Positions 1 to 64,000 of a stretch of DNA of 64,000 bases are shown here, piece after piece. The position numbers were made by a program, and so were the translations under genes. The stretch is taken from assembly GCA_002706335.1 (NCBI GenBank), contig PAKZ01000032.1, positions 97,466 through 161,465 of the forward strand. The letters run 5' to 3'. The notes below the pieces were generated by a model. That model did not search any database, was not told the DNA's origin, and saw only the letters and a list, made by a program, of their open reading frames with translations. The stretch's first letter is position 1, and each line of letters opens with the position of its first letter. The DNA comes from Ahrensia sp. (GTDB taxonomy: Bacteria; Pseudomonadota; Alphaproteobacteria; Rhizobiales; Rhizobiaceae).

Positions 1-62
1 GGCACGCCCTCCATGCGGGTCGCCGCGATCTCCGCGAAACAGGCTTCGAGCCTGCCAGCCAT
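1..62 (-). CDS. hupJ: Hydrogenase maturation protein HupJ/HoxT-like, 5' end only (runs off the window)
   Basis: Minus-strand ATG at 60-62, 18 nt after the hupI stop. It translates MAGRLEACFAEIAATRMEGVP. Its position directly after the rubredoxin gene matches hupSLCDFGHIJK-type clusters. Confidence 0.45.
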   Translation of the reverse strand, partial: MAGRLEACFAEIAATRMEGV

Positions 63-80
63 GTCGGCGCGCTCGTCCAA

Positions 81-305
81 TCAGCCCTCCTCGACGACCA
101 TGAACCCGGCCTTGCCGCTATCGCATTCGGGACATGTCCAGTGATCCGGCAAATCCGCGAAAGCCACGCCGGGCAGTATCTGCCAATAGGCATCGCCCAG
201 CGCAGGATCGTAGACATGCCAGCAGATCTTGCATTCGAGCCGGGTTGTCGGCCCGATCTTCGCTGCGTCTCCGCCATAGGAACCCGCGAAGAAATGATCG
301 CTCAT
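81..305 (-). CDS. hupI: Rubredoxin-type hydrogenase accessory protein HupI/HoxR
   Basis: 74 aa with two CxxC-type knuckles (CKICWHVYDP ... WTCPECD) typical of rubredoxin. ATGA overlap with the hupH stop. Confidence 0.85.
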   Translation of the reverse strand: MSDHFFAGSYGGDAAKIGPTTRLECKICWHVYDPALGDAYWQILPGVAFADLPDHWTCPECDSGKAGFMVVEEG

Positions 306-1132
306 CGGTAGATCTCCAGGATCTCGTCGAGCCGTTCGGAGGAATCGACGAGATCTTCATCCGACGCGCACGCCACCTCGGGAACCGACGCTATCTCGAT
401 CGTGTTGAGAATCATTGTGTCCTGCGAATTGTAGAACTGGACCCACCAGACTTTGCGCGTCGCCGTGGCGGTGATGCGGCAATTGCCATATCCGCGCGAA
501 AGGATAGTCAGTTCGCCACGCCCGAGAATGTCGTTCAGGAAAAGAAGGTCTTCCTCCGTATGTGGCAGCAGCGACAAATTGATCGCATGCGCAACCCCGT
601 TTGCCTTGTCGAGATGATCGTTGATTTCGGGCAGCAGCGGCGGAGCGTTGAAGATGTTCGGGCCGAAGCTGTCAGCGACCGGCACGGCATTGCGCGCGCC
701 CTCGAAAGCGCCGGCAAGGATGTTCGTCGGAAATGCGCCGACTTCGACATAGTCTCGCGTCACCGCGCCGTCATGCGCCGTCTCCCGCACCCGCCACACG
801 CCGGCCAGCACCGCTTCCTGCGCTTGCGCACGCGCACCGGCGATCACCGAGACTTCGCCTTCGCCGAGGACCTGCTCTACGAAATCGCGATTGGCCGCAT
901 CCAGTCCGCCGAGATCGATGCTTCCGCGCTTGTCGCCGGACTTCAGGATGGCAAGCACCTGTTCGAGAGCCGCCTTGCCGTCCCGATAGCCTTGCGCGTC
1001 CTCGGATTCGGGCAGGTTCGGCGTCGAGAATGTCATCATGCCCGAGGGCATGCGCATGTAGTCTAGCGCCGCCCCGTCTTCTTCACCGGGCTGCGAACCG
1101 GGACCGACGAGGGATGAAAGCGTATCGTTCAT
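302..1132 (-). CDS. hupH: Hydrogenase expression/formation protein HupH (HyaF/HoxQ family)
   Basis: 276-aa ORF between hupG and hupI. GAGGAGA ribosome-binding site upstream of the ATG at 1130-1132. Size and position fit HupH/HyaF. Confidence 0.75.
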   Translation of the reverse strand: MNDTLSSLVGPGSQPGEEDGAALDYMRMPSGMMTFSTPNLPESEDAQGYRDGKAALEQVLAILKSGDKRGSIDLGGLDAANRDFVEQVLGEGEVSVIAGARAQAQEAVLAGVWRVRETAHDGAVTRDYVEVGAFPTNILAGAFEGARNAVPVADSFGPNIFNAPPLLPEINDHLDKANGVAHAINLSLLPHTEEDLLFLNDILGRGELTILSRGYGNCRITATATRKVWWVQFYNSQDTMILNTIEIASVPEVACASDEDLVDSSERLDEILEIYR

Positions 1133-1155
1133 TATTGTCTCCTCGAATCGGGCTG

Positions 1156-1590
1156 TCAGTGGATCAGGCTCGGCTGCGGTGCGCTGCAGCCTTCGGGCAA
1201 TTCGAACCGCGGCGGATCGCTCGGTTCGCGCGACAGGATTTCGGGAATAACGCGAAGATAGTCCGTCCAGTCCTGGATGCGCTGAATGACGCCAAGATAT
1301 TCGCCGTTGCGCAGGAATATCAGCGCCGGGAACGCGTTGAAGCGGTAGCGCCGCTGGATGTCTCGCTCGCTTGCGCGGGCGGCGACCAGCGGCGTGACGG
1401 CACTGCCGAGCGCCCGGGCGAGCTCCGGCACCACGACGGCGACATCGTTGCTTTCGGCGATCCGCTCCGCGTCGCCCGCGACGAACAGCATGGTAAACGG
1501 CAGTTCGCTGGTAACGGCTTCGAGGTCTTCGTCGGTGACCACCGCGATACCTTCCCGGTCGATGATGGATTGCAGAAGTGGCGAGAACAT
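1156..1590 (-). CDS. hupG: Hydrogenase accessory protein HupG (HyaE/HoxO thioredoxin-like chaperone)
   Basis: Internal ATG at 1588-1590 (MFSPLLQSIIDREG...) preceded by GGAGAC. The 47 upstream codons of the track ORF overlap hupF and were discarded. Synteny after the HypC-like hupF. Confidence 0.7.
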   Translation of the reverse strand: MFSPLLQSIIDREGIAVVTDEDLEAVTSELPFTMLFVAGDAERIAESNDVAVVVPELARALGSAVTPLVAARASERDIQRRYRFNAFPALIFLRNGEYLGVIQRIQDWTDYLRVIPEILSREPSDPPRFELPEGCSAPQPSLIH

Positions 1591-1603
1591 CAGGGTCTCC
1601 TTT

Positions 1604-1918
1604 TCAATTGTCGTTCGACGCCGCGGGGCGCAGGAACTCGGGCAATTCCGGTTCGCGATCGATGAGGTCAGCAAAGAGGTGGTCAAAACCGCTCTCGCCT
1701 CGCATCGCCATTTCCAGAGCCTCGATCGCATCCGCGGAGCGGTGGGCGGTCTCTTCGGAAATCACCTCGCGGGCAGCGCCGAGAAACACCATGACCCAGG
1801 TGCCCTCGGGAATCTCGCCGACGAGGCTCATGTCGATCTCGTGGTCGCCGTCGCGCGCCCGGCATAGCGCCCGGATCGCGCCGGGTTCGACCACCTGCAT
1901 CGGAACTCCGAGACACAT
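1604..1918 (-). CDS. hupF: HypC-family hydrogenase chaperone HupF/HoxL
   Basis: Starts MCLGVPMQV, the hallmark N-terminal Cys motif of the HypC/HupF family. The ATG at 1916-1918 overlaps the hupD stop (ATGA). Confidence 0.85.
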   Translation of the reverse strand: MCLGVPMQVVEPGAIRALCRARDGDHEIDMSLVGEIPEGTWVMVFLGAAREVISEETAHRSADAIEALEMAMRGESGFDHLFADLIDREPELPEFLRPAASNDN

Positions 1919-2604
1919 CAGGTCGCCCTCGTCTTGACGAGACGTTCGATCTCGGCCTCGAAATCCTCCGGACCGCGCCATTCCTCCGATGCCAGCACGC
2001 GTGCATCGCCATGCCGGAACGCGTTTCGCTCGTCGGGTCGGCCGGCTTCGTATCGGCCAAGCGTCATTTCCAGAGACGCTATCGTGTCGTCCTCTCCGAG
2101 CGGCTCGGTCCTTGGCCTTGCCTCGACGCCATGCTCAGCAAGAAACTCCAGTGCCATTTCGATCGAAGGGGTGATCTGCGCCCGCACCTCGGGCCGCAGG
2201 CTGCCGCCATAATCTTCCAGTTCCACCGGCTGGACGCCGATCAGGAGAAGATGTTTGGGGTAGTCCCCCATCATCTCCGCCATGGCGAGGACTTCCTGGA
2301 AACCGGTCTGGTGTAGCGAGATCTTCTTGGCGCCCATGAATTTCGGCACCTCGTCGCCCTCGACGCGCTTCAGCGTGCCCGGCGGCAGGCCGTAATCGAC
2401 CGCGTCGAACACAATCAGGATATCGGCCTCGCGAACATGCTGGACGAGGTAGATGCCCTGCGTGCCGCCATCCATCACGCGCACATCGTCATCGAATTCA
2501 TAGGCGCGGTGCAGTTCCTCGACCGCGCGCACGCCGAAACCCTCATCGGCCCACAGCAGATTGCCGATGCCAAGAATGAGCACAGTGGTGCCGCGCGACC
2601 GCAT
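1918..2604 (-). CDS. hupD: [NiFe]-hydrogenase large-subunit C-terminal maturation endopeptidase HupD (HyaD/HoxM)
   Basis: VLILGIGNLLWADEGFGVRAV ... GGTQG ... SLHQTGFQEVL motifs of hydrogenase maturation proteases. Start chosen at MRSRGTTVL (2602-2604). Confidence 0.85.
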   Translation of the reverse strand: MRSRGTTVLILGIGNLLWADEGFGVRAVEELHRAYEFDDDVRVMDGGTQGIYLVQHVREADILIVFDAVDYGLPPGTLKRVEGDEVPKFMGAKKISLHQTGFQEVLAMAEMMGDYPKHLLLIGVQPVELEDYGGSLRPEVRAQITPSIEMALEFLAEHGVEARPRTEPLGEDDTIASLEMTLGRYEAGRPDERNAFRHGDARVLASEEWRGPEDFEAEIERLVKTRAT

Positions 2605-2659
2605 GCGCGTCTCCTCCCATATTCCTTGCCCTTTCGGGCCTCCCGATCTGAAGTCGATC

Positions 2660-2674
2660 GCAAGTGGCATGCCA
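2660..2674 (-). promoter_or_regulatory. Sigma54-type -24/-12 promoter element upstream of hupD
   Basis: The minus strand reads TGGCATGCCACTTGC (GG and GC in consensus TGGCAC-N5-TTGC spacing), about 56 nt upstream of the hupD ATG. An AT-rich block (2735-2780) and the inverted repeat GAATGC-N5-GCATTC (2790-2806) lie upstream at enhancer distance. Confidence 0.5.
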
Positions 2675-2844
2675 AACGTGAAAACAAGCGAGACCGCCCG
2701 GATTTCCGGACAAAAGACGGCCCGTCAATTTCCGCACTTGAAAAGATATATTCCAGTAAAGACGTAATATGGAAAGAAAGTTTGCACCTGAATGCCGGCA
2801 GCATTCTCGCCATGAAAAGCGTCCTGCCAGCCTGCAAACCGCCG

Positions 2845-2900
2845 CTTGCCACCCCAACGAAAACGGGGCCCGAAGGCCCCGTTTTCGTTGGGGTGGCAAG
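2845..2900 (-). terminator. 26-bp perfect stem-loop 10 nt downstream of hupC (terminator, attenuator or mRNA 3' stabiliser)
   Basis: cttgccaccccaacgaaaacggggcc / cgaa / ggccccgttttcgttggggtggcaag. On the transcribed minus strand the loop reads C(UUCG)G. There is no immediate U tract (CGGCGGUUUG follows). Confidence 0.6.
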
Positions 2901-2910
2901 ACAGGAAGGA

Positions 2911-3630
2911 TCAGTGTCCGTCATCCGCCGGCCTGCCGTCCCTGAAGGTGCGCCAGCCGGAAAACATCGACGACATGATCGATTGCCGCGACATGATATC
3001 CTCCCGGACCGCCGCATAGATATGGACGATCGCGAAGCAGACGATCAGCCACATGCCCAGATGGTGCCAGCTGTGCACGTCCTGGCTCTGCCCGAAGAGC
3101 GGGATGATCCAGGAAGAGAAGAGATCGTATTGCCACGAGCCCATCCCGGCACCTTCGCCATAGAGCGCCAGGCCGGTACAGATCATGAAGACGATGCCCC
3201 AGACGAACATCACATGCATGGTCAGCGTCGCCAGCGGGTTGTGCCCGGAATATTTCAGCGGCTCCTTGGCGATCATCGCGTACCACGTCAGTTCGTGGAA
3301 CAATTCCTTCCAGAACGAACCGCGCCAGACCGGCGGCAGGAAGATCTGTCGCGCATGCGTGTTGCCGACAAAGGCCCAGTAAACGCGGAAGACGAAGCCG
3401 ATGATCAGGATATAGGCCGCGGCAAAATGGAGATAGCGGATCCAGCCGAACAGGAAGGACGCGCTCGCCTCGCCGCCGACAGCCGGCGGCGGCGATCCGA
3501 TGAAATAGCCGGTGATGGCCAGCACGAGGATCGATCCGGCATTGGCCCAGTGCCAAAGCCGCACCGGTGCCTGGTAGACATAGACCGCCTCCTCGGAGTG
3601 GCTCGAAGCAACATCTGCACTCATGATCAT
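2911..3630 (-). CDS. hupC: Hydrogenase b-type cytochrome membrane subunit HupC (HyaC/HoxZ)
   Basis: Four predicted TM helices and conserved His residues (RLWHWANA, GHNPLA, HSWHHLGMW, IVHIY). GGGGAGGG ribosome-binding site before the ATG at 3628-3630. Follows hupL. Confidence 0.85.
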   Translation of the reverse strand: MIMSADVASSHSEEAVYVYQAPVRLWHWANAGSILVLAITGYFIGSPPPAVGGEASASFLFGWIRYLHFAAAYILIIGFVFRVYWAFVGNTHARQIFLPPVWRGSFWKELFHELTWYAMIAKEPLKYSGHNPLATLTMHVMFVWGIVFMICTGLALYGEGAGMGSWQYDLFSSWIIPLFGQSQDVHSWHHLGMWLIVCFAIVHIYAAVREDIMSRQSIMSSMFSGWRTFRDGRPADDGH

Positions 3631-3638
3631 GCCCTCCC

Positions 3639-5438
3639 CTAGCGCACCTTGATCTCGGCCATCTCCTGGCCGTCCGGACCCATCACATGGGTCGAGCAGG
3701 CGAGGCACGGGTCGAAGGAATGCAGCGTGCGCAGGATTTCCACCGGCTCCTCCGGACGCTCCATCTTCGTGTTCATCAGCGACGCCTCGAAGGCGCCGAT
3801 ATTGCCTTCATTGTCGCGCGGCGACCCGTTCCAGGTGGTCGGAACGACGCATTGGTAATTGTCGATCTTGGTGTCCTTGATCCGGATCCAGTGCGCCAGC
3901 GCCCCGCGCGGAGCCTCGGTGAAACCGACGCCCTTGACCTCGGTCGGCCAGGTCTGCGGATCGAACTTCTCGACATTCGCCGTCGCCGTATCGCCCGCCT
4001 TGATGTTGGCGATCAGCTTGTCGAAGAAATAGACCTGCATATCGGCCGCCCATTCCGCCTCCAGCGCGCGCGCGGCCGTCCGCCCGAGCGTCGAGAACAA
4101 GGCGTCGACCGGCACGTCGAGGGTCCTCAGCGTGCGGTTGATCTGATCTGTGAAATATTCATGGCCTTGCGCGTAGCCGACGATGTAGCGGGCAAGCGGC
4201 CCGACCTCCATCGCATGGCCGCGCCAGCGCGGTGCCTTGATCCATGAATACTTCGCGGCCTCGTCGAGCTCGATTATGTTCGTGCTCGTGCCCTTGGCGT
4301 TCGCACCGAGAACGTAGTTCGGCTCGGTAATGCCGTCCCACGGGTGCAGGCCCTTCTTTTCGTCCGGATAGGCGTACCAGCTGTGCGGGACGAATTCCTG
4401 GATCTGCTCCGGGTCGCGGAGATCGACCTCGTGGACCTCTTCGAGCTTGCCGTTGATGATGGCCCCGCGCGGCATCATCAAATTGCCTGGCGAGTAGTCG
4501 TTGGCCCTGTCCGGAATATCGCCATAGGCGAGCACGCTCGTGCTCGATAGCCCCCCGCCATAGAGCCATCCCTTGTAGAGCCCGCCGATTGCCAGAATGT
4601 CCGGAATGTAGACGTTCTTCACGAATTCAAGCGTACGATCGATAACGCCCTTCACATAGTTCAGGCGATCCATGTTAACGGGCGCGCCCGCGGCGAGTTC
4701 CCCGTCGATATTGATCGCGCAGGGCACACCGCCGACAAGCCAGTTCGGGTGAATGTCCTTGCCGCCGAAGATCGTGCGCGTCGTCATGATCTCCTTCTGG
4801 AAATCGAGCGCCTCCAGATAATGCGTCACCGCCATCAGGTCCGCTTCCGGCGGCAGCAGATAGGCCGGGTTCGTCCAGTATCCGTTCTTGAACGGACCAA
4901 GCTGACCGGATTCGACGAACTTTTTCAGGCGGCTCTGGATGTCGCGGAAATAACCAGGCGATGACTTCGGATGGCTCGGCGAGACCGTCTGCTGCAATTC
5001 GGACGTCGCTTTCGGATCCGCCTTCAACGCATTGACGGGATTCACCCAATCCAGCGCGTGCAGATGATAGAAATGCACGAGGTGGTCATGGATCTGCAGC
5101 GAAAGCTGCATGATGTTTCGGATCGAGTTTGCGTTCTCGGGAATGTCGATCCCGAGCGCGTCCTCTACGGCGCGCACAGAGGTCAGCGCATGCGTGCCCG
5201 TGCACACCCCGCAGATGCGCTGAGTGAACGCCCAGGCGTCACGCGGGTCGCGACCCTTCAGGATCACCTCCAGACCGCGCCACATCGTGCCGGTCGAGAC
5301 CGCGTTGCGTATAATGTTATTCTCGTCGACATTGACCTCGCAACGCATGTGCCCCTCGATCCGGGTAACCGGATCGACGACGACGCGCTGGCCGGATGTG
5401 TCGAGATTGAAGCCGTTGGGTGTCTGCATTGTAGCCAT
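3639..5438 (-). CDS. hupL: Uptake [NiFe]-hydrogenase large subunit HupL
   Basis: [10 protein letters not shown]... with N-terminal [10 protein letters not shown] and C-terminal DPCLACSTH Ni-binding motifs, followed by a 15-aa tail. The ATG at 5436-5438 overlaps the hupS stop. The 202 extra N-terminal codons of the track ORF overlap hupS and were rejected. Confidence 0.95.
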
Positions 5439-6514
5439 CAGTTTTCCCCTCCCTTTTGGCGGGCGCGCTTGATGGCGCTGACCCCGGCATGCGCGGCGGC
5501 GGCCACGCCGACGACCGCTGCGGCGGTGCCGCCGATCTTGTCCGCATCGGCCTCGATGCCGAAGCCATGAATGTCGGTCAGACGGTCGTAGAATGACCCC
5601 TTGTCCCAGAAGCCGTCTTCCGAGCAGCCGAAGCAGCCGTGGCCGGACTGGATCGGGAAGGACAGGCCGCCGGTCCAGCGCACAGTCGAACAGGCATTGT
5701 AGGTGGTCGGCCCCTTGCAACCCACCTTGTAGAGGCAGTAGCCCTTCCGCGCGCCCTCGTCGTCGAAATGCTCGACGAACTGGCCGGCGTCGAAATGCGG
5801 CCGACGATAGCACTTGTCGTGGATGCGCTGCGAATAGAACATCTTCGGCCGGCCCTGCCGGTCGAGTTCCGGAAACCGCTCGAAGGTCAGGATATACGTG
5901 ATCACCGCGGTCATCACCTCGGCGATCGGCGGGCAGCCGGGCACCTTGATGATCGGCTTTGGCGCCAGCCCGGGCACCTTGTGAATGGGGGTCGCCTGGG
6001 TCGGGTTCGGCCTTGCCGCCTGCACGCAACCCCACGACGCGCACGAGCCCCAGGAAATGATGGCCTTGCAGTGGTCGGCCGCATGTTTCAGCTGTTCCAG
6101 ATAGGGCCGGCCGCCGATGATGCAGGACATGCCTTCCTGGTTCAGCGGCGGATTGCCCTCGCAGGCGAGGATATAATTGCCGTCATATTTCTCGATCGTC
6201 TCTTCGATGATCGCCTCGGCCTGCTGGCCGGCCGCCGCCATGATCGTGTCGTCATAGTCGAGCGAGATCATCGACAGGATCACGTCCTTGGCCAGCGGAT
6301 GCGCCGACCGAATGAAGCTCTCCGAACAGCAGGTGCATTCGAGCCCGTGCAGCCATAGAACCGGAATGCGCGGCTTGGTTTCCATCGCATGGGCGATCTG
6401 CGGCGCAAATGTGGGACCAAGCCCCAGCGAAGCCGCCGTCAGACTGCAGAATTTCAGAAAGCTGCGCCGGGTGATCCCCTGCCGGCGCATGACCTCATAA
6501 AAGGTTTCGGTCAT
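5438..6514 (-). CDS. hupS: Uptake [NiFe]-hydrogenase small subunit HupS (Tat-exported, O2-tolerant group 1d signature)
   Basis: Twin-arginine leader (TRRSFLKF ... AHA). Cluster-binding motifs [21 protein letters not shown] and CxxC. C-terminal membrane anchor. Confidence 0.95.
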
Positions 6515-6572
6515 GTTTGGTCACTCCTCCGATCGTCGACGCATAACGCGCCCTCTTCCGGAGGAACCAAAC

Positions 6573-6588
6573 GCAACCTATGTGCCAA
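6573..6588 (-). promoter_or_regulatory. Sigma54 -24/-12 promoter of the hupSL operon
   Basis: The minus strand reads TTGGCACATAGGTTGC, an exact TGGCAC-N5-TTGC, about 59 nt upstream of the hupS ATG. An AT-rich tract (6589-6640, IHF-like) follows. A 9-bp direct repeat TTGGAAACC sits at 6664-6672 and 6684-6692, about 100-130 bp upstream of the predicted start. Confidence 0.8.
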
Positions 6589-6762
6589 TTCGATATTATT
6601 ATTTTTATTCAGATAGTTATCTTGATTTAAAGCCTCTACGACTCAATAAACTGAGAACATGAATTGGAAACCCGGCAACCGGTTTGGAAACCAGCTGACC
6701 GCCGGGGCGTTGCCGAATGAAAGGAAACGGGCGACAAACGGGCGTCTTTCTGGATTGCGCAA

Positions 6763-7713
6763 ATGACCCTCCTTCTCATCCACGCCGGCGGCACGATCGG
6801 CATGATACAAACATCGACCGGCTTTGCGCCCGCGCCTGGCGTCGTCGAGGATCACATCCGCGATCATATCGCGAGCGGTGAGCTACCGCCGGTGGATATC
6901 CGGCTGCTCGAGCCGCTGATCGACAGTGCTAACGCCACCCCCGAAGATTGGGACCGCATAGCCCGAATCGTCCATGCAGAGCACGACCGCTATGACGCTT
7001 TCGTCGTTACCCATGGCACCGACACGCTTGCCTACACCTCCGCTGCGCTTTGCTATGCGCTCGAAGGACTCGTGAAACCGGTGATCCTCACCGGATCGAT
7101 GTTGCCGCTGACGGTCGAGGGAAGCGACGGTCCCCGCAATTTGAGAGATGCTATGAAGCAGGCCGGCACCGCGCCGCCCGGCGTCCGGGTCCAGTTTGCC
7201 GGCCGGTTGCTGCACGGCGCGCGCACCCGCAAGACCCACTCGCGCAATCTCGACGCCTTCGCCGCCGATCCAAGCGACGTTGCGCCACGCCGGCCCGGCT
7301 CAACTCTTCAGCTGCACAGCCCGGCGGTCGCGGACATCGCCGTCCTGGCCGTCGCACCCGGCATGTCCGACACCTTGGTTCGTCATGCGGCTGCGCTTTG
7401 CGATGGTATCGTGCTCCGCTGCTACGGCTCCGGCACTGTCCCCCAATTGGAAGGCCTGCGCCAGGCGCTCGCAACGGCCTGGGAGCGGCAATGCCCGGTC
7501 GTCGCCGTCAGCCAGTGCCCCGAGGGCGGCCTAGCGCTTGGCACTTATTCCGCCGGAGAGATGCTGACCGAATTCAACGTCGTCGACGGCCGCGACATCA
7601 CCATCGAGGCCGCCTATGCGAAACTCGCCTATGTGCTTGCCGAAACCTGCGATTTCCCCGCCCGGCTCGAGAAGCTTCAACAGCCTCTCTGCGGCGAACT
7701 CACCCTCTCGTGA
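6763..7713 (+). CDS. ansA: L-asparaginase, type I (cytoplasmic AnsA family)
   Basis: N-terminal HAGGTIGM and HGTDTLAYTSAAL catalytic motifs. 316 aa with no signal peptide. Confidence 0.8.
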   Translation: MTLLLIHAGGTIGMIQTSTGFAPAPGVVEDHIRDHIASGELPPVDIRLLEPLIDSANATPEDWDRIARIVHAEHDRYDAFVVTHGTDTLAYTSAALCYALEGLVKPVILTGSMLPLTVEGSDGPRNLRDAMKQAGTAPPGVRVQFAGRLLHGARTRKTHSRNLDAFAADPSDVAPRRPGSTLQLHSPAVADIAVLAVAPGMSDTLVRHAAALCDGIVLRCYGSGTVPQLEGLRQALATAWERQCPVVAVSQCPEGGLALGTYSAGEMLTEFNVVDGRDITIEAAYAKLAYVLAETCDFPARLEKLQQPLCGELTLS

Positions 7714-7868
7714 GCCTTCCGCAAAGCAGTGCGATGACCGGCCTCTTAACGGATTACTGAAAGCGTACTGGTGTTTTCGGATTCCGATCAGCGTCGAGAA
7801 CAATGCAAGGCCGACCCTAGAGGGCACCTAATCGCCACAAAACAACTAAGAACACTTAACCAGACAGG

Positions 7869-7895
7869 AAATGGCCGCCTCTCGGGCGGCCATTT
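7869..7895 (+). terminator. Stem-loop between convergent ansA and dctM (probable intrinsic or bidirectional terminator)
   Basis: aaatggccgcc-tctcg-ggcggccattt followed by TTTGCCTTT. Confidence 0.5.
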
Positions 7896-7934
7896 GCCTT
7901 TACAACTCTGCAAATCGTCATGAATCGCCGAAGC

Positions 7935-9254
7935 CTAATTCATCGAATTCGGCAACCACAGCGAGATTTGCGGGAAAGCGAGGATCAGGAACATGATCAC
8001 CGCCTCGCAGGCGAGAAACCATCCTATACCCTTGAAAATCGTTTCCAGGGGAATTCGGTCGCCTACGACATTTTTGACGACATAGGCGTTGAACCCGACC
8101 GGCGGTGTCAGGAGCCCGATCTCGATATATTTGACCACGATCACGCCAAGCCAAATCGGATCGAGGCCGAGTGCGTGAAACATCGGCTGAACGATCGGCA
8201 AGGTGAGGAGCAGAACGCCAAGCGGATCGAGGAACATGCCGAGGATCAGATATATGATCGACACGGCGACCAGCATCAGCACCGGATCGACCGCCCAGTC
8301 ACCGACCATCGTGGCCATCATCGCCGGGACGCCGACAAGCGCCAGGAATTTGGTGTACATCACCGCCCCGTAGGCGACGAAGAACAGCTGTGCGGTCGTC
8401 TTGACCGCCTCCATGACACTGGTGCGGATGACCTCGAAAGTCAGGCGCCGCTGGACTGCAGCGATGACGCAGGAGAGAAAAGCTCCCGCCGCGCCGGCCT
8501 CGGTTGGGGTGAAGACGCCGCCATAAAGGCCACCGATCATGCCGATGATCAGAACCAGGAGCGGCCAAACAGGCGCCAGCGAACGCCAGCGCTCGCGCCA
8601 CAATTCATCCTTGTCCATGCCAAGGCCGATTGGAGGCGCGATCTTCGGGTTGAGCTTACACCGGGCGATGATCATCGCGGAATAGACCGCAGCGGTAAGA
8701 ATTCCGGGAAGAACGCCAGCTATAAGAAGCTTGGTGATCGAGACTTCGGCGAACACGCCATAGATCACGAACATGATGGATGGCGGGATCAGCGCGCCGA
8801 GCGTGCCCGAAGAGGCCACGACACCGGCCGCCAGGCTCGGCGCGTAACCGGCCTTCAGCATCTCCGGAATGGCGAGCCGGCCCATGGTCGCCGATGTCGC
8901 GACCGAAGAGCCCGAGGCGGCTGCAAAGCCGGCAGACGCCATATTTGTTGCCACGGCCAGCCCCCCGGGTAGAGACGAAAGCCACAGCCGGGCGGCCTTG
9001 AACAACGCCTCGGATATGCCGGCGCTATGCGCCACTGCACCCATCAGGATGAACATGGGAATTGCCGACAATCCCCAATTGGCGGCCACCTCGAACGGCG
9101 TGTTCTGCATTACCGCGAAAGCGACCCGCTCATTGCGCAGGAACCAGAATCCGAGGAATGCGACAACGCCGAGCGCCACTCCGATCGGCATGCGGATAGC
9201 GATCAGCAAAAGAACCAGCCCCAAGCTGCCGAAGCCGAGAAGTTCTGGACTCAC
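7935..9254 (-). CDS. dctM: TRAP transporter large permease subunit (DctM family)
   Basis: 439-aa polytopic membrane protein. GTG start at 9252-9254 overlaps the small-subunit stop. PQM gene order. Confidence 0.85.
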   Translation of the reverse strand: MSPELLGFGSLGLVLLLIAIRMPIGVALGVVAFLGFWFLRNERVAFAVMQNTPFEVAANWGLSAIPMFILMGAVAHSAGISEALFKAARLWLSSLPGGLAVATNMASAGFAAASGSSVATSATMGRLAIPEMLKAGYAPSLAAGVVASSGTLGALIPPSIMFVIYGVFAEVSITKLLIAGVLPGILTAAVYSAMIIARCKLNPKIAPPIGLGMDKDELWRERWRSLAPVWPLLVLIIGMIGGLYGGVFTPTEAGAAGAFLSCVIAAVQRRLTFEVIRTSVMEAVKTTAQLFFVAYGAVMYTKFLALVGVPAMMATMVGDWAVDPVLMLVAVSIIYLILGMFLDPLGVLLLTLPIVQPMFHALGLDPIWLGVIVVKYIEIGLLTPPVGFNAYVVKNVVGDRIPLETIFKGIGWFLACEAVIMFLILAFPQISLWLPNSMN

Positions 9255-9814
9255 AGCTGCTCCTCCCCCTGATTGATGTGGGTGGAAGAGACACCGCCGT
9301 GACGTTCCACGTCTTCCGGATGAATCTCTCCGGTAATGCCGGTCCTAAAATCACGCAGCATGAGGACGAGAACGTAAACGGCCATGAGACCGAACCCGAT
9401 TGCCACGATCCAGCGCGCCGGCCAGATCTCTACGAAACCGATGCCGGCTTCCTTGGCCTCCCGAATTTCAGTCTTGTCGATCGCGACCTCGATCGCCTTC
9501 CAAGTGAAGACGGAGGTGTAGACCAGCGTGATGATCGCCACGAACGCGTCGAGCAGGGTGCGCGGTCTCATCTTCATCCAGCCCGTGAAGAGCTCGACGA
9601 TGATGTGCCCGCGTTCGCGCGCAATTAGCGCAAGAGGCAGAAACGCCAGCGCGATCATGTTGTAGGCGGAGACGATTTCGACCGTACCCGTCAGAGGATG
9701 GCCGAAAAGCTGTCGCCCGGCCACGTCGATGGTGACGTGGAACATCATGATGATGGTGGCGATACCGGCTATCCAGCCAGCGCCGGTGACGACGGCGTCG
9801 AGGAGACGCTTCAT
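9251..9814 (-). CDS. dctQ: TRAP transporter small permease subunit (DctQ family)
   Basis: Start chosen at the ATG 9812-9814 (MKRLLDAVVTGAGW...). About 187 aa with 4 TM helices, between the dctP-like and dctM-like genes. The upstream 85 codons of the track ORF overlap dctP and were discarded. Confidence 0.8.
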   Translation of the reverse strand: MKRLLDAVVTGAGWIAGIATIIMMFHVTIDVAGRQLFGHPLTGTVEIVSAYNMIALAFLPLALIARERGHIIVELFTGWMKMRPRTLLDAFVAIITLVYTSVFTWKAIEVAIDKTEIREAKEAGIGFVEIWPARWIVAIGFGLMAVYVLVLMLRDFRTGITGEIHPEDVERHGGVSSTHINQGEEQL

Positions 9815-9881
9815 GTTGTTTACTCCCGGAAGAAAAGGGGCGGTTTCCGGCCGCCCCTCTCGTTTCAGATATACCGCCAGC

Positions 9882-11003
9882 TCACAGGCTTTCGGGATCG
9901 ACCTTGGAGTAGACCTCGCGCCACAGCGCCTCGCGGAACTTCTCCCGGTCGTTGCCGATCTCGTCTTTGACGAGTGCCTTCCACTTGTCATAGGCCTTGA
10001 GATAAGCGTCGAGGATGCGCTCCGGATCTTTAACGCCGGCGTTGCGCGCGTTGTCCGCGTTGATTCCATACTGGACTTCGTCGCGCTTTTTCATGATCGC
10101 GGCGAACGCGTCATTCCCCTCGACGAAGGGGATGCCTTTTTCCTTGGCCTTTGCGATCGCCGCATCGTCGGTGGCGATCTGTGCGTCGAAGGTTTCCAAG
10201 GTCACGAGATCGGGCGCGTGATCGATATGCGCCTGGCGTTGCTCCGGAGTCATACTCTCCCAGACATCGCGGTTGACATACATCATGATCGGAGGTCCGC
10301 CCATGCCCATCGGCGACTGGATGACGCTGTCGACAACATCGATATAGCCGAACGAGGTGAGCCAAGCGACAGACCCCAGGACGCAATCCAGCGTTCCGCG
10401 TTCAAGCGCGGACGTCGCGTCCGACGGAGGCATGGATACCGGCGTACCGCCCGCGATCTCGATGATGTTGACACCGCCGCCCGAGCCGCGGATTTTGAGC
10501 CCCTTCAAGTCCTCGACCGTCTTCACTTCGCCCCGGCAAAGGAACATATAGGGGGTCGTTCCATAGCCGATGAAACCGGCTGCATCATTCTTCTTGAACT
10601 CGGCCTGACATTCCGGGCAATCGAGCATGAGAAGTTCGTTCATCGCACCGACGGACGCCAGATAGTCGTCGCCAACGAGCGACTGGCTGAAGACGAGATT
10701 CGTCGCGGGAAGCATGCGTGGCTGATAAGGCGCCATGACGAGCCCGGCATCCATCAGGTTCGATCCAACCGCTTCAGGCGTCGCCGGGCCGTTGGCGAGC
10801 TGCGCACCGCCTACCATCTTCCATTCGATCTCGCCGTTTGTGGCTTCCTTGACCATGTCGAAGTAAGGCACCAAGGCATCGGTATTGGTCTTATTGTTCG
10901 TGCCAAGCCAGGAGCCGTAAATCAGTTCCTTTGCTGACGCCGGTGCGGCGGCCATCGCGCCGGTGGCGGCCAGCGCGCACAACGTCAATAGAAATCGTCT
11001 CAT
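9882..11003 (-). CDS. dctP: TRAP transporter periplasmic solute-binding protein (DctP family)
   Basis: Signal peptide MRRFLLTLCALAATGAMAAAPASA. 373 aa. GGAGGA ribosome-binding site. First gene of the P-Q-M unit. Confidence 0.8.
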   Translation of the reverse strand: MRRFLLTLCALAATGAMAAAPASAKELIYGSWLGTNNKTNTDALVPYFDMVKEATNGEIEWKMVGGAQLANGPATPEAVGSNLMDAGLVMAPYQPRMLPATNLVFSQSLVGDDYLASVGAMNELLMLDCPECQAEFKKNDAAGFIGYGTTPYMFLCRGEVKTVEDLKGLKIRGSGGGVNIIEIAGGTPVSMPPSDATSALERGTLDCVLGSVAWLTSFGYIDVVDSVIQSPMGMGGPPIMMYVNRDVWESMTPEQRQAHIDHAPDLVTLETFDAQIATDDAAIAKAKEKGIPFVEGNDAFAAIMKKRDEVQYGINADNARNAGVKDPERILDAYLKAYDKWKALVKDEIGNDREKFREALWREVYSKVDPESL

Positions 11004-11346
11004 GTAGTATTCCTCCGATGATTGATTTTTCCGTCCGGTCGATCCGGATTCTCAACGTGGATTGTATTGATCGTGCTTGAGAGTGCGCACGACAGCACTT
11101 TCAGCGATGTCCGGTCGGTGCGGTACACCGCTCATGATTCGTGACGCACCCAGAGCCCGCCCGGCTTTCTGCGTCGTTTGCTATCCGTCGATCGATGTCG
11201 CTGGGTGTCATTCCACTCCTCCCGGCCGAAACTTAGCCAAAAGCGTATCGTGGAGTAATGATATAATTCGCGCTTTGATCTTTCGCGTTTCGAGAAAGAA
11301 GGCGCAGACGCGCGGACCAACGCATCCATGGCTCGATTGGCGTTTT

Positions 11347-12537
11347 TTAGTCGCCGCCTTGCAGGTTCTCCGGCGCGAAAACGTTGCCAAATGGCGAAGC
11401 GGGCGCCTCTTCCTGTTCCGGTTGGCCCGGAGCCAGATTGCCGGGCGAAAAGACCCCTCCGCCTGTGTTGGCCGGTGGAGACGCCTGCTCAGCGGGTTCG
11501 CTCGCGGTAGCTGGCGTCCGATTGCGCTGCTGTTCGAGCTGTTCCTGTTGATACGCGCGCTTCATCTGTTCGACATTGGCTTCGCACACGCTGGAATCGT
11601 GTGTACCGACCCAAGTGACGAAACCGATCATGCAGACGAGCACGAAACCGATGATGACCAGCGGATTGGTTGCAAAACGCGCAACCGGCGGGACACTAGA
11701 GGCAGCCGCCGCCCTCGCCTCTTTTTGCGTGCGCAGGCGATTGTAGTTCTCGAAGATGATCGCGCCGACCAGCGTGATACCCACTATGATCACCGCCACC
11801 GCCGAAATCGAAGGATCGAGACCGTAGCGCACCTTCTGCGCCAGCACGGTCGTAAACGTGCTCTCGGCGACGATGGTAAAGACGGTCGTGTTGTAATTCT
11901 CCATCGACGCAAGAAAGGCGAGCACCGAAGCCGACAGGATGGCGGGCGTCATAAAAGGCAGCAGGACCTTGACGAAGGCCTGCGTCTGGCTTGCGCCCAT
12001 GTCGAGCGCGGCCTCGGTCAGCGTCGGGTCGAAACGCTGCAGGCGCGACAGAAAGACCAGCATCGAATAGGCCGAAATGAAAGTGACCTGGCCGGCTATC
12101 GTCAGGAACATGCCGCTATAGAAAAAGGAATCGTAGTCCGCGCCGAAGAAAGTGCCGAGACGATCCCAGAAAATCAGCGTCGAAAGGCCGATAACGACGC
12201 CGGGCATCAGGATCGGAGCGATGAAAACCGCATATATCACCGAGCGCAAATGCGGACCGACCTGGCTGAGCACGATCGCTGCGGCGAGGCCGACAGGAAC
12301 GGCCACCAGAACAACCCCGATGCCGATGACAAAGGAATTGCCGAGCCCTGCAATCAGTGTCTCGTCCTCGAACAACTTGAAGAACCAGTCCGAAGTCAGG
12401 CACTCCCAGGGAGAAATGCGCGGAAAGCTCGACGAATTGAAGGCCGTAACAATCATCACCGCCAGCGGGCCGAAAAGATATAGAAAGAACAGGAGGAGAT
12501 AGAGGCCGCCCGTCGGAAAGGCCTTCAGATTGCTCAT
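11347..12537 (-). CDS. ABC transporter permease (PotC/PotI-like) with a 128-aa C-terminal extension
   Basis: The ATG at 12535-12537 overlaps the upstream permease stop (ATGA). EAA-type loop LTEAALDMGASQTQAF. The extension holds an extra TM helix plus a Q/E/P-rich tail with repeated VF(S/A)P(G/E)NL. Confidence 0.8.
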   Translation of the reverse strand: MSNLKAFPTGGLYLLLFFLYLFGPLAVMIVTAFNSSSFPRISPWECLTSDWFFKLFEDETLIAGLGNSFVIGIGVVLVAVPVGLAAAIVLSQVGPHLRSVIYAVFIAPILMPGVVIGLSTLIFWDRLGTFFGADYDSFFYSGMFLTIAGQVTFISAYSMLVFLSRLQRFDPTLTEAALDMGASQTQAFVKVLLPFMTPAILSASVLAFLASMENYNTTVFTIVAESTFTTVLAQKVRYGLDPSISAVAVIIVGITLVGAIIFENYNRLRTQKEARAAAASSVPPVARFATNPLVIIGFVLVCMIGFVTWVGTHDSSVCEANVEQMKRAYQQEQLEQQRNRTPATASEPAEQASPPANTGGGVFSPGNLAPGQPEQEEAPASPFGNVFAPENLQGGD

Positions 12538-13475
12538 CGGCCGATCTCCCCGATGGAGACCTTGAAGACGCGCATGATCAGCAGCACGAACATGATGCAG
12601 ATCGCCAGCAGGATCACCGCATAAGCCGAACCGCGTGGCCAGTTGCCGCCCGAATTGAACCATTGATAGATGATCTGGGTGAACCACAGGCTCGATGGCC
12701 CGCCGAGGATCTGCGGCGCGGCAAGCGCGCCCGCGGTCAGCATGAACACCATGGTCGAGCCGGAGGCGATGCCGGGTTTGGCATAGGGAATGACCACGCG
12801 GCGATGCACCTGCGCCCAGCTCGCGCCCATGTCGCGCGCCGCCTCGATCTGGTTGCGGTCGAGGCTCTCGATCGCATTGTAGAGCGGGAAGATCATCAGC
12901 AGGATGTAAGCGTAGGCAAGCCCGGCATAGAGCGCGACATTCCCGCCGATGAAGTCGATCGGGGCATCCCAGAGGCCGAGTTGCATGCCGGCGCCGTTGA
13001 TCACGCCCGTAGCGCCGAACAGGATGCGGAAGGCGAAAGCGCGCAAGATCTCGTTGACCCAGAAGGGCACGATCAGCGCGAGAACGAGCAGCCGTTTGGC
13101 GCTGCCCTCGGAGGACTGCGCCAGCAGATAGGCCACCGGATAGCAGATCGCCAGATCGATGATCGTGACGAAGACGGCCGCGACGAGCGTCTTGAACAGG
13201 ACGGCGATATCAAGCGTGTTGACGCCGCCGCCCGTGATCTCGTTGCCCATCACGAAATAGCGATATTGCTCCAGCGTGTGGACGTCTTCCGGACCGCCGA
13301 TTTTCGGCGGCGGCAAATTATGCCGGAAGGAGAAGTCGAACATGGTGAGCTGGGGCAAAATCACCAGAACGAAAATCCAGGTCGAGACCGCGACGAGAAG
13401 GTAGATCGCAACCGGCAGGCCATTGCGATTGGCAAATCCGGAGAAGAAACGTCCAATCTCGCGCATGGCCGTCAT
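12534..13475 (-). CDS. ABC transporter permease (PotB/PotH-like)
   Basis: Start at MTAMREIGRFF (13473-13475), 2 nt after the ATPase stop. EAA loop QIEAARDMGASWAQV. Six TM helices. Confidence 0.8.
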   Translation of the reverse strand: MTAMREIGRFFSGFANRNGLPVAIYLLVAVSTWIFVLVILPQLTMFDFSFRHNLPPPKIGGPEDVHTLEQYRYFVMGNEITGGGVNTLDIAVLFKTLVAAVFVTIIDLAICYPVAYLLAQSSEGSAKRLLVLALIVPFWVNEILRAFAFRILFGATGVINGAGMQLGLWDAPIDFIGGNVALYAGLAYAYILLMIFPLYNAIESLDRNQIEAARDMGASWAQVHRRVVIPYAKPGIASGSTMVFMLTAGALAAPQILGGPSSLWFTQIIYQWFNSGGNWPRGSAYAVILLAICIMFVLLIMRVFKVSIGEIGR

Positions 13476-13477
13476 CC

Positions 13478-14572
13478 CTATGCGCTGGCCAGATGGCCGA
13501 TGGGGAGCGGGACCGCCAGTTCGGGCGCGAAGGACATCGCGACCGATGCCCCGGTTCCCGAAGCACCGTTTCCGTAGCCGACCTGGGTGACGCGCAACTC
13601 GGTCTCGCCGGATTTGACGATCAGATGGCGGACCTGCCCTTCGAACTCCTCGCGAATGACGGTCGCATTGAAGCGGTTGATATCCCCGTCCCCATTGATC
13701 GCAACGCTTTCCGGACGGACGAAGACATGGCACGCCTCGCCGACTTTCAGTTTTCGGCCGCGTCCCTTGCCGGCCGCCACGGTGACAGGCGCCGCGAGGC
13801 CGATATCGATCACCATGCGGCCATCGCCGCTTTCCAGAACTTTGCCCGGCAACGCATTGTTTTCACCAACGAAACTGGCGACGAAGCTGGAGGCCGGCTG
13901 ATCGTAGACGGTGCGCGGATCGGCGACTTGTTCAACCTTGCCACGGCTCATTACCGCGACCCTGTCGGACATGGTCAGTGCCTCGCCCTGGTCGTGGGTG
14001 ATGTAAATGAATGTGAGGCCGACCTGCTGCTGGATCGCGCGTAGCTCACGGCGCATGTGCTGGCGCAGTTTCAAGTCGAGTGCCGACAGCGGCTCGTCGA
14101 GCAGCAGGATGTCGGGTTCCACGGCGAGCGCGCGCGCGATCGCGACGCGCTGCTTCTGACCGCCGGACAATTCGCCAACCTTCTTGTCGCCCTGCCCTGG
14201 CAACGCGATCAGTTCGAGCAGCTCGTCGGCGCGTTTGCGCCGTGCCTTGCGGTCGATGCCGCGCACCTCAAGCGGAAAGGCGATGTTGTCGGCAACAGAC
14301 ATCAGCGGAAACAGTGCAAGGTTCTGGAAGATCAGGGCCGTCGGCCGCTTGTTCGGGCCGACGCCGGCCATGTTCTTTCCGCCAATGCGAACCTCGCCCC
14401 AACTGGGCTCCTGAAAGCCGGAGATGCAGCGCAACAGGGTCGTCTTGCCGCAGCCGGACGGACCGAGAAAGGAGAAGAACTCGCCGCCCGCAATGGTCAG
14501 ATGGGCGTCATCGACAGCAGTGTAGTCTCCGAAGGACACCGAGACATGATCCAGCGTTATGTCTTTCGTCAT
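13478..14572 (-). CDS. ABC transporter ATP-binding protein (PotA/PotG-like)
   Basis: Walker A GPSGCGKTT, signature LSGGQKQR, Walker B ILLLDEPLS. ATG at 14570-14572 with GGAG 5 nt upstream (the track's first codon is TTG). Confidence 0.9.
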   Translation of the reverse strand: MTKDITLDHVSVSFGDYTAVDDAHLTIAGGEFFSFLGPSGCGKTTLLRCISGFQEPSWGEVRIGGKNMAGVGPNKRPTALIFQNLALFPLMSVADNIAFPLEVRGIDRKARRKRADELLELIALPGQGDKKVGELSGGQKQRVAIARALAVEPDILLLDEPLSALDLKLRQHMRRELRAIQQQVGLTFIYITHDQGEALTMSDRVAVMSRGKVEQVADPRTVYDQPASSFVASFVGENNALPGKVLESGDGRMVIDIGLAAPVTVAAGKGRGRKLKVGEACHVFVRPESVAINGDGDINRFNATVIREEFEGQVRHLIVKSGETELRVTQVGYGNGASGTGASVAMSFAPELAVPLPIGHLASA

Positions 14573-14611
14573 CAATACTCCGGACCGTAACGGGCTGTAT
14601 TCGAATGAGAA

Positions 14612-14642
14612 AAGCCCCCGGGCCTTTTGGGACCGGGGGCTT
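14612..14642 (-). terminator. Intercistronic stem-loop between the binding-protein and ATPase genes (attenuator or partial terminator)
   Basis: aagcccccgg-N11-ccgggggctt. On the mRNA strand it is followed by UUCUCAUU. Confidence 0.4.
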
Positions 14643-14649
14643 GCGAGGA

Positions 14650-15792
14650 TCAGGCGCTAAGGAACTTGTTGACGAATTCCGTACGCGCGTCGGCATACCA
14701 TTGCGGTTCAGCCGGCCAGGGATTGAGGTTGGCCAGCGCGTCGCCCGGATAGGCTTCCGCGAAGTTCTTCGCATAGGTCTCGCCGGCGAACTTGTCGGCG
14801 CCGAGGACCGGCGAATTATAGCCGTGATGGTCTATCGCCTCGCCGGCGTATTCCGGCGTATAGGCGTATTTAAGAAACTCGTAGATCGCGTCGATATTCT
14901 CCGCGCCCGTCGGGATCGCCATGCCGTCGACCCAGGCCATCGCGCCTTCGACCGGAGCGGCATACATGACCGGCTCGCCGTCGTTCTTGAGCGCCAGCGG
15001 CGGGCCGTCCCAGGTCTGCCCAACAATGACGCCTTCGTTCAGGAGGCCGTTCTTCTGCGTGTCGGCATCGTTCCAGATCAACTTGACATTGCCCTTGCGC
15101 GCCACGCACCACTCGGTGATCTTGGTCCAGATCGGCTGCATCGCTTCCGGCGATTCATAGGCTTTCCAGACGGAACCCGGCTCCAGATCGCCAATCGTCT
15201 CCATGTAGAGGCCAGCGCCCAGCATCATCGAATGGCCGCGACCCATGGTCTTGCCGGCATTCTCTTCCTTCCAGACGTCGCCATAGCTCGGCAATTCGCC
15301 GCCGGGCGTGAACATGTCCGTGCGCCAGGCGATGCCTTCGGTGCCCCAGATATGCGGCACCCAGTAGATGTCGCCCTCGGTGAACGCCCATTCGGTGGAG
15401 CCGATCTTGGCCATCGCCGGATTGACCATGTCGATATCGACCTTGGACATGTCGAAAGGCTGGAGGATTTCCAGCGGGCCCCACTGCAGCGACCGGTTGT
15501 TGGTCGGCGACACGATATCGAAACCGCGGCCCTTGGTGGCCTTCATCTTGTTGATGATTTCTTCGTTGGAGCCGATGCCGGTGTAGTTCACCTTGATGCC
15601 GGTGCCGTCCTGGAAGGTCTTCAGGAAGGTTTCCGGCAGGTAGTCCGACCACATCAGGATGTTGATTTCGCCCGACGACGCGAGCGCTTTCGAGCTGATA
15701 ACCGCCGGCATCGCCAACGCACCGGCGACAGCCGCGCCGCCTTTCAGCACCTTGCGCCGGCTGTATGCGCCTTTCAGAATTCTCTTCGTCAT
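14650..15792 (-). CDS. ABC transporter periplasmic substrate-binding protein (PotD/PotF polyamine/amine family)
   Basis: Tat/Sec-like leader MTKRILKGAYSRRKVLKGGAAVAGALAMPAV...ALA. 380 aa. First gene of the four-gene ABC unit. Confidence 0.8.
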   Translation of the reverse strand: MTKRILKGAYSRRKVLKGGAAVAGALAMPAVISSKALASSGEINILMWSDYLPETFLKTFQDGTGIKVNYTGIGSNEEIINKMKATKGRGFDIVSPTNNRSLQWGPLEILQPFDMSKVDIDMVNPAMAKIGSTEWAFTEGDIYWVPHIWGTEGIAWRTDMFTPGGELPSYGDVWKEENAGKTMGRGHSMMLGAGLYMETIGDLEPGSVWKAYESPEAMQPIWTKITEWCVARKGNVKLIWNDADTQKNGLLNEGVIVGQTWDGPPLALKNDGEPVMYAAPVEGAMAWVDGMAIPTGAENIDAIYEFLKYAYTPEYAGEAIDHHGYNSPVLGADKFAGETYAKNFAEAYPGDALANLNPWPAEPQWYADARTEFVNKFLSA

Positions 15793-16099
15793 GTGAGTTT
15801 CCCTTTTTGGTTATTTCGGGCCTTTGCCACATCGCAGCGGGACACTGCGCCGAATGCGTATCGCGCCCCGCTCATCCCGCAGTGCACAATTAAACGGCAT
15901 GCCCAAAATTTGGCATAGAGCCAAGCCGGGTTTTTTAGGGTGCCAGTCTGCGCATTCCCCGGGCGGCGTGGCTCCATGGGTCGTTTCCGTTGGCCCTTTC
16001 TGGCCCGGAATTCGGCGCTTATGTCTGTGCCGTTACGACGATTCCCGCGACGGGCTTTCCGCCCTGCGCGGCACAGGAAGTTGAAGGGGAAGACGAACC

Positions 16100-16861
16100 A
16101 TGCCGAAAACCGCACTGATCACGGGAGCGACCTCCGGTTTCGGCGATGCCATCGCACGCCGTTTCGTGAAGGAAGGCTGGAACGTCGTCGTCGCCGGCCG
16201 CCGCGCGGATCGGCTCGACGCACTCGTCAAAGACCTCGGCGGTCCGCAGCGGGCCCATCCGCTTTGCTTCGATATCCGCGACGAAGAGGCAACCCGGGCA
16301 GCGCTTCAAGCGCTACCCGACGCCTTCGGCACGATCGACGCGCTGGTCAACAATGCCGGGCTGGCGCTCGGCACCGGTCCGATCCAGAACTGCGATCTGG
16401 AAGAATGGAAGACGATGATCGACACCAATGTCACCGGTCTCGTGACGATCACGCGTCTCCTCATCGACCAGCTGATCGAAAGCAAGGCGATCATCGTCAA
16501 TCTTGCATCGATCGCGGCAAGCTGGCCCTATCCCGGCGGCAACGTCTATGGCGGCACGAAAGCCTTTGTCCGCCAGTTCTCGCTGGGCCTTCGGTCCGAT
16601 CTCTTCGGAACCGGCGTGCGGGTCACGTCGATCGAGCCCGGCCTGTCGGAAAGCGAGTTCACGCTGGTGCGCACCGGCGGCAACAAAGACGCCTATGACA
16701 AGCTCTATGCCGGCGCCGATCCGCTGCAGCCGGAAGACATTGCCGAGAGCGTCTATTGGGCGGCGTCCCTGCCCCCGCATGTCAACATCAACGCCATCGA
16801 GATCATGCCGGTCAGCCAGTCCTGGGCGCCTTTCCAGGTCCACCGCAAACAGGTCTCGTGA
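16100..16861 (+). CDS. Short-chain dehydrogenase/reductase (YdfG-like NADP-dependent 3-hydroxy-acid / malonic-semialdehyde reductase type)
   Basis: TGATSGFG cofactor motif, NNAG, catalytic S...YxxxK (YGGTK). 253 aa. Confidence 0.8.
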   Translation: MPKTALITGATSGFGDAIARRFVKEGWNVVVAGRRADRLDALVKDLGGPQRAHPLCFDIRDEEATRAALQALPDAFGTIDALVNNAGLALGTGPIQNCDLEEWKTMIDTNVTGLVTITRLLIDQLIESKAIIVNLASIAASWPYPGGNVYGGTKAFVRQFSLGLRSDLFGTGVRVTSIEPGLSESEFTLVRTGGNKDAYDKLYAGADPLQPEDIAESVYWAASLPPHVNINAIEIMPVSQSWAPFQVHRKQVS

Positions 16862-16888
16862 CGGCGCGTGCAGCCGCGCCCCATCACC

Positions 16889-18271
16889 TCAGCCGAAGAC
16901 CTTGGTCAGGGCCTTGCCGATCGAAGCCGTAAGCGCATCGATATCGTCCTCGCCCGCGATCAAAGCGGGGCTCAGGCACAGCGTGTTGTTGAAGCCTGCG
17001 ATCGACCGGTTCGTGGCGCCAATGATCACGCCCTGGGCCATGCAGTCGGCGACAACCGCCTGAACCAACTTCTCGTCCGCCGGATGCTTCGTTCGGCGAT
17101 CGGCGACGAGTTCAACGCCGCAGAAGAGTCCGAGTCCGCGAACATCGCCGATTACAGCATGCCTCTCCTGCACCTCACGAAGATTGCCGAGAAGCCTCTC
17201 GCCCATCGCGGCGGTGTTTTCAAGAAGGTTCTCGTCCTCGATGATACGCATGTTCTCCAGCGCCGCCGCCGGACCGGCGACGCATCCGCCAAAGGTCGAG
17301 ATGTCGCGGAAATAGGACATCGGATCGGATGGGTCGTCCTTGAACATTTCGAAGACCTTCTCGGTCGTCGCCATGCAAGAGATCGCCGCATAGCCTGACG
17401 CCACGCCCTTCGCCATGGTCACGAAATCCGGCTCGATCCCGAAATGCTGGTAGCCGAACCATTTGCCGGTCCGCCCGACGCCGCAGACCACCTCATCGAT
17501 ATGCAAAAGAATATCGTAGCGCCGGCAGATCTCCTGAACGCGTTCCCAATAGCCCTTTGGCGGGGTGATGACGCCGCCGCCCGCAGTAACGGGCTCGAGA
17601 CAGATCGCGCCGATCGTATCCGGGCCTTCGCGCAGGATCACGTCCTCGATCGCGTCGGCGGCACGTTCGCCATAATTGCCGGTGTCGCCAAACTGGCCGC
17701 GATATTCGAGGCAGTGCGGCACTTCCACGAAACCTTCCGGAAGCGGACCGTACTGGTCCCTGCGCTCCGATTGCCCGCCGGCCGCAAGGCAGCCAAGCGT
17801 CGTGCCGTGATAGTCGCGGTCGCGATAAAGGATCTTGTATTTCCGCCCATCGTGATGGCGGTGAGAAATTTGGCGAACCATCTTGAAGACCTTCTCGTTC
17901 GCCTCGGATCCGGAATTGGAATAATAGATGCGGGTCAGCCCCGGCATCTTTTCGATCAGCCGCTCGGCAAACAGAGCGCCGGGAATGGAGCCGGCCGAGT
18001 TCGCGAAATAGTTCAGCTTGACGAGCTGGTCGCGCACTGCATCGGCGATGCTTTCCCGCCCATAGCCGACATTGACCGTCCAGACCCCGCCCGAGACGCC
18101 GTCGAGATATTCGCGCCCCGTCGCATCCCATAGCCGCATGCCCCTGCCCTCTACGAAAATGCGCGGATCCGCGCTTTCGAAAGGCTTGTGCTGGGTCAGA
18201 TGATGCCAGACATGTTCCCGGTCCGCTTCGACGACATGGCCGATGTCGTTCGGATTCTCGACGATGCCCAT
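16889..18271 (-). CDS. Class III (omega) PLP-dependent aminotransferase
   Basis: Start MGIVENPND (18269-18271) with an AAGGAGA ribosome-binding site. Motifs SGSEANE, DEVVCGVGRTG and the PLP lysine in TMAKG. 460 aa. Confidence 0.85.
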   Translation of the reverse strand: MGIVENPNDIGHVVEADREHVWHHLTQHKPFESADPRIFVEGRGMRLWDATGREYLDGVSGGVWTVNVGYGRESIADAVRDQLVKLNYFANSAGSIPGALFAERLIEKMPGLTRIYYSNSGSEANEKVFKMVRQISHRHHDGRKYKILYRDRDYHGTTLGCLAAGGQSERRDQYGPLPEGFVEVPHCLEYRGQFGDTGNYGERAADAIEDVILREGPDTIGAICLEPVTAGGGVITPPKGYWERVQEICRRYDILLHIDEVVCGVGRTGKWFGYQHFGIEPDFVTMAKGVASGYAAISCMATTEKVFEMFKDDPSDPMSYFRDISTFGGCVAGPAAALENMRIIEDENLLENTAAMGERLLGNLREVQERHAVIGDVRGLGLFCGVELVADRRTKHPADEKLVQAVVADCMAQGVIIGATNRSIAGFNNTLCLSPALIAGEDDIDALTASIGKALTKVFG

Positions 18272-18402
18272 GGGCGTTCTCCTTGGCGCGACAATCCCTC
18301 CGACGTAACATATTCGCCTCCTCGTGTGACGGGGCGAGAGCCGCTGGCACCATCGAATGCGGAAACTGGTCCAGTCTCTACCGGGGGGGGAAATTTCGCC
18401 GC

Positions 18403-19899
18403 TCAGCGGGACACGAGATCGCCGAGAAGACGAAGGCCCGCTTCGATCCGGGTTTCGCCGATGGCGGTGAAGCCGAGCCGGAAGAAACGGCGGCCTGTCT
18501 CGGGATCGGCAAAGAAGATATCGCCAGGTTCGATGAGCACGCCTTTCTCCCGCGCGGCGCGCGCCAGGCAACCGCTGTCGAAATCCGGTGGCCCCTCTAT
18601 CCAGAAGCTCTTCGCGCCTGCGTCCCTGCGCCAGCGGAAGCCCGGCAGCACCTCCGGCAGGAGGCCGGAGATCAGGTCGGCACGCCGACGCAGGATAGCG
18701 CCCGTCTTCTTCAGGTGCAGCCGATAGTGACCGAGCGCGATGAAGGTCGCCAGAATGCGCTGATTGTTGGTCGGCGGATGGCGCAGCATGATACGTCGGA
18801 GGACGCGCAATTCGGCAATGACCGAGCGCGGCGCGACGATGTAGCCGATGCGCAAACCCGGCGCGAGCGCCTTGGAAAAACTGCCGACATAGATCACCCG
18901 ACCATTTTCATCGAGGCTCTTGAGGCAGGGCAATTCCGCCTCGCCCTCCAGAAGCAAATCGGCCTCGTAATCGTCCTCGACGAGAATGACGTCGTCGCGC
19001 TCCGCCAGTTCCAGCAGTTCCCTGCGGCGCTGCAACGGCATGACCGCCGTTGTCGGACATTGATGGCCGATCGTTAGCAGCGCAATTTCGCATTCCGACA
19101 ATTCGGCGTCCGGCACGACGCCTCGATGGTCGACGGCGAGCATGCGGAGATTCGACGTCGCCATGCCCGCCATGTTGCGGATGTCCGTATAGCCCGGATC
19201 CTCAACCCCGACGACAGTCTTTGACCCAACGAAGAGCTGGACCAGCATCGAAAGCGCATGTTGGGAGCCGATGGTGACGATGATCTCGTCTGGCTCGGCG
19301 AATATTCCGCGCTTTGGGAGCACTTGCTGCCGGAGCTGCTCGACGAGATCTGGATCATCATCGTCGACGCGATCGCCGGCCCAGCCATATATCTCCTTGA
19401 CGCTGGATGTCGCCCGCATCGCCTCACGCCAGTTGTTGGTCGGAAAAATCGCCGGATCGAACTGCCCGAACAGGAACGGATAGGGGTAATCGAGCCAGTT
19501 GCGCGGCTTGTCGATCTGCCGCAAATCCGAGGGCCTGATGGCGAAGCGGCCTGCCCACTTGCCGTCACCGGCATCCTGACGATCCGGACCGACCGCGATA
19601 CGCGATGTAGACGCCGCAACGAAGATCCCGCTGCGTTCGCGCGAAGCGAGGAAGCCTTCATCGATCAGCAATTGATAGGCCGCGGTTACAGTGTTGCGGG
19701 CGACGCCCAGCAGGACCGCAAGCCGCCTGCTGGAAGGGAGGCGGGTTCCGTTCGTCAGCACTCCTTGCTCTATCGCGCAGACGATGGTTCGCCGGATCTG
19801 GATATTCAGGCCCTGCCCGTCGCGATCCAGATCGGCAAACAGCCGCTTCCAAACGATGTCTGGATAGAGTTTCTGCGCGGAAGCCGGTTGAAAATTCAT
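18403..19899 (-). CDS. MocR/GabR-type transcriptional regulator (GntR HTH fused to aminotransferase-like domain)
   Basis: N-terminal GntR wHTH (RLPSSRRLAVLLGVARNTVTAAYQLLIDEGFL) plus a fold-type-I domain with SFSKALAPGLRIGY. ATG at 19897-19899. Confidence 0.85.
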   Translation of the reverse strand: MNFQPASAQKLYPDIVWKRLFADLDRDGQGLNIQIRRTIVCAIEQGVLTNGTRLPSSRRLAVLLGVARNTVTAAYQLLIDEGFLASRERSGIFVAASTSRIAVGPDRQDAGDGKWAGRFAIRPSDLRQIDKPRNWLDYPYPFLFGQFDPAIFPTNNWREAMRATSSVKEIYGWAGDRVDDDDPDLVEQLRQQVLPKRGIFAEPDEIIVTIGSQHALSMLVQLFVGSKTVVGVEDPGYTDIRNMAGMATSNLRMLAVDHRGVVPDAELSECEIALLTIGHQCPTTAVMPLQRRRELLELAERDDVILVEDDYEADLLLEGEAELPCLKSLDENGRVIYVGSFSKALAPGLRIGYIVAPRSVIAELRVLRRIMLRHPPTNNQRILATFIALGHYRLHLKKTGAILRRRADLISGLLPEVLPGFRWRRDAGAKSFWIEGPPDFDSGCLARAAREKGVLIEPGDIFFADPETGRRFFRLGFTAIGETRIEAGLRLLGDLVSR

Positions 19900-20115
19900 G
19901 CGTCTAGCGAAGCAAGAAATGCGCCAACCGTCCTGCCGGAAAGGAATCGGCCCAATGTTCCGAGAAATACATCGGAATACAGCAGTCCGTGAGATACTCG
20001 GCTGAACATAAGTAACGGATTTGTCAGCGAGTAACCTTAAAAATGGGCAACTGGCCAATCTTTGGTCAACACTTCCCTCCCCGGACCGGCGAAATCCGGG
20101 CACAACGCTGCTCGG

Positions 20116-20820
20116 TCAGGCGGGAGGCAGGCAGACGCCCTCATAGCCACGCCCCATCGTTGTTCCCATTCTCGAAGGCCGCTCTGGCGGGCGGCAGGCG
20201 ACGACAGTGAGACCGCCGGGATTGGACGGCAAGGACGACAAGCGCGCGTCTCCCGGATCAAAATGCGCAACCTCGCCGGGCTGTAGAATTTCGCTCTGCG
20301 CGCAAGGCGCCGGATTGACCTCGCCGGGCAGACAAAGGCCGACGACAATCGGTTCGTCGCAGATATTCTCGATGTCACGAGGCTGGACCTGCCCGGTCAT
20401 GCCGCGCGTGCAGTGATTGATGTCCGCACGCAGAGAAGGGCGTTGATAGCTGCCCGTTGCCAGGAATAGAACAGGCGGCAGCGCGATCGCGACGACAGCT
20501 CCGCTCACCAGGCTCGCCCAAAGCGGCACCCCGAGCCTGCCGCCGGGGCGATGGCTGGTGGCGTAGACAAGGAGCGCCACCAAAGCGCCGATGAACACCT
20601 GATCGAAACTGACAAAGGGCAATTCGGGCGTCCCCGGCACCGACCGCCACGCCTGCGCCGATAGCGCAAGCGCCCAAGGAATGACAAAGGCAGCCACTAT
20701 TCCGATCAGAGCCAATTTCCAGAAAGACAAGCGCGATCTTCCGGCGCGGACGCGCCATACATTCACGAACAGGACTGTCATTATGCCGCTGAACGTGGCG
20801 CCGGGAAGAAATTCAGGCAT
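20116..20820 (-). CDS. Hypothetical membrane protein with Cys-containing C-terminal domain
   Basis: 234 aa with about 4 N-terminal TM helices, then a 110-aa domain with 6 Cys. I recognise no family motif. Confidence 0.5.
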   Translation of the reverse strand: MPEFLPGATFSGIMTVLFVNVWRVRAGRSRLSFWKLALIGIVAAFVIPWALALSAQAWRSVPGTPELPFVSFDQVFIGALVALLVYATSHRPGGRLGVPLWASLVSGAVVAIALPPVLFLATGSYQRPSLRADINHCTRGMTGQVQPRDIENICDEPIVVGLCLPGEVNPAPCAQSEILQPGEVAHFDPGDARLSSLPSNPGGLTVVACRPPERPSRMGTTMGRGYEGVCLPPA

Positions 20821-21038
20821 CGGGACTCTGTCGATTACAGATAGGCAACGCTATGCGCCCGCCACGGCCTTGTCCATATTTGCGGGTGCCAGCGGGGCCG
20901 GCGACGCCGCGAGATCTCGGTCGAAATACGGACCGGATTGCCTTTCGCCAACGGGGCCCATAGCTTCCGATCTCTGCGTTGCGCCCGGCACGTCTTTCAT
21001 CCGTCTTGTCCTTTAGAACCCGAAGCAGCACCGGTCTC

Positions 21039-21668
21039 ATGAACGAACTGACGAAGGAAAGAAAACGCTTCGCCTACAAACCCGCCCTTCTGGTTGGGCG
21101 TCAATTCGTGGAGTTGGGCGATACCCAATTCATTTGCGCCGACAGCGAAGGCACGGAGAAATGGCGCCTCGCAACGGCGGATATCGACCGGCTGGCCTTT
21201 ATCGAAAACCGCATTCGCGGTGTACAGATGAGCAGGCTCGACCTCCTAACGAAAGACCGCGCAGCGAGACGCTCGCTCATTTGCAACTCGACGGCGACGG
21301 ATCCGGAATCTGACCTGGACTATCTCGCTTTCCGCGACGCAGTTGCGGCCGTTCTGGACAGGCTCGCGGCAACAAGGCCGGACATCCCGGTCACGATCGG
21401 GGAATATGGACGTGCGCGGTTATCGATGTTCCTGGTCGGCGCGGTGGCGGCGCTCTTCGCGCTCGGCATGGCGATCGCCGCGGTCGCCAGCGGTCGGGGC
21501 GATAGGCTTGCGGGAGAGGGCCTGGTCCCGGTCGCGGCTCTCTTGCTCTTCGGCCTCTATTTCGCTTGGGCGTACGCGCCATGGCGGCGCGGGCTGCGCG
21601 TTCCAGTGAAACTGTTCGCGAAGATATTTTCGGTACTCAACGGAGACAAGGCGCCGGATAATTCCTGA
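21039..21668 (+). CDS. Hypothetical protein with two C-terminal TM helices
   Basis: ATG at 21039 (MNELTKERKRF...). Coding-like codon usage. No recognisable motifs. Confidence 0.5.
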   Translation: MNELTKERKRFAYKPALLVGRQFVELGDTQFICADSEGTEKWRLATADIDRLAFIENRIRGVQMSRLDLLTKDRAARRSLICNSTATDPESDLDYLAFRDAVAAVLDRLAATRPDIPVTIGEYGRARLSMFLVGAVAALFALGMAIAAVASGRGDRLAGEGLVPVAALLLFGLYFAWAYAPWRRGLRVPVKLFAKIFSVLNGDKAPDNS

Positions 21669-21688
21669 TCCGGCAAGGACAAATGGCA

Positions 21689-22123
21689 TCAGCCGATCAG
21701 CTGTCCCGTTTTCACACTGCGCAGTTCGGGGAAAACCTGGATCAGTGCAGGCGGGCTCCACGGCGTAAAACGAATGCGGTCGCCACTAATCTTCACAGTA
21801 TAGCACGCCCCGCCATCGGCCTCCTCGCGAGGGTTGCCCGAAGTGCAGTACCGCCGATCCTCAATCCACCAATAGCCAGAGCCTTTGGACAAGCTTTCGG
21901 GGAAAAGCCACGGGCGAAACATGCGAGTGATCGTGCCGTCCGCGTTATAGGTCTCGCGTTCTGCCGGCAGCCCCTCCGGCGGGGCGAACACGACGGTATG
22001 GCCAGTAAGCCTCTCTTCCAGGCTCTGGCCGGACAAGTCGAGACCGTTCACGCAGCCGGAGAGAGCAAGACAAGCGAATAGCATCACGCCGGCGACGCGC
22101 ACTGTTTGGGCCAGACTTTTCAA
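21689..22123 (-). CDS. Hypothetical lipoprotein
   Basis: Lipobox LALSGC after a hydrophobic leader. TTG start with a GGAGGAGA ribosome-binding site 5 nt upstream. Confidence 0.55.
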   Translation of the reverse strand: MKSLAQTVRVAGVMLFACLALSGCVNGLDLSGQSLEERLTGHTVVFAPPEGLPAERETYNADGTITRMFRPWLFPESLSKGSGYWWIEDRRYCTSGNPREEADGGACYTVKISGDRIRFTPWSPPALIQVFPELRSVKTGQLIG

Positions 22124-22228
22124 ACGGCTCTCCTCCGAAGAACATCCACTTTCAAGCAGACAGCATGGTTGCTCCGCGAGGCAATATTGACAGGATTCCC
22201 CGCTTCTGCCGCATAAAAATCGGGACTG

Positions 22229-23179
22229 CTACTCCGTCAGCACGACCGTACCGTCTGCAGCCTGCCAGGAAATGGTGATCCGGTCTTGGCCGGCTTCGCG
22301 CATTTCGCCGCGAATTCGGCCCGCCAACGCCGCCGCCTGCTCGAAATGTGCGGCCTTCTGCTCCTCGGTCCAGACCGGCGCCATCTCAAATTCATTGTGC
22401 TCGCAAATCGCATCATACGCGCTCTGCCATGCGTCGAGTTCCCGCCCAAGCGCGTCCGAAAGTCCGATCTGCCGGTGCGTCAGAAAACCTGGTTCGCCAT
22501 CGGCAAAAAACGCCATCACCGGAAGCTCGTACCACTCCGCGCAGAGCCGGAGGGCGTCGACTTTCGCCAGATCGACCGGTTCCTCGTCGGCATCATCGAT
22601 GTCGGGCAGACCATGCACACCGGGTCTGTTCGGCATACGCAACCGAAGGAGCATCCAGACCGCGAAAGCCAATGTGAGCGCCACCGACAGGAAAAGAGGC
22701 GGCAAGCCCGCGCCGGACAGGGGCAGCAGGTTTCCATTAGTCGCCGCAGCGACAACCGCAAGCGTCATCGCACCGAAGAGGATCGTCGCATTCGTCGATT
22801 GGCGCCGACCGGCATGATCAGGCTCGTTCTCCGCATCGAAGTACCGCGGTGCCACCCATGTCAGATAAAGCACCTGCTGCAGCAGGGCGGCGACGAACAA
22901 CCAGACCGCCAGCCGGGAAAGGCAAAACAACGTCGCGCCGGCGGCGAAGATGAGGATTGCGCTGACAGTCATCCAAACCCGTTGAAGCGTCTCGACGCGG
23001 CTTTGCTTCTCAAGGGAGATCATTTCGATGGCGCGCGACAGCATCCGATCGATCAACATCTGGCGCGCCAACACCAGGCCGGCAAAGACGTAGAAAGCTC
23101 CAATCGTGGCAAGGATGATGCCTGGAAAGCCTAACAAGCCGGAAATATAAGTGTCGAACATGGCGGTGAGACTTGCCAT
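22229..23179 (-). CDS. Hypothetical polytopic membrane protein with soluble C-terminal domain
   Basis: 316 aa, about 6 TM helices, then a 130-aa acidic domain. No recognisable motifs. Confidence 0.5.
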   Translation of the reverse strand: MASLTAMFDTYISGLLGFPGIILATIGAFYVFAGLVLARQMLIDRMLSRAIEMISLEKQSRVETLQRVWMTVSAILIFAAGATLFCLSRLAVWLFVAALLQQVLYLTWVAPRYFDAENEPDHAGRRQSTNATILFGAMTLAVVAAATNGNLLPLSGAGLPPLFLSVALTLAFAVWMLLRLRMPNRPGVHGLPDIDDADEEPVDLAKVDALRLCAEWYELPVMAFFADGEPGFLTHRQIGLSDALGRELDAWQSAYDAICEHNEFEMAPVWTEEQKAAHFEQAAALAGRIRGEMREAGQDRITISWQAADGTVVLTE

Positions 23180-23618
23180 CGAGATTTAGTCCTTAGCCCC
23201 GATTTATCGCCATCCGATCGCTATTTGCGCAAGCGATTTAACGTTGGAACACCTCCGAATCCTCCGGGCCGGCCGCCCGTTTTCTGCCACAAACGCGAAT
23301 TCCCGCGGGTCTGAAATTAGCCCGCACCGGGCTGTACGGGAAAAATATTACAGCGAAATTTTCCTCTTTCGAGGTTGCATGACGCGGCGTCGCCGCTAAC
23401 GTGCAAATGCCAAGATTTCAGGGGGTTGGGAGGCTGGAATTGAACCATCGCGTTTGCCGCGGACCGACGGGAATCCATTCGCCCGACACTCACTGTACGT
23501 TACTCCCTGAAAGAATTTGCGAGCGTCGCCCAATTTTTTCCACGCTTGCAGCGATGCTTTCTGCCATGTCCGTGTGGTTCGCTATGACCGGAACGCCGGC
23601 CAAAACTGAGGGTGTGGG

Positions 23619-25736
23619 ATGAAAAACAATTTTCTTCGCAAGCGCGGCGTCGTACTTGCCGCGAACATGGCGTTCGGCGCGTTGCTGGCGTTTCCAGCGC
23701 TCGCGCAAAACAATTATGCGCTCGTGGTCGCCGTATCGAAATACGACAACCTTGACGAAACCCTGTGGCTCGCCGGTCCGGTGAACGACGCGAAGCTGGT
23801 GCATGAATATTTGCTCGACGGCGCTCCGATAGACTTCACCGAAGACAGGATCACCCTGCTCGCCGACGGTATTGACGGCGCTACCGCCCCTACCAACGCC
23901 CACATCCACGAAGCGTTTGCCGCGCTCGCGGAAAAGGCGGAACCCGGCGATTTCGTCTTCCTGCATTTTTCCGGCCATGGCTCGCAGTCGCCGGCCCGCG
24001 TCGAAGGGCAGGAACAGGACGGACTAGACGAACTCTTCCTGCCGTCGGACATTTCCAATTGGGACATGAGTACCGGCACGATACCGAATGCTCTTGTCGA
24101 TGATGATCTGGGCCAGATGATCAACCGGATAATCGACAAGGGTGCCAATGTCTGGGCCGTGTTCGACAGTTGCCACTCCGGCACCGTCACTCGCGCCGGC
24201 CCATCCGGCGATCCTTTGGACATCGAAAAATCGCGCAAGCTCGGCCCCGCCACACTCGGCATCCCCGAAGACGTGATGGACGCGGTTGAGCCGGTCCGCA
24301 CCCGCTCTGGGTCGCCTGCGCCGGAAGCGGCGACGATAGAAACGTCCGGAAAGGGCGAAGGCCAGTTCGTCTATTTCTACGCGGCGCAGACCAATCAGAC
24401 GACGCCGGAGATGCGCCTGCCCCAAGGCGATCCTGACCGTGTCTCACACGGCCTGTTCACCTTCACCCTGTTCGAGGCGCTGAGCCAGAACCCGGCTCTG
24501 ACCTACCGACAGCTCGGCGAAGAAATCCTGCGCCGTTACACCGCAGGCTACCGTGTCCAGCCGACGCCGCTCTTCGAGGGCGCGCTCGACAACCCGGTCT
24601 TTGGAGCCGACATCGGCCATGGCGGCCGGGTCCAGCAGTGGCCGGTCAAGCAGGAAAGCGGCAAGCGCGTCTTCTCCGGCGGCAGACTTCACGGACTATC
24701 GGTCGGAGACGAACTGTCCCTCCTGCCCGGCCCCGCGGCAAGCGATGACGAAAAGATGGCGACGATCCGCGTGACCAGCACCGACGATTTCCAGTCGGAA
24801 TTCGAAATAGTCGACGGCGGCTTCGTGATGATAGAGCCGGGCTTCTATGCCCGCAAAGCCGCCGACGAGATGAGTTTCGGCGTGACCGTCGCCATGCCGG
24901 ACCCGAAAACAATTAGCGATGACCAGCGCGAAGCCGTCCAGTCGGTTATGGAAGGCCTTCAGGCCGCCGACCGCGAAGGCCTGAGGCTCGAACTGGTTCC
25001 GGCCGAGGACCGCGCCGACATCTATCTCCAGGTGGCCAACGGATCGCTTTGGCTGGTGCCGGCCGGAGCAGAGCGCATCGAGGAAGGCACCGACAAGACG
25101 ATCTCGATTTCCTATACGACCCGCGACAGCAGCGAGACCGTGAACATCCTTGCCGAGAGCCTTGCACGCATCGCCCGCGTCGCCAATCTGCTCAAGCTCG
25201 GGGATTCCTTTTCGAGCAGCGACGGCGGGCTGAACGTAACCTATTACATACAGTCTGCCGCAACCGGAGAGCGCACACCGGTGGCTCCGCCTGCTATCCC
25301 GCGGCTGGAACCGGGCGACGAGATGTATCTGGAAGCGAAGAACACATCCAACCGCCCGCTTGATCTCAACATCCTCTATGTCGGCGTCAGCTATTCGATC
25401 GACTTCATGTATAACGGGCGCATCAATCCCGGCGAGACGCTTCGGGACGGCCTGCTCGAAATCATCGAGGGTGAGTACGGACGCGAGAGGCTGATCAGCA
25501 TAGTCACGCCTGCCGAGCCGCAGACGGCGCTCGCCGATTTCTCATGGCTGGCCCCGCCGGCAATCGGGCGGACTCGTGCCGCCGGCGCCTCTCGCGGTGG
25601 ATTCCAGGATATGCTGGCCGAGGCGGGCTTCGGCGAGAAGACACGCGCGGCCCGGCGCAAGACAAAGGATGACGACGGCTCCGGCATCGCGCAGGTAGCC
25701 CTCGACATCCTGCCGCCAGGCTCGACCGCCGAGTAA
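23619..25736 (+). CDS. Exported caspase-like cysteine protease (peptidase C14 domain) with large C-terminal beta-rich region
   Basis: Signal peptide ...LLAFPALA/QN. Caspase-fold dyad FLHFSGHG (His120, 23976-23978) and VFDSCHSG (Cys185, 24171-24173). The C-terminal 400 aa is uncharacterised and resembles the accessory domains often appended to bacterial caspases. Confidence 0.85.
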   Translation: MKNNFLRKRGVVLAANMAFGALLAFPALAQNNYALVVAVSKYDNLDETLWLAGPVNDAKLVHEYLLDGAPIDFTEDRITLLADGIDGATAPTNAHIHEAFAALAEKAEPGDFVFLHFSGHGSQSPARVEGQEQDGLDELFLPSDISNWDMSTGTIPNALVDDDLGQMINRIIDKGANVWAVFDSCHSGTVTRAGPSGDPLDIEKSRKLGPATLGIPEDVMDAVEPVRTRSGSPAPEAATIETSGKGEGQFVYFYAAQTNQTTPEMRLPQGDPDRVSHGLFTFTLFEALSQNPALTYRQLGEEILRRYTAGYRVQPTPLFEGALDNPVFGADIGHGGRVQQWPVKQESGKRVFSGGRLHGLSVGDELSLLPGPAASDDEKMATIRVTSTDDFQSEFEIVDGGFVMIEPGFYARKAADEMSFGVTVAMPDPKTISDDQREAVQSVMEGLQAADREGLRLELVPAEDRADIYLQVANGSLWLVPAGAERIEEGTDKTISISYTTRDSSETVNILAESLARIARVANLLKLGDSFSSSDGGLNVTYYIQSAATGERTPVAPPAIPRLEPGDEMYLEAKNTSNRPLDLNILYVGVSYSIDFMYNGRINPGETLRDGLLEIIEGEYGRERLISIVTPAEPQTALADFSWLAPPAIGRTRAAGASRGGFQDMLAEAGFGEKTRAARRKTKDDDGSGIAQVALDILPPGSTAE

Positions 25737-25757
25737 GGCGTCCCGGAGGTTGATCTG

Positions 25758-28586
25758 ATGAAGACGACACTCGCATCAGCAATTGCGCTATTGGCCATCG
25801 CCCTGGCTGACCCTGCCCCGGCGCAGGAGACGGAGGGCAAAGCGCCGATAGACCAGACGCTCCTCAAATCCGCCGAGAGCGGCGATCCAAGCGCGCTTTA
25901 CGATCTCGGCTGGGCCTATCTAGAGCGCAAGGAAGTGGAGGCCGCATCGACCACGTTCCTCAAGGCAGCTGATGCATTCGAAGTCTCTACTGGAGAAGAC
26001 AGTCTCAAGTGGAAAGCCGAGAGTTTTTCCGCCCTCGGCTACGCTCATATGCAGCAAGGCGCCGACGGCTACGACCAGGCGGCCGACTATTACCGCCGCG
26101 CGGTCGAGACCTACGGTCTGACGGACGGCGAGGATATGGGCGGCCTGAAGCCAGCACTCTACAATCTCGGCTGGATATATAGGGCCAAGGGCGGCGCGGA
26201 GAATCTGGAATCAGCGCGCAAATATCTGCGCATGGCACTGGACCTTTACGCGAATGCAGAAGGTGACAATCTTAAATGGAAGGGTGCCGTATTCAGCATG
26301 CTGGGCGACGCACATCTTGACTCGGCCCACTTCACCGACGCGATGACGTCCTACGATTCCGCCATGTCTATCTATGCGCAGATTGGCAACATGCCCGCTC
26401 TTGCTGCCAGCCTGGAGAGCAAGGGCATGGCACTCCAGGGCCTGTCGAAGTACGAAGCGGCAATCGCGCTTTTCGGGCAGGCCCGCCAGATCCGTATCCG
26501 CGAATTTGGCGACACGAGCCGCGAGGTTGCCGACACCTGGCTCGACGAGGGCATCAGTCTTGAAGGGCTGCATCGCTACGATGAGGCGCTCGACGCTTAC
26601 ACCGAGGCGCTCCTGCGCTACACGAAGGCTCTCGGCCCCGACGCCGCCGAAATAGGATGGGCAACCAACAATATCGGTTGGGTGCATCGCCGCCTCGAAA
26701 ATTACGAAGTCTCGAAACGCTGGTTCCTGAAAGCGGAACCGATCATTGTCCGCCATGAGGGGCGCTATTCGCGCAACGCCGGCAAGGTCGCGATCAATAT
26801 CGGCATCATCGAGCACTATCTCGGCAACCAGGATTCGGCGATCCGCTGGACCATGAAGTCGATGCCTTACATCAAGGCCAACCACGAGATCACGCTGGAG
26901 GAACAACGCTGGGCCTTCGATACATTTGCCCGCGCCTTCCGCGCGAAGGGGGATCCGAAGCGCGCGATCGCCTTCGCCAAACTCGCGGTCAATGCGCAAC
27001 AATCCATTCGCTCGGCGAACAAGTCGCTGTCGGAAGGTGAAAGCAAGGAACTGAAGGACGAATGGCGGTGGCTCTACCAGCATCTCGCCGACATGCTGAT
27101 CGAGCAAGGCCGTTTCACCGAAGCGCAAGCCGTGCTCAATATGGAAAAAGAGCAGGAAGTGTTCGAATTCCTGCGCCGCGACGCCTCGGCCGACCTTCGC
27201 GACACACGCGCCCTGCTCAATGACGCAGAACAGGACGAGGAGGTCAAGATCGCCGCCCTTTCGGAATTTCCGCTCGCCGCGGCGCGCGAGCTCGATCAAC
27301 TCATCGGAAAGATCGAGCGCGACGAGGCGACCGATGAGGATATCGAGAAGATCGATGTCCTGCAGGCGAGCATTGACCGGGCGGCTGAGAATTTCGACCA
27401 GCAGGTCGACGCCTTCCTCGCCGATGTCGAGGAGGACCGCAAACAATCTTTCGAGAGCCAGTTCGATGCCGTTGGAAGCCAGCAGGCGATCCTCGAGGAA
27501 TTCGAGCAGAAGACGGCGATCCTGCAGGTCGCAGCGATCGACAAGGCGACGCATATCTTCGTCACGATGCCCAGTGTCACGCTGCACAAACAGTCCGACG
27601 TCTCGAAGGTCGAACTGTCGCGCATGACCTTCGATGCACTGGTCGCCATCGAGGCGCGCAGCGCCGACACGACCGAGAAGCTGAAGGCGCTTTATGACGT
27701 GGTTGTCAGACCCGTTTCACAAGACCTGAAGGAGGCGGGCGTAGAGGTTGTCATGCTCAATCTCGACGGCTTCCTCCGATATCTCCCCTTCGCGGCGCTT
27801 TATGACGGCGAGCATTACTTCGTCGAGGATTACGCGGTGGCGCTCTACACGCCCTCCGTGCCGACGCAGTTTCGCCGCGGCGACCGGCTTGCCGCAAAAA
27901 GCGCCGGCTTCGGCGTTACCGCCGCGCATCCCGGCTTCTCTCCGCTGCCCGGCGTGAAGCGCGAGATCGAGCAAATCTTCGCTGGCGAGGACAACAATGG
28001 CATACTTGAGGGCCCGGCCGAATTCGATGATGCTTTTTCGGAAAAGAGCCTGCGCCTGACCCTTCTGAAAAAGCCGGAAATCCTGCATATCGCCAGCCAT
28101 TTCAACCTGATGCCGGGCCAGATCGACAACTCGTTCCTTCTCCTCGGCGATGGCGCGCATCTTCCGCTTTCGGATATCCGCAACAAGCGGGCGCTCTCTT
28201 TCAAGGGCATCGACCTCGTGACCCTCTCTGCCTGCCAGACCGCCATGGGCGGCGGTGGCGACGGGTCAGAGATCGAAGGGTTCGGAACGACGGCGCAGAT
28301 GAGCGGGGCCTCCGCAGTCATGGCGTCGCTGTGGCCTGTCGCCGATGAAGCGACAGCGAAGCTGATGGAGGATTTCTACGACAACATGATGCGCGGCGGC
28401 ATGTCGAAAGCTGACGCGCTGCGCGCCGCCCAAATAACCATGATGCGCGGCAGCGAAACACTCGCAGCCTCCGAAGGGGGCGAACGCGCCGCAATGTCGA
28501 AACAAAAACGCAAGGCCGACGCGTCAACGGGATTTTCCCATCCCTATTTCTGGTCGTCTTTCATACTGATCGGAAACTGGCTGTGA
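25758..28586 (+). CDS. Exported TPR-repeat CHAT-domain protease
   Basis: Signal peptide MKTTLASAIALLAIALADPAPA/Q. Multiple TPR-like repeats (YDLGWAYL, YNLGWIY, ALSFSMLGDA...). C-terminal CHAT motifs ILHIASHF and LVTLSACQTA, then SLWPVADEAT and HPYFWSSFILIGNW. GGAGG ribosome-binding site. 21 nt after the caspase gene. Confidence 0.85.
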   Translation: MKTTLASAIALLAIALADPAPAQETEGKAPIDQTLLKSAESGDPSALYDLGWAYLERKEVEAASTTFLKAADAFEVSTGEDSLKWKAESFSALGYAHMQQGADGYDQAADYYRRAVETYGLTDGEDMGGLKPALYNLGWIYRAKGGAENLESARKYLRMALDLYANAEGDNLKWKGAVFSMLGDAHLDSAHFTDAMTSYDSAMSIYAQIGNMPALAASLESKGMALQGLSKYEAAIALFGQARQIRIREFGDTSREVADTWLDEGISLEGLHRYDEALDAYTEALLRYTKALGPDAAEIGWATNNIGWVHRRLENYEVSKRWFLKAEPIIVRHEGRYSRNAGKVAINIGIIEHYLGNQDSAIRWTMKSMPYIKANHEITLEEQRWAFDTFARAFRAKGDPKRAIAFAKLAVNAQQSIRSANKSLSEGESKELKDEWRWLYQHLADMLIEQGRFTEAQAVLNMEKEQEVFEFLRRDASADLRDTRALLNDAEQDEEVKIAALSEFPLAAARELDQLIGKIERDEATDEDIEKIDVLQASIDRAAENFDQQVDAFLADVEEDRKQSFESQFDAVGSQQAILEEFEQKTAILQVAAIDKATHIFVTMPSVTLHKQSDVSKVELSRMTFDALVAIEARSADTTEKLKALYDVVVRPVSQDLKEAGVEVVMLNLDGFLRYLPFAALYDGEHYFVEDYAVALYTPSVPTQFRRGDRLAAKSAGFGVTAAHPGFSPLPGVKREIEQIFAGEDNNGILEGPAEFDDAFSEKSLRLTLLKKPEILHIASHFNLMPGQIDNSFLLLGDGAHLPLSDIRNKRALSFKGIDLVTLSACQTAMGGGGDGSEIEGFGTTAQMSGASAVMASLWPVADEATAKLMEDFYDNMMRGGMSKADALRAAQITMMRGSETLAASEGGERAAMSKQKRKADASTGFSHPYFWSSFILIGNWL

Positions 28587-28641
28587 CAGTTTCCGGATAC
28601 CCGCTAGAGGCAACACAATCGCAACACTGAAAGGACTGATT

Positions 28642-29691
28642 ATGAGGAAAATACTGAGCAAGATCGCCGGCGCCGCGGCGATCGCCCTTGTTTTGCAGGC
28701 GATGGCGTCGGCGGAACCGATGTGGGAGAAAAAGGAAGGGTCGCCGGACATGCCGTTCAACTTCGCGGCGAGCCCGGAAAAGGCCGCGATGCTGGAAGGC
28801 AGCTCCGAAGAAGAACGCTCTCGCGTCCTGAACGGCAAGATCGCCGCAGACGGTGCCTGGCCGTGGCAGGTCGCCCTTATGCGCGTCGACGTCGAACGCG
28901 ATCTTCTCTCGCAATTCTGCGGCGGCTCGATGATCCAGAACGACTGGGTACTGACGGCGGCCCACTGCGTGGTCGAGCAGCGCCAGGACGGCTACTACAT
29001 CATCGATCCGGCCAAGACCCGCATCATGGTCGGGACGAACCGCATTTCCAATGAGGGCGATTTCGTTGAAGTTCAGCAAATCATCGTCAACGAAAACTAC
29101 GATCCCAACGGTTTCGACAACGACATCGCGTTGATCAAGCTTGCACGCGTGCCCAACGCGAATTTCAAGACGATCACGATTCCCACGGGCGAATATGCCG
29201 ATATCCTCGAAAAGCCGAACACCGAAACGATCGTGACCGGCTGGGGTCGAACTGAAGCTGGCACGCCGTCGCGCGAACTCCGCGAGGGCCGTATCGAGAT
29301 TATCGATCGCAATATCTGCAACGCGGCCCTTCTCGCAGGCCCGATGAAGGCGGCGGCCGGCTACTTCCAGCAGGCGGCCGATGCGCTTGCCCTGTCCGGC
29401 AACGACGCCAACACGCTCTGGGATGAGATGCTGGACAGGGTTCCGGTGCCGCTCACCGAGAACATGATCTGTTCGGGCACGCCGGAAGGCCCGCGCGGCG
29501 CATGCGACGGCGACAGCGGCGGACCGCTTGTCATCGGCGTCGGCGAAGGCAAATACATACAGGCGGGTATCGTCAGCTGGGGCCTCGCCTCGACAGATGG
29601 TGTCGGTTGCAATCGCGACGCCAAATTCTCCGCCTATACCCGCACCGGCAACTATGCCGACTGGGTTCTCACGAAGCTCGGCTACAAGTAA
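28642..29691 (+). CDS. Exported chymotrypsin-fold (S1A) serine protease, apparent zymogen
   Basis: Signal peptide ...QAMASA/E. Triad LTAAHC (His108), DNDIALIKL (Asp161), GDSGGP (Ser292). SR/VLNGKIAADGAWPWQVAL resembles the R/IVGG activation junction. Gly occupies the position equivalent to trypsin Asp189. Confidence 0.9.
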   Translation: MRKILSKIAGAAAIALVLQAMASAEPMWEKKEGSPDMPFNFAASPEKAAMLEGSSEEERSRVLNGKIAADGAWPWQVALMRVDVERDLLSQFCGGSMIQNDWVLTAAHCVVEQRQDGYYIIDPAKTRIMVGTNRISNEGDFVEVQQIIVNENYDPNGFDNDIALIKLARVPNANFKTITIPTGEYADILEKPNTETIVTGWGRTEAGTPSRELREGRIEIIDRNICNAALLAGPMKAAAGYFQQAADALALSGNDANTLWDEMLDRVPVPLTENMICSGTPEGPRGACDGDSGGPLVIGVGEGKYIQAGIVSWGLASTDGVGCNRDAKFSAYTRTGNYADWVLTKLGYK

Positions 29692-29717
29692 GCTGGCTCT
29701 TCGCGAAACCGGTTTTG

Positions 29718-29746
29718 AAGGCGGCGGATTTTCCGCCGCTTTTTTT
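29718..29746 (+). terminator. Rho-independent terminator after the S1 protease gene
   Basis: aaggcggcgga-ttt-tccgccgc followed by TTTTTTT. Confidence 0.8.
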
Positions 29747-29749
29747 ACG

Positions 29750-31195
29750 TCAGTCCGGCGAAATACGGCGTTTGCCCTTGGACGAAATCCCCTCATAGGA
29801 GCGCAGGAAATTGCGGAAGACCGGGTGCTGGCGCAACGCCAGGCGACCTGCCTCAATCGACAGATCAACCTGCTCGCCCGGCAGTTTGAGCCGCGTGGGA
29901 ACCTGGTTCAGTTTCGCCTCCATCTGGCTATCGAGCTGGTCGAAGCGCAGTTCGGCGACATAGAGTTTCAGGTTGCGGCAATTCCATTTGCGCGGATCGC
30001 CGCCGAATTTCCTGACCTCCGCACTGCTCAGCGAGCAGCGATAGGCAATCAGATCCTGCTGCCAGCTTTCCATCGCGGCCTTGAACGCGTCGAAGCCCTC
30101 GCGCGTCGCCGACGCCATTGCCGTATCCGCGATCGCCGACACAAGTTCGAGACCGCCCGGACCGGCGACCTCGTTCGCCCAGTCGCCATCGAGTTCGCGG
30201 CCCGCATTCGAGACGATGAAAACCATGCGTTCCAGCGCCACCGCCTCTTCCTCGCTGAAAGGAGCGTGTCGGGTCTGCGCGCGACCCCGCGCGATCGAGA
30301 TACCGGTCAGGCCGAAATTGTCGGTCACTGCGCCATCGAGCAGCTTGACGTAGCGCATCTTCTCCGGATCCCGGTAATTGCGCAGCGCCCGCGCATAGGC
30401 GCGCAGCGAGGCCGAAGCCTCAGTATTGTAGGCCGCCGTGGTCAGCCATGCCGGCGGCTCGTAACTGCAGCGCGGCCCGTAGGCTTCGAGAACGATCGGC
30501 GAGAAGACGATGGGCACGGCCGCCGACGCCGCGACAGCCTCGGCGACCGGAAGCCTGTTCAGGTCGCTGCAAAGGGCGCGGAAAGTCTCCGGCTCGAAGG
30601 TGAACGGCGTCCGGTTGTAGATGTCCGACGCGTTGATCCAGGTGGTGATCTGTTTGTTACGATAGAGGTCTGCGAACGTCGCGCCCTTGAACAGGTTCTC
30701 GTCCAGCCAGCGCCCGAACCCTTCCCGGCTGTTGACGCCGCCGCTCGCCGCACGAAGCAGATTGACCGGATCGAGCTTCGAAGTGCGCATATATTCCTCG
30801 CCGTTCCTGACGAGGAAATGCTGTTTGAAGTCGGAAAAACCGCGCGCTCCCTTGAGACCGAAATAGGCTGCGGTCACCGATCCGCCGGATACTCCGGAAA
30901 GGAACCGTATTTCATCGAAAGCCGATATACCTTTCTTTCCGGGGATCGCGGTCTCCTGCATTTCGCTCAATATTCCGTAGGCGAAGGCCGCGGCGCGCGT
31001 GCCGCCGCCTGAAAAAGCCAGCGCCACAAAATCGCTGTCAGCGCTCATGCCGTCGTCTTGCGCCGTCAACCCCGGCGCTTGCTCGACCTGGATTTCCGAG
31101 AAAGAGTTCAGCGTATCATTGACCGAGACACAGCCTGCCAGCATGGCAGCTGCGGTCAAGCCGGCAATGCGGCGCAAAATCGTCGATCGCGACAT
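29750..31195 (-). CDS. Patatin-like phospholipase, lipoprotein
   Basis: Lipobox AAAMLAGC. Oxyanion FSGGGTRAAAF. Nucleophile elbow GVSGG (Ser codon 30887-30889). Asp motif DGAVTDNFG. Start taken at the ATG 31193-31195 (the track ORF starts 10 codons earlier). Confidence 0.85.
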   Translation of the reverse strand: MSRSTILRRIAGLTAAAMLAGCVSVNDTLNSFSEIQVEQAPGLTAQDDGMSADSDFVALAFSGGGTRAAAFAYGILSEMQETAIPGKKGISAFDEIRFLSGVSGGSVTAAYFGLKGARGFSDFKQHFLVRNGEEYMRTSKLDPVNLLRAASGGVNSREGFGRWLDENLFKGATFADLYRNKQITTWINASDIYNRTPFTFEPETFRALCSDLNRLPVAEAVAASAAVPIVFSPIVLEAYGPRCSYEPPAWLTTAAYNTEASASLRAYARALRNYRDPEKMRYVKLLDGAVTDNFGLTGISIARGRAQTRHAPFSEEEAVALERMVFIVSNAGRELDGDWANEVAGPGGLELVSAIADTAMASATREGFDAFKAAMESWQQDLIAYRCSLSSAEVRKFGGDPRKWNCRNLKLYVAELRFDQLDSQMEAKLNQVPTRLKLPGEQVDLSIEAGRLALRQHPVFRNFLRSYEGISSKGKRRISPD

Positions 31196-31339
31196 GCGGT
31201 TTCCAACTCCCCTGCGGCCCCGCAACTTTTCTAGGCCAAAGCATGTCGGCTGCCAACCGGTTGCGTTCTCTGCCCTTTTAGTGCCGAATTCTGGCTGATG
31301 ATTGATCGTCGGGGCAAGTGAAGGCTGGAGCCACAGATT

Positions 31340-32011
31340 ATGAAAATTTCCTTGCGCGCGGTTGGCGTTTCCGCGTTGATCCTTGCGAGCGCCGTCGCAA
31401 CAACGAGCTACGGCCAGTCGGCCGCGGAAGACCCGCAGGCGGCCGCACTGAAACTGATCCGGATGTCGCGTACATTACACGACCGGGCAATCGAGACCTC
31501 CGATCCAGTCCTCATGCTTTCAGCGGCAAGGTTGCGCAAGGATTCCGGCATGAAAGCTGGCGCGCTTGGCACGCTGGAAAATAGCGGCGAAGACGCTGGC
31601 GACATTTCGGGGGAGACATTCAGCTGGGAACGCTGGCTTGAAGAAGCCGTGCGGCTTTCGGGCGGCAGCGATGTGATCGCCGGGCTCGCCACCGATATCC
31701 GGACATCCGGATCCAAGGGCCTCGCAGGCCAGGCAGTCTATACCGAAGGCCGCCTCGCGGCGCATTCCAGCCATAGATACAGCGATCTGAATTTCGTCGG
31801 CGGCGAGTTCGCCGAAGTCTATTCCGAAGGTCTCGGCAAGGCGGATATCGATCTGTTCGTGCGCGACTCGCGCGGCGCGATCGTCTGCTCACAGACGGAT
31901 TCGAGCAATATCAACCAATGCGGCTGGACGCCGGGCGCGACCGGTCCCTTCGAGGTCACGCTGGAAAACAAGAGCGATTTCGCAGACACGTACGCGCTGA
32001 CCACAAACTGA
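31340..32011 (+). CDS. Small secreted protein: helical N-domain plus PPC-like (pre-peptidase C-terminal type) beta-sandwich
   Basis: Signal peptide. The N-domain is paralogous to ORF 35755-36147. The C-terminal pattern YSDLNFVGGEFAEVY...GKADIDLFVRDSRGAIVCSQ...GPFEVTLEN...YALT fits the DxDLYxxD-type PPC signature. Confidence 0.65.
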   Translation: MKISLRAVGVSALILASAVATTSYGQSAAEDPQAAALKLIRMSRTLHDRAIETSDPVLMLSAARLRKDSGMKAGALGTLENSGEDAGDISGETFSWERWLEEAVRLSGGSDVIAGLATDIRTSGSKGLAGQAVYTEGRLAAHSSHRYSDLNFVGGEFAEVYSEGLGKADIDLFVRDSRGAIVCSQTDSSNINQCGWTPGATGPFEVTLENKSDFADTYALTTN

Positions 32012-32027
32012 TCAGCACCTGACAGCG

Positions 32028-32495
32028 CTACTTGCAACCGGTCAGATACCAGATCTCGGTCGGGATCATGACCGGATTGTCAGTTCCGTTGGTGCCGTAC
32101 CACAGCCCGCTTCCAAGCATTGGCAGGAAGATCGCGTCGGGTGCGGGCGAGCCCGAGGCCGGCAAGTCCTCATAGGACGCCAGCCGCTCGCCCTGCTGCC
32201 GGAAGAAGAAGACGATCATCCCGCTTTCCGAGACCGCCTCGTCATCGGCGATCGCGTAATAATTCCCGTAGCCGTTCGAGGCCGTGAGATAGAAGCTGAA
32301 TCGGTTCGGATTGCCCTCCGCCCTGACCGTAATTTCCAGATCGGAATAGCCCGCAGGCTCGGCACGTTTTTCCAGCGTCAGCCGCGCCTCTCTACTTGTT
32401 GCCATCTCGTATGAGGCGTTCTCGGCAATGCATTGTGCCGCAAGCGCGCTGCCGGACATGAAGAAGAACCCAAGGACGGAGAGAATGTACTTCAT
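32028..32495 (-). CDS. Small secreted hypothetical protein downstream of TPR-CHAT 2
   Basis: Signal peptide MKYILSVLGFFFMSGSALA/AQC. 155 aa. 24 nt after the CHAT gene stop. Terminal Cys pair. Confidence 0.6.
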   Translation of the reverse strand: MKYILSVLGFFFMSGSALAAQCIAENASYEMATSREARLTLEKRAEPAGYSDLEITVRAEGNPNRFSFYLTASNGYGNYYAIADDEAVSESGMIVFFFRQQGERLASYEDLPASGSPAPDAIFLPMLGSGLWYGTNGTDNPVMIPTEIWYLTGCK

Positions 32496-32519
32496 AGCGT
32501 ATCTATACCTCTCATTGGT

Positions 32520-35500
32520 CTAGTTCGATCCGACAACGACAAACGGCGCCCAGACAGAGGGATGCGAACCGCCCGGCAAATCGGGATCCTCGAGCAAGGA
32601 TAGCATCGAGCGCCGCAGGCTTTCGGCATGGCCGATGATTGCGTCCTTCGCCCGCGCCGCTATCGCGCCTTGCGTCAGCAAGGCAGCGGCATCGTCTCGC
32701 ACCGGCCAGTGCGACACAAGCAGCGAACGCGCGCCGGCATAAAGGAAGGCGCTGGCGAGCCCCGACAGCCCCTCGCCGCCCGGCGTCCCGTCCGGCGCCG
32801 CGGTGTTGCAAGCTGACAGGATCACCCAGTCGGCAGCCAGATCGAGTTCCGCAGCTTCCGAGGCCGTGAGCAATCCGTCGTCGAGATCGCTTGGGGTTTG
32901 CGGGGCCGAAAAGGCAAGCGCCGGCTCGGCAAGGCCGTCGAGATCGCCGGCGACCAACCCATGCGTGGCGAAGGTGACGATGGCAGCTTTCGAGACAAGC
33001 TGCGAATTCTTCACCGCCTCCTCGGTCGCCTGCCCACCAAAGCGAATCGCATCGTCGGAAACGCCGAGCAGCTTCGCCAGTCCCTCGACCTCGCGACGCG
33101 TTCCCGGCAGCGGCGGCAATGACCGCACCGCGCGCGTATCCGCAACTCCGCGGTTGAAGTAGCCTGCGATCTGCACCGGCTGCTCCGTCTCCTCGCTACC
33201 AGAGAAATCCGGATCGCCGAACGCAGCGAAGACCGCCTCGGCCTGGCGCGGATTGGAAAAGCGGCGCAGCGTCTGCAGGCTCATCGCAGAGGGTAGCGCC
33301 GCGAAAGCATGATGACGAACGAGCCAGTCGGTGTCGCGAAGCGCCAGAGGATCGGAATCCGCCCCGTTGGGCGGCGAAGCGACCAGCACGGACAAAGGCA
33401 GGCCGGCGAGCGCCCCTTCCTTAACGACGAGCACCGTGCCGCGCCCGTCCAGCACGTCAGCGATCGGGGCGATCAGCTTCCCATAGAGATCATACGCCGT
33501 CGCCCTGTCGAATGTCGGGCCGCTGACGGCCTGCGGTTGCTTCAGGCGCTTGGCGGCGCGGGCAGCCCCAAGCGGATCGAGATCCTTGCGTAGCGCCCGG
33601 ATCTTCCCGTCGAGATCCTGTTCCGACAGCGGCGTCCGCGCCCATCTCGCGTCGTCGCGGTTCATCGCGAACACATAGGTCTCGTCCGATGTCGTCACCG
33701 GCATTAGCAGAGCCTCGTCCGGCTCGAGCAGGGCCTGGATATCGGCCACCGAAAGCACGTCGGGTTGTGTCAGCCGGGCGTAATCGGGAAAACGCGCCCC
33801 GATCTCGTCGTCGAGCGTCCTGATTTCCGCGGTGATCGTATCGATGCGGCCCTGCAGACTGACCGAAACCTCATTCGAGGCCCCGGAGGTGCCGACAGCG
33901 TTCAGGAACTGCCTGTCCGCCGCCCGCCAGTCATTGACCAGATCCTGTTTTCGCCGCGCCAAGTCGGCGATTTCGCCCTCACCGGCCGCAAATCGCGCCG
34001 CGACCCGACGGACCACTTGCGCCGCCGTCGATGACTGCGCCCATTGCGCAGAACGGAAGGCTTCGTCGATCCCTGTCACAGGGTCGGTCTCCCATAGCGC
34101 GGCGACCATCGCCATCACCTGCCGGCGCTTTTCACGCAGTCCCGCCGCGCCGATCGTCTCGTCCGCGCCAAGCCGCGCTGTATTGAGCTTGTATAGATCG
34201 AGCGCCTTGCGGGCGACATCACGCGCAGGCTCCGCCTCCCCGGCGCTTAGTTGCAACCAAGCAAGATTGAAAAGCGACGTAACAACATCAGAATGCCCTG
34301 TCGGCCGGTTCTTCTCGAAGATTACACTTGCCTCGCGCGAAACGCCTATCGCTTCTTGGGAACGTCCCAGGAGAAAATAGGCGGTAGCGAGGTTTGACTC
34401 CGCCCGGGCGAGCCGCAGGATATCGCCGGTCGCGCGCTGGATGGCCACCGCTTTCTCCAGCGAGGCCACTGCATATTCGGTCTGGCCCGCGCGCAACAAT
34501 GTCAGACCGATATTGGAGAAAGAAACCCCGATCTCCGCGTGCGGCGACTGGAAAATGGCAAGGCGAATATCGAGTGCCTTGCGCTGCGTATCGAAGGCCT
34601 CCTGAAACAGAAACTGCCCGCGATAGACCTCGCCAAGCCCATCGAAAATCGTGGCGGCGAGCGGCGTTTGTCCGAGCCCTGCTTCCGACAGGACCCGTGC
34701 GCCGTCTTCGAACAGGCCCTCGGCATCCGCCAAACGTCCTTGTTGAGACAGGAGCGCGCCGAGATTGTTGAGGAGCGTCGCATCGTCCTGCGCGGTCCAG
34801 TCCTTTGTTCGCGGCAGGCCCGCCGCCTGCGATAGCGCCTCCCGGTAAAAGGTCTCCGCATTGGCCGTTTCACCACCCAGCGACGCGATCCGGCCGGCGA
34901 CATTGAGCACCTGCGCTCGATCGTAGGCGGAGAGATCCGGCAACATCGGGGTCAACTGGCCGAGCAACTGTTTGGCCGAGCCGAGATCGCCGTTCTCAGC
35001 CTGCAGCGCCGCAAGCGTCGCCGCATTCCTGATCAGATCGGTGCGGTCTACATCAGAACCGTTCAGCGTTCGCTCGACCGCTTTGGCCGCCATCTCCTCG
35101 GCCTCCGCCAGTCGACCGCTATCCTTCAGGATGGAGGCCAGCAATTGCCAGGACTGCACAAGCGCATTGTCAAGCGCGCTATTGGCCTCGCGCATCGCCA
35201 GCGCATCGCGCGCCATGGGTTCCGCCTCGGCGATCCGGCCCTGTCGGGCCACCACGGCGGCCAGATTATGGAGCGCAGAAGCCACAGAGAGCGGCGACGG
35301 CGTCGCCGCCTGGCGCTGCATCTCCAGCACCTCGCGAAACAGGCGTTCGGCCTCCGCAAAATTGCCGGAATCGACAAAGGCGCGCCCTTGCATCGTCAGG
35401 TCGAAGGTCTTTCTTATCAGATCGTCTTCGGAAAGTGTTTGGGCACTCGCGGTCAGCCAAGGAGCACCGACCAGACAGAACAACAGCAGGGCCGCCCGCG

Positions 35501-35540
35501 CCCCCTTCGCGCATACGAAAACCAAAGGCACCTCCCCCAA
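32520..35540 (-). CDS. Exported TPR-repeat CHAT-domain protease (second copy)
   Basis: Leader ...LLLFCLVGAPWLTASA/Q. At least 8 TPR-like repeats. CHAT motifs IVTFATHG and WVILSACNTA, then LLVSHWPVRDDAA and HPSVWAPFVVVGSN. Non-ATG start (TTG/GTG between 35525 and 35540), so the exact start is uncertain. Confidence 0.8.
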   Translation of the reverse strand: MGEVPLVFVCAKGARAALLLFCLVGAPWLTASAQTLSEDDLIRKTFDLTMQGRAFVDSGNFAEAERLFREVLEMQRQAATPSPLSVASALHNLAAVVARQGRIAEAEPMARDALAMREANSALDNALVQSWQLLASILKDSGRLAEAEEMAAKAVERTLNGSDVDRTDLIRNAATLAALQAENGDLGSAKQLLGQLTPMLPDLSAYDRAQVLNVAGRIASLGGETANAETFYREALSQAAGLPRTKDWTAQDDATLLNNLGALLSQQGRLADAEGLFEDGARVLSEAGLGQTPLAATIFDGLGEVYRGQFLFQEAFDTQRKALDIRLAIFQSPHAEIGVSFSNIGLTLLRAGQTEYAVASLEKAVAIQRATGDILRLARAESNLATAYFLLGRSQEAIGVSREASVIFEKNRPTGHSDVVTSLFNLAWLQLSAGEAEPARDVARKALDLYKLNTARLGADETIGAAGLREKRRQVMAMVAALWETDPVTGIDEAFRSAQWAQSSTAAQVVRRVAARFAAGEGEIADLARRKQDLVNDWRAADRQFLNAVGTSGASNEVSVSLQGRIDTITAEIRTLDDEIGARFPDYARLTQPDVLSVADIQALLEPDEALLMPVTTSDETYVFAMNRDDARWARTPLSEQDLDGKIRALRKDLDPLGAARAAKRLKQPQAVSGPTFDRATAYDLYGKLIAPIADVLDGRGTVLVVKEGALAGLPLSVLVASPPNGADSDPLALRDTDWLVRHHAFAALPSAMSLQTLRRFSNPRQAEAVFAAFGDPDFSGSEETEQPVQIAGYFNRGVADTRAVRSLPPLPGTRREVEGLAKLLGVSDDAIRFGGQATEEAVKNSQLVSKAAIVTFATHGLVAGDLDGLAEPALAFSAPQTPSDLDDGLLTASEAAELDLAADWVILSACNTAAPDGTPGGEGLSGLASAFLYAGARSLLVSHWPVRDDAAALLTQGAIAARAKDAIIGHAESLRRSMLSLLEDPDLPGGSHPSVWAPFVVVGSN

Positions 35541-35754
35541 CCCTGACGTAGCAGAATGTTAGACGATTGCCGAGGATATTCCAGTACTTGCGCCGCTTTG
35601 TCGTCGCAATCTTGTGCCCGGCGCCGAAAAGGCCCGAAAATTGCCCAACATACTGGAATTGAAGCCACTTTTATGGCTGGATCGCAAAGTAACGTTTCCG
35701 GGGGCGGTGCCGTGCCGTCCCGTCTTCAGATCATGAACGAGGAGGAACCCGAAT

Positions 35755-36147
35755 ATGATCTCAGCAAGGAATATCGCATTGGCAGCCTGCATCGTCGGCA
35801 TGATGGCCCCACAGGCTTTTGCCGCCGACGAAATGTCGGAAGGCGCGAAACAGCAGATGGAGCTTTCCAATCAGCTGATCGCCCTCGGCCGCGAACGCAA
35901 GGATGCCATTCTCGTCCTCGCCGGTGCGCATCTGCGCAACAACATCCCCAATGATCCGATCGGCGAGGCCGGCGACATTCCGGACAAGGCCGATCTGATG
36001 GAAGAGGCCAAGATGCTCGCCGGAGACCGGGACGATCTGAAAGGCATCGCCGACGACATCGACGCTGCGAGTTCGCGCGGCTGCTACAACTGGAACGGCG
36101 GCACCGGATCCTTCTCCTGCCCGCCCGGCTCGCAATTCGCGAAGTGA
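35755..36147 (+). CDS. Small secreted protein, paralogue of the N-domain of ORF 31340-32011
   Basis: Signal peptide ...MMAPQAFA/A. GAGGAGGA ribosome-binding site. Shared blocks: LIALGRERKDAILVLAGAHLR vs LIRMSRTLHDRAIETSDPVLMLSAARLR, and EEAKMLAGDRDDLKGIADDIDAASSRG vs EEAVRLSGGSDVIAGLATDIRTSGSKG. Confidence 0.65.
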   Translation: MISARNIALAACIVGMMAPQAFAADEMSEGAKQQMELSNQLIALGRERKDAILVLAGAHLRNNIPNDPIGEAGDIPDKADLMEEAKMLAGDRDDLKGIADDIDAASSRGCYNWNGGTGSFSCPPGSQFAK

Positions 36148-36205
36148 ACTGAAACCCGGACCTGAGGCGTCAAGCCTGGCCGCCTCGCCTATCCGCAAAA
36201 TCCAC

Positions 36206-36240
36206 GCCGCATCGGCTCAGCCGGTGCGGCTTTCTTCTCT
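36206..36240 (+). terminator. Stem-loop plus T-rich tract between convergent genes
   Basis: gccgca-t-cggc-tca-gccg-g-tgcggc followed by TTTCTTCTCT. Confidence 0.55.
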
Positions 36241-36254
36241 GGTTCGGCGGTAGT

Positions 36255-36569
36255 CTAACGGCCTGAGAGAATGCCGAGAACATCCTCGTCCCCGGCCGGA
36301 CGAAACGCGCGCAACTGGCGGTGACCGTTGTCCATGTAGAGCATGCCGCAGGCATCGCATTGCCACACCGTGCGGGACATCTCGTTGAGAAGAACGCGCA
36401 TGCGCATCGCAGCGGCTTCGCGATGCCGGGGCGTCTCTCCTGTCTCTATGGCGGCATCGATCGCATCGGCCAGTTCGTCCCAGCGCCGGTCCGGAATCAG
36501 ATGCCCCTTGTGACCGAGTCCGTCGGTACCATCATGGATCATGTGGCCGCATTCGCACTGGATCTTCAT
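36255..36569 (-). CDS. Small Cys-rich (zinc-ribbon-like) hypothetical protein
   Basis: MKIQCECGH ... WQCDACG (CxC ... CxxC). ATG at 36567-36569 with a GAGGA ribosome-binding site. Confidence 0.5.
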   Translation of the reverse strand: MKIQCECGHMIHDGTDGLGHKGHLIPDRRWDELADAIDAAIETGETPRHREAAAMRMRVLLNEMSRTVWQCDACGMLYMDNGHRQLRAFRPAGDEDVLGILSGR

Positions 36570-36660
36570 ATGTCCTCGCAATCGCCCCGAACGATGCCCG
36601 AGGCCTCATCTTAAGCCGTTTTCCGCGTGGGAAAAGGCAACGGCTGGCCGGACCATCTTT

Positions 36661-37140
36661 TCAGGCGGAGAGGTTCCGCCGCCTCGCCCATAGCGTGACG
36701 AGCACGGCCCCCGCCATTCCGAGAGGAATCGTGATCCAGCCGAAAAAGATGTTTGTGAGGAGCGCGAAGTAGAGCGATACGCCGGCCCCGCGCCATATCG
36801 CGCCGAACAGCGAGACGTCGGCATCGAACCCGTCGCCCAGAAGCAGGATTAACGCCGCCGGCCACATCAGGATGGAGGCCGAGATCGCAGACAAGGCGCC
36901 GGCAAAAACGGAGCGGACCATGCCGAAACCGCCCTGCACCGGAACCAGCCAGCGCCAGAATAGCGGCATGGTCAGCGTGTCGCCGGCGATGGCGCCGGAC
37001 GCCAGCATCGTCATCTCGGAGTTCTCGAGGATATCCTCGTTGACGAACAGGACGGCCAGCGTGCTCGCGCCGAAACCGGCCAGCGGGGCAAGCCACGTCG
37101 CTTCGCGAACGATACGCTCATGGTGATCTGGACCCGGCAT
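36661..37140 (-). CDS. Hypothetical integral membrane protein
   Basis: 159 aa with about 4 TM helices. 11 nt after the upstream gene. Confidence 0.5.
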   Translation of the reverse strand: MPGPDHHERIVREATWLAPLAGFGASTLAVLFVNEDILENSEMTMLASGAIAGDTLTMPLFWRWLVPVQGGFGMVRSVFAGALSAISASILMWPAALILLLGDGFDADVSLFGAIWRGAGVSLYFALLTNIFFGWITIPLGMAGAVLVTLWARRRNLSA

Positions 37141-37151
37141 TTTGACAGCCC

Positions 37152-38138
37152 CTAGCCGAAGGCCAATCGGAAGGCGAACAGGCCGATTGGCACCATGATC
37201 AGACCCAGCGGGATGATGATAATCGCCAGGAAATCGGCGAACCGCCAGCGCACGACATAGAGCTTGCCGTCCGGCGACTGCATCGCGCGGACCGTCTCGC
37301 CCGGAAGGTAGCGGGATTCGCGCAACTTCTCCGCCTCGGGGATCGAGATCCAGCCCCAGGTGATGCCCTCGAGAGGAACGCCGCCATTGTCCACGCGGTC
37401 GGAGGAGGTCACCATCACATCCACATAGGCGGCGACCGTACCGTTGCCGACCTGATGACGCCGAACCGTGGACGATGCCACCGTCATGTCAGATCGCGGC
37501 CAGGCGATCGAATAGGGTGGCGGGTCGCCGAAGGTCCAGAAGAAATAGGCCAGCACCAGCGGGATGCCAGTGAAGGCGAGCCCGAACAAAAACGCGATCG
37601 GTCTGAACGAAAGCCCGGCATTCTTGCGCGCGGCTTCGCCGCCCTGGGCCTTCCAACGCTTCTCATGGAAGGGCCTGAACACAATAAACGCCAGGACGAC
37701 GAGAATAATCGTCAGCGCAACGGCGGGGATTATCATGAAGGGGCGCCTGAACGACGGATAGGCAACGTCCCCGCCCGGCGATACGCGGACAGAAACCGTC
37801 AGCCCCACCGGCCATTGAGCGATAGCGGCGTCCCTGTCGCCAACCGCGTCCTCGACGATCAGACGTATCGGCCTGCGCTGGTTGGCGCCGCCCATCACCT
37901 CGATGATCGGGTCGGTACGCTGGACGATACCCAGCCCGTCATAGACCTCGCGCGTTTCATGCGTCGCAACGATGGCGTCCGCTCTCTCCCAGAACATGGA
38001 GATTGCGGGCGGTTGGCCGATAAGCCAAACGGCCAGCCAAATGATCAGCGCGATGCCGCCAAAGAGCACTCTTCCTATCAGTTGCACGGTCCGGCCTCGG
38101 CGAAAACGGTCGGGCGGCTCAAGACGCGACACCCGCAA
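37152..38138 (-). CDS. Membrane protein with two tandem DUF3592-like modules (TM, beta domain, TM, twice)
   Basis: Internal duplication: WPVGLTVSVRVSPGGDVAYP and YLPGETVRAMQSPDGKLYVV, each flanked by TM helices. The annotated start is TTG. The true start may be an internal GTG (for example 38087). Confidence 0.5.
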   Translation of the reverse strand: MRVSRLEPPDRFRRGRTVQLIGRVLFGGIALIIWLAVWLIGQPPAISMFWERADAIVATHETREVYDGLGIVQRTDPIIEVMGGANQRRPIRLIVEDAVGDRDAAIAQWPVGLTVSVRVSPGGDVAYPSFRRPFMIIPAVALTIILVVLAFIVFRPFHEKRWKAQGGEAARKNAGLSFRPIAFLFGLAFTGIPLVLAYFFWTFGDPPPYSIAWPRSDMTVASSTVRRHQVGNGTVAAYVDVMVTSSDRVDNGGVPLEGITWGWISIPEAEKLRESRYLPGETVRAMQSPDGKLYVVRWRFADFLAIIIIPLGLIMVPIGLFAFRLAFG

Positions 38139-38403
38139 GAATTACGAAAGGAAAGAAGATCACCGCGCCGGCCAGCCCCGCCCCGTGCAGCATGACGCCT
38201 CTCCTGGCGGCGCGGCGTCGGGATTCGGGTTCGATCGCGTCGAGATACCGGTTCGACCAGAAGAAACCGGGACGTATGCCTTCCTTCCGGCAATAGGCCA
38301 CATAGGCCGGCCAGGGCCGGACGGCCATCATGAAGCCGATAATCCCGATGACGAAACTGACAACGAGACCGGCAATGCCGGCATAGGCGAGGATCCCCAC
38401 CAT
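38119..38403 (-). CDS. Small hypothetical membrane protein
   Basis: MVGILAYAGIAGLVVSFVIGIIGFMM... with 2-3 TM helices. GGAAG 8 nt upstream of the ATG at 38401-38403. Weak call. Confidence 0.35.
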   Translation of the reverse strand: MVGILAYAGIAGLVVSFVIGIIGFMMAVRPWPAYVAYCRKEGIRPGFFWSNRYLDAIEPESRRRAARRGVMLHGAGLAGAVIFFPFVILAGVAS

Positions 38404-38613
38404 CGGCGTCACTTCCGCCGCGCGGCGATGCCGCCAGGATATCGATATTCCAAGAAGGTCCCTCCGGGCATGGTCGCCGAAATCCGGATATCCATGATTT
38501 TGGCCATTGGAATCAAGAGCAAGCAAGACTTGTCAGTTTGCACGCCCCCTCATAGACATCAATTAATCGCAAATTACGGCCAAGCGGATCGCGGATTGAT
38601 GTTTGGAGGCCCA

Positions 38614-39015
38614 ATGAGACCTTTCCTTCTGGCAGCCCTGTCCGGGTTGCTCGCCATATCGAGCCACAATGCTTTCGCGGAATGCTATGTCTGCGACGAT
38701 CTCGTCGTCCTCGACAGACAGGCGGCGACCTGCTTCCTGGAGAAATTCGACTCCTTCGCCGCTGCGTCGTCGCAAGCAGACGGCAAGCGCATCGAATTCG
38801 ACACCACCAGCTGCGTCGATCCCGACGCGGAAAAGCCGCGCGGCGGCCTGTCGCTGATGCCCACGATCGGCGGCATGGCGAACGCGGCTCCGAAAGCCAA
38901 GGCGCGATACACGCTGGATGATCAGACGGCCACCTGCCTGAAGGGGCTTCTCGAAACCTATGACGGCCCGTTCGATCCCGACGCGCAATTCGATCTCTCC
39001 AAGAACTGTCCGTAA
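38614..39015 (+). CDS. Small secreted Cys-containing protein with internal repeat
   Basis: GGAGG ribosome-binding site, signal peptide MRPFLLAALSGLLAISSHNAFA/E. Repeats: LDRQAATCFLEKFDSF...FDTTSC and LDDQTATCLKGLLETY...FDLSKNC. Confidence 0.6.
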   Translation: MRPFLLAALSGLLAISSHNAFAECYVCDDLVVLDRQAATCFLEKFDSFAAASSQADGKRIEFDTTSCVDPDAEKPRGGLSLMPTIGGMANAAPKAKARYTLDDQTATCLKGLLETYDGPFDPDAQFDLSKNCP

Positions 39016-39605
39016 TGAGCGACGAGACCGAAAACACGTCCGGCGATCAGGCCAAGGGCGAACGGGAGCACCGCTTTCTCTTCATCGACGTCTGGTGGTG
39101 GGACGCGCTCGGCGGGTTCTTCTCTGTGCTCGGCGTCCTCGCCGCACTTTTCGGCATCTATGAATACAAGCAGCGCGTCGAGGCGTCGAAAGCCAGCGAA
39201 ACACTGGCCCTGATCGATGTCTGGGAGACCCGTGGGGCTCGTGAGGCCTATGAAAAGCTGTCGAACGAGATCGCATCCGGCTTCGCGCAGGTGCCAGCCG
39301 CCGACATGACCGCCGCGGCAGACGATCCGGCGCTCGCCCGCGTGGTCAGCAACAAGGTCGCGGCAATCGTCCTTCGCAAGAAGGAAAACGCCGACGCCTT
39401 CGGAGAAGTGGTCTATTTCTTCAATCGCTTGGGCCTCTGCGTCGAAGCGAGCCTCTGTTCGCAGAAAGCGGCAGAGATCTTCTTCCAGGACACGCTCGAC
39501 ACCTTCATCGACGTCTTCGGCGATCAGATCAGCCGGATCCGCGAAAACCGCCCGCGATATGCCGAAGCCATGCTCCAACTGCATGAGGAAACGACGCGTG
39601 ACTAG
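39015..39605 (+). CDS. Hypothetical membrane-anchored protein
   Basis: The start overlaps the upstream stop (TAATG). One TM helix (ALGGFFSVLGVLAALFGIY) followed by a 140-aa helical domain. Confidence 0.55.
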   Translation: MSDETENTSGDQAKGEREHRFLFIDVWWWDALGGFFSVLGVLAALFGIYEYKQRVEASKASETLALIDVWETRGAREAYEKLSNEIASGFAQVPAADMTAAADDPALARVVSNKVAAIVLRKKENADAFGEVVYFFNRLGLCVEASLCSQKAAEIFFQDTLDTFIDVFGDQISRIRENRPRYAEAMLQLHEETTRD

Positions 39606-39617
39606 GGTCCCGTGCGA

Positions 39618-42600
39618 TCACTGCAGGGTGAACTGGCTATATTGCGGCTCGCTGCGCACGGATGGCATCTGACGGCCCCCGGAGAGTTCCAGCACATTGG
39701 CGCTGACATATCGGAACAGCTCGCTGAGCTCCACCGCATCGTCGCCATTGCTGTCCGCCTTCCTTGATCGCAACCCGTCGAGAAGCACATGGGTGAAGAG
39801 ACCGTTGGCGACATCGGGAGTTTCGAAGGCGAACTGGAAGCCGCCGGAGGCGGAGATGATATTCGCTCCGGAGCGCGATTTCGTGTCGAGGAAATTCGCC
39901 CTCAGGACCTCGTAACTGTCCTCCAGCGAAACCGTGTTCTTCCTGCGAGCCAACGGTACCGCGCCACGCGCATCGCGCGCGACCACCGCCCCGGTCGTGA
40001 AGGCGACCCGCTTGTCGGTCTTCAGGCTGGGGTCGATGACGCCGGAATGGCAGGCGTCGATCAGCATGACGCGGTGAAGCGAGTTCGTATCGTCGAAAAT
40101 CGATTCGAGCCTTCGAAACGGGATCGCACTGTTCGCGAGGTCGTCCAGATCCGTTTCGTGACTTCCCAGATAGTAGCCGTAGTCGTCGTCGAGCAGGCCA
40201 TGGCCGGCGAAGAAGAAGAGCGTCTTGTCCTGCGGCCGGGCCTGCGCGAAAAACCGCCGCGCCTCGTCGACCAGATCGGCGGTCGACTCGCCATCGGTGG
40301 CGACATGCACGACCGCATCGGCGGTGCCGCCGAAATAGGCGCCGATATCGCGCGCATCCTTGGCCGCATAGGTCAGATCGAGCGCATCGTCGCTGTAATC
40401 CGAGACGCCGACGGCAAACACATAGAGTTTGGGCGGAGCGATGCCCTCCGGCGGCGCGCGGCGAATGGTCGTCCTGAACAGTGTCCGCTGCACGCCCCGC
40501 GGATCGGTTTCGGTGAACCGGATCCGGTTCAATCCCGGCTCCAGCGGAACATGCAGGGCTTGCCCGTCCGATGCTGCGGAAATGCCGAGCCTTTCCAGAA
40601 CGATCCCGTTATTGCGCAATTCCACCGTCCGCAGGCCCGCCTGCCCGTCGGAAGACAAGGTGAATTCCGCGCTGTCCGATCCGGTGATCGCATCGGTCTC
40701 CTGCACGACCGTCAACTCCGCCGCCGCGGAGAGCGTCATGGGCGACGGCCTGCCGCTGCCGGTTTCGAGAAGCCTCTTTTCGTGCAGCCGGGCCAGCAGG
40801 AGTTCGCGGTCGGGCGTGATCAGCCCTGCCCGCGACAGGGCAATATCGGGCCGGTTGCGAAAAATATCGGCCTCGAAGAGATCGACGCTGCCGCCCCACG
40901 TATCGATGAAGCTCAGCCGCCGGAGCCGGTTCTTGTCGCCCGCATAATAGCCGTCCGAGGTCAGGACCACACTGCCCTCGAAATTCTTCGAGCGTGCGCC
41001 GTAGAGAGGGTCGAAGATCGCGGCGACCATCTGGTCGTTGGCCGGCATGCCAAAGGCGATGTCGTATAACCGGTCGCCATAGACCGGCGTGGCATAGTCT
41101 AGGTCGATGTCGGCGGTTTCCCATATCCGGATCACGCCCTCACGCCCGCGCGTGACGAGACCGCTCCCGTTCCAGGACAACGACCCGACCGCGGCGTCAT
41201 GCGCCTGCAAGGTCTGGCGGACGGCCCCGGATTGCAGATCCTCCAGGACCACGCTGCCGCTATCCGTTCCGATCCCCAGCATCCGGCCCGAGGCATCGAA
41301 TTCCATCGCTGTGACATTCCCCTGCCAGCCGGGGAAAATCTCGGCGGTGCGCTTGCCATCTGCGAGGTCCACGATGAAGACCAGCGAGACATTCTCCGAC
41401 CACCGTCCATTGTCCGGCGCCCGCATGTTCGCCACCGCGGCGTAACGCCCGTCCGGGCTGATGGCGAGCGGCGTATCGCTGGTGAAGTTCCAGCGGTCGG
41501 GCGCATGCAGCGGAAAGCTCCTTTCCAACGTCACCGCATCACCATCGATACGACCGATCGCGAGGCTGACGGTCTGGAGAGACCCTTCCGGATCGGTATT
41601 CCGGATGAAGATCGGGCGGCCTTGCCACGGCCCTCGCCCGGCTTTCACATCGGTGATTTCCGCCGGAACGATATCCGCCGAAAGCTTGCGGAGCGCGACG
41701 CCTTCGCCATCCAGAACCACGAGTCCGTCGCTTGCGAGAAGAAACACCTGTCCATCGTCCACGGCGAGCGCACGCGACAGCGGCAGTGAAGGTGCTTCGA
41801 AATCGCCGAGATGCCGCCACCCGCGCCCTGTCATCCGCGCCAGATGTGTCCGGTCGCCGTCCGACCCGCTGACCGTGTAGGCCAGAAGGATGTCCCGTCC
41901 CTGCCACCGGATATCGGCATCGATCAGACGAGCATCGGCGGCGTTCACGCCCGCAAGCGCGAGAAGGTCCTGATATTCGGTCCTGTTCGTCTCGGGCTGT
42001 TCGGCGATCAATATCCCGTTGGCGGTGACGGACCAGAGACGCTTGTCGGCAACCGCCCGCGCCAGGATGGCGGAGACATCCTCATAGCCCGTCTCCGCAA
42101 CCAGATCGCCGAGAACGGAACGCGTCTTGAGATCGACCATGAAGACGGAGTCGCCGCCCGCAAGGACGAATGCCAGCGCGGCATCGTCCGCCACGATCAG
42201 CTTTTTCGCACCGTCGATCGCGCGATCGAACGCTTCGACTTGCGGATCGCCCGCTCCCAGCCCGTAAACGCCCGCATCGGTGACCAGACTTGCACTGTCT
42301 TTGGAAAATGCGAAGGCCGTCCCTTCGACCGTGCGCCGCAGGCCCGATTCCAGGGTCTCGATAGTGATCCGCCCGCTCGGACGGCAGTCCGGGGTGGCAT
42401 CCGGCTCAGCCCATGCCAGCATAGCGCCGTCGGGGGAGAGACGCAGGCTTTGCGAGCTCACCTCTAGGCACTGCGTTGAGCCGAGTTTCTTTTCGACCAA
42501 CCGGTCCCCGAGCGAAATCCGGCCGTCCTTGCAGTATGCCGACAGGAAGTCCGTTGTGCCGCACCGATCCGGGAAATCCAGCGCATCGACCCTAAGGACA

Positions 42601-44081
42601 CCGGCCCGATCGAGGCTGGCGATACGTTTCGTCGCCTCCGACGCGGAGATGGCGATGATCGACTCTGGTGAAATGTCGGATAGCCCCATCTCTTCGTCAT
42701 AGCCCACATTCACGAATCCGATTTGTCCGAGATTGGTCCCGACCGCCGCGTAGACCCCGAGAACATCCATCGCCGTGAAATTCTGTTCGCTCGAAAACCT
42801 CAGAAAATGGCCGAACCCTTCGAAGCCATCCTTCTGGATGATGAAGCCCTTGATCGAGAGATCGTCATCGGCCTGTAGCAGCGCCGAGGAACTGGAGGAA
42901 CCGAAGATGCGGCCGCCGAAGTCCGAATGAATGACCTTCGTCACCTTCTGGCTTCTGACATTCCAGATCCCGAGCGTCTGCCGGCTCTTGCCAGCCCCGC
43001 CCGGCGCCGGCTGCTCCAGGAGGATCAAAGACCCGCTCGATGGGACGAAAGCGATATCGGTGACCCGGTCGCCGCCGGGCGCCATGAATGACGGGTTGAC
43101 CACCTCGAATGTCGAGCGATCGACAGGCACCGACGCATGACGATACTGCGTGTCGAATTGCCAGGCGACATGCAGCAACGAAGTGCTTCCATCGGCCCGC
43201 TGCATGGGAGACGGCTTGTCGGAGGAAATTTCGCGGCTGACACGCACGGCGAGCCCGGTTTCGACATCGACATCGGCGGTCCATCGCACGGAGAGCGGCA
43301 CGCTGCCCTGAGCGCCGGCCTCGATGGAGAACCGCGCAATTTCCCGCCCCCAGCGCGTGCCGACATCCTTCAGGGTGATCGTTCGCCAGGTCGTGTTGTC
43401 GCCAAGGACATCGTTGAAGGATGGTCCCGGATCGACCGCCTCCCCGACAATGAAGATCTTGCCGTCAAGATAGCGCCCGAACCGCGCATAGAACGGCGCC
43501 CCGTCCAGAAACACCAACGCCTTTGCGGCCTCGTCCTCCGGAAGACCGGTTTCGACAAACGTCCCCTCCGCGTCCTTCTCGAAATAACGAAGCGATCGTT
43601 CGCCCGTGTCCCCGTCTTCGATCCTGTATCGGCCGGTCCTTACCGGATAGAACGGGTCCATCGTCTCGCTTTCAGGGCTCGATCCCCGCGAAACGCTTTG
43701 CCGGTTGACGTCGATGTCCGTAACGAGCGCGCCGGCTTCGCTTCTCTGAACAGAACCGTATCGCGCGACCGCGGTCGTCACATCGGGAGCGGCGGAGAAA
43801 TCGGCTTCGGTCTTCGCGTTGATGAAGCGCCGAACGGCCCGGAGATAGATCACGACCTCATCGTTTTCGGCGTCACCGACATAGCGGAAGCTAACGGACG
43901 ATCCGCTACTCCCGTCAGCGGACGCAGCCGGCACATCGGCCGCGAAGACGCAAAGCGCCACGACCGCGACGGCAATCGACTTTGCCGTCAGGCTACGAAA
44001 GACGTCCGCAAGGGAAAGGATCGGGGAGAATACCTGCATCGCTTGCCGGAACTCAGCATCCTCCGAAAGCATAGGTGGCAT
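39618..44081 (-). CDS. Exported WD40/beta-propeller repeat protein with C-terminal caspase-like (C14) protease domain
   Basis: Leader ...SIAVAVVALCVFAADVPAASA/D. WD40-type repeats (for example VTAMEFDASGRMLGIGTDSGSVVLEDL..., HDAAVGSLSWNGSGLVTRGREGVIRIWE). Caspase dyad LFFFAGHG and VMLIDACHSG. The start is ambiguous (44081, 44072 or 44039). Confidence 0.85.
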   Translation of the reverse strand: MPPMLSEDAEFRQAMQVFSPILSLADVFRSLTAKSIAVAVVALCVFAADVPAASADGSSGSSVSFRYVGDAENDEVVIYLRAVRRFINAKTEADFSAAPDVTTAVARYGSVQRSEAGALVTDIDVNRQSVSRGSSPESETMDPFYPVRTGRYRIEDGDTGERSLRYFEKDAEGTFVETGLPEDEAAKALVFLDGAPFYARFGRYLDGKIFIVGEAVDPGPSFNDVLGDNTTWRTITLKDVGTRWGREIARFSIEAGAQGSVPLSVRWTADVDVETGLAVRVSREISSDKPSPMQRADGSTSLLHVAWQFDTQYRHASVPVDRSTFEVVNPSFMAPGGDRVTDIAFVPSSGSLILLEQPAPGGAGKSRQTLGIWNVRSQKVTKVIHSDFGGRIFGSSSSSALLQADDDLSIKGFIIQKDGFEGFGHFLRFSSEQNFTAMDVLGVYAAVGTNLGQIGFVNVGYDEEMGLSDISPESIIAISASEATKRIASLDRAGVLRVDALDFPDRCGTTDFLSAYCKDGRISLGDRLVEKKLGSTQCLEVSSQSLRLSPDGAMLAWAEPDATPDCRPSGRITIETLESGLRRTVEGTAFAFSKDSASLVTDAGVYGLGAGDPQVEAFDRAIDGAKKLIVADDAALAFVLAGGDSVFMVDLKTRSVLGDLVAETGYEDVSAILARAVADKRLWSVTANGILIAEQPETNRTEYQDLLALAGVNAADARLIDADIRWQGRDILLAYTVSGSDGDRTHLARMTGRGWRHLGDFEAPSLPLSRALAVDDGQVFLLASDGLVVLDGEGVALRKLSADIVPAEITDVKAGRGPWQGRPIFIRNTDPEGSLQTVSLAIGRIDGDAVTLERSFPLHAPDRWNFTSDTPLAISPDGRYAAVANMRAPDNGRWSENVSLVFIVDLADGKRTAEIFPGWQGNVTAMEFDASGRMLGIGTDSGSVVLEDLQSGAVRQTLQAHDAAVGSLSWNGSGLVTRGREGVIRIWETADIDLDYATPVYGDRLYDIAFGMPANDQMVAAIFDPLYGARSKNFEGSVVLTSDGYYAGDKNRLRRLSFIDTWGGSVDLFEADIFRNRPDIALSRAGLITPDRELLLARLHEKRLLETGSGRPSPMTLSAAAELTVVQETDAITGSDSAEFTLSSDGQAGLRTVELRNNGIVLERLGISAASDGQALHVPLEPGLNRIRFTETDPRGVQRTLFRTTIRRAPPEGIAPPKLYVFAVGVSDYSDDALDLTYAAKDARDIGAYFGGTADAVVHVATDGESTADLVDEARRFFAQARPQDKTLFFFAGHGLLDDDYGYYLGSHETDLDDLANSAIPFRRLESIFDDTNSLHRVMLIDACHSGVIDPSLKTDKRVAFTTGAVVARDARGAVPLARRKNTVSLEDSYEVLRANFLDTKSRSGANIISASGGFQFAFETPDVANGLFTHVLLDGLRSRKADSNGDDAVELSELFRYVSANVLELSGGRQMPSVRSEPQYSQFTLQ

Positions 44082-44736
44082 GAACGCCGATGAGCGCCAA
44101 CAGGTCGCGATCCGTCTTGCCTGTCGGTTCGACGCCGATTTCGCTCTGGAACAGCTTCACGGCTTCCGCTGTTTCCGCCGTGTAGTACCAGTCCGGCGCA
44201 TCGGCGAAATAGCCGCCCACCAGCAGATACTTCTCCAGCCGTTTGACGGCGGGATAGAGATCGCCGGGTTCCATCAGAAGCGGTTGGGCAAGCTTGTCGG
44301 AGGCTTGGCATACCGCATCAGGCGCCGGTTTCAGGAAGAAGCTGCCGTCGATCACGGCGCCATCCGCTTCCATGGCACCAAGTGCGGTAACGACGCTTTC
44401 CATGCGGACCGATTCCACGCGCCGGTTCGAAAACTCGGCGAGCAATCCATCGCGCACCCGCATCAGCGTGATGCGCCCGCCGTCGCATTCGAGCGAACAC
44501 GTGACCGACCCGTTTTCGGGAAATTCGCAGGAGTCTGTGTAGGGCGCGTAAGGATTGACGGTCTTCGCATAGGTGATCGACCCGCTTCGGTCGATGGTCA
44601 TTATGCCGACGCCGGAATCGGGCGTTGCTTTCTCCAGCGTGTAGCAGCTGGCCGGTTCCGCTCCGAACGCGGGGCCGCTCACAAGCGCAACCGAAATGGT
44701 GGCCGTGGCAAGCCCCGAGGCGATACGAGACATCAT
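44053..44736 (-). CDS. Secreted protein with C-terminal peptidoglycan-binding-like domain
   Basis: Signal peptide ...VALVSGPAFG/A. The C-terminal VKRLEKYLLVGGYF...TAETAEAVKLFQSEIGVEPTGKTDRDLLALI fits the PG_binding_1 helix pattern. The ATG overlaps the upstream CHAT gene stop. Confidence 0.65.
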   Translation of the reverse strand: MMSRIASGLATATISVALVSGPAFGAEPASCYTLEKATPDSGVGIMTIDRSGSITYAKTVNPYAPYTDSCEFPENGSVTCSLECDGGRITLMRVRDGLLAEFSNRRVESVRMESVVTALGAMEADGAVIDGSFFLKPAPDAVCQASDKLAQPLLMEPGDLYPAVKRLEKYLLVGGYFADAPDWYYTAETAEAVKLFQSEIGVEPTGKTDRDLLALIGVHATYAFGGC

Positions 44737-47700
44737 GATGTGCCCTCCAGTACGACAATCGGTGCCCAGTAATAGGGATGTCTCTCGTCCGGTACGGTCA
44801 TGCCGGCGCCCTTCTGTTTGGATTTGGCGGAACGGAAGTCGGTGCTCGCCCCCTTGTGCTCGCCGCGCAGGAACTGCCGCTGCACCTGTGCGAGCGCGCT
44901 GGCGACGGACAGGCCCTTGTCGATCTGATGCTTGTAGAACTCCTGCATGAAGACTGCCGTCGAACGGTCGTTGATCGGCCAGAGCGTGGCGACGATTTCA
45001 AGCGCGCCTTTCTGCTGCGCGACGGCGGCAAAGCTCTCCAGTTCGCGGCCGTCAGCCTCCCGCCGGCCATACGCGGTCTCGCAGGCCGACAGGGTCAGCA
45101 CACCGACCTCGGCGAAATCGAGATCCATCCCGAAACTGTCCTTGATGTCGGCGACGGTCAGCCGGTCACCATCGCCAAGCAGCAGGTAGGAATCGTCCTC
45201 CGAACTGCCGAGGATGAAATGCGAGGCGAGATGAACGATGCCAAGCGTCGGCTCGTCCGGCTCCCCGAATATCAAAGCGCTCGCCATCGTATCGCGGGTG
45301 AAATCCGCGTCGGCATGGATCGTGCCGTCGACCACCCCCTGCGCGTCCTCGCCGCCCTCGCGCACAATCGCGGAGAGTTCGTCGGCAACGCCGGGAAGCG
45401 GCGATAGACCGTACCAGGAATTGGTCGTTCCGAACCCCGCGATACGGTCAGGCGATGCCCCGCCCCCTCCGACCGACCGCGTTTCGGTCGCATGCGTCAG
45501 GTCGAAATCCTCGACCAGATAGTGCTCGCCATCATGGAGCGCGGCGAAGGGCACGTAACGCAGCCGGCGATCCAGCGACAAGATCAGCGTTTGCGTACCG
45601 GCATCCTCCAGTTCGCGCATCAACTCCCCTGGGAGAACCAGATCGTGCAAGGCCTTGGAGGCGGGCTTCGGATCGGTGCCCGGATTCTGCAGCGCCTTTC
45701 GCAAGGATTCGATTCCGGCGTTCAGCCGCTCTTCCGTGAACGGCGCGCCCTCCCATTCGGTCCAGCTGAACACCCTTTCGGAGACCGCGGTCGTAAGGAT
45801 TGCGCCGACCCGGTCCGGCAGGACGACATACTGGATCGCCGCCGCCTTTCCGTCAAAGGCGCGGCGCAAATGCGCCCGTACCGAGCTGACATTGCGCGCC
45901 AGATCCTCGACGACAGTGCTGTGCACGGCGTCAGAGGCCGCGATCAGCCCTTCCAGTTCCTTTTCCATCTCTTCGCGCGAAGCGACGAGCGTGTCAGTCA
46001 AGGAGGCAAGTTCGGTCTCTTCCGCGCCGGTCAACTCGCCGCTCTTGCGTTGCAACAGCAATTCGCGCCGCCGGATTTTCAAGGCTGTCACGGTCGGACG
46101 AACCGCATCGATCTTGGCGGACAGCGCCTCTTCTGCGGGGTTCATCTCCAGCGTGGCAAAGGCATCGCCCGCGAAATCCGTGTCGCGACCGAGAAATTCG
46201 AAGGTCTCGAAGGATTTGAGCATGCCGAGAACGGTCGACGCCTCGGCCGGCCGGTCCTGGCTGATGAAGAGATCGGCCAGCCAGCGATAGTGATCGGAGA
46301 TCGTGTCGCGGAAACACATTTGCAGATGTTCCGGCAGCCCGGAAATGCGCCGACGCACATCCTGCAGTTCATTGACGGCGCGCTTCGCCAGCGTCAGCGC
46401 CATCGCCGCCTCGTCGAGCGCGTAAAGGCGCTCGCTCGCCTTGGAAAGCGTACAGACCCGCCCGAGCGATGCCTCGATATTGCCGTTCCAGACAGCGGTC
46501 ATGGCGTGGCGCGCCATGTCGGCGGTCAGCGCGACCAGTTCCAGCTCGACGGCGCGCAGTCTGTTGCCGGCGTCCGCTTCCAGCTTCGCCAGTTGCCGGG
46601 CGGACAGCGCCAACCCCATACTGTTGCCCGAGAGACCTTCGGCCAAGGCAAAGCGTTCGCGAGCTGCACCGATGTCGACCGAGACATCCGGTCTCGGCTC
46701 GTCAGCGGTCGACGCCAGTTCGAGCAGGGCGCGTGCCGCCTCGTCTCCCCGTTGGGCGAGCATCTGAAGAACACGTTCGAGCGGATCCCACGCCTCATCA
46801 GGTCCGCCCTCTAGGTGGCGGGCAAGTGCACGGCGGAACGCGGCTCCACGCGACGCGCCGACCTCGCCATCTGCGGGAAGGGCACGCACCAGGCGTAGCG
46901 ACTCCAGCGCCCCGGCATAGTCGCCGTAATAGGAGAGGACATCCACCCAGCCGGCGATGGCATAGGCGGGACGCGTCCTAGTCGACTCGTTATAGGGGGG
47001 CAGCCGCCCCTGTTCGCGCAGTTCGGCCTCCTCGGACGCTGCCGCCTGCGCCAACCATTCATATGCATAGGCGACGATATCCGGTTCGCCCCCCCCAAGA
47101 GCCGCAACCCGATGGAACTCGACGCAATCGGCGAAGCCCTGTACGGCAGGCTGGCAGATTTCGTCCGCCGCCGCCTTGAATGCCTCGGTTCCCGGCGCGT
47201 AGCGATAAAGGCCCAGCAGCGTGCCCTTCGTCAGTCGGGCAAGCTCGTTTTCGTCCGCCTGCAATTCCGGCTGCGCCAGCAGGATACGTGTCAGCTTGCC
47301 ATTCGCGTCCTCGTCATCCGCAAGGCGATACCACGCCGCGGCCTTACCGAGATCGACGGTCGGTCCGCCATCAAGCCCCGCAAAGGCGTCGCCGAGAGTA
47401 ATCGCGAACTCGACATAGGCCGCCCGCGTGGTCCAGTCCTGCTCCTCGCCGGCGGACGCCCCGATGATCTTGCCGGCATCGTCGAGCAGAGCGCGCCCCG
47501 GCCCTTCGGAAAAGAACTCGCTGCCATTCAGCAGGCGCCCCTGGAACACGCCTGCCGCGCCGTTGGTCAGACGGCCGATTTCACCGTCGAGGCGGAGACC
47601 AGCCCGGTAATAGGCAAGCGCCTTGTCCCAGTCGCGCGGCACATGCTTGCCGGTCTCGTGGAACCGTGCCAGCGCGAGACTTGCGGCCGTCTGCCCCAGC

Positions 47701-49400
47701 TTCGCCGCGCCGCGGTAATACTTCAGCGACGCCGCAATATTCTGCGGCACGCCGTAGCCCTGCTCGTTCATCTGAGCGAGCCTCAGAAGAGCGAAGCTGC
47801 TGCCCTTGTCCGCCGCCGCCTGGAAGTGCTGCAGCGCGAGCGGCAGGTCTTTGCGTCCGTCGACGAACCCTTCCAGCAATAGCGTCGCAACAATCGCATT
47901 GGCCTGATGGCTGCCGTCGGCACGCAGTTGCGCGGAAACGGCCGGGTCGTCCGCCACCGCCTGCGCAAGCCCGACCGCCCTGTCGGCAAGGCTGATCGGG
48001 ACGCTGAAGTCGAGTGCGATCTGCTCGACAGTCGCCTTGTTGCCCTCCCCGGCCCACCACGGCTCGATATAGGTGTTCGCACCCAGCCCGCCTTCCGCCT
48101 CGGGAAAAAGCGATCCGTCGTCCCTTTCGCCCTCAGACTGAAGCAGGCCGGCCAGCGCCTCGCCCATGCCTTCCGGCAGTGTATCGGGAAGAACGCCGGC
48201 CACCGCAGCGCGCACCAGGGCGACATCGCCGCCGATCCAGCGTTCGGCGCGCTCATTGCCGAGGCCAACCAGATAGATGCCGACATCCGGCCGGCGCGGC
48301 AAGCCTTCGCCGTTGTAATAGTCGAGGCCGAGCCGGCTCAGCGCGGTCTTCCAGCGGCCTTCCTCATCGTCTTCGGGTATACCAGTCGCGGACCAAACTG
48401 CCTTGCGGGTCGCCGAAGCGATCGCCTCGATCGAAGCCAGATCCCCCGGCCAATCGGGAAGCGCTGCAAACACGGTTTTCAGAAACAGATAGATTTGATC
48501 GGGACCACTTTTACCGTCGTTTCCGTCCATCGCCGCCAATTGCCCTGAGCACGCGCCGAAGATCTCAGCGAGGCCGGCTTTCAGACGATCCAAATCGATA
48601 GTGTCCTCCGCACTCGCCAGCGCCGCAATTTGCCATCCGACCGGCGCCCAGACGGTTTCCGGAGCCTTGCCCGCCTGACAGGCCGCAAGCGTACGCAGCA
48701 ATATCTGCCCATCGAACGGTTTCGCCCGCGCCAGATCCGCAGCGCATAACGGGCCGCCCTGCCCGGCCGCTGCCAGCGCAAGAACATCGCCCGGCATCGG
48801 AAGCGTGCCCTCGTCCTTGGGTGCAAGGTCGGCCCGATCCGCCGCGCGGTTCCACGCCGTGACGCTACCCTTTCCGAAAAGCCCGTCAGCTTCGCCTGCT
48901 TCGCAGCCATGCAAATTGAGCATCGCCTGCGCCAAGCGCGATTGCGGCTGGTAATAGGCCCGAACCTCGACCTGCTTGCGCGTAATCTCGCCGAGCCCTT
49001 CGGATTCGATAACATCGATGAGCGGGCACACACCGTCGCCATACCGTTCGATATCGGCGCGAAGCCTCTGCAGCGCCGCCGCATTGGCCGCAAGCATGCG
49101 GTTGGCAAAGCCTAGCCCATCCTGCGCCTGTCCGATGGTCGAGCCAGACATCAGATAGTCGACAACATTCACGCCGGCCCGCCCGGCGAAATCGCCCACG
49201 CTGGATGTCGAATAGCTCGCCGCCACTGCGATGATCGTGTCGAGGTCGTAACTGGCGGCTTGGCCATAGTCGCCGGGACAGACAGCCGATTCCAGTGCCG
49301 CCCTCCAGTCTCCGACAGCATCCTGCGCTTGTCCCCGGAGCGTCGCGGCCCCCAAGACGAGAACCGCCACAGCGACGATGCCGACCAAACGCAAGAGCAT
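44733..49400 (-). CDS. Exported giant PG-binding / Sel1-TPR repeat CHAT-domain protease (third copy)
   Basis: Leader MLLRLVGIVAVAVLVLGAATLRGQA/Q. PG-binding-like LAQAMLNLHGCEAGEADGLFGKGSVTAWNRA. Sel1 repeats (AADKGSSFALLRLAQMNEQGYGVPQNIAASLKYYRGAAKLG...). CHAT motifs IVHLASHF and VLTLSACETA, then TLWPINDRST and HPYYWAPIVVLEG. Confidence 0.85.
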   Translation of the reverse strand: MLLRLVGIVAVAVLVLGAATLRGQAQDAVGDWRAALESAVCPGDYGQAASYDLDTIIAVAASYSTSSVGDFAGRAGVNVVDYLMSGSTIGQAQDGLGFANRMLAANAAALQRLRADIERYGDGVCPLIDVIESEGLGEITRKQVEVRAYYQPQSRLAQAMLNLHGCEAGEADGLFGKGSVTAWNRAADRADLAPKDEGTLPMPGDVLALAAAGQGGPLCAADLARAKPFDGQILLRTLAACQAGKAPETVWAPVGWQIAALASAEDTIDLDRLKAGLAEIFGACSGQLAAMDGNDGKSGPDQIYLFLKTVFAALPDWPGDLASIEAIASATRKAVWSATGIPEDDEEGRWKTALSRLGLDYYNGEGLPRRPDVGIYLVGLGNERAERWIGGDVALVRAAVAGVLPDTLPEGMGEALAGLLQSEGERDDGSLFPEAEGGLGANTYIEPWWAGEGNKATVEQIALDFSVPISLADRAVGLAQAVADDPAVSAQLRADGSHQANAIVATLLLEGFVDGRKDLPLALQHFQAAADKGSSFALLRLAQMNEQGYGVPQNIAASLKYYRGAAKLGQTAASLALARFHETGKHVPRDWDKALAYYRAGLRLDGEIGRLTNGAAGVFQGRLLNGSEFFSEGPGRALLDDAGKIIGASAGEEQDWTTRAAYVEFAITLGDAFAGLDGGPTVDLGKAAAWYRLADDEDANGKLTRILLAQPELQADENELARLTKGTLLGLYRYAPGTEAFKAAADEICQPAVQGFADCVEFHRVAALGGGEPDIVAYAYEWLAQAAASEEAELREQGRLPPYNESTRTRPAYAIAGWVDVLSYYGDYAGALESLRLVRALPADGEVGASRGAAFRRALARHLEGGPDEAWDPLERVLQMLAQRGDEAARALLELASTADEPRPDVSVDIGAARERFALAEGLSGNSMGLALSARQLAKLEADAGNRLRAVELELVALTADMARHAMTAVWNGNIEASLGRVCTLSKASERLYALDEAAMALTLAKRAVNELQDVRRRISGLPEHLQMCFRDTISDHYRWLADLFISQDRPAEASTVLGMLKSFETFEFLGRDTDFAGDAFATLEMNPAEEALSAKIDAVRPTVTALKIRRRELLLQRKSGELTGAEETELASLTDTLVASREEMEKELEGLIAASDAVHSTVVEDLARNVSSVRAHLRRAFDGKAAAIQYVVLPDRVGAILTTAVSERVFSWTEWEGAPFTEERLNAGIESLRKALQNPGTDPKPASKALHDLVLPGELMRELEDAGTQTLILSLDRRLRYVPFAALHDGEHYLVEDFDLTHATETRSVGGGGASPDRIAGFGTTNSWYGLSPLPGVADELSAIVREGGEDAQGVVDGTIHADADFTRDTMASALIFGEPDEPTLGIVHLASHFILGSSEDDSYLLLGDGDRLTVADIKDSFGMDLDFAEVGVLTLSACETAYGRREADGRELESFAAVAQQKGALEIVATLWPINDRSTAVFMQEFYKHQIDKGLSVASALAQVQRQFLRGEHKGASTDFRSAKSKQKGAGMTVPDERHPYYWAPIVVLEGTS

Positions 49401-49592
49401 GAACAGACCCCCGAATATTCACCGAGGCAATCTAGCAGCCAAAGCGGCAATGAAAAGGCGGTTCGCCACTCCCGATCCACGATCCTCCGTCCAATCCGGC
49501 ACCGGAACGCGCATGACGCCTCGAAACCGCGGCAAGACGACTTATCAGGATCGTTACCTTGATCGCGAGTAACCACATTCGCACATAAGTCC

Positions 49593-50525
49593 GTGAACAT
49601 TGCAGCGAAACGGCGGTGCGTCTTGAGTCTGTCCCAAAGCTTCACTCGGTGGCTTCTGTCGTTCAGAAGCAACAATTTCAAAACCGAAGCCATTCTCAGG
49701 AAACACGTTCAGGACATCGGCACACAAAACGTGCCGAACATCCCGGCGTCGTTGCGGTCCATGTGCGATGTGGAGGAGTTCCTGCTCCAGGACCAGAAGG
49801 TCGTCCAGCTGACGCCCAAGGGAAAGGCGTCACAAGACCATATCCTCTACATCCACGGCGGCGGCTATATTCACGAGTTGGCCTACGCCCATTGGTTGAT
49901 CATCACGCAGCTGGTGAAGCATACGAATGCGGCCGTAACGGTGCCCCTCTATGCCCTTGCGCCAGAACATGATCACACCAAAGCGACGCCCATGATGGAT
50001 GCGCTTTACGATCGGATCGCCGCCGGCCGCGAGCGAAAGAAGACCTTTGTCGCAGGCGACAGCGCGGGCGGCAACTTCGCCCTCGGTCTGGCGCTCCGCC
50101 GGCGCGATGCCGGCAAATCACTCCCGGACGGGCTTATTCTTTATTCTCCCTGGCTGGATTTCGAGCTCAAGGATAAAGCGATCCGTGACGTCGAACCTAA
50201 GGATGTCATGCTGGGTGTGGAGGGTGTTCTCTTATGCGGTAAGTGGTGGGCAGGCGATGCCGATCCCGCATCGCCGTATTTCAGCGTGATAAACGCAGAC
50301 CCGAAGGGTCTTCCCCCCATTGCCATCTTCCATGGGGATCTCGATCTCTTGGTTGTCGACGCACGCCGATTTGCGGGTCTTTGCATGTCGGCCGGGGTCA
50401 AGACCACCTATAGGGAATATCCAGGCGGGTTTCACGTCTTCATGGCGGCAACGTTCACGCCCGAGGCCCGTGATGTGTACCATCAGACAGAAGACTTCAT
50501 AAATCACGCAAATCTGCCAACGTAA
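49593..50525 (+). CDS. Alpha/beta hydrolase, hormone-sensitive-lipase (family IV) esterase type
   Basis: HGGGY oxyanion motif, GDSAGGN nucleophile elbow, C-terminal GGFHVF His. GTG start in the track, so the exact start is uncertain. Confidence 0.75.
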   Translation: MNIAAKRRCVLSLSQSFTRWLLSFRSNNFKTEAILRKHVQDIGTQNVPNIPASLRSMCDVEEFLLQDQKVVQLTPKGKASQDHILYIHGGGYIHELAYAHWLIITQLVKHTNAAVTVPLYALAPEHDHTKATPMMDALYDRIAAGRERKKTFVAGDSAGGNFALGLALRRRDAGKSLPDGLILYSPWLDFELKDKAIRDVEPKDVMLGVEGVLLCGKWWAGDADPASPYFSVINADPKGLPPIAIFHGDLDLLVVDARRFAGLCMSAGVKTTYREYPGGFHVFMAATFTPEARDVYHQTEDFINHANLPT

Positions 50526-51083
50526 ACTTCTGACAGATATAGGCAAACCCAAGGGGTGATCCAACAAAATGCCCGGATGAATGTCTAGTCGTATAGAGCA
50601 GCCTTGCCGATTTTACTCGGCGCTCGGATACCGGTTACCCATAGCCCATGAAAGGAAACTGGCTGAACGGCTGAACTTTGCCGGCGTGTGACCATCCACG
50701 AAAGAGGCAGAGTGCATGTCTCAAGTTGCGTGGACGGATTGGATCACGGCATATGTGACCTCAAATCTGTTCCAAAGTACGATCGTTCCTTCACGCGCCT
50801 TGTCCTGTAAGGCAAAGGAACGCCCTCACGCATCCAAGGAATGTGGACCCGGCAGATTGCGACTCCATCTGCGCGTTCGGCTTTACCAAACCCCTTCCCC
50901 AGGAAGACCCCACGGATCGTCCGACATGCCCTGCCGACTTCACCCAGTCGACGTATATGTCGGCAATCGGGGCATTAACCCAGTTTCAAAGGACGAATTT
51001 CCATCCGGCAACATTTCGCATAGTTCATGACGAAATAAGGGAGCGCTTCCCTCGAGGCCAATTTGCAACAGCGAAGAAACGCC

Positions 51084-52460
51084 ATGATGATCTTGGCATT
51101 AGCGCGTGTGCGCTTTCAGTCGATCTTTCCGTTGCTAATTGCCTACAGCACGTCTGGAGGCAGTCTGGTCGTCAGTTCTGCGGCCCAACTGCTGACATTC
51201 GCCATACTGGCAAAAACGCTGGGCGCGAACGAGTTCAGTCTCTTCGTCGGAATCATGGCCGTGTCTAGCATCGCGATTCACCTTTGCGGACTTGGCGGTG
51301 CCGAATCTCTTGTCCGACGCGTCGCCCGCGATCTGCAAATCTACCCAGCGCTTCTCGGACACAACATCATCCTGATCATAGCCAGCGGATCGGTTCTCGT
51401 TATTGGAGGATCAGTTGCGCTGAATTTCTTCTTCACATTGGCAGATAGCGTAGGGACGAACCTCGCCATCATCGCGGTGATGATGGTCACCAATGTTGTC
51501 CTGACCCGCTTCATCCTGCTGACCGAGCAGATTTTCATAGCGCATTCCGACTTCATTTCCGCCAACAAGGTCGTGGTCGGGTACGCAATGACCCGAACGG
51601 CTGCGGCTGCACTCGGCTGCCTGGTCTTCGGTGTGTCCAGCGTGGCTGAGTGGGCAGCCTGGCAGTTCGTCGCTCATGTTGTTGTTCTGCTAGCCTGTAT
51701 CCGCGCCATACGGCCGCTTGGTAAGCCGGAATTCCGGATTGTCCGGGAAGAGGTTCCGCTGGGCTTGTATTTCAGCGTACCTTTCATCCTTCGCGCGGTT
51801 CGGCAGAATGCCGACCTGCTTGTTCTCAGTCTCATGACGTCTGCAGAAATCGTAGCCAGCTATGGTATCGCGCGCCGCATGCTGGAAAGCAGCTATCTTG
51901 CTGTCGAAGCCGTTCACCGGCTGGTTTACCCTGGGTCCGCAAGGGCTGCGAAGTCAGGGCTGCATAATGCAATCCAGAGGGTCCGCAAGATCCTGCTCGC
52001 GGTATCGTCCATCAGTGTTGCCGCTGCGGTAACAGTATTCGTCTGCGCGCCGATCTTGCCCTATCTGTTCGGAGCCGAATACGTGTCCCTGGTCACTTTC
52101 GTGCGGTATCTGTGCTGGCTCGTTGTTCCGATTGCGCTTTGGTCGATCCCCATGGAGGCTGTCGGCGCGTCCGGTCATCAATCCGCGCGTGCGCTTGTCA
52201 TGGGAGTGGGCAGCGTTGCCGGTGCGGCGATTGCCGCATGCGCGACATGGTACGCTCCACCCACCGGCACGTTCGTCTCATTCTACTTCATTGAAATAGC
52301 GATGGTGATCGCGGCCTGGAGCATGTTCTTCAGGTTGGTGCGCCACGACAGGCGCGCAGAAGGTTTGCGGCAGCAGCCTCAGGAGGGCACACGATCAGAG
52401 GATGACACCCGAAATCACGCCGAAAAACGAGAAATGGAAATCGATCGGAAGATAAGATGA
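51084..52460 (+). CDS. Polysaccharide/oligosaccharide flippase (MOP superfamily, Wzx-like)
   Basis: About 458 aa with at least 12 TM helices. First ATG at 51084 (the track starts at TTG 51063). Heads a run of sugar-modification and glycosyltransferase genes. Confidence 0.6.
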   Translation: MMILALARVRFQSIFPLLIAYSTSGGSLVVSSAAQLLTFAILAKTLGANEFSLFVGIMAVSSIAIHLCGLGGAESLVRRVARDLQIYPALLGHNIILIIASGSVLVIGGSVALNFFFTLADSVGTNLAIIAVMMVTNVVLTRFILLTEQIFIAHSDFISANKVVVGYAMTRTAAAALGCLVFGVSSVAEWAAWQFVAHVVVLLACIRAIRPLGKPEFRIVREEVPLGLYFSVPFILRAVRQNADLLVLSLMTSAEIVASYGIARRMLESSYLAVEAVHRLVYPGSARAAKSGLHNAIQRVRKILLAVSSISVAAAVTVFVCAPILPYLFGAEYVSLVTFVRYLCWLVVPIALWSIPMEAVGASGHQSARALVMGVGSVAGAAIAACATWYAPPTGTFVSFYFIEIAMVIAAWSMFFRLVRHDRRAEGLRQQPQEGTRSEDDTRNHAEKREMEIDRKIR

Positions 52461-53176
52461 CAAATCTTGCTACAGAATCCGGCGACGCCGAGATCGGAAG
52501 CACCGCGAAGCTGCATCGTTTCATGGACATCGAACTTGAACTCGCGCCGGACGTTCTCATTCCGCGTCAGGAGACCGAGTTGTTGGGAAGGCGTGCCACG
52601 GACATCCTTCTCTCGAGCCCCAATCCACATCCGAAAGTCATCGATCTTTGTTGCGGATCCGGTAATCTCGCGCTTGCCATCGCCTCTCTGGTCCCGACAG
52701 CCCGTATGTGGGCATCAGACTACACGGAGCATTGTGTCGCTTTAGCAAAGCGCAATGCTGACAGACTGGGACTGGCAGACAGGATCACGGTCATGCAGGG
52801 GGACATGTTTTCCGCGCTAGCCGAGGAAGGTCTGCTTGGATGTGTCGACATGATTGTCTGCAATCCTCCCTATATTTCCACGTCTCGGCTTGAGGGTGAA
52901 AGCGCCCACCTGCTGGAAGAAGAGCCGCGCGAGGCATTTGATGGCGGACCATACGGCATCTCCATTCATCAAAGGCTGTTGACCGATGCAATACCATTCC
53001 TCAAGCCGGATGGCTGGCTCTTGTTCGAGTTCGGCGAAGGACAGGATCGACAAATCAAGGCGCTGGTGGCGCGGGCGCGGCGCTACGCACCGGTTTCATT
53101 CGCTTGCGATGGTGGTGGCCGGCCGCGCGTGGCGATCACGCGTATGCTGAACCGCAGCAGCGACGTACAGGGTTAA
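52457..53176 (+). CDS. HemK/PrmC-like class I SAM-dependent methyltransferase
   Basis: Motif I VIDLCCGSGNLA and motif IV CNPPYIS (NPPY). ATGA overlap with the flippase gene. Confidence 0.75.
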   Translation: MTNLATESGDAEIGSTAKLHRFMDIELELAPDVLIPRQETELLGRRATDILLSSPNPHPKVIDLCCGSGNLALAIASLVPTARMWASDYTEHCVALAKRNADRLGLADRITVMQGDMFSALAEEGLLGCVDMIVCNPPYISTSRLEGESAHLLEEEPREAFDGGPYGISIHQRLLTDAIPFLKPDGWLLFEFGEGQDRQIKALVARARRYAPVSFACDGGGRPRVAITRMLNRSSDVQG

Positions 53177-53186
53177 TTGCAAAGCC

Positions 53187-54299
53187 ATGAGCACGATCCG
53201 CGGCTTTATACACGCAGACGTCGAGCCGGTTGCACGCATGTTCATGCGTATCTATCGCCATTCCGACGCTGCAGCACCGGCACATCTCATCGACTATTTC
53301 CGGCTGCACTTCGTCGACGCGCCGGTATGCGATTCCGAGGTCCCGTCTCTTGTCCACGTCGAAGATGACGAGACCATTTCCGGCTTTCTTGGCGTAAACG
53401 TAATTACCATGCTCTGCGGCGCGAAGTCCCACCGGGCCGCGATCTGCGGCACCTTTATGGTCGAATCCCCCGAGAAGCGTCCGATGGCGGCCGCTCGCCT
53501 GATGAAGACCTTGATGGAGGGAAAGCAGGACCTCACTCTCAGCGAAACCACCAGCGAGAAGACCTCGCGGATGGTTACGCGTCTGGGAGCGGCTATCTTG
53601 CCGCAGTACAGCCTTGACTGGTTTCGCGTAATTCGGCCAGCCGGATTGCTGATCGAAACCGCATCGCAAAAACTCCCCCCGGCGCGCTGGCTTTCTCCGG
53701 CCGCCAAAGGCGTCGATGGCTTACTGCGAGGACGAGGGAGGGAAAGCGATCTGCGCTGGTCGATGGTAGGCGAAAGCGCACTCCCTACCAAGGGTTTCGA
53801 ACTCGCCGAAATCGACGTTTCCAAGTTCGTGGAGCACTTGGAACGCTTCACAAGACAATACGACATAAGGCCGGATTTTGCGGGCGACGGATTCGCCCAT
53901 GTAATCGGCGAAGGATTGGAAAAGCCGGACTACGGTAAACCCGTTGTCGCGGAGATCAACGCGCGCGGCGGCAAGCCGGTCGGAGCGGTCTTCTACCATG
54001 TTCGTCCGGGCGCCACCGCCCATGTTCTGCAGGTACTCGTGCAACCGGGCCAGGAAGGCGCAGTCCTCGACGCCCTCGTTCGCGATGCGGCTGAGCGAGG
54101 GGCCGTCGCCTTGCGCGGTCGCCTTCAACCGGCCTTGCTTGAACCGATGCTCGTGCGGCGCATTGCCTTGCTTCCGATCGCCTCGAGCATCGTTCAGTCG
54201 CGGACTCCGGCCTTCGTTAACGCATTCACGGAATCAAAAGGCTTCTTCAACGGCCTTGTCGGTGAAAAGTGGAGCCGCTTCTACGGCGGAAGCCTCTGA
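53187..54299 (+). CDS. Hypothetical protein, possibly a GNAT-fold acyltransferase
   Basis: 370 aa. The N-terminal IRGFIHADVEPVARMF... and an alternating beta/alpha pattern are reminiscent of GNAT/Eis-like proteins, but the canonical Q/RxxGxG motif is not evident. Confidence 0.35.
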   Translation: MSTIRGFIHADVEPVARMFMRIYRHSDAAAPAHLIDYFRLHFVDAPVCDSEVPSLVHVEDDETISGFLGVNVITMLCGAKSHRAAICGTFMVESPEKRPMAAARLMKTLMEGKQDLTLSETTSEKTSRMVTRLGAAILPQYSLDWFRVIRPAGLLIETASQKLPPARWLSPAAKGVDGLLRGRGRESDLRWSMVGESALPTKGFELAEIDVSKFVEHLERFTRQYDIRPDFAGDGFAHVIGEGLEKPDYGKPVVAEINARGGKPVGAVFYHVRPGATAHVLQVLVQPGQEGAVLDALVRDAAERGAVALRGRLQPALLEPMLVRRIALLPIASSIVQSRTPAFVNAFTESKGFFNGLVGEKWSRFYGGSL

Positions 54300-54488
54300 T
54301 GGGGTGGAAACAGGCCTTATAAAATCTTCCAACAATCATTCAAATTTGACTCACAACTTAAATAATAAAATTTTATATATTCACTATGATTTCCGTTATC
54401 CTAAGTTGAAATCAATATTTGTTTGTTTGTCGCTGTTTTAATGCCTTAATTGAGATACATGAAGCCTTTCTCATGCAGGGCGAAGTGA

Positions 54489-56426
54489 ATGTGCGGAATC
54501 GCAGGTTACTATGGAGGTGTCCCGGAAGCGAACAGTCTGCTTTCGGCGATGGCGTTCGCGCTCGGCCATCGTGGACCGGACGCGCACGGCACATTCGCCG
54601 TGCCCGAAGGCGGGCTCGCCCATACGAGACTTGCGATCGTTGGTCTGGAAGACGGTCAGCAACCGATGTCGAATGCCGCTGGCGACGTTACAATCGTCTT
54701 CAACGGCGAAATCTTCAATTATGTCGAACTGCGTGACGAACTCCGCGCTCAGGGGCGTCGGTTCCGTTCCGGAAGCGATACGGAAGTTATCCTGCACCTC
54801 TACGACAAGTTCGGCGAGGATTGTGTGTCCCGACTGAACGGCGATTTCGCGTTTGCCATCCTCGATCGGTCGCGTGGTCGCATGGTCTTGGCGCGCGATC
54901 GCATGGGCGTGCGCCCGCTTTACTACACTGAGAAACAAGGCACGTTCTACTTCGCCTCTGAGGTCAAGGCGTTGCTGCAGGTCCCCGGTGTGGAAGCCGA
55001 GATAGATCCGGTCGCGCTCGATCAGATATTCACCGTCTGGTCGCCGATCGCTCCGCGAACACCGTTCCGCGGCATATCCGAGCTCGAACCGGCGAGCGTC
55101 ATGGTGGTCGAATCGGGGCGGCAGACCATCCGATCCTATTGGAGCCTTGACTATCCGGACCGAAGCGAAGCTCCGCATCATATCAGCGAGGAAGCGGCTA
55201 CGGAAGAAATCCTCGCACTTCTGACCGACGCGACCCGGATTCGCATGCGCGCGGACGTGCCCGTCGGGTCCTATCTGTCCGGCGGTCTCGATTCTTCCGT
55301 GATCGCGGCGCTCGGCGCCGGCATGGCGCCGGACGGGCTCAAGACATTCTCGGTTACGTTTGACAGTGCCGAACACGACGAAAGCGCCTTTCAGGAGGAA
55401 ATGGCCAAGGCGCTTGGAACCGAGCATCGTAAAGTTTCATGTAACGAGGGCGATATCGCCTCGATCTTCCCGGAAGTGATCCGCTTTACGGAAAAGCCGA
55501 TCATTCGCACCGCGCCTGCTCCCCTGTTCAAGCTATCCCGGCTCGTCCGCGACTCCGGCCTAAAGGTAGTCCTGACGGGCGAAGGTGCCGACGAGGTGTT
55601 TGCCGGTTACGACATTTTCAAGGAAGCACGGGTCCGGCGCTTTTGCGCCCGTCAGCCAGAATCAGCGATCCGGCCGCATCTTTTCCGCAAGCTCTACCCC
55701 TATCTACCGGGATTGCAGCGGCAATCAGCCGATTACTTGGCCAGTTTCTTCGGCGCCGATGCCGCTCCGCTGGATGATCCACTGTTTTCCCATCGACCGC
55801 GCATGCGCGGCACCGCGGCCTCTAAGATATTCTTTTCCGGCGACCTAAGGGCGCAACTCGCCGGATACAACGCCGCGGATGAACTCGTTTCACGGCTTCC
55901 TCAGAATTTTGCGCGCTGGCATCCTTTGCATCAGGCCCAATACCTCGAAAGCCGCTTTCTCCTTCCGGGCTACATTTTGTCCAGTCAGGGAGACCGCATG
56001 GCTATGGCGCACGGTATCGAGGGCCGTTTTCCATTCCTTGACCACCGTCTGGTGGAACTGGCGACGAGCCTGCCCCCGGAAATGAAACTGAAGGGACTTG
56101 TCGAGAAATACATTCTGAAAAGGGCTGCGCGCGACCTGGTTCCGCAAAACATCGCCAAGCGCGCCAAGCAACCCTATCGGGCGCCGGACAGCAGTTCGTT
56201 CACCGGCGCCGGCGATCTGGACTATGTCCGGTCCGCACTTGGCGAGACCGCAGTCGCCGATAACGGTCTTTTCAATCCCAAAGCTGTCGAGAAACTTCGC
56301 GCGAAGTGCTTGACCGGTTCTGTTCACGGTTTCCGAGACAACGCAGCCTTCGTCGGGATTTTGTCAACACAGTTGTGGCTTCAGCAGTTTTCAACTTCCA
56401 AGAACCGCGCCGCCAAGGCGGCCTAA
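54489..56426 (+). CDS. Asparagine synthetase family glutamine amidotransferase (AsnB-like)
   Basis: Starts MCGIAGYYGG (Ntn Cys2). PP-loop SYLSGGLDSS. 645 aa. Confidence 0.9.
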   Translation: MCGIAGYYGGVPEANSLLSAMAFALGHRGPDAHGTFAVPEGGLAHTRLAIVGLEDGQQPMSNAAGDVTIVFNGEIFNYVELRDELRAQGRRFRSGSDTEVILHLYDKFGEDCVSRLNGDFAFAILDRSRGRMVLARDRMGVRPLYYTEKQGTFYFASEVKALLQVPGVEAEIDPVALDQIFTVWSPIAPRTPFRGISELEPASVMVVESGRQTIRSYWSLDYPDRSEAPHHISEEAATEEILALLTDATRIRMRADVPVGSYLSGGLDSSVIAALGAGMAPDGLKTFSVTFDSAEHDESAFQEEMAKALGTEHRKVSCNEGDIASIFPEVIRFTEKPIIRTAPAPLFKLSRLVRDSGLKVVLTGEGADEVFAGYDIFKEARVRRFCARQPESAIRPHLFRKLYPYLPGLQRQSADYLASFFGADAAPLDDPLFSHRPRMRGTAASKIFFSGDLRAQLAGYNAADELVSRLPQNFARWHPLHQAQYLESRFLLPGYILSSQGDRMAMAHGIEGRFPFLDHRLVELATSLPPEMKLKGLVEKYILKRAARDLVPQNIAKRAKQPYRAPDSSSFTGAGDLDYVRSALGETAVADNGLFNPKAVEKLRAKCLTGSVHGFRDNAAFVGILSTQLWLQQFSTSKNRAAKAA

Positions 56427-56445
56427 TAGTAACAAGGAGATCATC

Positions 56446-56712
56446 GTGAGCTCATCTGTCAAAGACGCAGTGAGGGCATTCATTAGGGAAAACTACCTGT
56501 TCGGGGACGAAACCGTTGAACTGGCGGACGACGCATCGCTGATTGAGAACGATATCATCGACTCGACCGGAGTGCTCGAACTCGTCGCTTTCGTCGAGGA
56601 GCACTTTGGCGTGGTGATGGATGACGCCGAAATCGTCCCGGCGAACCTCGACTCGGTCGACCGCATCGTCGCTTACGTCGGATCGAAAACGAGCCAGGCC
56701 ATCGCAGTCTGA
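56446..56712 (+). CDS. Acyl/peptidyl carrier protein
   Basis: 88 aa. Phosphopantetheine attachment motif IIDSTGVLEL. GTG start with an AAGGAGA ribosome-binding site. Confidence 0.8.
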   Translation: MSSSVKDAVRAFIRENYLFGDETVELADDASLIENDIIDSTGVLELVAFVEEHFGVVMDDAEIVPANLDSVDRIVAYVGSKTSQAIAV

Positions 56713-56736
56713 TTGCAGCACCGGAGAGCGCGCATC

Positions 56737-58284
56737 ATGAGGTTCGAACAATTCCTTTCGCAGCAGGCAAGCAACCGGTTCTCCAAAACCGCCCTGGTTA
56801 CCAGTTCGTTGCGCCTGACCTATGGCGACTTCGAAGAGCTGTCGAACCGACTGGCGAACAGCCTTGTCGCCAACGGCGTCAAACGTGGCGACCGCGTTCT
56901 CGTCTTCATGGACAATTGTTGGGAAGCCGCGATTTCGATCTTCGCCATCATGAAGACCGGTGCGGTTTTCAGCCCGATAAATGCATCGACGAAGGCTGAC
57001 AAGCTCGCCTTTATCGCCGAGAACTGCGAAGCCTCCGCGATCCTTACGCAGGCCAAGCTGATGCCTGTCGTGATGGGCGCGAGCGAAACCACATCGCATG
57101 AGATTGGGTTCATCGCGTCGGCACAATCGGTAGACGGCGAAGTTCCGGAAGGCGCGGCCGATTTCGAGGCATGCCTTAAGGCGGAGAATGCGACAATCGA
57201 CCATGGCGGGATTGATACGGATCTTGCGATGCTGATCTACACGTCGGGCTCCACGGGGCGCCCCAAAGGCGTGATGATGACCCATCGGAACATTGATGCG
57301 GCCTCCGAATCGATTACCACCTACCTACGGAACTCGGCCGACGACGTTATTTTGAACGTACTCCCCATGGCGTTCGACTATGGACTTTATCAGCTCCTGA
57401 TGAGCGTCCGTATGGGTGCAACTCTGGTCCTCGAAAAGTCCTTTGCGTTTCCGCAAGCGATTTTTGATCGGATCAACGAAGAGCACGTCACCGGCTTTCC
57501 GCTTGTACCTACAATGGCGGCCATGATTCTTAAGATGCGCGGTTTGGAACCGGGCTTCTTGCCGAGCGTTCGCTATCTTTCCAACACAGCGGCCGCGTTG
57601 CCTGCAGAGCACATCACGCGCTTGCGAGATCTCTTTCCCGGTGCGGACTTGTATTCGATGTATGGGCTGACCGAGTGCAAGCGGTGCACCTATCTGCCGC
57701 CGGAGGAACTCGACCGGCGTCCGCATTCGGTCGGCATTGCCATACCCAATACGGAAGCGTTCGTTGTCGACGATAGCGGCAGGCAGGTCCCTGCCGGGGT
57801 TACAGGTGAACTGGTTATCCGTGGCCCACACGTAATGCAGGGATACTGGCGCAACGAAGCGGCGACCGAACAAATGCTGCGGCCGGGAGCCCACCCATGG
57901 GAGAAGGTCCTTCACACTGGAGACCTTTTTCGCAAGGACGACGAAGGGTTTTTGTATTTCGTAGGACGCAAGGACGATATCATCAAGACACGCGGCGAAA
58001 AGGTCGCGCCGAAGGAAGTCGAAGCCGTTTTACATGCGCATCCCGCGGTCGCCGAAGCTGTCGTGATCGGTGTTGCGGATCCGGTTTTGGGCCAAGCGAT
58101 CGGAGCGCTCGTGGTGCTTTCCGGCCAAGCGGTTACGGAAAGGGAACTGATCCGGCACTGCGCGACGCACCTTGAGGATTTCATGGTGCCGAAGATCATA
58201 GAATTTCGCGATTCCTTGCCGATGACTGACACGGGCAAGGTAAGCAGACGTTTCGCATCCGAGACGATGGAGATGGCAAAATGA
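56737..58284 (+). CDS. AMP-dependent synthetase/ligase (acyl-CoA or acyl-ACP ligase type adenylating enzyme)
   Basis: AMP-binding motif LIYTSGSTGRPKGV, YGLTE, GDLFRKDDEGFLYFVGRKDD, and the terminal K in TGKVSR. First ATG at 56737. Confidence 0.85.
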   Translation: MRFEQFLSQQASNRFSKTALVTSSLRLTYGDFEELSNRLANSLVANGVKRGDRVLVFMDNCWEAAISIFAIMKTGAVFSPINASTKADKLAFIAENCEASAILTQAKLMPVVMGASETTSHEIGFIASAQSVDGEVPEGAADFEACLKAENATIDHGGIDTDLAMLIYTSGSTGRPKGVMMTHRNIDAASESITTYLRNSADDVILNVLPMAFDYGLYQLLMSVRMGATLVLEKSFAFPQAIFDRINEEHVTGFPLVPTMAAMILKMRGLEPGFLPSVRYLSNTAAALPAEHITRLRDLFPGADLYSMYGLTECKRCTYLPPEELDRRPHSVGIAIPNTEAFVVDDSGRQVPAGVTGELVIRGPHVMQGYWRNEAATEQMLRPGAHPWEKVLHTGDLFRKDDEGFLYFVGRKDDIIKTRGEKVAPKEVEAVLHAHPAVAEAVVIGVADPVLGQAIGALVVLSGQAVTERELIRHCATHLEDFMVPKIIEFRDSLPMTDTGKVSRRFASETMEMAK

Positions 58285-59288
58285 ACCTACGCCCCGATAT
58301 TCCGGCCTCGGTTGCTTCCGATGAATGGTTGAAGATCGACAGGGAAGCCGAGGTACATCGCATTGTGTCTGCACTTCGTGATCAATTGCGGGGCATCCGC
58401 AAGCGCGGGCTCGTGCTTGGCCTTTCCGGGGGCATTGATTCAAGCGTTTCCGTTGCTCTTGCTGTTCGGGCGGTAGGCGCGAAGAATGTCCTGGCGCTGT
58501 TCATGCCTGAAAACGACTCCGATCCCGAGAGTCTCGTGCTCGGTCGCGAGGTCGCTGACCATTTTGGCGTCGAGGCCGTGGTGGAGGACATCGGTCCGAC
58601 GTTGCAGGCTATGGGCTGTTACGAGCGGCGCGATGCATTCATTCGCGAGCTTGTCCCGGAATATGGGCCCGACTGGTGTTCCAAGGTGGTGATTGCCAGT
58701 TCCCTGGAAGGCGAAGGCTACAATATCTCGTCGCTCGTCGTTCAGGATCCGGATGGCAAGCTGACGAAACGGCGCATGTCGCCGTCGGCCTATCTCGGGA
58801 TTGTCGCCGCCACCAATATGAAGCAGCGTACCCGCAAGCAAATTGAGTATTACCACGCCGACCGCCTGAACTATGCGGTACTCGGCACGCCGAACCGGCT
58901 CGAATATGACCAGGGCTTTTTCGTCAAGAACGGTGACGGCGCCGCCGACGTCAAGCCGATCGCTCATCTCTACAAGACACAGGTATATGAGCTTGCCGAA
59001 TATCTCGGCGTCCCGGAGAAGATTCGTTCGAGACCGCCGACAACCGACACTTACTCGCTCGAGCAGACGCAGGAGGAATTTTATTTCTCACTGCCCTATG
59101 ACCGCATGGATATCTGCCTCTATGGCCTGAACCATGGGGTGCCAGCCAGCGAAGTCGCGGTTGCATGCGGGCTGACGGCGGAACAGGTTGATCGTGTCTG
59201 GGCCGATATCGCGGCGAAGCGCAAGGCGACACGCTACCTGCATCTCGCCCCGCTACTGGCTGCTCCGGTTGAGGAAATCGCCGATTAA
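58281..59288 (+). CDS. nadE: NAD+ synthetase family PP-loop ATP-pyrophosphatase (NadE-like amidating enzyme)
   Basis: PP-loop GLSGGIDSS plus FVKNGDGAADVKPIAHLYKTQVYELAEYLGVP, typical of NadE. ATGA overlap with the ligase gene. 335 aa. Confidence 0.7.
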   Translation: MNLRPDIPASVASDEWLKIDREAEVHRIVSALRDQLRGIRKRGLVLGLSGGIDSSVSVALAVRAVGAKNVLALFMPENDSDPESLVLGREVADHFGVEAVVEDIGPTLQAMGCYERRDAFIRELVPEYGPDWCSKVVIASSLEGEGYNISSLVVQDPDGKLTKRRMSPSAYLGIVAATNMKQRTRKQIEYYHADRLNYAVLGTPNRLEYDQGFFVKNGDGAADVKPIAHLYKTQVYELAEYLGVPEKIRSRPPTTDTYSLEQTQEEFYFSLPYDRMDICLYGLNHGVPASEVAVACGLTAEQVDRVWADIAAKRKATRYLHLAPLLAAPVEEIAD

Positions 59289-59308
59289 CCGATCCCTCCG
59301 GCGCGTCA

Positions 59309-61483
59309 CTACTCCGTCAGTTCGAGGAGAAAATAGGTTGTCGGGCCACTGGGCGTATCGTTCGACAGTCGGAACGAGATCTGCCCCGATCCCTGATCAA
59401 CAGGCGGATGAACCATCCCGTCGAGCCCGACCGGCGACAGCGTCCAGCGCCGGGCGCTCTTGTCCAGACTGAGATCGACCGCCCCGCGACGGATTAGGAC
59501 CGGCAAGCGCCCGTAATCTGCGATGACCTTTTCCTCGCGGTCGCGGAACCGCATGCCCGTATTACGGGCATCGGTCGCGAAAACCAGCAGGAAACGGTGG
59601 CCTGTCTCCAGCGATGGCTCCGCGTCGATCGACGCCAGCGCGATGGCTCCCGGCCCATCGGCGTTCTCCACCGTCATTATCCCGAGATCCACCGGTGCGC
59701 GCAGCGAAGAATGAGCAAGCGCCTCCATTGCAAGCGTCGATACTCGAAGCTGTCCATTTCTGCGATCCAACAGGATCTGACCCGTTTCGCTTTCGATCAA
59801 TCCGGCATCGATGTCGGTTACGTTCGACGTCGGCAGTTCCCGATTTGCCCGCAGGGTCTCGAGAATTACATTGAGGTCGTTTGTTCCGCGCGGCTGTTTC
59901 ACGGAAATGCCCTCGATCACGGATTGGTCCTGGAGGCCGATCTTGCCGATCAACGCCAGTTCCGTCAGCCAAGGAGGTTCGACTGCTTGCATATCCTCTG
60001 ACAGGTCTTCCTCGCCGCGGACAGCAAATGGCACTGTGACGTCGGATGTTGCTACATCGCCGCGCCTGAAAAGGAGCGCTGCAATGGTCTCGCCCGCCCG
60101 CGCCACGGGGTCGAGCGCGATGGCATAGGGAAGCATGGCACGTTTGTGCGAATAGGGCTCGCCATAGGCAAGAACGATCGGCCCATGCGCATGCCGACAC
60201 AATGCATCCCAGCCCTGAAGGGCAGCGAAAGCCGGGACAGCGATGCCGGCCTCGTAGCGGAACCGGTTCCAGAAGAGATGGTCATATTCGCTAACCATAA
60301 AAGGTTTGCCGAGCCATCGGGTCGCGGCGATCATCCGCAGGTAGTTGAGGTCATCGGCCAGGGAACTGACCTGTTCGATGCGCCCCCCGGCTTGATATCC
60401 GCCAATCCAGTCATGGTAGGTGTTCATCGTCACGACATCGAGGCCGCGCCTGCTTAGCCCGGTCTGGATGGTGGGCCAATTGTTGTATGAGCTGATCAAT
60501 CCGCGATAGCCGAGATCGCGCAAGACGCGGCTCATACGCTCGGCGGTGGAGATTTCGGTATCCGAGAAGAACGCCTGCAGGTCGCGCAGCCGCGCGGTGT
60601 CCACATAGCGATCAAGCGGCAGCGCAACCGTGCCGTCTTCAAGACGCTCACTACGGTGAAGGTCGGGCCAGACTTTCGCAAGAGCTGCTGTCGAGCCGTA
60701 GCGTTCCTTCAGCCACCGATTGAAGGGTGCCCCGATCATCGGATCGTAGGGCGGCTTTCCGGGTTTGTCGTGCACAACGCTCTCGAACTCGATCGCGTTC
60801 TCGTTGACGAGGATGATCAGCGCCAATGCGTCATCGTGAATCGTGGCGGTTCCCGTATAGGGATTGATCCGCGCCAGGAGTTCCTCCTGCAGGCGTTTCC
60901 AATGGGCAAACGCCTTATCGTCGAAATAGAGCGCTGTCTTCAGATTTCCCGATGGGTCCCAGCGGTCGTCGTATCCGCCATAGGCGCCCCGCCATGAGGT
61001 CAGGCCGTCCATGATCCAGTGGATCCCGTTGCGTTTCAGCGCGGCGAGCAGATAGTGGAAGCGATCGAGGATTTCGGGATCAAAATCCAAATCCTTTTTG
61101 CGCCCGAACATCAGATTGGCATCGACGAAATGCAGGCGCGCGACATTGTAACCGTGGCGCGCCAATTGCTCGGCATAGCGATCGGCCTCTGCATGATCTG
61201 GAAAGCCGCCGGAAGCAGGGCTCCAGGCCAGTGATGCGCACAACAGCCTTTGCGGCCGCTCGGGCGCGTCGGCGAAGACCAGCCGGCCGCCTCGCCCCGC
61301 GATCAGTCGATGGCCTGAATCTATCGCCGGATTCGTCAAAATCCCAGAGAAATCCAGCGGACTACCCGCCTGCACCTCCAACGAGATTTCGCGAACCGGC
61401 AACCACTCGTCGGCCGCGATGGCTTGAGCGGCGGCTGCGCCCAGCGCGAAAGCGATCATGGCGACTCGATAAATCGCTTTCAT
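59309..61483 (-). CDS. Secreted glycoside hydrolase, clan GH-A (TIM-barrel) type
   Basis: Signal peptide MKAIYRVAMIAFALGAAAAQAIA/A. Acid/base-like LVNENAIE and nucleophile-like MVSEYD motifs. The ATG at 61481-61483 overlaps the GT2 stop. The track's 88 extra N-terminal codons were discarded. Confidence 0.65.
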   Translation of the reverse strand: MKAIYRVAMIAFALGAAAAQAIAADEWLPVREISLEVQAGSPLDFSGILTNPAIDSGHRLIAGRGGRLVFADAPERPQRLLCASLAWSPASGGFPDHAEADRYAEQLARHGYNVARLHFVDANLMFGRKKDLDFDPEILDRFHYLLAALKRNGIHWIMDGLTSWRGAYGGYDDRWDPSGNLKTALYFDDKAFAHWKRLQEELLARINPYTGTATIHDDALALIILVNENAIEFESVVHDKPGKPPYDPMIGAPFNRWLKERYGSTAALAKVWPDLHRSERLEDGTVALPLDRYVDTARLRDLQAFFSDTEISTAERMSRVLRDLGYRGLISSYNNWPTIQTGLSRRGLDVVTMNTYHDWIGGYQAGGRIEQVSSLADDLNYLRMIAATRWLGKPFMVSEYDHLFWNRFRYEAGIAVPAFAALQGWDALCRHAHGPIVLAYGEPYSHKRAMLPYAIALDPVARAGETIAALLFRRGDVATSDVTVPFAVRGEEDLSEDMQAVEPPWLTELALIGKIGLQDQSVIEGISVKQPRGTNDLNVILETLRANRELPTSNVTDIDAGLIESETGQILLDRRNGQLRVSTLAMEALAHSSLRAPVDLGIMTVENADGPGAIALASIDAEPSLETGHRFLLVFATDARNTGMRFRDREEKVIADYGRLPVLIRRGAVDLSLDKSARRWTLSPVGLDGMVHPPVDQGSGQISFRLSNDTPSGPTTYFLLELTE

Positions 61484-62583
61484 TCGTTTGCTCCCGCGAC
61501 GATCCGGCTCTCGACGCGAGACTCCGGATTGCGCCGTGGTGCCAGGAAACCGACAGGCAGGGCAGCGGCGTGGAAGAACCACGCGACGACCGTGTAGAGG
61601 CCCATCGACAGGCTTCGCTTGGCCAGGCTTGCCAACAACAGAACGCCGCCGAGGCTCGCTGCGGCCAGAAGAAGCGCCCAGAGCTTGTCGGGCACGAATA
61701 TCAGGATGGCGAAGACCGCGATCCACCATGCATAGACAACAGCCCACAGCCGCAGTTCGGGCAATTCCCGCAAAGCTCTGAAAAAGTAGGGCTTTCCGAC
61801 TGAAGCTCGAAGAAATTCCCCGATGCCGAAGAGATATTTGCTTCTCCAGCGGCGCACCAGCAGACGATAGGAATTGACCGTGTGACCGAAATGCTGGACG
61901 AACCGCCGGTCGAGGCGGTGCAGCGTCCAGCCAGCGTCGCGCAAGCGAATGCCGAGATCGAATTCTTCGTATCCGTGCAGATTCCGGTCGGAAATATACC
62001 CGACAGAGTCAATAGCTGCGCGACGATAAAGGCCGCCACCATTCATCCGGTCGATATCGCCGATCCGGTTTTCCGGCGCGTTGCGTGTTACTCTTCGGGC
62101 ATATTCGAGGCTTGTAACCAGTTTCTCGTCAACATGGCCGGTCACCCCGCCCGCCTGCGGATTGGCGTTCAGATAGGCGATTGCGTCGGGGAGGAATTCC
62201 GGATCGAGCAACATGTCGCCGTCCAGCAGGCAGAGATAGGCGTGGCTCGAGTATTGGAAGCCCAACTGCGGCCCGATCCCGCAACTCGGCCGCGCCGGCG
62301 GCAGCAATTGGGCGATGGTGACCGGGTATTGGGAGGCGATCTCCAAGGTACGATCGGAGGAACCGCTGTCGGCGATAATAACTTCGCCACCGAGTTGTTT
62401 AATTGCATCGAGCGCGCTTTCGATCGTCGCGGCAATTCGCTGTTCCTCATTCAGGGTCTTGATGATCACGGAAACGGGCACGGCATCCACTTTCTGAAAG
62501 TGCGGGTCAGGACTTGGAGGCCGTTCGCGTCCACGAACGTTCGACAGCTTCAGCGTAGATACGAGCTGTCCGGTCCGCGACAT
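61480..62583 (-). CDS. Family 2 glycosyltransferase with C-terminal TM helices
   Basis: VSVIIKTLNEE...IIADSGSSDRT...LLDGDM (DxD) motifs, and 4 C-terminal TM helices. The ATG at 62583 would overlap the upstream gene by 77 nt. An alternative GTG at 62490 avoids the overlap. Confidence 0.8.
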   Translation of the reverse strand: MSRTGQLVSTLKLSNVRGRERPPSPDPHFQKVDAVPVSVIIKTLNEEQRIAATIESALDAIKQLGGEVIIADSGSSDRTLEIASQYPVTIAQLLPPARPSCGIGPQLGFQYSSHAYLCLLDGDMLLDPEFLPDAIAYLNANPQAGGVTGHVDEKLVTSLEYARRVTRNAPENRIGDIDRMNGGGLYRRAAIDSVGYISDRNLHGYEEFDLGIRLRDAGWTLHRLDRRFVQHFGHTVNSYRLLVRRWRSKYLFGIGEFLRASVGKPYFFRALRELPELRLWAVVYAWWIAVFAILIFVPDKLWALLLAAASLGGVLLLASLAKRSLSMGLYTVVAWFFHAAALPVGFLAPRRNPESRVESRIVAGANE

Positions 62584-63736
62584 GGTGCCAGTTGTAGGTC
62601 TGCGCGGTATGGAGAATTCTGGCAGCGATATCGTCTTCTGTCGGCGGATTGGACAATTTCGCATCGAGCGCGACTGTCAGCGCCTCGATGTCACCTAGAG
62701 GAAAGTACTCGTCGGACCCGAGGCCTAGCGCCAGATTTGGTTGTATATCGCTCGCCAGGACCGGGAGGCCATGGGCCATCGCCTCCAGCAACGCGATCGG
62801 CATGCCCTCGTGGCTCGACGGCAGAACGAAAAGGGAGGCATTGGAAAACAATGCGTCGAGCCGCTCGCCGGTTTGGAACCCGGTCATGACCACACCCGGC
62901 ACGCTTTTCGCAAGCTCATGAACTTCTGCGGAATAAGAGGATTCGAAATCGGCCCCTCCCGCCACAACAAGCTTCACGTCCTTGTTCTCTCGCCGGGCGA
63001 ATGCGCGGATCAGGTCGGTCTGGCGTTTTTCCGGGACGAGCCGAGCGGCCATCAGTACGTAACGCCTGGGCGAAAGATCGAACTCCGCGAGAACCTGCCT
63101 GTTCTCGGAACGCCGGGTCACAGCGACGCCGTTGGGAATATGGGCTACGGGCACATCGTAGCGTTGATGCATTGTCTGAACGATATCCTCGGAAATGCCG
63201 ATGCGCCGATTTGCGTATCGCATACCGAGGCTTTCGCCGAGACGGAGCATGAATCTCGCCGCCCTGCCCCATTTCTGTCTGTCGTAGTCGAAGCCGTGAT
63301 GCGTGACGACGACAGACAATCCGGCGAGCCGCGCGAGCGGCACGGCGAGCGACGGGCCAACCGCGTGTATATGGACGACATCCGGACGGCGTATCGCTGC
63401 GAGGCCGACGCCGGCGAAGGTGTGGATCAGAGCCTCAAAGGCTACGTGACGCGGCGACCACAGGGATCGGATTTGCACGCCGTTCCAATCGGTCTCGGTG
63501 CCTTCGGTCATATAAGCACGGCGACCGACGACCTCGACGCGCCAGCCGAGTTTGACGAGTTCGAGAGCGAGCATTTCGACGTGCTTCTCGACACCGCCCT
63601 GGATATTCGGGATGCCGCGCAGTCCGAGCATCATCACGCTGCGCGCATCTCGCCGTCCGGTGTACGCCACACCGTTTCTGCACGGAGCCGAGCCGCCGTC
63701 ATAAGGCAGATCGGGCCGCTTTTGAGAATCGTGCAT
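62507..63736 (-). CDS. Family 4 (GT-B) glycosyltransferase
   Basis: N-terminal LGLRGIPNIQGGVEKHVE, and C-terminal LPSSHEGMPIALLEAMAHGLPVLASD (EX7E-type). The start is ambiguous (ATG at 63736, 63634 or 63808). Confidence 0.8.
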   Translation of the reverse strand: MHDSQKRPDLPYDGGSAPCRNGVAYTGRRDARSVMMLGLRGIPNIQGGVEKHVEMLALELVKLGWRVEVVGRRAYMTEGTETDWNGVQIRSLWSPRHVAFEALIHTFAGVGLAAIRRPDVVHIHAVGPSLAVPLARLAGLSVVVTHHGFDYDRQKWGRAARFMLRLGESLGMRYANRRIGISEDIVQTMHQRYDVPVAHIPNGVAVTRRSENRQVLAEFDLSPRRYVLMAARLVPEKRQTDLIRAFARRENKDVKLVVAGGADFESSYSAEVHELAKSVPGVVMTGFQTGERLDALFSNASLFVLPSSHEGMPIALLEAMAHGLPVLASDIQPNLALGLGSDEYFPLGDIEALTVALDAKLSNPPTEDDIAARILHTAQTYNWHHVADRTARIYAEAVERSWTRTASKS

Positions 63737-64000
63737 CGTTGAAGGAGACTGGTCCATTGGCCAAACCGTTTTCTTTTGACTGCCGTGTCGCGGATAACTG
63801 GCTGGCAAGCGGGGCGACTTTCAGATGGTCGACCCGGTACAGCGCCCGTCGTTGCTCTATGGCTCGTCAATGCCGTTTCTTACATGCGAGAGAGGCTTTC
63901 CGGGAGACGAAGCGACCTGGAATCCGGCAATCCGCGGCGAGTTTCTTTACGGACGGTTAACGTGCGAGGCCGCTTCTGTATCGATTTGAAACGGGCGGTT

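Follow-up and report, generated by a model that had tools for sequence, protein, structure and literature searches.

Between positions 23619 and 49400 of the window, i.e. the 64,000-nt stretch of DNA analysed here, to which all coordinates refer, lie the genes for seven enzymes, and all evidence on them is computational. Their presence had been claimed by an earlier sequence-only reading and is borne out by Pfam matches to Peptidase_C14, CHAT, Trypsin and Patatin; every catalytic motif quoted there sits at its expected position, and the catalytic dyads and triads, whose degeneracy would have spoken against that reading, are intact. The first gene (23619-25736, plus strand) codes for casp705, a predicted exported, metacaspase-like C14 peptidase of 705 aa (Pfam Peptidase_C14 E 1e-17, 64.8 bits vs a gathering cut-off of 21.4), 16 homologues of which all keep the signal peptide as well as the catalytic H120 (HFSGHG) and C185 (DSCHSG), and whose beta-rich C-terminal domains of about 370 aa gave no named match. 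Its C14 domain is nearest to metacaspases in sequence and fold: the best PDB matches by both are the metacaspases Yca1, AtMC4 and AtMC9, together with GSU0716 and MALT1, and AtMC4, AtMC9, GSU0716 and Yca1 are the top Foldseek matches (E 6e-12 to 8e-10). The model has a pLDDT of 80-92 within the p20 core, the AF2 models overall being of moderate confidence (pLDDT 65 and 71, the latter for sp223, see below).

After a gap of 21 bp follows the gene for a 942-aa TPR-CHAT peptidase (25758-28586, plus; CHAT E 2e-58, TPR_12 E 6e-35) with a signal-like N-terminus, HIASH at residue 777 and LSACQT at 823, and then that for a predicted exported S1A protease of chymotrypsin fold, a probable zymogen (28642-29691, plus; Pfam Trypsin E 9e-48, 163 bits), with the triad motifs TAAHC, DIALIKL and GDSGGP, the positions of which are invariant across the aligned orthologues. 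A terminator-like hairpin with a subsequent T-run (29720-29737, plus) closes this caspase-CHAT-S1 operon. On the minus strand lies a patatin-like phospholipase lipoprotein (29750-31225, or 481 aa at 29750-31195 if read from MSRSTILRR; Patatin E 1e-13, 52 bits vs a Pfam cut-off of 27.7) with the motifs GGGTR, GVSGG and DGAVTDN and the lipobox LAGC; the lipobox recurs in at least 43 of 49 orthologues, and GxSxG together with DG[A/G] in all 49. It is followed by sp223 (31340-32011, plus), a 223-aa, apparently exported partner protein in which the N-domain is helical and the C-terminal one a beta-jelly-roll. It has invariant cysteines C183 and C194 and [K/R]126-G127 in the inter-domain loop, ends in TN and, while lacking a Pfam match, has homologues in 1241 cluster representatives at E <= 1e-3. 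Structure prediction, as had been proposed for the small ORFs, was run for sp223, and its modelled fold (AF2 pLDDT 71) is similar to those of the Tk-SP C-domain and of the collagen-binding domain of collagenase.

These first five genes are accompanied by a second TPR-CHAT peptidase of about 1001-1006 aa, likewise with an export signal (32520-35540, minus; CHAT E 1e-49; FATHG at residue 857, LSACNT at 908), and by a number of small genes. The product of sp155 (32028-32495, minus) has a signal-like N-terminus and homologues beside the cluster in Oricola and at locus L018. The putatively exported sp130 (35755-36147, plus) is a paralogue of the helical N-domain of sp223 (BLASTP, 28% identity over 125 aa, E 8e-6), is present in 6 of 56 related loci and has a terminator-like hairpin nearby (36206-36230). 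The 108-aa Cys/His-rich protein zn108 (36255-36581, minus) has no signal peptide, and its membership in the system is uncertain, though it too is found beside the cluster in Oricola. Two integral membrane proteins, tm159 and tm328 (36661-38138, minus; GC3 0.79-0.82), come next, the latter with homologues directly after the S1 gene in L009, L011, L014-L017, L065 and L089. At the opposite end, divergent from the caspase gene, lies the 316-aa multi-pass membrane protein u316 (22229-23179, minus; GC3 0.73), which adjoins the casp705 homologue in Oricola and L014-L017 (6 of 56 loci) and is thus a cluster neighbour restricted to some lineages. Pfam gave no match for u316, sp155, zn108, tm159 or tm328.

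Further to the right are the Cys-rich and predicted exported sp133 (38614-39015, plus) and the membrane-anchored d196 (39015-39605, plus; weak DUF4760 match), both with homologues in L097 that are flanked by a casp705-like gene and an S1 gene; in L118 a d196-like gene adjoins S1 and a caspase. The 1487-aa WD40-caspase (39618-44081, minus) begins with a hydrophobic segment, continues with a long region without assignment and a partial WD40 propeller with weak WD40-type matches, and has at its C-terminus a C14 domain (Peptidase_C14 E 8e-13, 49.1 bits vs a cut-off of 21.4) with AGHG at residue 1292 and DACHSG at 1342. The gene for PG227 (44053-44736, minus), a putatively exported protein of 227 aa whose C-terminal part is a PG_binding_1 domain (E 1e-8), overlaps both of its flanking genes; two proteins with peptidoglycan-binding-type domains had been proposed for the interval, but this is the only such domain found. 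The last gene codes for a 1555-aa Sel1-CHAT peptidase, again with a predicted leader (44733-49400, minus; CHAT E 1e-47, Sel1 E 1e-11; HLASH at residue 1390, LSACET at 1437), which shares 33% identity with the 942-aa CHAT protein over about 550 C-terminal residues. The Pfam CHAT scores of the three CHAT proteins are 198, 170 and 163 bits vs a cut-off of 24.

All seven enzymes and the small proteins encoded at 31340, 32028, 35755, 38614 and 44053 show at their start a basic n-region, then a hydrophobic core and a site of the AxA type; these are signal-like N-termini such as had been read as Sec-type leaders or lipoboxes. The export call is a heuristic one, combining the N-termini with the conservation of the leaders in homologues, which is seen for every component, among them the caspase (16 of 16), sp223 and the caspase paralogues, and on this basis the proteins of the cluster look exported. 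The leaders, the Cys pair of sp223, the PG_binding_1 accessory protein and the DegP-type operon partner of most relatives (see below), which belongs to a periplasmic protease family, were counted in favour of an extracytoplasmic location, most likely in the periplasm or at the outer membrane on its inner side. The proteins might alternatively be released, either to the medium or in vesicles.

The whole interval had been described as a single 26-kb island, yet it is not conserved as one. Rather, it is made up of juxtaposed modules with separate inheritance, which occur apart from each other in Oricola, L086 and L087. Module A spans about 22.2-38.1 kb, and its core is widely conserved; the Oricola relatives have it without the 1006-aa CHAT protein, which is an insertion relative to Oricola, and without the WD40-caspase and the Sel1-CHAT protein. 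In several Rhodobacterales the cluster has nearby CHAT genes that are related to the 1006-aa one and code for signal peptides. Rare, and inherited apart from module A, is the module formed by the Sel1-CHAT/PG-binding pair (44.05-49.4 kb): PG227 homologues were found in only 16 clusters, and in L086 and L087 they directly follow a Sel1-CHAT gene. The WD40-caspase gene overlaps this pair here but is missing from the pair's relatives and does not adjoin the PG227 homologues in either L086 or L087. The 1006-aa CHAT protein, the WD40-caspase and the Sel1-CHAT/PG-binding pair take up the same theme as lineage-specific additions and do not belong to one machine, several variable paralogous modules having accumulated in this genome. 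The GC content of the interval (0.60-0.65) is like that of the left flank, which agrees with the native composition noted earlier, and there is no tRNA gene in the 64-kb window; neighbouring defence or mobile-element genes were not found either. Because GC3 is 0.72-0.82 in the reading frames of the seven enzymes and PG227, these are favoured over the overlapping ones.

Gene neighbourhoods were compared within 10 kb of the casp705 homologue at 56 non-redundant loci with full flanks from Rhodobacterales and marine Hyphomicrobiales. The casp705 homologue is accompanied by sp223 at 53 of these loci, by the S1 protease at 52, by a second clan-CD peptidase, either a caspase paralogue or a CHAT protein, at 54 and by the patatin lipoprotein at 43, whereas the next commonest unrelated neighbour family reaches only 19 of 81 loci. 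In a reciprocal search anchored on S1, the caspase adjoins S1 in all four orthologues whose contigs reach 9 kb or more. Hence the clustering of caspase, CHAT, S1 and patatin genes is far above chance in two alphaproteobacterial orders, as the sequence-only reading would require, and the first five genes of the interval are a gene cluster conserved across marine alphaproteobacteria. Within this cluster the slot of the second clan-CD peptidase is occupied here by the 942-aa TPR-CHAT protein, the position of which is conserved in Oricola and Oceaniradius, and in Rhodobacterales by a caspase paralogue. As it is missing from 13 of the 56 loci, the patatin is not obligatory.

In most relatives the cluster is joined by a histidine kinase and a response regulator (each at 49 of 56 loci) and by an HtrA/DegP-type protease (47 of 56). 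In Thalassovita, degP, the regulator, the kinase, patatin, a second caspase and S1 follow each other on the same strand, 0-51 bp apart, and the sp223-caspase pair is divergent from them; this gene order recurs in dozens of genera, sp223 in Rhodobacterales usually being directly upstream of the caspase gene and abutting or overlapping it. Outside the Rhodobacterales, the two-component system and DegP also adjoin the cluster in Ahrensia, L009 and L018, and they are absent within the 64-kb window and in its closest relatives, Oricola. The apparent operon of these relatives codes for an OmpR-type regulator, a HAMP-HisKA kinase and a PDZ-containing HtrA protease; neither the kinase nor the regulator passes an NCBIfam equivalog cut-off, and their closest models are of the CusS/CopS, CreC and BaeS types. 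A palindrome found in the promoter regions of Rhodobacterales is absent from the promoter regions of the window. The stereotyped synteny and the apparent operon with DegP and a two-component system point to a role in envelope stress or homeostasis and not to a mobile immunity island.

A possible order of events is suggested by the S1 protease. Its signal peptide is followed by a propeptide of about 35 aa and the activation bond R61↓V62, and in alignments V62 falls on residue 1-2 of the catalytic chain in TMPRSS11D, MASP-1, kallikrein and tryptase. The activation site reads [R/K]↓(V/I)(I/V/L)(G/N)G in 57 of 57 orthologues, with Arg or Lys at P1 in 50 of 50 from genomes and 7 of 7 from metagenomes. 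In turn, residue 189, which lies at the bottom of the S1 pocket and, if Asp, marks a trypsin-like preference for basic P1 residues, is Thr or Gly and never Asp in all orthologues where it is readable; Asp189 is kept in 60 of 71 more distant bacterial S1A relatives (28-38% identity) in the same scan. A basic activation site combined with the replacement of Asp189 suggests that the enzyme needs an outside activator, and judged by its sequence it probably is a zymogen activated by a different protease, which lends real substance to the idea of a cascade. An S1A enzyme lacking Asp189 could still take basic residues by way of other pocket residues, and DegP or some unlinked protease could also serve as the activator.

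The cluster's own clan-CD peptidases are candidates for this step. Metacaspases and paracaspases cut on the C-terminal side of Arg or Lys, with a Ca2+ requirement in many metacaspases. By analogy with such relatives the C14 and CHAT enzymes of the cluster may have a basic P1 specificity, and for casp705 both cleavage after Arg/Lys and Ca2+ dependence are suggested by the DSCHSG motif and by an acidic stretch, DGLDELFLPxD, that aligns with DGMDDVIYPVD of Yca1. Four invariant arginines of casp705 (R192, R206, R653 and R676) sit in disordered linkers.

Taken together, the conserved core of casp705, sp223, the second clan-CD peptidase, the S1A zymogen and the patatin lipoprotein might form one stress-regulated proteolytic network or cascade outside the cytoplasm, in the cell envelope; this is our best reading, to which we assign a probability of about one half. 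In such a cascade an OmpR-type two-component system, which in most relatives shares an apparent operon with the DegP-type protease, would sense the state of the envelope and induce the genes. The Arg/Lys-specific clan-CD peptidase would then be activated, maybe via Ca2+ and self-cleavage at the linker arginines, and would cut the S1 propeptide at the invariant Arg/Lys↓Val-Ile/Leu-Gly/Asn-Gly bond, thereby freeing the new N-terminus that every chymotrypsin-fold enzyme requires for activity; with no acidic residue in its pocket, S1 itself would probably be unable to make this cut. Active S1 could subsequently cleave downstream envelope targets alongside the TPR- and Sel1-scaffolded CHAT peptidases, and the patatin lipoprotein might remodel or attack membrane lipid. 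No published description of such an exported protease cluster was found, in keeping with what the sequence-only reading had assumed, and the cluster looks like an undescribed protease-activation cascade.

A stronger form of this proposal, possible though at present doubtful, would make the cluster a true extracytoplasmic zymogen cascade and the counterpart of animal clotting or complement. Here, induction by the envelope-sensing two-component system would be followed by initiation through the Ca2+-dependent exported metacaspase, otherwise restrained by sp223, by propagation through an S1A zymogen that has lost self-activation, and by execution through the TPR/Sel1-CHAT proteins and the patatin. 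If true, the envelope would be remodelled or deliberately broken, be it for programmed lysis, vesicle release or defence, and the extra CHAT and caspase modules of this genome would represent diversified input or output branches. As to the animal S1A cascades themselves (coagulation, complement MASPs, kallikrein, TMPRSS), the cluster's S1 protease aligns best with their members and shares the propeptide-[R/K]↓(I/V)(I/V)GG architecture and the apparent reliance on a different upstream protease. However, the cluster is bacterial, its S1 protease would be activated by a clan-CD cysteine peptidase and not by another S1 enzyme, and this protease has Thr or Gly at position 189 and no CUB, kringle or similar modules.

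As all components have export signals, they could also serve as a set of regulated hydrolases, secreted or on the surface, that are used for feeding or against hosts such as algae, with the proteases and the lipase acting on external substrates and the two-component system sensing substrate or host. The bacteria concerned are marine or aquatic, many of them reported with algae or particles according to record titles, the beta-jelly-roll of sp223 is similar to collagen-binding domains and to the accessory domains found in secreted proteases, and zymogen propeptides are common in secreted digestive proteases. We nevertheless regard this as rather unlikely, as metacaspase-like and CHAT peptidases are usually narrow-specificity processors and not bulk digestive enzymes, the large TPR/Sel1 scaffolds, the PG-binding partner and the DegP-type operon partner point to the periplasm, and the conserved neighbourhood contains no secretion-system genes.

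These periplasmic features would also suit a housekeeping role, in which adaptors guide the proteolysis of enzymes for envelope biogenesis or the cell wall, each protease acts independently on its own substrates and no cascade exists. Periplasmic precedents, by analogy, for a protease working with a TPR or Sel1 array are NlpI-Prc, LbcA-CtpA and BepA, to which the translational coupling of the PG_binding_1 protein PG227 to the Sel1-CHAT gene adds a tie to peptidoglycan, and the cluster is linked to a DegP-type protease; the protease families differ, though, being S41 and M48 in those systems and CHAT here. Since this explanation accounts neither for the basic activation site and the loss of Asp189 in S1 nor for the joint presence of two clan-CD peptidases, S1 and sp223 at 52-54 of 56 loci, it is in our view unlikely.

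Still less probable is an anti-phage or abortive-infection system acting at the envelope, in which a phage would trigger the network and the patatin would kill the cell or seal its envelope. Caspase, CHAT and trypsin-type proteases with a phospholipase are typical of cytoplasmic conflict systems, the caspase and phospholipase-effector profiles of PADLOC give weak matches, the WD40-caspase resembles the EACC1-associated caspase type with a sub-threshold score, and the variable paralogous modules in this genome recall the diversification of immune loci. However, no known defence system was matched, PADLOC-DB 2.0 giving a generic 'caspase' profile and weak isolated matches only. The interval is without an NTPase, sensor, nuclease or neighbouring defence or mobile-element gene, its GC content is native, and a core gene order that is constant across many genera and two orders is that of a vertically kept physiological module. 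Thus, of the envelope proteolytic cascade with a defence role put forward in the sequence-only reading, the proteolytic part is supported by the exported proteins, their linkage and the zymogen hallmarks of S1, and the defence part has found no positive evidence. Finally, a clustering of functionally unconnected hydrolase genes by chance or history, as might be suspected from the stacking of several independent modules in the window, the different gene orders in the two orders and the dispensability of patatin and CHAT in some lineages, is very improbable, given that a co-occurrence of 93-96% persists through rearranged gene orders, two orders and metagenome contigs, with all other neighbour families at no more than 19 of 81 loci.

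Among known systems, cytoplasmic conflict modules such as type III-E TPR-CHAT (Craspase), gasdermin operons and caspase/trypsin-EACC1 systems have in common with the cluster the protease families, the TPR scaffolds and possibly the logic of an effector unleashed by site-specific cleavage, but every component here is predicted to be exported, and gRAMP, gasdermin, NTPase and EACC1 partners are missing. A type III-E Craspase (Csx29) was rejected, as Pfam and PADLOC found no gRAMP/Cas7-11, array or Csx30/31 in the interval and the proteins have signal peptides; so were a gasdermin operon, with no gasdermin match by either in all ORFs tested, and a STAND or other NTPase-centred conflict system, with no NTPase domain in the interval and a score of the WD40-caspase of 85 bits, below the cut-off of 140, for the NCBIfam model caspase_w_EACC1. 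In line with what had been read from the sequence, NTPases, gasdermins, nucleases, TIR domains and CRISPR components were all absent among the ORFs tested with Pfam and PADLOC. Two papers on conflict modules (PMC7159879, PMC12642450) make no mention of signal peptides or patatin, and one of them mentions the periplasm, only in another context.

With metacaspases and orthocaspases (C14B; Yca1, Arabidopsis MC4 and MC9, Geobacter GSU0716) casp705 shares the His-Cys dyad within HFSGHG and DSCHSG and, between a p20-like and a p10-like part, a disordered linker containing conserved Arg residues; it differs from them in its predicted cleavable signal peptide, its beta-rich C-terminal domains and its fixed S1, patatin and sp223 neighbours. 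The metacaspases characterised so far are cytoplasmic. A survey from 2012 went no further than noting that some bacterial homologues may have signal peptides and PG-binding domains (PMC3501461).

The regulatory genes of the relatives are reminiscent of CpxAR-DegP of E. coli and MprAB-PepD of mycobacteria, in which a two-component system is paired with an HtrA protease; at 47-49 of the 56 related loci the partners are an OmpR-type regulator, a HAMP kinase and an HtrA/Do-type protease. We know of no envelope-stress regulon that includes metacaspase, CHAT or patatin enzymes; in the relatives, the two-component and HtrA genes adjoin those for patatin, caspase and S1, apparently within one operon.

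Genuine genes were distinguished from the many overlapping open reading frames of the window (61% GC) by their third-position GC content. Together with Pfam assignments, this places seven enzymes between 23619 and 49400, namely the metacaspase-like C14 peptidase casp705 (23619-25736, + strand), a TPR-CHAT protein of 942 aa (25758-28586, +), an S1A serine protease (S1; 28642-29691, +), a patatin (29750-31195, -), a second TPR-CHAT protein of about 1001-1006 aa (32520-35540, -), a C14 peptidase with WD40 repeats (WD40-caspase, 1487 aa; 39618-44081, -) and a Sel1-CHAT protein (1555 aa; 44733-49400, -). All seven lie far above the Pfam gathering scores of the families to which the sequence-only reading had assigned them, and each catalytic motif quoted there is found where expected. 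The same third-position map supports the genes for the small proteins sp223 (31340-32011, +), sp155 (32028-32495, -), sp130 (35755-36147, +) and sp133 (38614-39015, +), for the membrane proteins u316 (22229-23179, -), tm159 (36661-37140, -) and tm328 (37152-38138, -), for the Cys/His-rich protein zn108 (36255-36581, -), for the membrane-anchored d196 (39015-39605, +) and for PG227 (44053-44736, -), which has a Pfam PG_binding_1 domain.

In line with the export leaders proposed earlier, a simple test for n-region, hydrophobic core and AxA motif predicts signal-like N-termini for each of the seven enzymes and for the small proteins, and a lipobox (LAGC) for the patatin; leaders are kept among the homologues of the cluster proteins. 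Of the two peptidoglycan-binding-type proteins that had been claimed, one remains, since a second domain of this kind was found neither by Pfam at E <= 5 nor by phmmer with the PG227 domain. Even at a permissive E-value, no Pfam match was obtained for the C-terminal domains of casp705 or for sp223, sp155, tm328 and u316. The tm328 protein has four helices, apparently in two repeated halves each consisting of a transmembrane helix, a domain of about 100 residues and a further helix, and its gene lies directly 3' of the S1 gene in the compared loci L009, L011, L014-L017, L065 and L089.

The proposal that the interval constitutes a single 26-kb island is not borne out. In the nearest genomes, two of the genus Oricola (caspase 67-69% identity, S1 and patatin 81%), the loci carry the caspase, TPR-CHAT, S1, patatin, sp223 and sp155 genes, with sp130, zn108, tm328, tm159, u229 and u316 nearby, and are devoid of the 1006-aa CHAT protein, the WD40-caspase and the Sel1-CHAT/PG227 pair. 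PG227 has just 16 homologue clusters among 5.8 billion proteins, and in two other contexts its homologue is encoded directly 3' of a Sel1-CHAT gene, the WD40-caspase being missing from both. Therefore, the interval is a stack of three parts: the conserved module A (about 22.2-38.1 kb), an inserted second TPR-CHAT gene, and a rare Sel1-CHAT/PG-binding module to which a WD40-caspase has been added. The 942-aa TPR-CHAT and the Sel1-CHAT proteins are 33% identical across roughly 550 residues at the C-terminus, reaching well upstream of the Pfam CHAT domain, and should therefore be considered to contain a larger conserved module with interchangeable N-terminal repeat arrays. The Sel1-CHAT and PG227 genes overlap by 4 bases (44733-44736) and the PG227 and WD40-caspase genes by 29 (44053-44081), which suggests translational coupling of the three. 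Transposase genes are found nearby in L087 and L088.

With respect to its distribution, casp705 has more than 900 full-length homologues of 40-69% identity. A scan of one genome per species yielded 279 relatives, and the best 80 loci of these 279 belong by record title to Rhodobacterales, marine Hyphomicrobiales and unclassified Alphaproteobacteria or Pseudomonadota, with a Flavobacteriaceae-labelled MAG as the one exception. This contig (L018, JBFWXZ010000040.1) carries a full cluster of the alphaproteobacterial type, with two caspases, sp223, sp155, patatin, S1, DegP, kinase and regulator, and probably reflects mis-binning rather than inter-phylum transfer. When the window proteins were compared by tblastn with the 56 non-redundant loci having full 10-kb flanks, sp223 was present in 53, S1 in 52, the patatin in 43, and a second clan-CD peptidase, i.e., a CHAT protein or a caspase paralogue of about 28% identity, in 54. 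Unbiased clustering of all neighbouring open reading frames added three further conserved neighbours, an HtrA/Do protease with PDZ domains (47/56), a HAMP-HisKA kinase and an OmpR-type regulator (49/56 each), for none of which NCBIfam provides an equivalog name; the next neighbour family occurs in just 19 of 81 loci. In Rhodobacterales the gene order is stereotyped, degP, regulator, kinase, patatin, caspase2 (the casp705 paralogue) and S1 lying 0-51 bp apart on one strand and the sp223-caspase1 pair being divergent. Ahrensia and further lineages outside Rhodobacterales likewise have this two-component system and DegP beside the cluster; both are absent from the 64-kb window and from Oricola.

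When metagenomes were scanned reciprocally with S1 as the anchor, four orthologues were recovered on contigs of 9 kb or more, each adjoining caspase genes, and about a dozen more distant S1 genes likewise lie near C14 or CHAT genes. One of these loci, on a metagenome contig of 70% GC (L097, 4247-9933), has homologues of the Cys-rich sp133 and of d196 between a casp705-like gene and S1, and a d196-like gene recurs in a second (L118, 8089-13471). These two genes (38614-39605; d196 is a weak DUF4760 match) had been taken for filler between modules.

The sequence of casp705 is metacaspase-like (Yca1, E 5e-22), with a DSCHSG motif and an acidic DGLDELFLPxD stretch aligning with Yca1, and in Foldseek its predicted model matches AtMC4, AtMC9, GSU0716 and Yca1, followed by MALT1; searches with the whole model matched the caspase domain alone and none of the three C-terminal domains. 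Metacaspases and paracaspases cleave after Arg or Lys. In the model, two disordered linkers (residues 186-246 and 645-686) contain invariant Arg residues, which are candidate self-processing sites. The patatin is a conserved lipoprotein whose Ser-Asp dyad is intact.

For sp223, a model of moderate confidence built from a 12-sequence alignment predicts a helical domain, which is conserved, an exposed loop whose [K/R]-G is invariant, and a beta-jelly-roll whose Cys pair is likewise invariant and which resembles accessory domains of secreted proteases. The sp223 and caspase genes are usually abutting or overlapping in Rhodobacterales, which suggests that their products form a complex. By profile search the family comprises 1241 cluster representatives at E <= 1e-3 (405 at E <= 1e-10), of which the best 150 are nearly all stand-alone proteins of about 200-250 aa, and it is covered by no Pfam or NCBIfam model. 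The sp130 protein is a stand-alone paralogue of the helical N-domain (28% identity, E 8e-6). A second sp223-like gene is found beyond S1 in many Rhodobacterales loci.

The best alignments of S1 are with animal cascade proteases, i.e., kallikrein, TMPRSS, MASP, tryptase and plasminogen, and its V62 aligns with residue 1-2 of their mature catalytic chains, so that R61|V62 is the Ile16-type activation bond following a propeptide of about 35 aa. The residue preceding this bond is Arg or Lys in all 50 genome and all seven metagenome orthologues. Orthologues have Thr or Gly at residue 189, the base of the specificity pocket, wherever it could be read, and in the same scan the trypsin-type Asp189 is kept in 60 of 71 more distant bacterial relatives. 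With a basic activation site and no Asp189, S1 therefore has lost the usual means of cutting this site, and it probably depends on another protease for activation.

Between the divergent degP-regulator-kinase-patatin-caspase-S1 and sp223-caspase operons, a palindrome (T)CACATGAC-N6-GTCATGTG(TGA) is conserved in L038 (9119-9275) and at the corresponding place between degP and sp223 in about 19 of 32 loci from Rhodobacterales; in many cases TTTACAGG comes after it. The palindrome may be bound by a regulator. In the window, CACATGAC-N6-GTCATGTG has eight two-mismatch matches, none within the promoter regions of the cluster.

In the best-supported interpretation, the S1 zymogen is activated by a clan-CD peptidase as part of an extracytoplasmic proteolytic network, which in most lineages is expressed from one apparent operon with a DegP-type protease and a two-component system that senses the envelope; apart from domain identity, linkage and sequence features, all of this is inference. 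The TPR and Sel1 scaffolds recall, by analogy, periplasmic adaptor-protease pairs such as NlpI-Prc and BepA. The network could serve to remodel the envelope under stress, to bring about regulated lysis or the release of vesicles, for defence, or to attack external substrates. For phage defence no positive evidence was found, a generic caspase profile being the sole defence-system match among the open reading frames tested, and the fixed gene order kept among genera speaks for a physiological module. A mobile island is rejected, as there is no mobility gene among the open reading frames tested and no tRNA gene anywhere in the window, the GC content is native, as had been noted before, and similar to that of the left flank, and relatives are syntenic. 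Type III-E Craspase, gasdermin and STAND systems are dismissed because their defining partners are absent.

To our knowledge, the literature mostly discusses caspase homologues and CHAT peptidases of bacteria as cytoplasmic death or immunity enzymes, and exported ones have been mentioned just in passing, without an assigned role. Full-text literature searches found no description of the cluster. It consists of known protein families; what appears to be new is their exported, co-inherited assembly with its putatively activator-dependent zymogen. The proposed network makes a concrete biochemical prediction, cleavage of the S1 propeptide at Arg/Lys|Val by a clan-CD peptidase, and the gene set is conserved and testable in culturable bacteria of marine origin, for example Shimia, Thalassovita, Pseudosulfitobacter, Fuscovulum and Oricola. 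If true, animals did not invent multi-tier zymogen cascades, bacterial envelope-stress biology would gain a new layer, and functions would be provided for the unnamed sp223 family (about 1200 cluster representatives) and for exported TPR-CHAT proteins. The cluster is not described in a 2012 survey on caspase homologues of prokaryotes (PMC3501461), a 2020 eLife paper on conflict systems or a 2025 preprint on protease-effector modules; the survey does no more than remark on some bacterial metacaspases with an N-terminal helix, a possible signal peptide, or a PG-binding domain.

Immediately to the right of the Sel1-CHAT gene the GC content drops to 0.56-0.58 (49000-58000), and this flank, with genes for an alpha/beta hydrolase (49593-50525) and a Polysacc_synt flippase-type protein (51063-52460), may represent a locus for surface polysaccharide whose origin differs. 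The N-terminus of the open reading frame 5438-6514 (-) is like the twin-arginine leader of a [NiFe]-hydrogenase small subunit, which suggests a candidate hydrogenase cluster at the window's left end.

Follow-up and report, generated by a model that had tools for sequence, protein, structure and literature searches.

Organization of the locus

The DNA analysed here is a stretch of 64,000 nucleotides, referred to throughout as the window. The following features make up the locus and its surroundings:

22229-23179, minus strand: gene of a multi-pass membrane protein (316 aa, no Pfam match)
23180-23618, no strand: 439-nt intergenic region separating the divergent membrane-protein (minus) and C14a (plus) genes
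23619-25736, plus strand: C14a gene (705 aa; ORF list and Pfam Peptidase_C14)
25758-28586, plus strand: TPR-CHAT gene (942 aa; Pfam TPRs and CHAT)
28642-29691, plus strand: S1 trypsin-fold gene (349 aa; Pfam Trypsin PF00089)
29718-29746, plus strand: rho-independent terminator at the end of the three-gene unit; the stop of the convergent patatin gene is 3 nt away
29750-31195, minus strand: patatin-like phospholipase lipoprotein (481 aa; LAGC lipobox; GGGxR, GxSxG and DGA motifs; Pfam)
31340-32011, plus strand: O223, small secreted protein (signal peptide, helical hairpin, C-terminal beta domain)
32520-35525, minus strand: CHAT2, second exported TPR-CHAT protein (about 1001 aa)
35755-36147, plus strand: short O223 paralog

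The initial annotation had read the three plus-strand genes as proteases of different families; the ORFs and Pfam agree, and an independent gene caller returned identical ORFs on the identical public contig. The spacers measure 21 nt (C14a/TPR-CHAT, 25737-25757) and 55 nt (TPR-CHAT/S1, 28587-28641), as had been described. Shine-Dalgarno-like purine-rich motifs (GAGGG, GGAGG and AAGGA) stand 8-13 nt 5' of the three ATGs, in keeping with the ribosome-binding site assigned to each gene. The terminator, in which GCGGCGGA-UUU-UCCGCCGC and the U7 after it span 29720-29746, has a dG of -21.2 kcal/mol (z = -3.2 against shuffled sequences) and is the single clear one claimed: 16 terminator-like matches occur in 22-32 kb, against 11.0 +/- 3.3 by chance, and the 15 besides this one are all weak and roughly in the number expected at random.

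The three genes share one strand and are separated by short spacers; no terminator interrupts them, and their adjacency is conserved. The order C14-CHAT-S1 is also found in Oricola and Oceaniradius genomes (loci L001-L003), with 53-82% protein identity. Because this order recurs in relatives and the C14-S1 adjacency reaches still wider, the arrangement is not a chance juxtaposition, and a single transcription unit is the best explanation of the sequence features.

The roughly 440 bp upstream of C14a had been regarded as room for dedicated regulation. The gap itself is confirmed, and alignment with two Oricola genomes reveals conserved non-coding blocks within it: a GC hairpin with a T-run (about 23265-23293), a TTGCA...TGCAA inverted motif (about 23375-23410) and a further block (about 23505-23560). 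However, it is not a private leader, since it is shared with the divergent minus-strand membrane-protein gene, a conserved neighbour of C14a/CHAT in the Oricola, L009-L012 and L086 lineages. An Rfam scan of 22-37 kb (E<=1) gave zero matches, so that a known riboswitch or leader is absent from the 439 nt. The scan for sigma-70 consensus promoters, which is uninformative for an alphaproteobacterium, returned 0 sites versus 3.0 expected. No tRNA was found in the window and, therefore, the locus is not part of a tRNA-bounded island.

The metacaspase-like protease C14a

23619-23705, plus strand: predicted signal peptide (residues 1-29)
23706-24608, plus strand: caspase fold (residues about 30-330)
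23976-23978 and 24171-24173, plus strand: catalytic His120 and Cys185
residues 187-245: p20/p10-type linker, low-confidence, with invariant Arg206 and Arg229
24627-25718, plus strand: C-terminal Ig-like beta-sandwich domains (residues about 337-700)

Pfam places Peptidase_C14 (PF00656) at residues 33-300 with an E value of 1.2e-17. In the family alignments A1/A2, from which the invariant residues were read, His120 and Cys185 are unchanged across 64 homologs of both clades, and Asp57 and Asp183 are likewise invariant in the two clades. Comparison with Yca1 and AtMC4 (PDB sequence matches) shows FDSCHSGT, which contains Asp183, to be identical, and GxxND, HxSGHG and DGxDE to be conserved; the forms in C14a are GPVND (with Asp57, aligned with GCIND of Yca1/AtMC4), HFSGHG and DGLDE. 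The AF2 model (pLDDT 79.7) retrieves AtMC9 in Foldseek at 2.5e-15, together with AtMC4, Yca1, MALT1 caspase-Ig3 and MSP-like domains. A low-stringency Pfam scan of the C-terminal 370 aa found nothing credible.

With its caspase p20 fold and His-Cys dyad, C14a belongs with the metacaspases/orthocaspases (C14B), which are also its best sequence and fold matches. It shares the p20-linker-p10-like layout of Yca1, AtMC4/AtMC9 and T. brucei MCA2. Unlike these enzymes, it is predicted to be Sec-exported, is genomically paired with an S1 zymogen and carries about 370 extra C-terminal residues as Ig-like beta-sandwiches, which recall MALT1 caspase-Ig3. Metacaspases cleave after Arg/Lys, often in a Ca2+-dependent manner, and the pocket of TbMCA2 is made up of Asp95/Asp211 (PMC4357240). 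Equivalents of both residues are present in the acidic S1 pocket of C14a, the TbMCA2 numbering being inferred from motif spacing. Arg/Lys specificity is thus expected for C14a, and by analogy with metacaspases it is probably Ca2+-dependent.

The trypsin-fold protein, a predicted zymogen

28642-28713, plus strand: predicted signal peptide (residues 1-24)
28714-28824, plus strand: propeptide of about 37 aa (residues 25-61)
28822-28827, plus strand: predicted activation cleavage (Arg61/Val62)
residues 62-349: protease domain (triad His108, Asp161, Ser292; GDSGGP present)

The third protein, in which Pfam recognizes Trypsin (PF00089) at residues 64-342 (E 9e-48), had been called a zymogen. The anatomy expected of one can be read from the sequence, with a predicted signal peptide, the propeptide and an invariant Lys/Arg activation site. 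When aligned with acrosin, kallikrein and tryptase, Val62-Leu-Asn-Gly falls on the N-termini of the mature chains (residue 1-2). Among 56 homologs, P1 is Lys in 33 and Arg in 23, while P1' is Val and P4' is Gly in 56/56; a basic residue precedes V-[ILV]-[GN]-G in every homolog, which constitutes a chymotrypsinogen-type activation site.

As in chymotrypsinogen/trypsinogen-type S1A zymogens, the catalytic triad, Asp194, the disulfide cysteines and a cleavage site after a basic residue, exposing an (I/V)xGG-like N-terminus, are all present. The protein differs from them in being bacterial, in its distinctive conserved propeptide (sPFxFA...K motif) and in residue 189, the equivalent of which is Gly here, Thr in most of the 56 homologs and never Asp. 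Given a pocket that lacks Asp189, self-activation at Lys/Arg is unlikely. The enzyme may have an unusual basic specificity, or it may be activated by HtrA or another protease.

The TPR-CHAT protein

25758-25823, plus strand: predicted signal peptide (residues 1-22)
residues about 33-464: TPR superhelix, followed by a helical linker (residues 466-580)
27513-28583, plus strand: CHAT domain (residues 586-942)
28098-28100 and 28233-28235, plus strand: dyad His781 and Cys826, invariant in family alignment A5

Multiple TPRs and a CHAT domain at residues 640-940 (E 2.3e-58) are found by Pfam. The best Foldseek matches of the AF2 model (pLDDT 83.4) are DdvA (8rw5, 1e-11), Csx29 (7y9x, 1.7e-11) and separase, within a range of 1e-11 to 1e-9. 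The protein has the architecture of separase, Craspase and DdvA, namely a C-terminal CHAT domain with a His-Cys dyad after a TPR superhelix. Craspase (Cas7-11 with Csx29) and separase are, however, cytoplasmic or nuclear and controlled by an RNA-guided complex or securin, whereas the window lacks Cas7-11. DdvA of Myxococcus xanthus (PDB 8rw5/8rot) is a periplasmic TPR-CHAT anti-sigma factor, and the protein of the window is likewise predicted to be non-cytoplasmic. The likeness does not extend to the anti-sigma features: DdvA is anchored in the membrane, carries a zinc anti-sigma domain on the cytoplasmic side and pairs with the sigma factor DdvS, while the N-terminus here is only a 22-residue cleavable signal peptide and the neighbours are other proteases, not CRISPR/CBASS genes. 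No sigma factor gene is present among the ORFs scanned in 20-50 kb; ECF sigma genes flank relatives of the module in other taxa.

The TPR-CHAT gene is linked to C14a in 17/80 genome loci, and the same linkage recurs in Mariprofundus and among metagenomic loci (L104 and L124, for example). It lies between C14 and S1 only in the Oricola/Oceaniradius lineage and is missing from most loci. Obligate membership of CHAT in the cluster was considered and rejected, as the Rhodobacterales orthologs are stand-alone genes between purS and purQ (Shimia, Mesobacterium, Vannielia) and others are found among housekeeping genes (Oryzicola). On this genomic evidence, TPR-CHAT is a recurrent yet optional partner of the C14-S1 module. 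A sensor role is plausible by analogy; since the C14-S1 pair does without it in most genomes and its gene stands alone in Rhodobacterales, the protein may have an unrelated role.

Export signals and genomic context

N-terminal cleavable signal peptides are predicted on all three proteases and are conserved in their families (C14 108/119, CHAT 62/70 and S1 114/119 homologs), the calls being based on sequence features and a crude script rather than a trained predictor. Nearly all neighbours also carry a signal peptide or a lipobox, as exemplified by the lipobox of the patatin, O223 and the PG_binding_1 protein. Any cascade would therefore be extracytoplasmic and not an intracellular death pathway, and we infer the periplasm or cell surface, or vesicles, as the site of action. 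The Pfam scan of the island ORFs turned up no secretion-system genes.

The comparison drew on about 160 related loci; the counts rest on 80 genome loci, on 54 loci with full 10-kb flanks and, for C14-S1 adjacency, on 56 loci. Counts were cross-checked by tblastn, and GC3-based gene calling failed on low-GC loci (e.g., L008, L010, L014, L078). Within 10 kb of C14a in the fully flanked loci, S1 occurs in 51/54, O223 in 50/54 and patatin in 41/54; we rank O223 as the most faithful partner of C14a. In 49/56 loci, S1 is the next gene 3' of a C14 gene and shares its strand, whichever of the C14 clades is present, and this adjacency is kept although the rest of the cluster is shuffled. In genomes with two paralogs, S1 follows C14b and not the C14a clade of the window, so that either paralog may be the one acting on S1. 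Across the 80 genome loci, the hub of the module is the metacaspase-like protease of about 700 aa, C14a, and the conserved core pair, judged by gene neighbourhood, is C14 followed by S1. Trypsin-p20(QC)-DUF4384 pseudo-orthocaspases of Alphaproteobacteria (Klemencic et al. 2019, PMC6426788) also link the two domain types, and fusions of this kind in the same bacterial class support a functional coupling; there, however, the domains are fused and the p20 is catalytically degenerate, whereas the window encodes separate proteins with an intact dyad.

By the same comparison, the three-gene unit is part of a larger module, with patatin, O223 and a second TPR-CHAT protein nearby; in other genomes, HtrA is joined by either a two-component system or an ECF sigma factor. 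The patatin gene converges on the operon terminator, and its lipobox is conserved in the family. O223 belongs to a family of 818 representative clusters and is found directly 5' of C14a in Rhodobacterales. Its C-terminal domain has two invariant Cys and is PPC-like, the PPC match being weak and seen in a homolog; in a search of PDB sequences, the O223 profile found designed helical repeats and nothing else. Nothing credible was obtained in low-stringency Pfam scans for O223, ORF155, a 328-aa protein and the 316-aa membrane protein, and NCBIfam gave zero equivalog-level matches for any cluster protein. Members of the CHAT2 family adjoin the C14/S1 cluster at several loci of Rhizobiales and Rhodobacterales. 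The island of the window encodes three CHAT and two C14 proteins. In the Oricola relatives, as in the window, the two-component system, ECF sigma factor and HtrA of other loci are missing; the corresponding HK, RR and HtrA genes are absent from the whole 64 kb. Where it occurs, the two-component system is generic and falls below the cut-offs of the CusS-, CreC- and BaeS-like NCBIfam models.

Proposed mechanism and alternative readings

The linkage observed in the approximately 160 related loci suggests that a caspase-like enzyme switches on a trypsin-like one outside the cytoplasm. More specifically, we lean, at somewhat better than even chances, towards three Sec-exported, catalytically competent endopeptidases that would carry out limited proteolysis in the cell envelope, with C14 activating S1 and TPR-CHAT as an accessory. 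The window would then be the Oricola-lineage arrangement of a conserved extracytoplasmic module around C14a, and its host a marine Oricola species. After export, C14 would remove the S1 propeptide of about 37 residues by cutting after the invariant Lys/Arg (Arg61), and the freed Val62-Leu-Asn-Gly N-terminus would activate the chymotrypsin-fold enzyme. Active S1 would then act broadly as the output of the cascade, probably alongside the patatin lipoprotein encoded next door. TPR-CHAT, whose gene in other lineages is either next to C14a or at another genomic site, may serve as an accessory ligand-gated clan-CD protease or sensor, feeding into or modulating the C14 step. From an S1 protein that lacks Asp189, its invariant Lys/Arg site and the metacaspase-type acidic pocket of C14, we infer that activation of the S1 zymogen by C14 is the best-supported step.

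The sensor-initiator-executioner cascade proposed in the initial annotation thus survives in part. The tight conserved unit and the zymogen anatomy of S1 stand; the scheme is weakened by the optional nature of TPR-CHAT and by the unit being only part of a larger module. Its companion claim, that these are not independent digestive enzymes, is favoured by comparative genomics, which argues for functional coupling.

The proposed system is a variant of known protease cascades. Its closest functional analogue at the C14-to-S1 step is the staphylococcal cascade (aureolysin to SspA to SspB; sspABC), in which exported zymogens of different classes, partly encoded in one operon, are activated sequentially (PMC3454333). 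That cascade is Gram-positive and extracellular, employs the M4, S1B/V8 and C47 families without a clan-CD enzyme or TPR sensor, and has been biochemically demonstrated, whereas the one in the window is proposed from anatomy and genomic linkage.

Among the alternatives, periplasmic surveillance or programmed lysis, in which TPR-CHAT would sense an envelope signal (phage, predator or damage) and act through C14 on S1 and patatin to destroy the envelope or the invader, is unlikely. It amounts to the cascade of the initial annotation moved outside the cytoplasm. The best fold match of TPR-CHAT, DdvA, is periplasmic and has been proposed to sense phage (PMC11506125), ECF sigma/anti-sigma pairs or two-component systems, along with HtrA, accompany related modules, and a patatin with a broad protease would be effectors typical of bacterial defence systems, in which a CHAT-to-caspase cascade is also known (type III-B CRISPR/CBASS). 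On the other hand, the PADLOC results comprise a domain-level 'caspase' match for C14 and weak LmuA/Avs trypsin-domain and patatin matches, and no known defence gene or system; the module sits on the chromosome and is conserved widely, unlike the patchy defence islands, and the CHAT_942 family behaves as a vertically inherited core gene in its purS-purQ position in Rhodobacterales.

Equally doubtful is a set of co-regulated, independent secreted hydrolases, each self-maturing and used for nutrition or for attack on algal or animal hosts with no cascade. Such a set would suit a marine heterotroph, found in Tara and other marine metagenomes, in which all products, the lipase included, are exported hydrolases and S1 resembles secreted proteases of animals. 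It sits poorly with the strict C14-S1 adjacency despite cluster shuffling and with an invariantly basic P1 facing an S1 pocket devoid of Asp189. Furthermore, limited proteolysis is what caspase-fold and CHAT enzymes carry out, the proteins bear large regulatory domains of TPR and Ig-like type, and secretion-system genes are missing from the island ORFs scanned with Pfam.

We give still less weight to envelope housekeeping, whereby the proteases would mature proteins of the periplasm and outer membrane or turn them over, and patatin would remodel lipids within an envelope-stress regulon. Linkage of an HtrA/DegP-like protease and an OmpR-type two-component system to the module in most genomes is consistent with this, as are the core-like genomic position of the CHAT ortholog and the PG-binding protein of the island. 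The taxonomic range is nevertheless restricted, mainly to some marine and freshwater Rhodobacterales and Hyphomicrobiales, and the paralogous expansions in the island (three CHAT, two C14) point to specialisation more than to a core function.

An apoptosis-like or abortive-infection cascade in the cytoplasm, along SAVED-CHAT/PCaspase or NLR-effector lines, is highly improbable, since the combination of caspase-like, CHAT and trypsin-like enzymes typical of conflict systems and the match of C14 to the PADLOC 'caspase' model are outweighed by signal peptides conserved on all three proteins, and SAVED, STAND/NACHT, CRISPR and CBASS components were not found among these proteins and the neighbouring ORFs scanned (Pfam, PADLOC). 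The type III-B CRISPR/CBASS system of Haliangium ochraceum (SAVED-CHAT to PCaspase) resembles the window in that CHAT and caspase-like proteins are encoded together, one there activating the other. It is, however, cytoplasmic, triggered by cA3 via SAVED, and free of both an S1 zymogen and signal peptides; conversely, no SAVED or Cas domains occur in the three proteins and their neighbours (Pfam, PADLOC), which separates the window from Craspase and SAVED-CHAT-PCaspase systems.

Implications

Bacteria encode thousands of caspase and metacaspase homologs. To our knowledge, almost none of them has a known substrate or role. In Alphaproteobacteria alone, one survey counted 3,826 (PMC6426788). In the full-text literature, for which coverage is incomplete, no description of the present gene cluster was found. 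The C14-S1 couple gives bench work a concrete candidate protease and substrate, with an S1 Lys/Arg site that fits metacaspase specificity. The idea of a periplasmic TPR-CHAT protein is also widened beyond DdvA, the single characterised case, to a broad family that recurs beside C14 proteases, HtrA and ECF sigma factors. A bolder and rather improbable extension is a wholly extracytoplasmic caspase-family cascade, wired to ECF or two-component regulators and HtrA, in which a periplasmic TPR-CHAT sensor would gate C14, and C14 in turn would activate S1 and patatin, for innate immunity at the envelope or programmed lysis in marine Alphaproteobacteria and related lineages. If true, bacterial metacaspase homologs would gain their first defined substrate and physiological pathway. 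Should the envelope-surveillance reading prove right, cascades of the caspase type would also operate outside the cytoplasm.

Structure of the three-gene unit

The three protease genes lie consecutively on one strand, and a gene caller run on an identical public contig returned the same three reading frames:

23619-25736, + strand: Peptidase_C14 gene (C14), 705 aa, Pfam Peptidase_C14 E 1.2e-17
25758-28586, + strand: TPR-CHAT gene, 942 aa, Pfam TPR repeats and CHAT E 2.3e-58
28642-29691, + strand: S1 gene, 349 aa, Pfam Trypsin PF00089 E 9e-48

ORF calls and Pfam matches thus bear out the gene positions of the initial annotation, as well as its spacers of 21 and 55 nt and its separate ribosome-binding sites, a Shine-Dalgarno-like motif being present at each gene. 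The single clear terminator that it had placed behind the third gene is also borne out: a GC-rich hairpin with a U7 tail follows the S1 gene at 29720-29746 (dG -21.2 kcal/mol, z -3.2), while the remaining terminator-like matches are weak and about as frequent as expected by chance. The upstream gap of about 440 bp, previously read as room for dedicated regulation, is real (439 nt) but not private, as it is a divergent intergenic region common to a conserved minus-strand membrane-protein gene. It contains blocks conserved with Oricola genomes, among them those near 23375-23410 and 23505-23560, and gave no Rfam match. At 23265-23293 (+ strand) it includes a GC hairpin (CGGGCCGGCCGCCCG) together with TTTTCTGCCACAAA. 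The 3' part of this element is kept in Oricola genomes, and the element could act as an attenuator, bind a protein, or terminate a small transcript that lacks annotation.

Predicted export

At the N-terminus of each of the three proteases, a basic n-region precedes a hydrophobic core and an AxA-type site, with predicted signal-peptide cleavage at ...FPALA|QNNY (C14), ...DPAPA|QETE (TPR-CHAT) and ...AMASA|EPMW (S1). These features are conserved in the three family alignments; by a crude test combining hydrophobicity with a small-x-small criterion, they occur in 108/119 C14, 62/70 CHAT and 114/119 S1 homologs. The convergent patatin gene encodes a conserved lipobox, and the small secreted protein O223 (31340-32011) combines a signal peptide with a pair of invariant cysteines. 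ORF155, a second TPR-CHAT protein (32520-35540), a WD40-C14 protein (39618-44081) and a Sel1-CHAT protein (44733-49400) likewise begin with signal or membrane segments; between the last two genes, a signal-peptide protein with a peptidoglycan-binding domain is encoded. Since the products are predicted to be exported, a cytosolic apoptosis-like picture is effectively excluded, and the signal peptides place any cascade of C14, TPR-CHAT and S1 in the envelope.

The C14-S1 pair

In 49 of 56 loci, S1 is the next gene downstream of a same-strand C14 gene. Where two paralogs exist, that gene is C14b, the second C14 clade; where there is one, it is C14a, the clade of the window gene. The adjacency analysis scored TPR-CHAT between C14 and S1 in just three cases, the window and two Oricola genomes; an Oceaniradius locus has the same order as the window, its contig ending inside S1. 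In the Oricola lineage, TPR-CHAT happens to be co-transcribed, as predicted from gene layout, between the two.

Every S1 homolog has a signal peptide followed by a propeptide of ~37 aa with a conserved sPFxFA...K motif. The site after the propeptide reads, across 56 homologs, K (33) or R (23), V (56/56), I/L/V, G/N and G (56/56). Because the segment lines up with the start of the mature acrosin, kallikrein, tryptase and matriptase chains, the K/R|V position, Arg61|Val62 in the window protein, is assigned by alignment to the chymotrypsinogen Arg15|Ile16 site. The catalytic triad, Asp194 and the disulfide cysteines are all present, and a membership test at the sequence level classed S1 as a zymogen. 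Self-activation at a basic residue is unlikely, given that position 189 carries Thr or Gly, and Asp in none of the homologs.

Yca1 and AtMC4 align with C14 over its motifs GPVND, HFSGHG, DGLDELFLPSD and FDSCHSGT, and Asp57, His120, Asp183 and Cys185 of C14 are invariant across both clades. Its AF2 model (pLDDT 79.7) matches AtMC9, AtMC4, GSU0716 and Yca1, with Ig-like beta-sandwiches after the caspase fold, as in MALT1. C14 is therefore metacaspase-type by sequence and modelled fold. Metacaspases cleave after Arg/Lys and are commonly Ca2+-dependent; the TbMCA2 pocket is lined by Asp95 and Asp211 (PMC4357240). Fusions of a trypsin-like domain with a p20 domain in Alphaproteobacteria (PMC6426788) lend support to a link between the two domain types. 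Taking adjacency, zymogen site, residue 189 and metacaspase traits together, we infer that removal of the S1 propeptide by C14 is the best-supported mechanistic step.

TPR-CHAT and its genomic settings

The His781/Cys826 dyad of TPR-CHAT is invariant in 45 homologs, and the AF2 model (pLDDT 83.4) shows a long TPR superhelix joined by a helical linker to the CHAT domain. Among PDB structures the model comes closest to DdvA (E 1e-11), an anti-sigma factor of M. xanthus that is itself a periplasmic TPR-CHAT protein; Csx29 and separase rank next. Either of the two TPR-CHAT families occurs within 10 kb of C14a in 17/80 loci; judged by gene neighbourhoods, TPR-CHAT is a recurrent but optional partner. 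In Shimia abyssi, Mesobacterium pallidum and Vannielia litorea, which represent three Rhodobacterales genera, an ortholog of about 50% identity is inserted on its own into the purine-biosynthesis cluster, with purS on one side and purQ on the other; the position is conserved, though odd for a protease that is exported. The Oryzicola ortholog lies among housekeeping genes.

The link to C14a recurs outside Alphaproteobacteria: Mariprofundus sp. KV (L078, 8721-15568) has the order ECF sigma, one-TM protein, C14a, TPR-CHAT. A metagenomic locus (L104, 4427-18235) encodes on one strand C14a, TPR-CHAT, ECF sigma, a 196-aa protein, an HtrA-like protein, an O223-like protein and a second TPR-CHAT. Within the recovered flanks of 79 metagenomic loci with TPR-CHAT relatives, an ECF sigma homolog was found in 15 and a C14 homolog in 10. 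L078 and L104 are ECF sigma/anti-sigma-linked versions of the module, and they suggest a coupling of periplasmic proteases to sigma-factor signalling that extends well beyond DdvA/DdvS of Myxococcus.

Conserved neighbourhood

A pattern scan with the C14 alignment gave 80 genome loci, most of them from marine or freshwater Rhodobacterales (Shimia, Thalassovita, Tabrizicola, Cypionkella and others) and Hyphomicrobiales (Oricola, Oceaniradius, Ahrensia-like). Culturable carriers include Oricola indica JL-62, Thalassovita taeanensis DSM 22007, Shimia aestuarii, S. abyssi and Fuscovulum blasticum. All ORFs were clustered de novo into families, with a tblastn cross-check.

Families travelling with the ~700-aa C14 (clustering out of 81 loci, i.e., the 80 genome loci and the window; tblastn, scored for the first three families, out of the 54 loci whose 10-kb flanks are complete)
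S1 protease: clustering 56/81, tblastn 51/54
O223: clustering 63/81, tblastn 50/54
Patatin: clustering 50/81, tblastn 41/54
HAMP histidine kinase (HK): clustering 58/81
OmpR-type regulator (RR): clustering 51/81
HtrA/DegP-like protease: clustering 49/81

The typical Rhodobacterales block reads <S1 <C14b <patatin <HK <RR <HtrA | O223> C14a>, and the Hyphomicrobiales loci contain the same families in other gene orders. Such recurrence in differing orders indicates functional linkage rather than inherited synteny. HK, RR and HtrA genes are absent from the window and its Oricola relatives. C14a is the hub of the module; the S1 zymogen, O223, patatin, HtrA, TPR-CHAT and a device for envelope signalling recur as its partners.

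Small secreted proteins of ~205-250 aa make up the uncharacterised family of O223, for which a library of 1.84 billion proteins contains 818 representative clusters at E<=1e-3, or 195 at E<=1e-10. No Pfam or PDB match was found for it, save a weak PPC-domain hint in one homolog.

Related genes and surrounding chromosome

Further caspase/CHAT and O223-like genes are present in the window, the last three listed forming a second exported caspase/CHAT set:

32520-35540, - strand: second TPR-CHAT (CHAT2), about 1001-1006 aa, signal peptide
35755-36147, + strand: short 130-aa paralog of the O223 N-terminal domain
39618-44081, - strand: WD40 protein with C-terminal Peptidase_C14, 1487 aa
44053-44736, - strand: signal-peptide protein with PG_binding_1, 227 aa
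44733-49400, - strand: Sel1-repeat CHAT protein, 1555 aa

The overlaps of 29 nt and 4 nt between the reading frames of this set suggest translational coupling. CHAT2 is missing from the equivalent position in Oricola sp. L001; its family adjoins the C14/S1 cluster in L007, L008, L016, L021, L027, L033, L036 and L055. A 328-aa protein at 37152-38138 (- strand) has a single TM segment, at the N-terminus, and matches no Pfam model. Members of its family lie directly after the S1 gene in several Hyphomicrobiales-type loci (L004, L006, L009, L011, L050) and upstream of the cluster in Oricola (L001, L002).

Identical sequences of the three proteases are present in NCBI, JGI, ENA, Logan and Tara assemblies, and their 90%-identity cluster members are labelled Oricola sp. 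(Hyphomicrobiales), with domain-level names only. Otherwise the window is unremarkable chromosome, with a hup hydrogenase, transporters of the TRAP and ABC types, aminotransferases and a polysaccharide cluster; no tRNA genes were found in it. The [NiFe] uptake-hydrogenase cluster (302-6044, - strand) comprises HupH-like, HycI maturation protease, cytochrome b and large-subunit genes; the 801-aa large-subunit ORF, beginning ~250 codons before the domain, probably overcalls its start or absorbs the small-subunit frame. Positions 50000-64000 are lower in GC (0.56-0.59 versus about 0.61-0.64 elsewhere) and encode polysaccharide synthesis, asparagine synthase, AMP-binding, NAD synthase and GT4 glycosyltransferase (GT4-conflict match) functions, with two large ORFs lacking a Pfam match (59309-61747, 61882-62889). 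This region may be a horizontally acquired surface-polysaccharide island.

Proposed mechanism and alternatives

The module would be an exported limited-proteolysis system in which C14 converts pro-S1 to active S1. As the analogy to DdvA, Craspase and separase suggests, TPR-CHAT would modulate the system as a ligand-gated protease or sensor. S1 probably forms the output together with the patatin lipoprotein, and O223 may be C14's chaperone, its inhibitor or one of its substrates. This core reading is somewhat more likely than not. The operon had been interpreted as a sensor-initiator-executioner cascade, which is partly supported: the functional C14-S1 linkage and the zymogen site speak for it; the signal peptides put any such cascade outside the cytoplasm, and TPR-CHAT is an optional partner. 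Periplasmic surveillance or a lysis cascade, which would share the wiring and give it a specific purpose, is unlikely, and independent secreted digestive or attack enzymes are improbable to a similar degree. Envelope housekeeping is somewhat more doubtful still. A cytoplasmic death or abortive-infection cascade is very improbable, as the signal peptides effectively exclude it and SAVED, STAND and Cas partners are absent from the neighbouring ORFs scanned.

Relation to known systems

The closest functional analogue of this limited-proteolysis module is the staphylococcal aureolysin-SspA-SspB cascade, partly encoded in the sspABC operon (PMC3454333). The type III-B CRISPR/CBASS cascade from SAVED-CHAT to PCaspase is closest in components, and DdvA in location. 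The window TPR-CHAT has the general TPR-CHAT architecture but lacks the Craspase- and SAVED-specific features, and, unlike DdvA, it has no anti-sigma domain and no sigma factor among the scanned ORFs around it. C14 resembles metacaspases in sequence and modelled fold, its activity being a prediction. Full-text searching found no description of the cluster, and public annotations of the three proteins read only "caspase family protein", "CHAT domain-containing protein" and "serine protease". The locus is a variant on known themes, those of the exported zymogen cascade and of the clan-CD protease. For a large family of metacaspase homologs in bacteria it offers a specific candidate substrate that can be put to the test, and it gives evidence that TPR-CHAT proteins of the periplasm form a broad family with ties to envelope signalling.

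Follow-up and report, generated by a model that had tools for sequence, protein, structure and literature searches.

A serine peptidase gene follows two cysteine peptidase genes

The 64,000-nucleotide stretch of an Ahrensia sp. contig that we analyzed, here called the window, contains a gene for a pre-pro S1A (chymotrypsin-fold) serine peptidase of 349 amino acids (28642..29691, + strand; PF00089, 9e-48). The match of this protein, the window S1, to the Pfam Trypsin family scored 163.4 bits, the cut-off being 20.6. The same strand also carries, upstream of S1, genes for a putatively exported, metacaspase-like C14 peptidase of 705 amino acids (23619..25736; PF00656, 1.2e-17) and a putatively exported TPR-CHAT peptidase of 942 amino acids with a putative H781/C826 dyad (25758..28586; PF12770, 2.3e-58, plus TPR families). 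The TPR-CHAT gene sits between the other two, separated from the C14 gene by 21 nt and from the S1 gene by 55 nt, so that CHAT, not C14, is the immediate upstream neighbor of S1. A terminator-like GC hairpin with a T-run (29720..29747, + strand), 29 nt past the S1 stop codon, is the likely end of a C14-CHAT-S1 transcription unit.

Beyond the hairpin are genes for a patatin-like phospholipase with a lipobox (LAGC; 29750..31225, − strand; PF01734) and a conserved secreted protein, sec223 (31340..32011, + strand), followed by a second TPR-CHAT gene on the − strand. Further on, the window encodes a WD40-C14 protein of 1487 amino acids and a Sel1-CHAT protein of 1555 amino acids. N-terminal signal or anchor sequences are predicted for C14, TPR-CHAT, S1, and all proteins of the downstream cluster. 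AlphaFold2 (AF2), run on a shallow alignment, modeled sec223 as a helical N-terminal part followed by a PPC-like β-sandwich (pLDDT 71), and Foldseek matched only generic PPC/collagen-binding-like β-sandwiches that point to no function. A conserved [ST]-[KR]-G junction divides the helical part of sec223 from the sandwich.

None of S1, patatin, and sec223 has a curated NCBIfam family. PADLOC returned only generic "caspase" and weak single-domain matches and no defense system. We considered a horizontal-transfer island and rejected it, as base composition is uniform, with no GC anomaly, and there are no tRNA genes in the window.

The S1 protein has the layout of a chymotrypsin-type zymogen

To the window protein we added 120 database homologues of 43-100% identity, giving a conservation set of 121 sequences. 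The catalytic triad of the window S1 consists of H108 (28963-65), D161 (29122-24), and S292 (29515-17), all on the + strand; these residues are equivalent to His57, Asp102, and Ser195 and are invariant in all 121 aligned sequences. Also invariant are the residues predicted to form the three canonical S1A cysteine pairs: C93/C109 (42-58), C226/C277 (168-182), and C288/C323 (191-220). An AF2 model of the window S1 (pLDDT 84, pTM 0.83) matched tryptase and matriptase in Foldseek, with a TM score of ~0.85. Between C226 and C277, the Cys168 and Cys182 equivalents, lies a family-specific insertion of ~37 amino acids (29326..29436, + strand). This insertion appears as a gap in the alignment with trypsin, is conserved across the S1 family, and is modeled as a two-helix hairpin, with AF2 predicting helices at residues 223-248 and 253-265 (pLDDT 88-96).

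By the -3/-1 rule, the signal peptide is predicted to span residues 1-24 (28642..28713, + strand) and to end A22-S23-A24/E25, in agreement with the original prediction of cleavage near ASA/E; AF2 predicted a helix at residues 2-21. The ensuing propeptide, E25-R61 (28714..28824, + strand), which had been described as an acidic pro-segment of about 37 residues, is 37 amino acids long and net acidic, with nine acidic and five basic residues. Within it, residues 37-48 (28750-28785, + strand) make up a conserved motif with the consensus SPFxFAxSxxKA, which reads MPFNFAASPEKA in the window protein. K47 of this motif is present in 121/121 sequences and P38 in 120/121. The model places the motif in two short helices, with a pLDDT of ~83 over residues 31-50. 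We take the propeptide to be more than a spacer. Since a related motif, SPMSRVPxxRKA, is present in an Asp189-containing sister clade from Mesorhizobium and Rhizobiaceae, the motif appears to be a trait of the S1 family and not of the C14 linkage described below.

Residues 53-61 of the propeptide form a flexible, acidic linker. The S1 model is least confident at residues 56-60, which directly precede R61 (pLDDT <50), and this low modeled confidence fits an exposed cleavage loop. Further low-pLDDT stretches occur at residues 201-210, 281-290, and 311-330, which we take to be the 142-152, 184-193, and 216-226 loops of the trypsinogen "activation domain". Their low confidence is only suggestive of zymogen disorder, as loops commonly receive low scores anyway.

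The predicted activation junction, R61/V62-L63-N64-G65 (28822..28836, + strand), is equivalent to K15/I16-V-G-G of trypsinogen. Codon-by-codon translation placed the R61 codon, CGC, at 28822-28824 and V62-L63-N64-G65 at 28825-28836, exactly where the original prediction had put the site. BLASTP against bovine trypsinogen paired EERSR/VLNG with DDDDK/IVGG. A phmmer search of the PDB paired R61/V62 with the R/IVGG junction of plasma kallikrein constructs. Both alignments agree with the earlier reading of R61/VLNG as an activation junction of the chymotrypsin family.

P1, the residue before the scissile bond, is basic in all 121 sequences (Lys in 74, Arg in 47). P1' is Val in 120/121 and P4' is Gly in 121/121, while P5 to P2 are variable, with the commonest residue found in only 31-72% of the 121 sequences. 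As Lys and Arg interchange and no other residue ever occurs at P1, the basic side chain is probably under selection. Asp194, which is D291 in the window protein and had been noted beside S292 as the partner of a new N terminus, is also present in 121/121 homologues. All sequence features that mark a chymotrypsin-type zymogen cut after a basic residue are present in the window S1. With P1, P1', P4', and Asp194 so constrained, the alignments strongly support the zymogen reading, and we consider it very probable that the pro-form is latent until it is cleaved at the junction.

The S1 pocket lacks the acidic residue of trypsin

Residues G286, A287, C288, D291, and S292 (29497..29517, + strand) of the window S1 occupy positions 189, 190, 191, 194, and 195. 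In the BLASTP alignment with bovine trypsinogen, G286 was opposite Asp189, D291-S292 were opposite Asp194-Ser195, and S330 was opposite Gly226. Enzymes of the trypsin-like subclass, which cut after Arg or Lys, have Asp at position 189 or 226; the window S1 has Gly at 189 and Ser at 226. Across the 121 sequences, residue 189 is Thr in 91, Gly in 27, and Ser, Ile, or Leu in one each, and is never Asp; residue 226 is Ser in 120. We looked for a conserved acidic residue in the pocket-forming segments of the S1 family alignment and saw none.

Judged by its sequence, the window S1 belongs to peptidase family S1A, has a zymogen layout, and is not a trypsin-type (Asp189) enzyme. Just four pocket residues (G/T189, A/S190, G216, and S226) lead us to predict that the mature enzyme probably does not cleave substrates at Arg or Lys. 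Since residue 189 is never Asp in this family, self-activation at the basic site is also unlikely. The Gly at the trypsin Asp189 position, on which the original prediction had based its argument against simple auto-activation, is thus representative of a family without Asp at 189, and the argument gains support from the non-Asp residue at 189 in 121/121 sequences and the Ser at 226 in 120/121.

The C14 peptidase is predicted to cut after basic residues

The C14 protein begins with a predicted signal peptide of approximately residues 1-30. In phmmer searches of the PDB, the best matches to its p20 region were Yca1 (7e-19), AtMC4, and TbMCA2. The motifs GPVNDA, FSGHG, and FDSCHSG align to metacaspases and contain the predicted catalytic dyad, H120 in FSGHG (23976-78, + strand) and C185 in DSCHSG (24171-73, + strand). 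In TbMC2, D95 and D211 are key pocket residues (Klemencic et al., 2019, PMC6426788). Both acidic residues are kept in the window C14, as D57 in GPVNDA (23787-89, + strand) and D183 in FDSCHSG (24165-67, + strand), respectively. A p10-like segment, FYAAQTNQTTPE, comes after a linker with conserved basic residues, and the C-terminal region of ~400 amino acids had no Pfam match.

Animal caspases aside, every characterized C14 enzyme cleaves after Arg or Lys (PMC5756287). Because the window C14 has the H120/C185 dyad and the acidic residues D57 and D183, we predict that it shares this specificity. The His/Cys dyad is kept in every S1-adjacent C14 whose catalytic domain lies within the locus, and both pocket Asp residues are kept in all aligned S1-adjacent C14 proteins except that of locus L067. 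When we compared Lys versus Arg at the S1 P1 position with the C14 motifs across loci, we saw no tidy covariation.

C14 and S1 genes are linked across genomes

We scanned one genome per species for relatives of the window S1 and obtained 80 loci, with flanks of up to 10 kb. Seventeen of these (L001-L016 and L023), in which S1 is at least 42% identical to the window S1, formed the orthologous clade. In each of the 17 orthologous loci, S1 is directly preceded by an upstream C14 gene in the same orientation; in L014, a contig edge leaves only the 3' end of that gene. C14 was also adjacent or fused to S1 in nine more distant loci (L021, L022, L032, L036, L043, L054, L058, L067, and L077), two of which, L043 and L077, encode Trypsin-Peptidase_C14-DUF4384 as a single polypeptide. 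On a neighbor-joining tree of S1, the C14-linked proteins fell into at least five separate groups.

An adjacent C14 gene was present for 19/27 S1s without Asp189 versus 6/52 with Asp189 (Fisher p = 2e-7, not corrected for phylogeny). These counts are phylogenetically non-independent, with approximately two independent losses of Asp189 within C14-adjacent clades. P1 was basic in 25/25 scored C14-adjacent S1 genes, or 26/26 when L014 was included. In non-Asp189 S1s that lack an adjacent C14, P1 was T, D, D, M, R, R, and R (L014 set aside).

Other genes recur around the pair. By HMM search, 5/17 orthologous loci and four distant ones contain a CHAT gene within 10 kb, giving nine loci with CHAT near C14-S1 pairs, and the window order C14-CHAT-S1 recurs in an Oricola sp. 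(L081). We considered CHAT as an obligatory partner of S1 and rejected this, since only those five orthologous loci contain it; TPR-CHAT looks like a frequent accessory rather than an activator. The sec223 gene is present in 15/17 orthologous loci. In the Rhodobacterales, the operon consists of patatin-C14b-S1, together with a paralogue, C14a, beside a sec223 gene, and an OmpR/HAMP two-component pair. A patatin gene is directly upstream of C14-S1 in many Rhodobacterales and is recurrent in the cluster. Although the two-component system is present in the clusters of relatives, tblastn detected no homologue in the 64-kb window. An open reading frame at L006, "unk696", was set aside, as its low-complexity, Arg/His-rich translation looks like a spurious long frame in high-GC DNA.

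TPR-CHAT, the patatin lipoprotein, sec223, and, in relatives, the OmpR/HAMP pair are recurrent partners of the exported module, with the patatin lipoprotein and sec223 being candidates for further members or substrates. The genes of the cluster appear to encode exported hydrolases under common regulation, which in relatives are accompanied by a two-component system. The module may serve nutrient acquisition, envelope remodeling, antagonism, or self-destruction.

A proposed relay from C14 to S1

We propose that S1 would be exported through the Sec pathway as a pre-pro chymotrypsin-fold protease and would stay latent until the 37-amino-acid propeptide is removed at R61/V62. From the chemistry of S1A zymogens, cleavage would free the α-amino group of V62, which would insert and form a salt bridge with D291, ordering the oxyanion hole and the S1 pocket. 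Comparative genomics points to the co-encoded and co-exported metacaspase-like C14 (23619..25736) as the enzyme that would make this cut. Since cleavage at Arg or Lys is not expected of mature S1, the relay would run one way, from C14 to S1 and then to the substrate or substrates of S1.

C14 is the best-fitting activator because its predicted specificity matches the site, because it is predicted to be exported, as S1 is, because adjacency to S1 is conserved and the domains are sometimes fused, and because the clades that lost Asp189, and with it the usual route to self-activation, are tied to C14 and always have a basic P1. The original prediction had matched the site to an Arg/Lys-specific caspase homologue and had named the C14 or CHAT protease as a plausible activator; the comparative evidence gives independent support to the caspase homologue and favors C14. 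We give an even chance to the specific proposal that C14 cuts pro-S1 at R61/V62 and thereby activates it.

The most serious alternative accepts the zymogen and assigns the cut to an unlinked protease, such as a housekeeping protease of the envelope or a true trypsin paralogue with Asp189. In that case, C14 and S1 would be linked for another reason, for instance because they share substrates or regulation or because S1 acts on C14. Adjacency and fusion prove a functional link between C14 and S1, but they are silent on its direction and do not prove an activator-substrate relation, and the impression that the whole cluster is a set of exported hydrolases under shared control, accompanied in relatives by a two-component system, would suit an unlinked activator. 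In addition, basic P1 residues are widespread in S1A relatives without a C14 neighbor and are the commonest state in those with Asp189 (35/46), so part of the P1 conservation could be inherited rather than driven by C14. An unlinked activator would nonetheless leave several observations aside: the strict same-strand adjacency, which extends over 42-100% identity and several separate S1 lineages; the retention of Arg or Lys at P1 in all C14-adjacent clades that lost Asp189, when non-adjacent ones often have other residues; and the match between the predicted C14 specificity and the R61/V62 site. Weighing these, we regard an unlinked activator as unlikely.

The co-transcribed TPR-CHAT peptidase (25758..28586) could instead be the activator. 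It is encoded immediately upstream of S1 in the window and in the Oricola sp., has a putative His/Cys dyad, and belongs to a class whose genes recur near C14-S1 pairs at nine loci. However, 12/17 orthologous loci have no CHAT gene within 10 kb, and P1 is still basic in those loci. The P1 preference of CHAT enzymes such as Craspase and separase is not uniformly basic, which also counts against this assignment, and we consider it very unlikely.

Less probable still is that S1 activates itself in trans. Such activation has a precedent in VesB of Vibrio cholerae, a bacterial S1A zymogen that cleaves itself at Arg32-Ile33 (PMC6219818), and sister clades of the window S1 keep both Asp189 and an Arg at P1. 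In the family of the window S1, however, residue 189 is Asp in 0/121 sequences, residue 226 is Ser, and the pocket showed no conserved acidic residue, all of which argue against auto-activation at a basic site. Finally, it is extremely unlikely that S1 is not a zymogen and either keeps its N-terminal extension and is active as made or carries a remnant, pseudo-activation site: nothing specific favors this, AF2 yields an active-like fold regardless, the basic P1, P1', P4', and Asp194 are invariant or nearly so while flanking propeptide positions drift, and, to our knowledge, all characterized S1A enzymes with a zymogen layout, VesB included, need the cut.

Activation of S1 by C14 is therefore the reading that we carry forward, and we extend it, with somewhat less than an even chance, to a wider proposal: that Alphaproteobacteria have an exported heterotypic relay in which C14 activates an S1 zymogen that has lost trypsin specificity, with TPR-CHAT, patatin, and sec223 as further members or substrates and, in relatives, a flanking two-component system.

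Implications

Hardly any physiological substrates are known for bacterial caspase homologues. In the papers that we consulted, the only natural substrate mentioned is an antitoxin that is cut by MaOC1 (PMC7935541). The locus described here offers a concrete and inexpensive test that involves one protease, one zymogen, and one scissile bond, R61/V62, with an S1 that lacks Asp189 as a natural control. If C14 does activate S1, proteobacterial orthocaspase-like enzymes would gain their first defined class of natural substrates, with its cleavage site, and a gene pair that is widespread but carries no annotation beyond "serine protease" and "caspase family protein" would be assigned a role. Heterologous zymogen cascades, which until now have typified blood clotting, complement, and digestion in animals, would then exist in the bacterial envelope, as a bacterial counterpart of the extracellular cascades of eukaryotes.

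Comparison with known systems

Zymogen cascades are already known, as are bacterial S1A zymogens such as VesB. For the exported C14-S1 pairing and its predicted activation site, our full-text literature searches returned no published account. Trypsin-like and caspase-like peptidases are combined in bacterial conflict systems, for which cascades have been proposed (Kaur et al., 2020, PMC7159879). There, the proteases are cytoplasmic and are linked with NTPases and effector-associated domains (PMC7159879), whereas the window module is predicted to be exported, contains none of those parts, and matched no PADLOC system. A Trypsin-p20-DUF4384 architecture, in which the same two protease domains are linked, has been reported in Alphaproteobacteria (Klemencic et al., 2019, PMC6426788). 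The reported fusions have a Gln-Cys pseudo-dyad (PMC6426788), whereas the fusions at L043 and L077 keep both His and Cys and have Asp189; the window C14 and S1, unlike all such fusions, are encoded by separate genes.

VesB resembles the window S1 in being an exported S1A zymogen with an Arg/Ile cut after a short propeptide (PMC6219818). It differs in that it is trypsin-like, self-activating, and equipped with an Ig-like domain and GlyGly-CTERM sorting. The window S1 lacks Asp189 and has a longer, structured propeptide, a helical insertion of 37 amino acids, and a genetic tie to C14. The window C14 in turn resembles MaOC1, Yca1, TbMCA2, and AtMC4 in its p20 fold, its His/Cys dyad, and the two Asp residues of the acidic pocket. 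Unlike orthocaspases and metacaspases, it has a predicted export signal and a C-terminal region of ~400 amino acids without a Pfam match, and its activity is a prediction.

The proposed activation of S1 is most similar in form to that of trypsinogen by enteropeptidase. In both cases an acidic stretch precedes a basic P1 and [IV]-x-G-G, and another protease makes, or would make, the cut. The proposed activator differs from the enteropeptidase type in being a clan-CD cysteine peptidase rather than another S1A enzyme, and in its bacterial setting. Cysteine peptidases are known to perform this step in animals and in host-pathogen settings: cathepsin C activates granzymes and neutrophil serine proteases, and Arg-gingipain activates host coagulation zymogens. 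In these relays, the cysteine peptidase makes the new N terminus of a chymotrypsin-fold zymogen, and gingipain R is, moreover, a bacterial, Arg-specific enzyme of clan CD. These relays are eukaryotic or cross-species, whereas the genes for the window C14 and S1 are neighbors in a single bacterial genome.

A cluster rich in exported clan-CD peptidases

C14 (23619..25736, + strand; 705 aa), the metacaspase-like peptidase that we favour as candidate activator of the chymotrypsin-fold peptidase S1, lies at one end of a 26-kb stretch of the window (23619-49400) that is rich in exported clan-CD peptidases. The other four are a TPR-CHAT peptidase (25758..28586, +; 942 aa), a second TPR-CHAT peptidase (32520-35540, -; 1006 aa), a WD40-C14 protein (39618-44081, -; 1487 aa) and a Sel1-CHAT protein (44733-49400, -; 1555 aa). 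All five carry an N-terminal signal or anchor sequence. Within the stretch we found no GC anomaly and no tRNA genes. Between the WD40-C14 and Sel1-CHAT genes, 44053-44736 (-) encodes a secreted protein of 227 aa, whose weak match to a SleB-like (cell-wall hydrolase) NCBIfam model falls far under the cut-off.

Secreted neighbours of S1

Two genes near S1 recur at loci that carry S1 relatives. One, at 29750-31225 (-) and also present at L006-L011, L015 and L016, encodes a patatin-like phospholipase that carries a lipobox, LAGC, and in which the GGGxR, GxSxG and DGA motifs are all intact. Many Rhodobacterales have a patatin-C14-S1 operon, which makes this lipoprotein a candidate for a downstream part in the C14-S1 module. 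Two long ORFs, of 435 aa (28561-29868, -) and 494 aa (29528-31012, +), run antisense across the S1 and patatin genes; the predicted translations of both are rich in Arg and Ala, the typical pattern of spurious ORFs at 61% GC.

The second gene, sec223 (31340-32011, +), encodes a conserved secreted protein with no match in Pfam or NCBIfam. Copies also occur at L001-L013, L015 and L017, with one to three per locus in 15 of the 17 orthologous loci. The N-terminal part of sec223 is helical and is followed by a C-terminal beta-sandwich with two Cys and an invariant C-terminal "...TN"; the only fold similarity detected with Foldseek, using an AF2 model (pLDDT 71), was PPC/collagen-binding-like. An [ST]-[KR]-G junction (S125-K126-G127 in the window protein), which is kept in 19 of 20 copies, could be a second site of C14 cleavage.

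C14 paralogues and regulators at related loci

In the Rhodobacterales loci L003-L013 and L015, each cluster contains two C14 paralogues. C14a (~40% identity to the window C14) adjoins one of the sec223 copies, and C14b (~28-33% identity) is directly upstream of S1; neither paralogue has lost the dyad or the pocket Asp residues. At 15 related loci the cluster includes an OmpR-type response regulator and a HAMP histidine kinase (L001, 11330-13401; L006, 4297-6372; and 13 further loci). A tblastn search of the entire 64-kb window found no homologue of this pair. Elsewhere, at L043, the Trypsin-C14-DUF4384 fusion gene is directly preceded by a gene (6265-9846, +) for a 1193-aa protein in which a C14 domain is joined to a peptidoglycan-binding domain and numerous ankyrin repeats.

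Propeptide, insertion and low-confidence loops of S1

The family alignment revealed a propeptide motif, SPFxFAxSxxKA (28750-28785, +; S1 residues 37-48), that is modelled confidently as helical by AF2 and is also recognisable in the sister clade that retains Asp189. Its Lys47 is invariant (121/121 sequences). The motif could serve in docking or latency, or be where a first cut is made.

Between the equivalents of Cys168 and Cys182, S1 contains a 37-aa insertion (29326-29436, +; residues 229-265) that AF2 models confidently (pLDDT 88-96) as a two-helix hairpin, with A238, F242, A245, A256 and W260 conserved family-wide. In the alignment with trypsin, the gap spans the whole insertion, and we know of no equivalent in characterised S1A enzymes. 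Three low-confidence segments of the model, residues 201-210, 281-290 and 311-330, correspond to loops 142-152, 184-193 and 216-226, which are disordered in trypsinogen. Because loops generally score low in such models, this overlap with trypsinogen could be coincidence.
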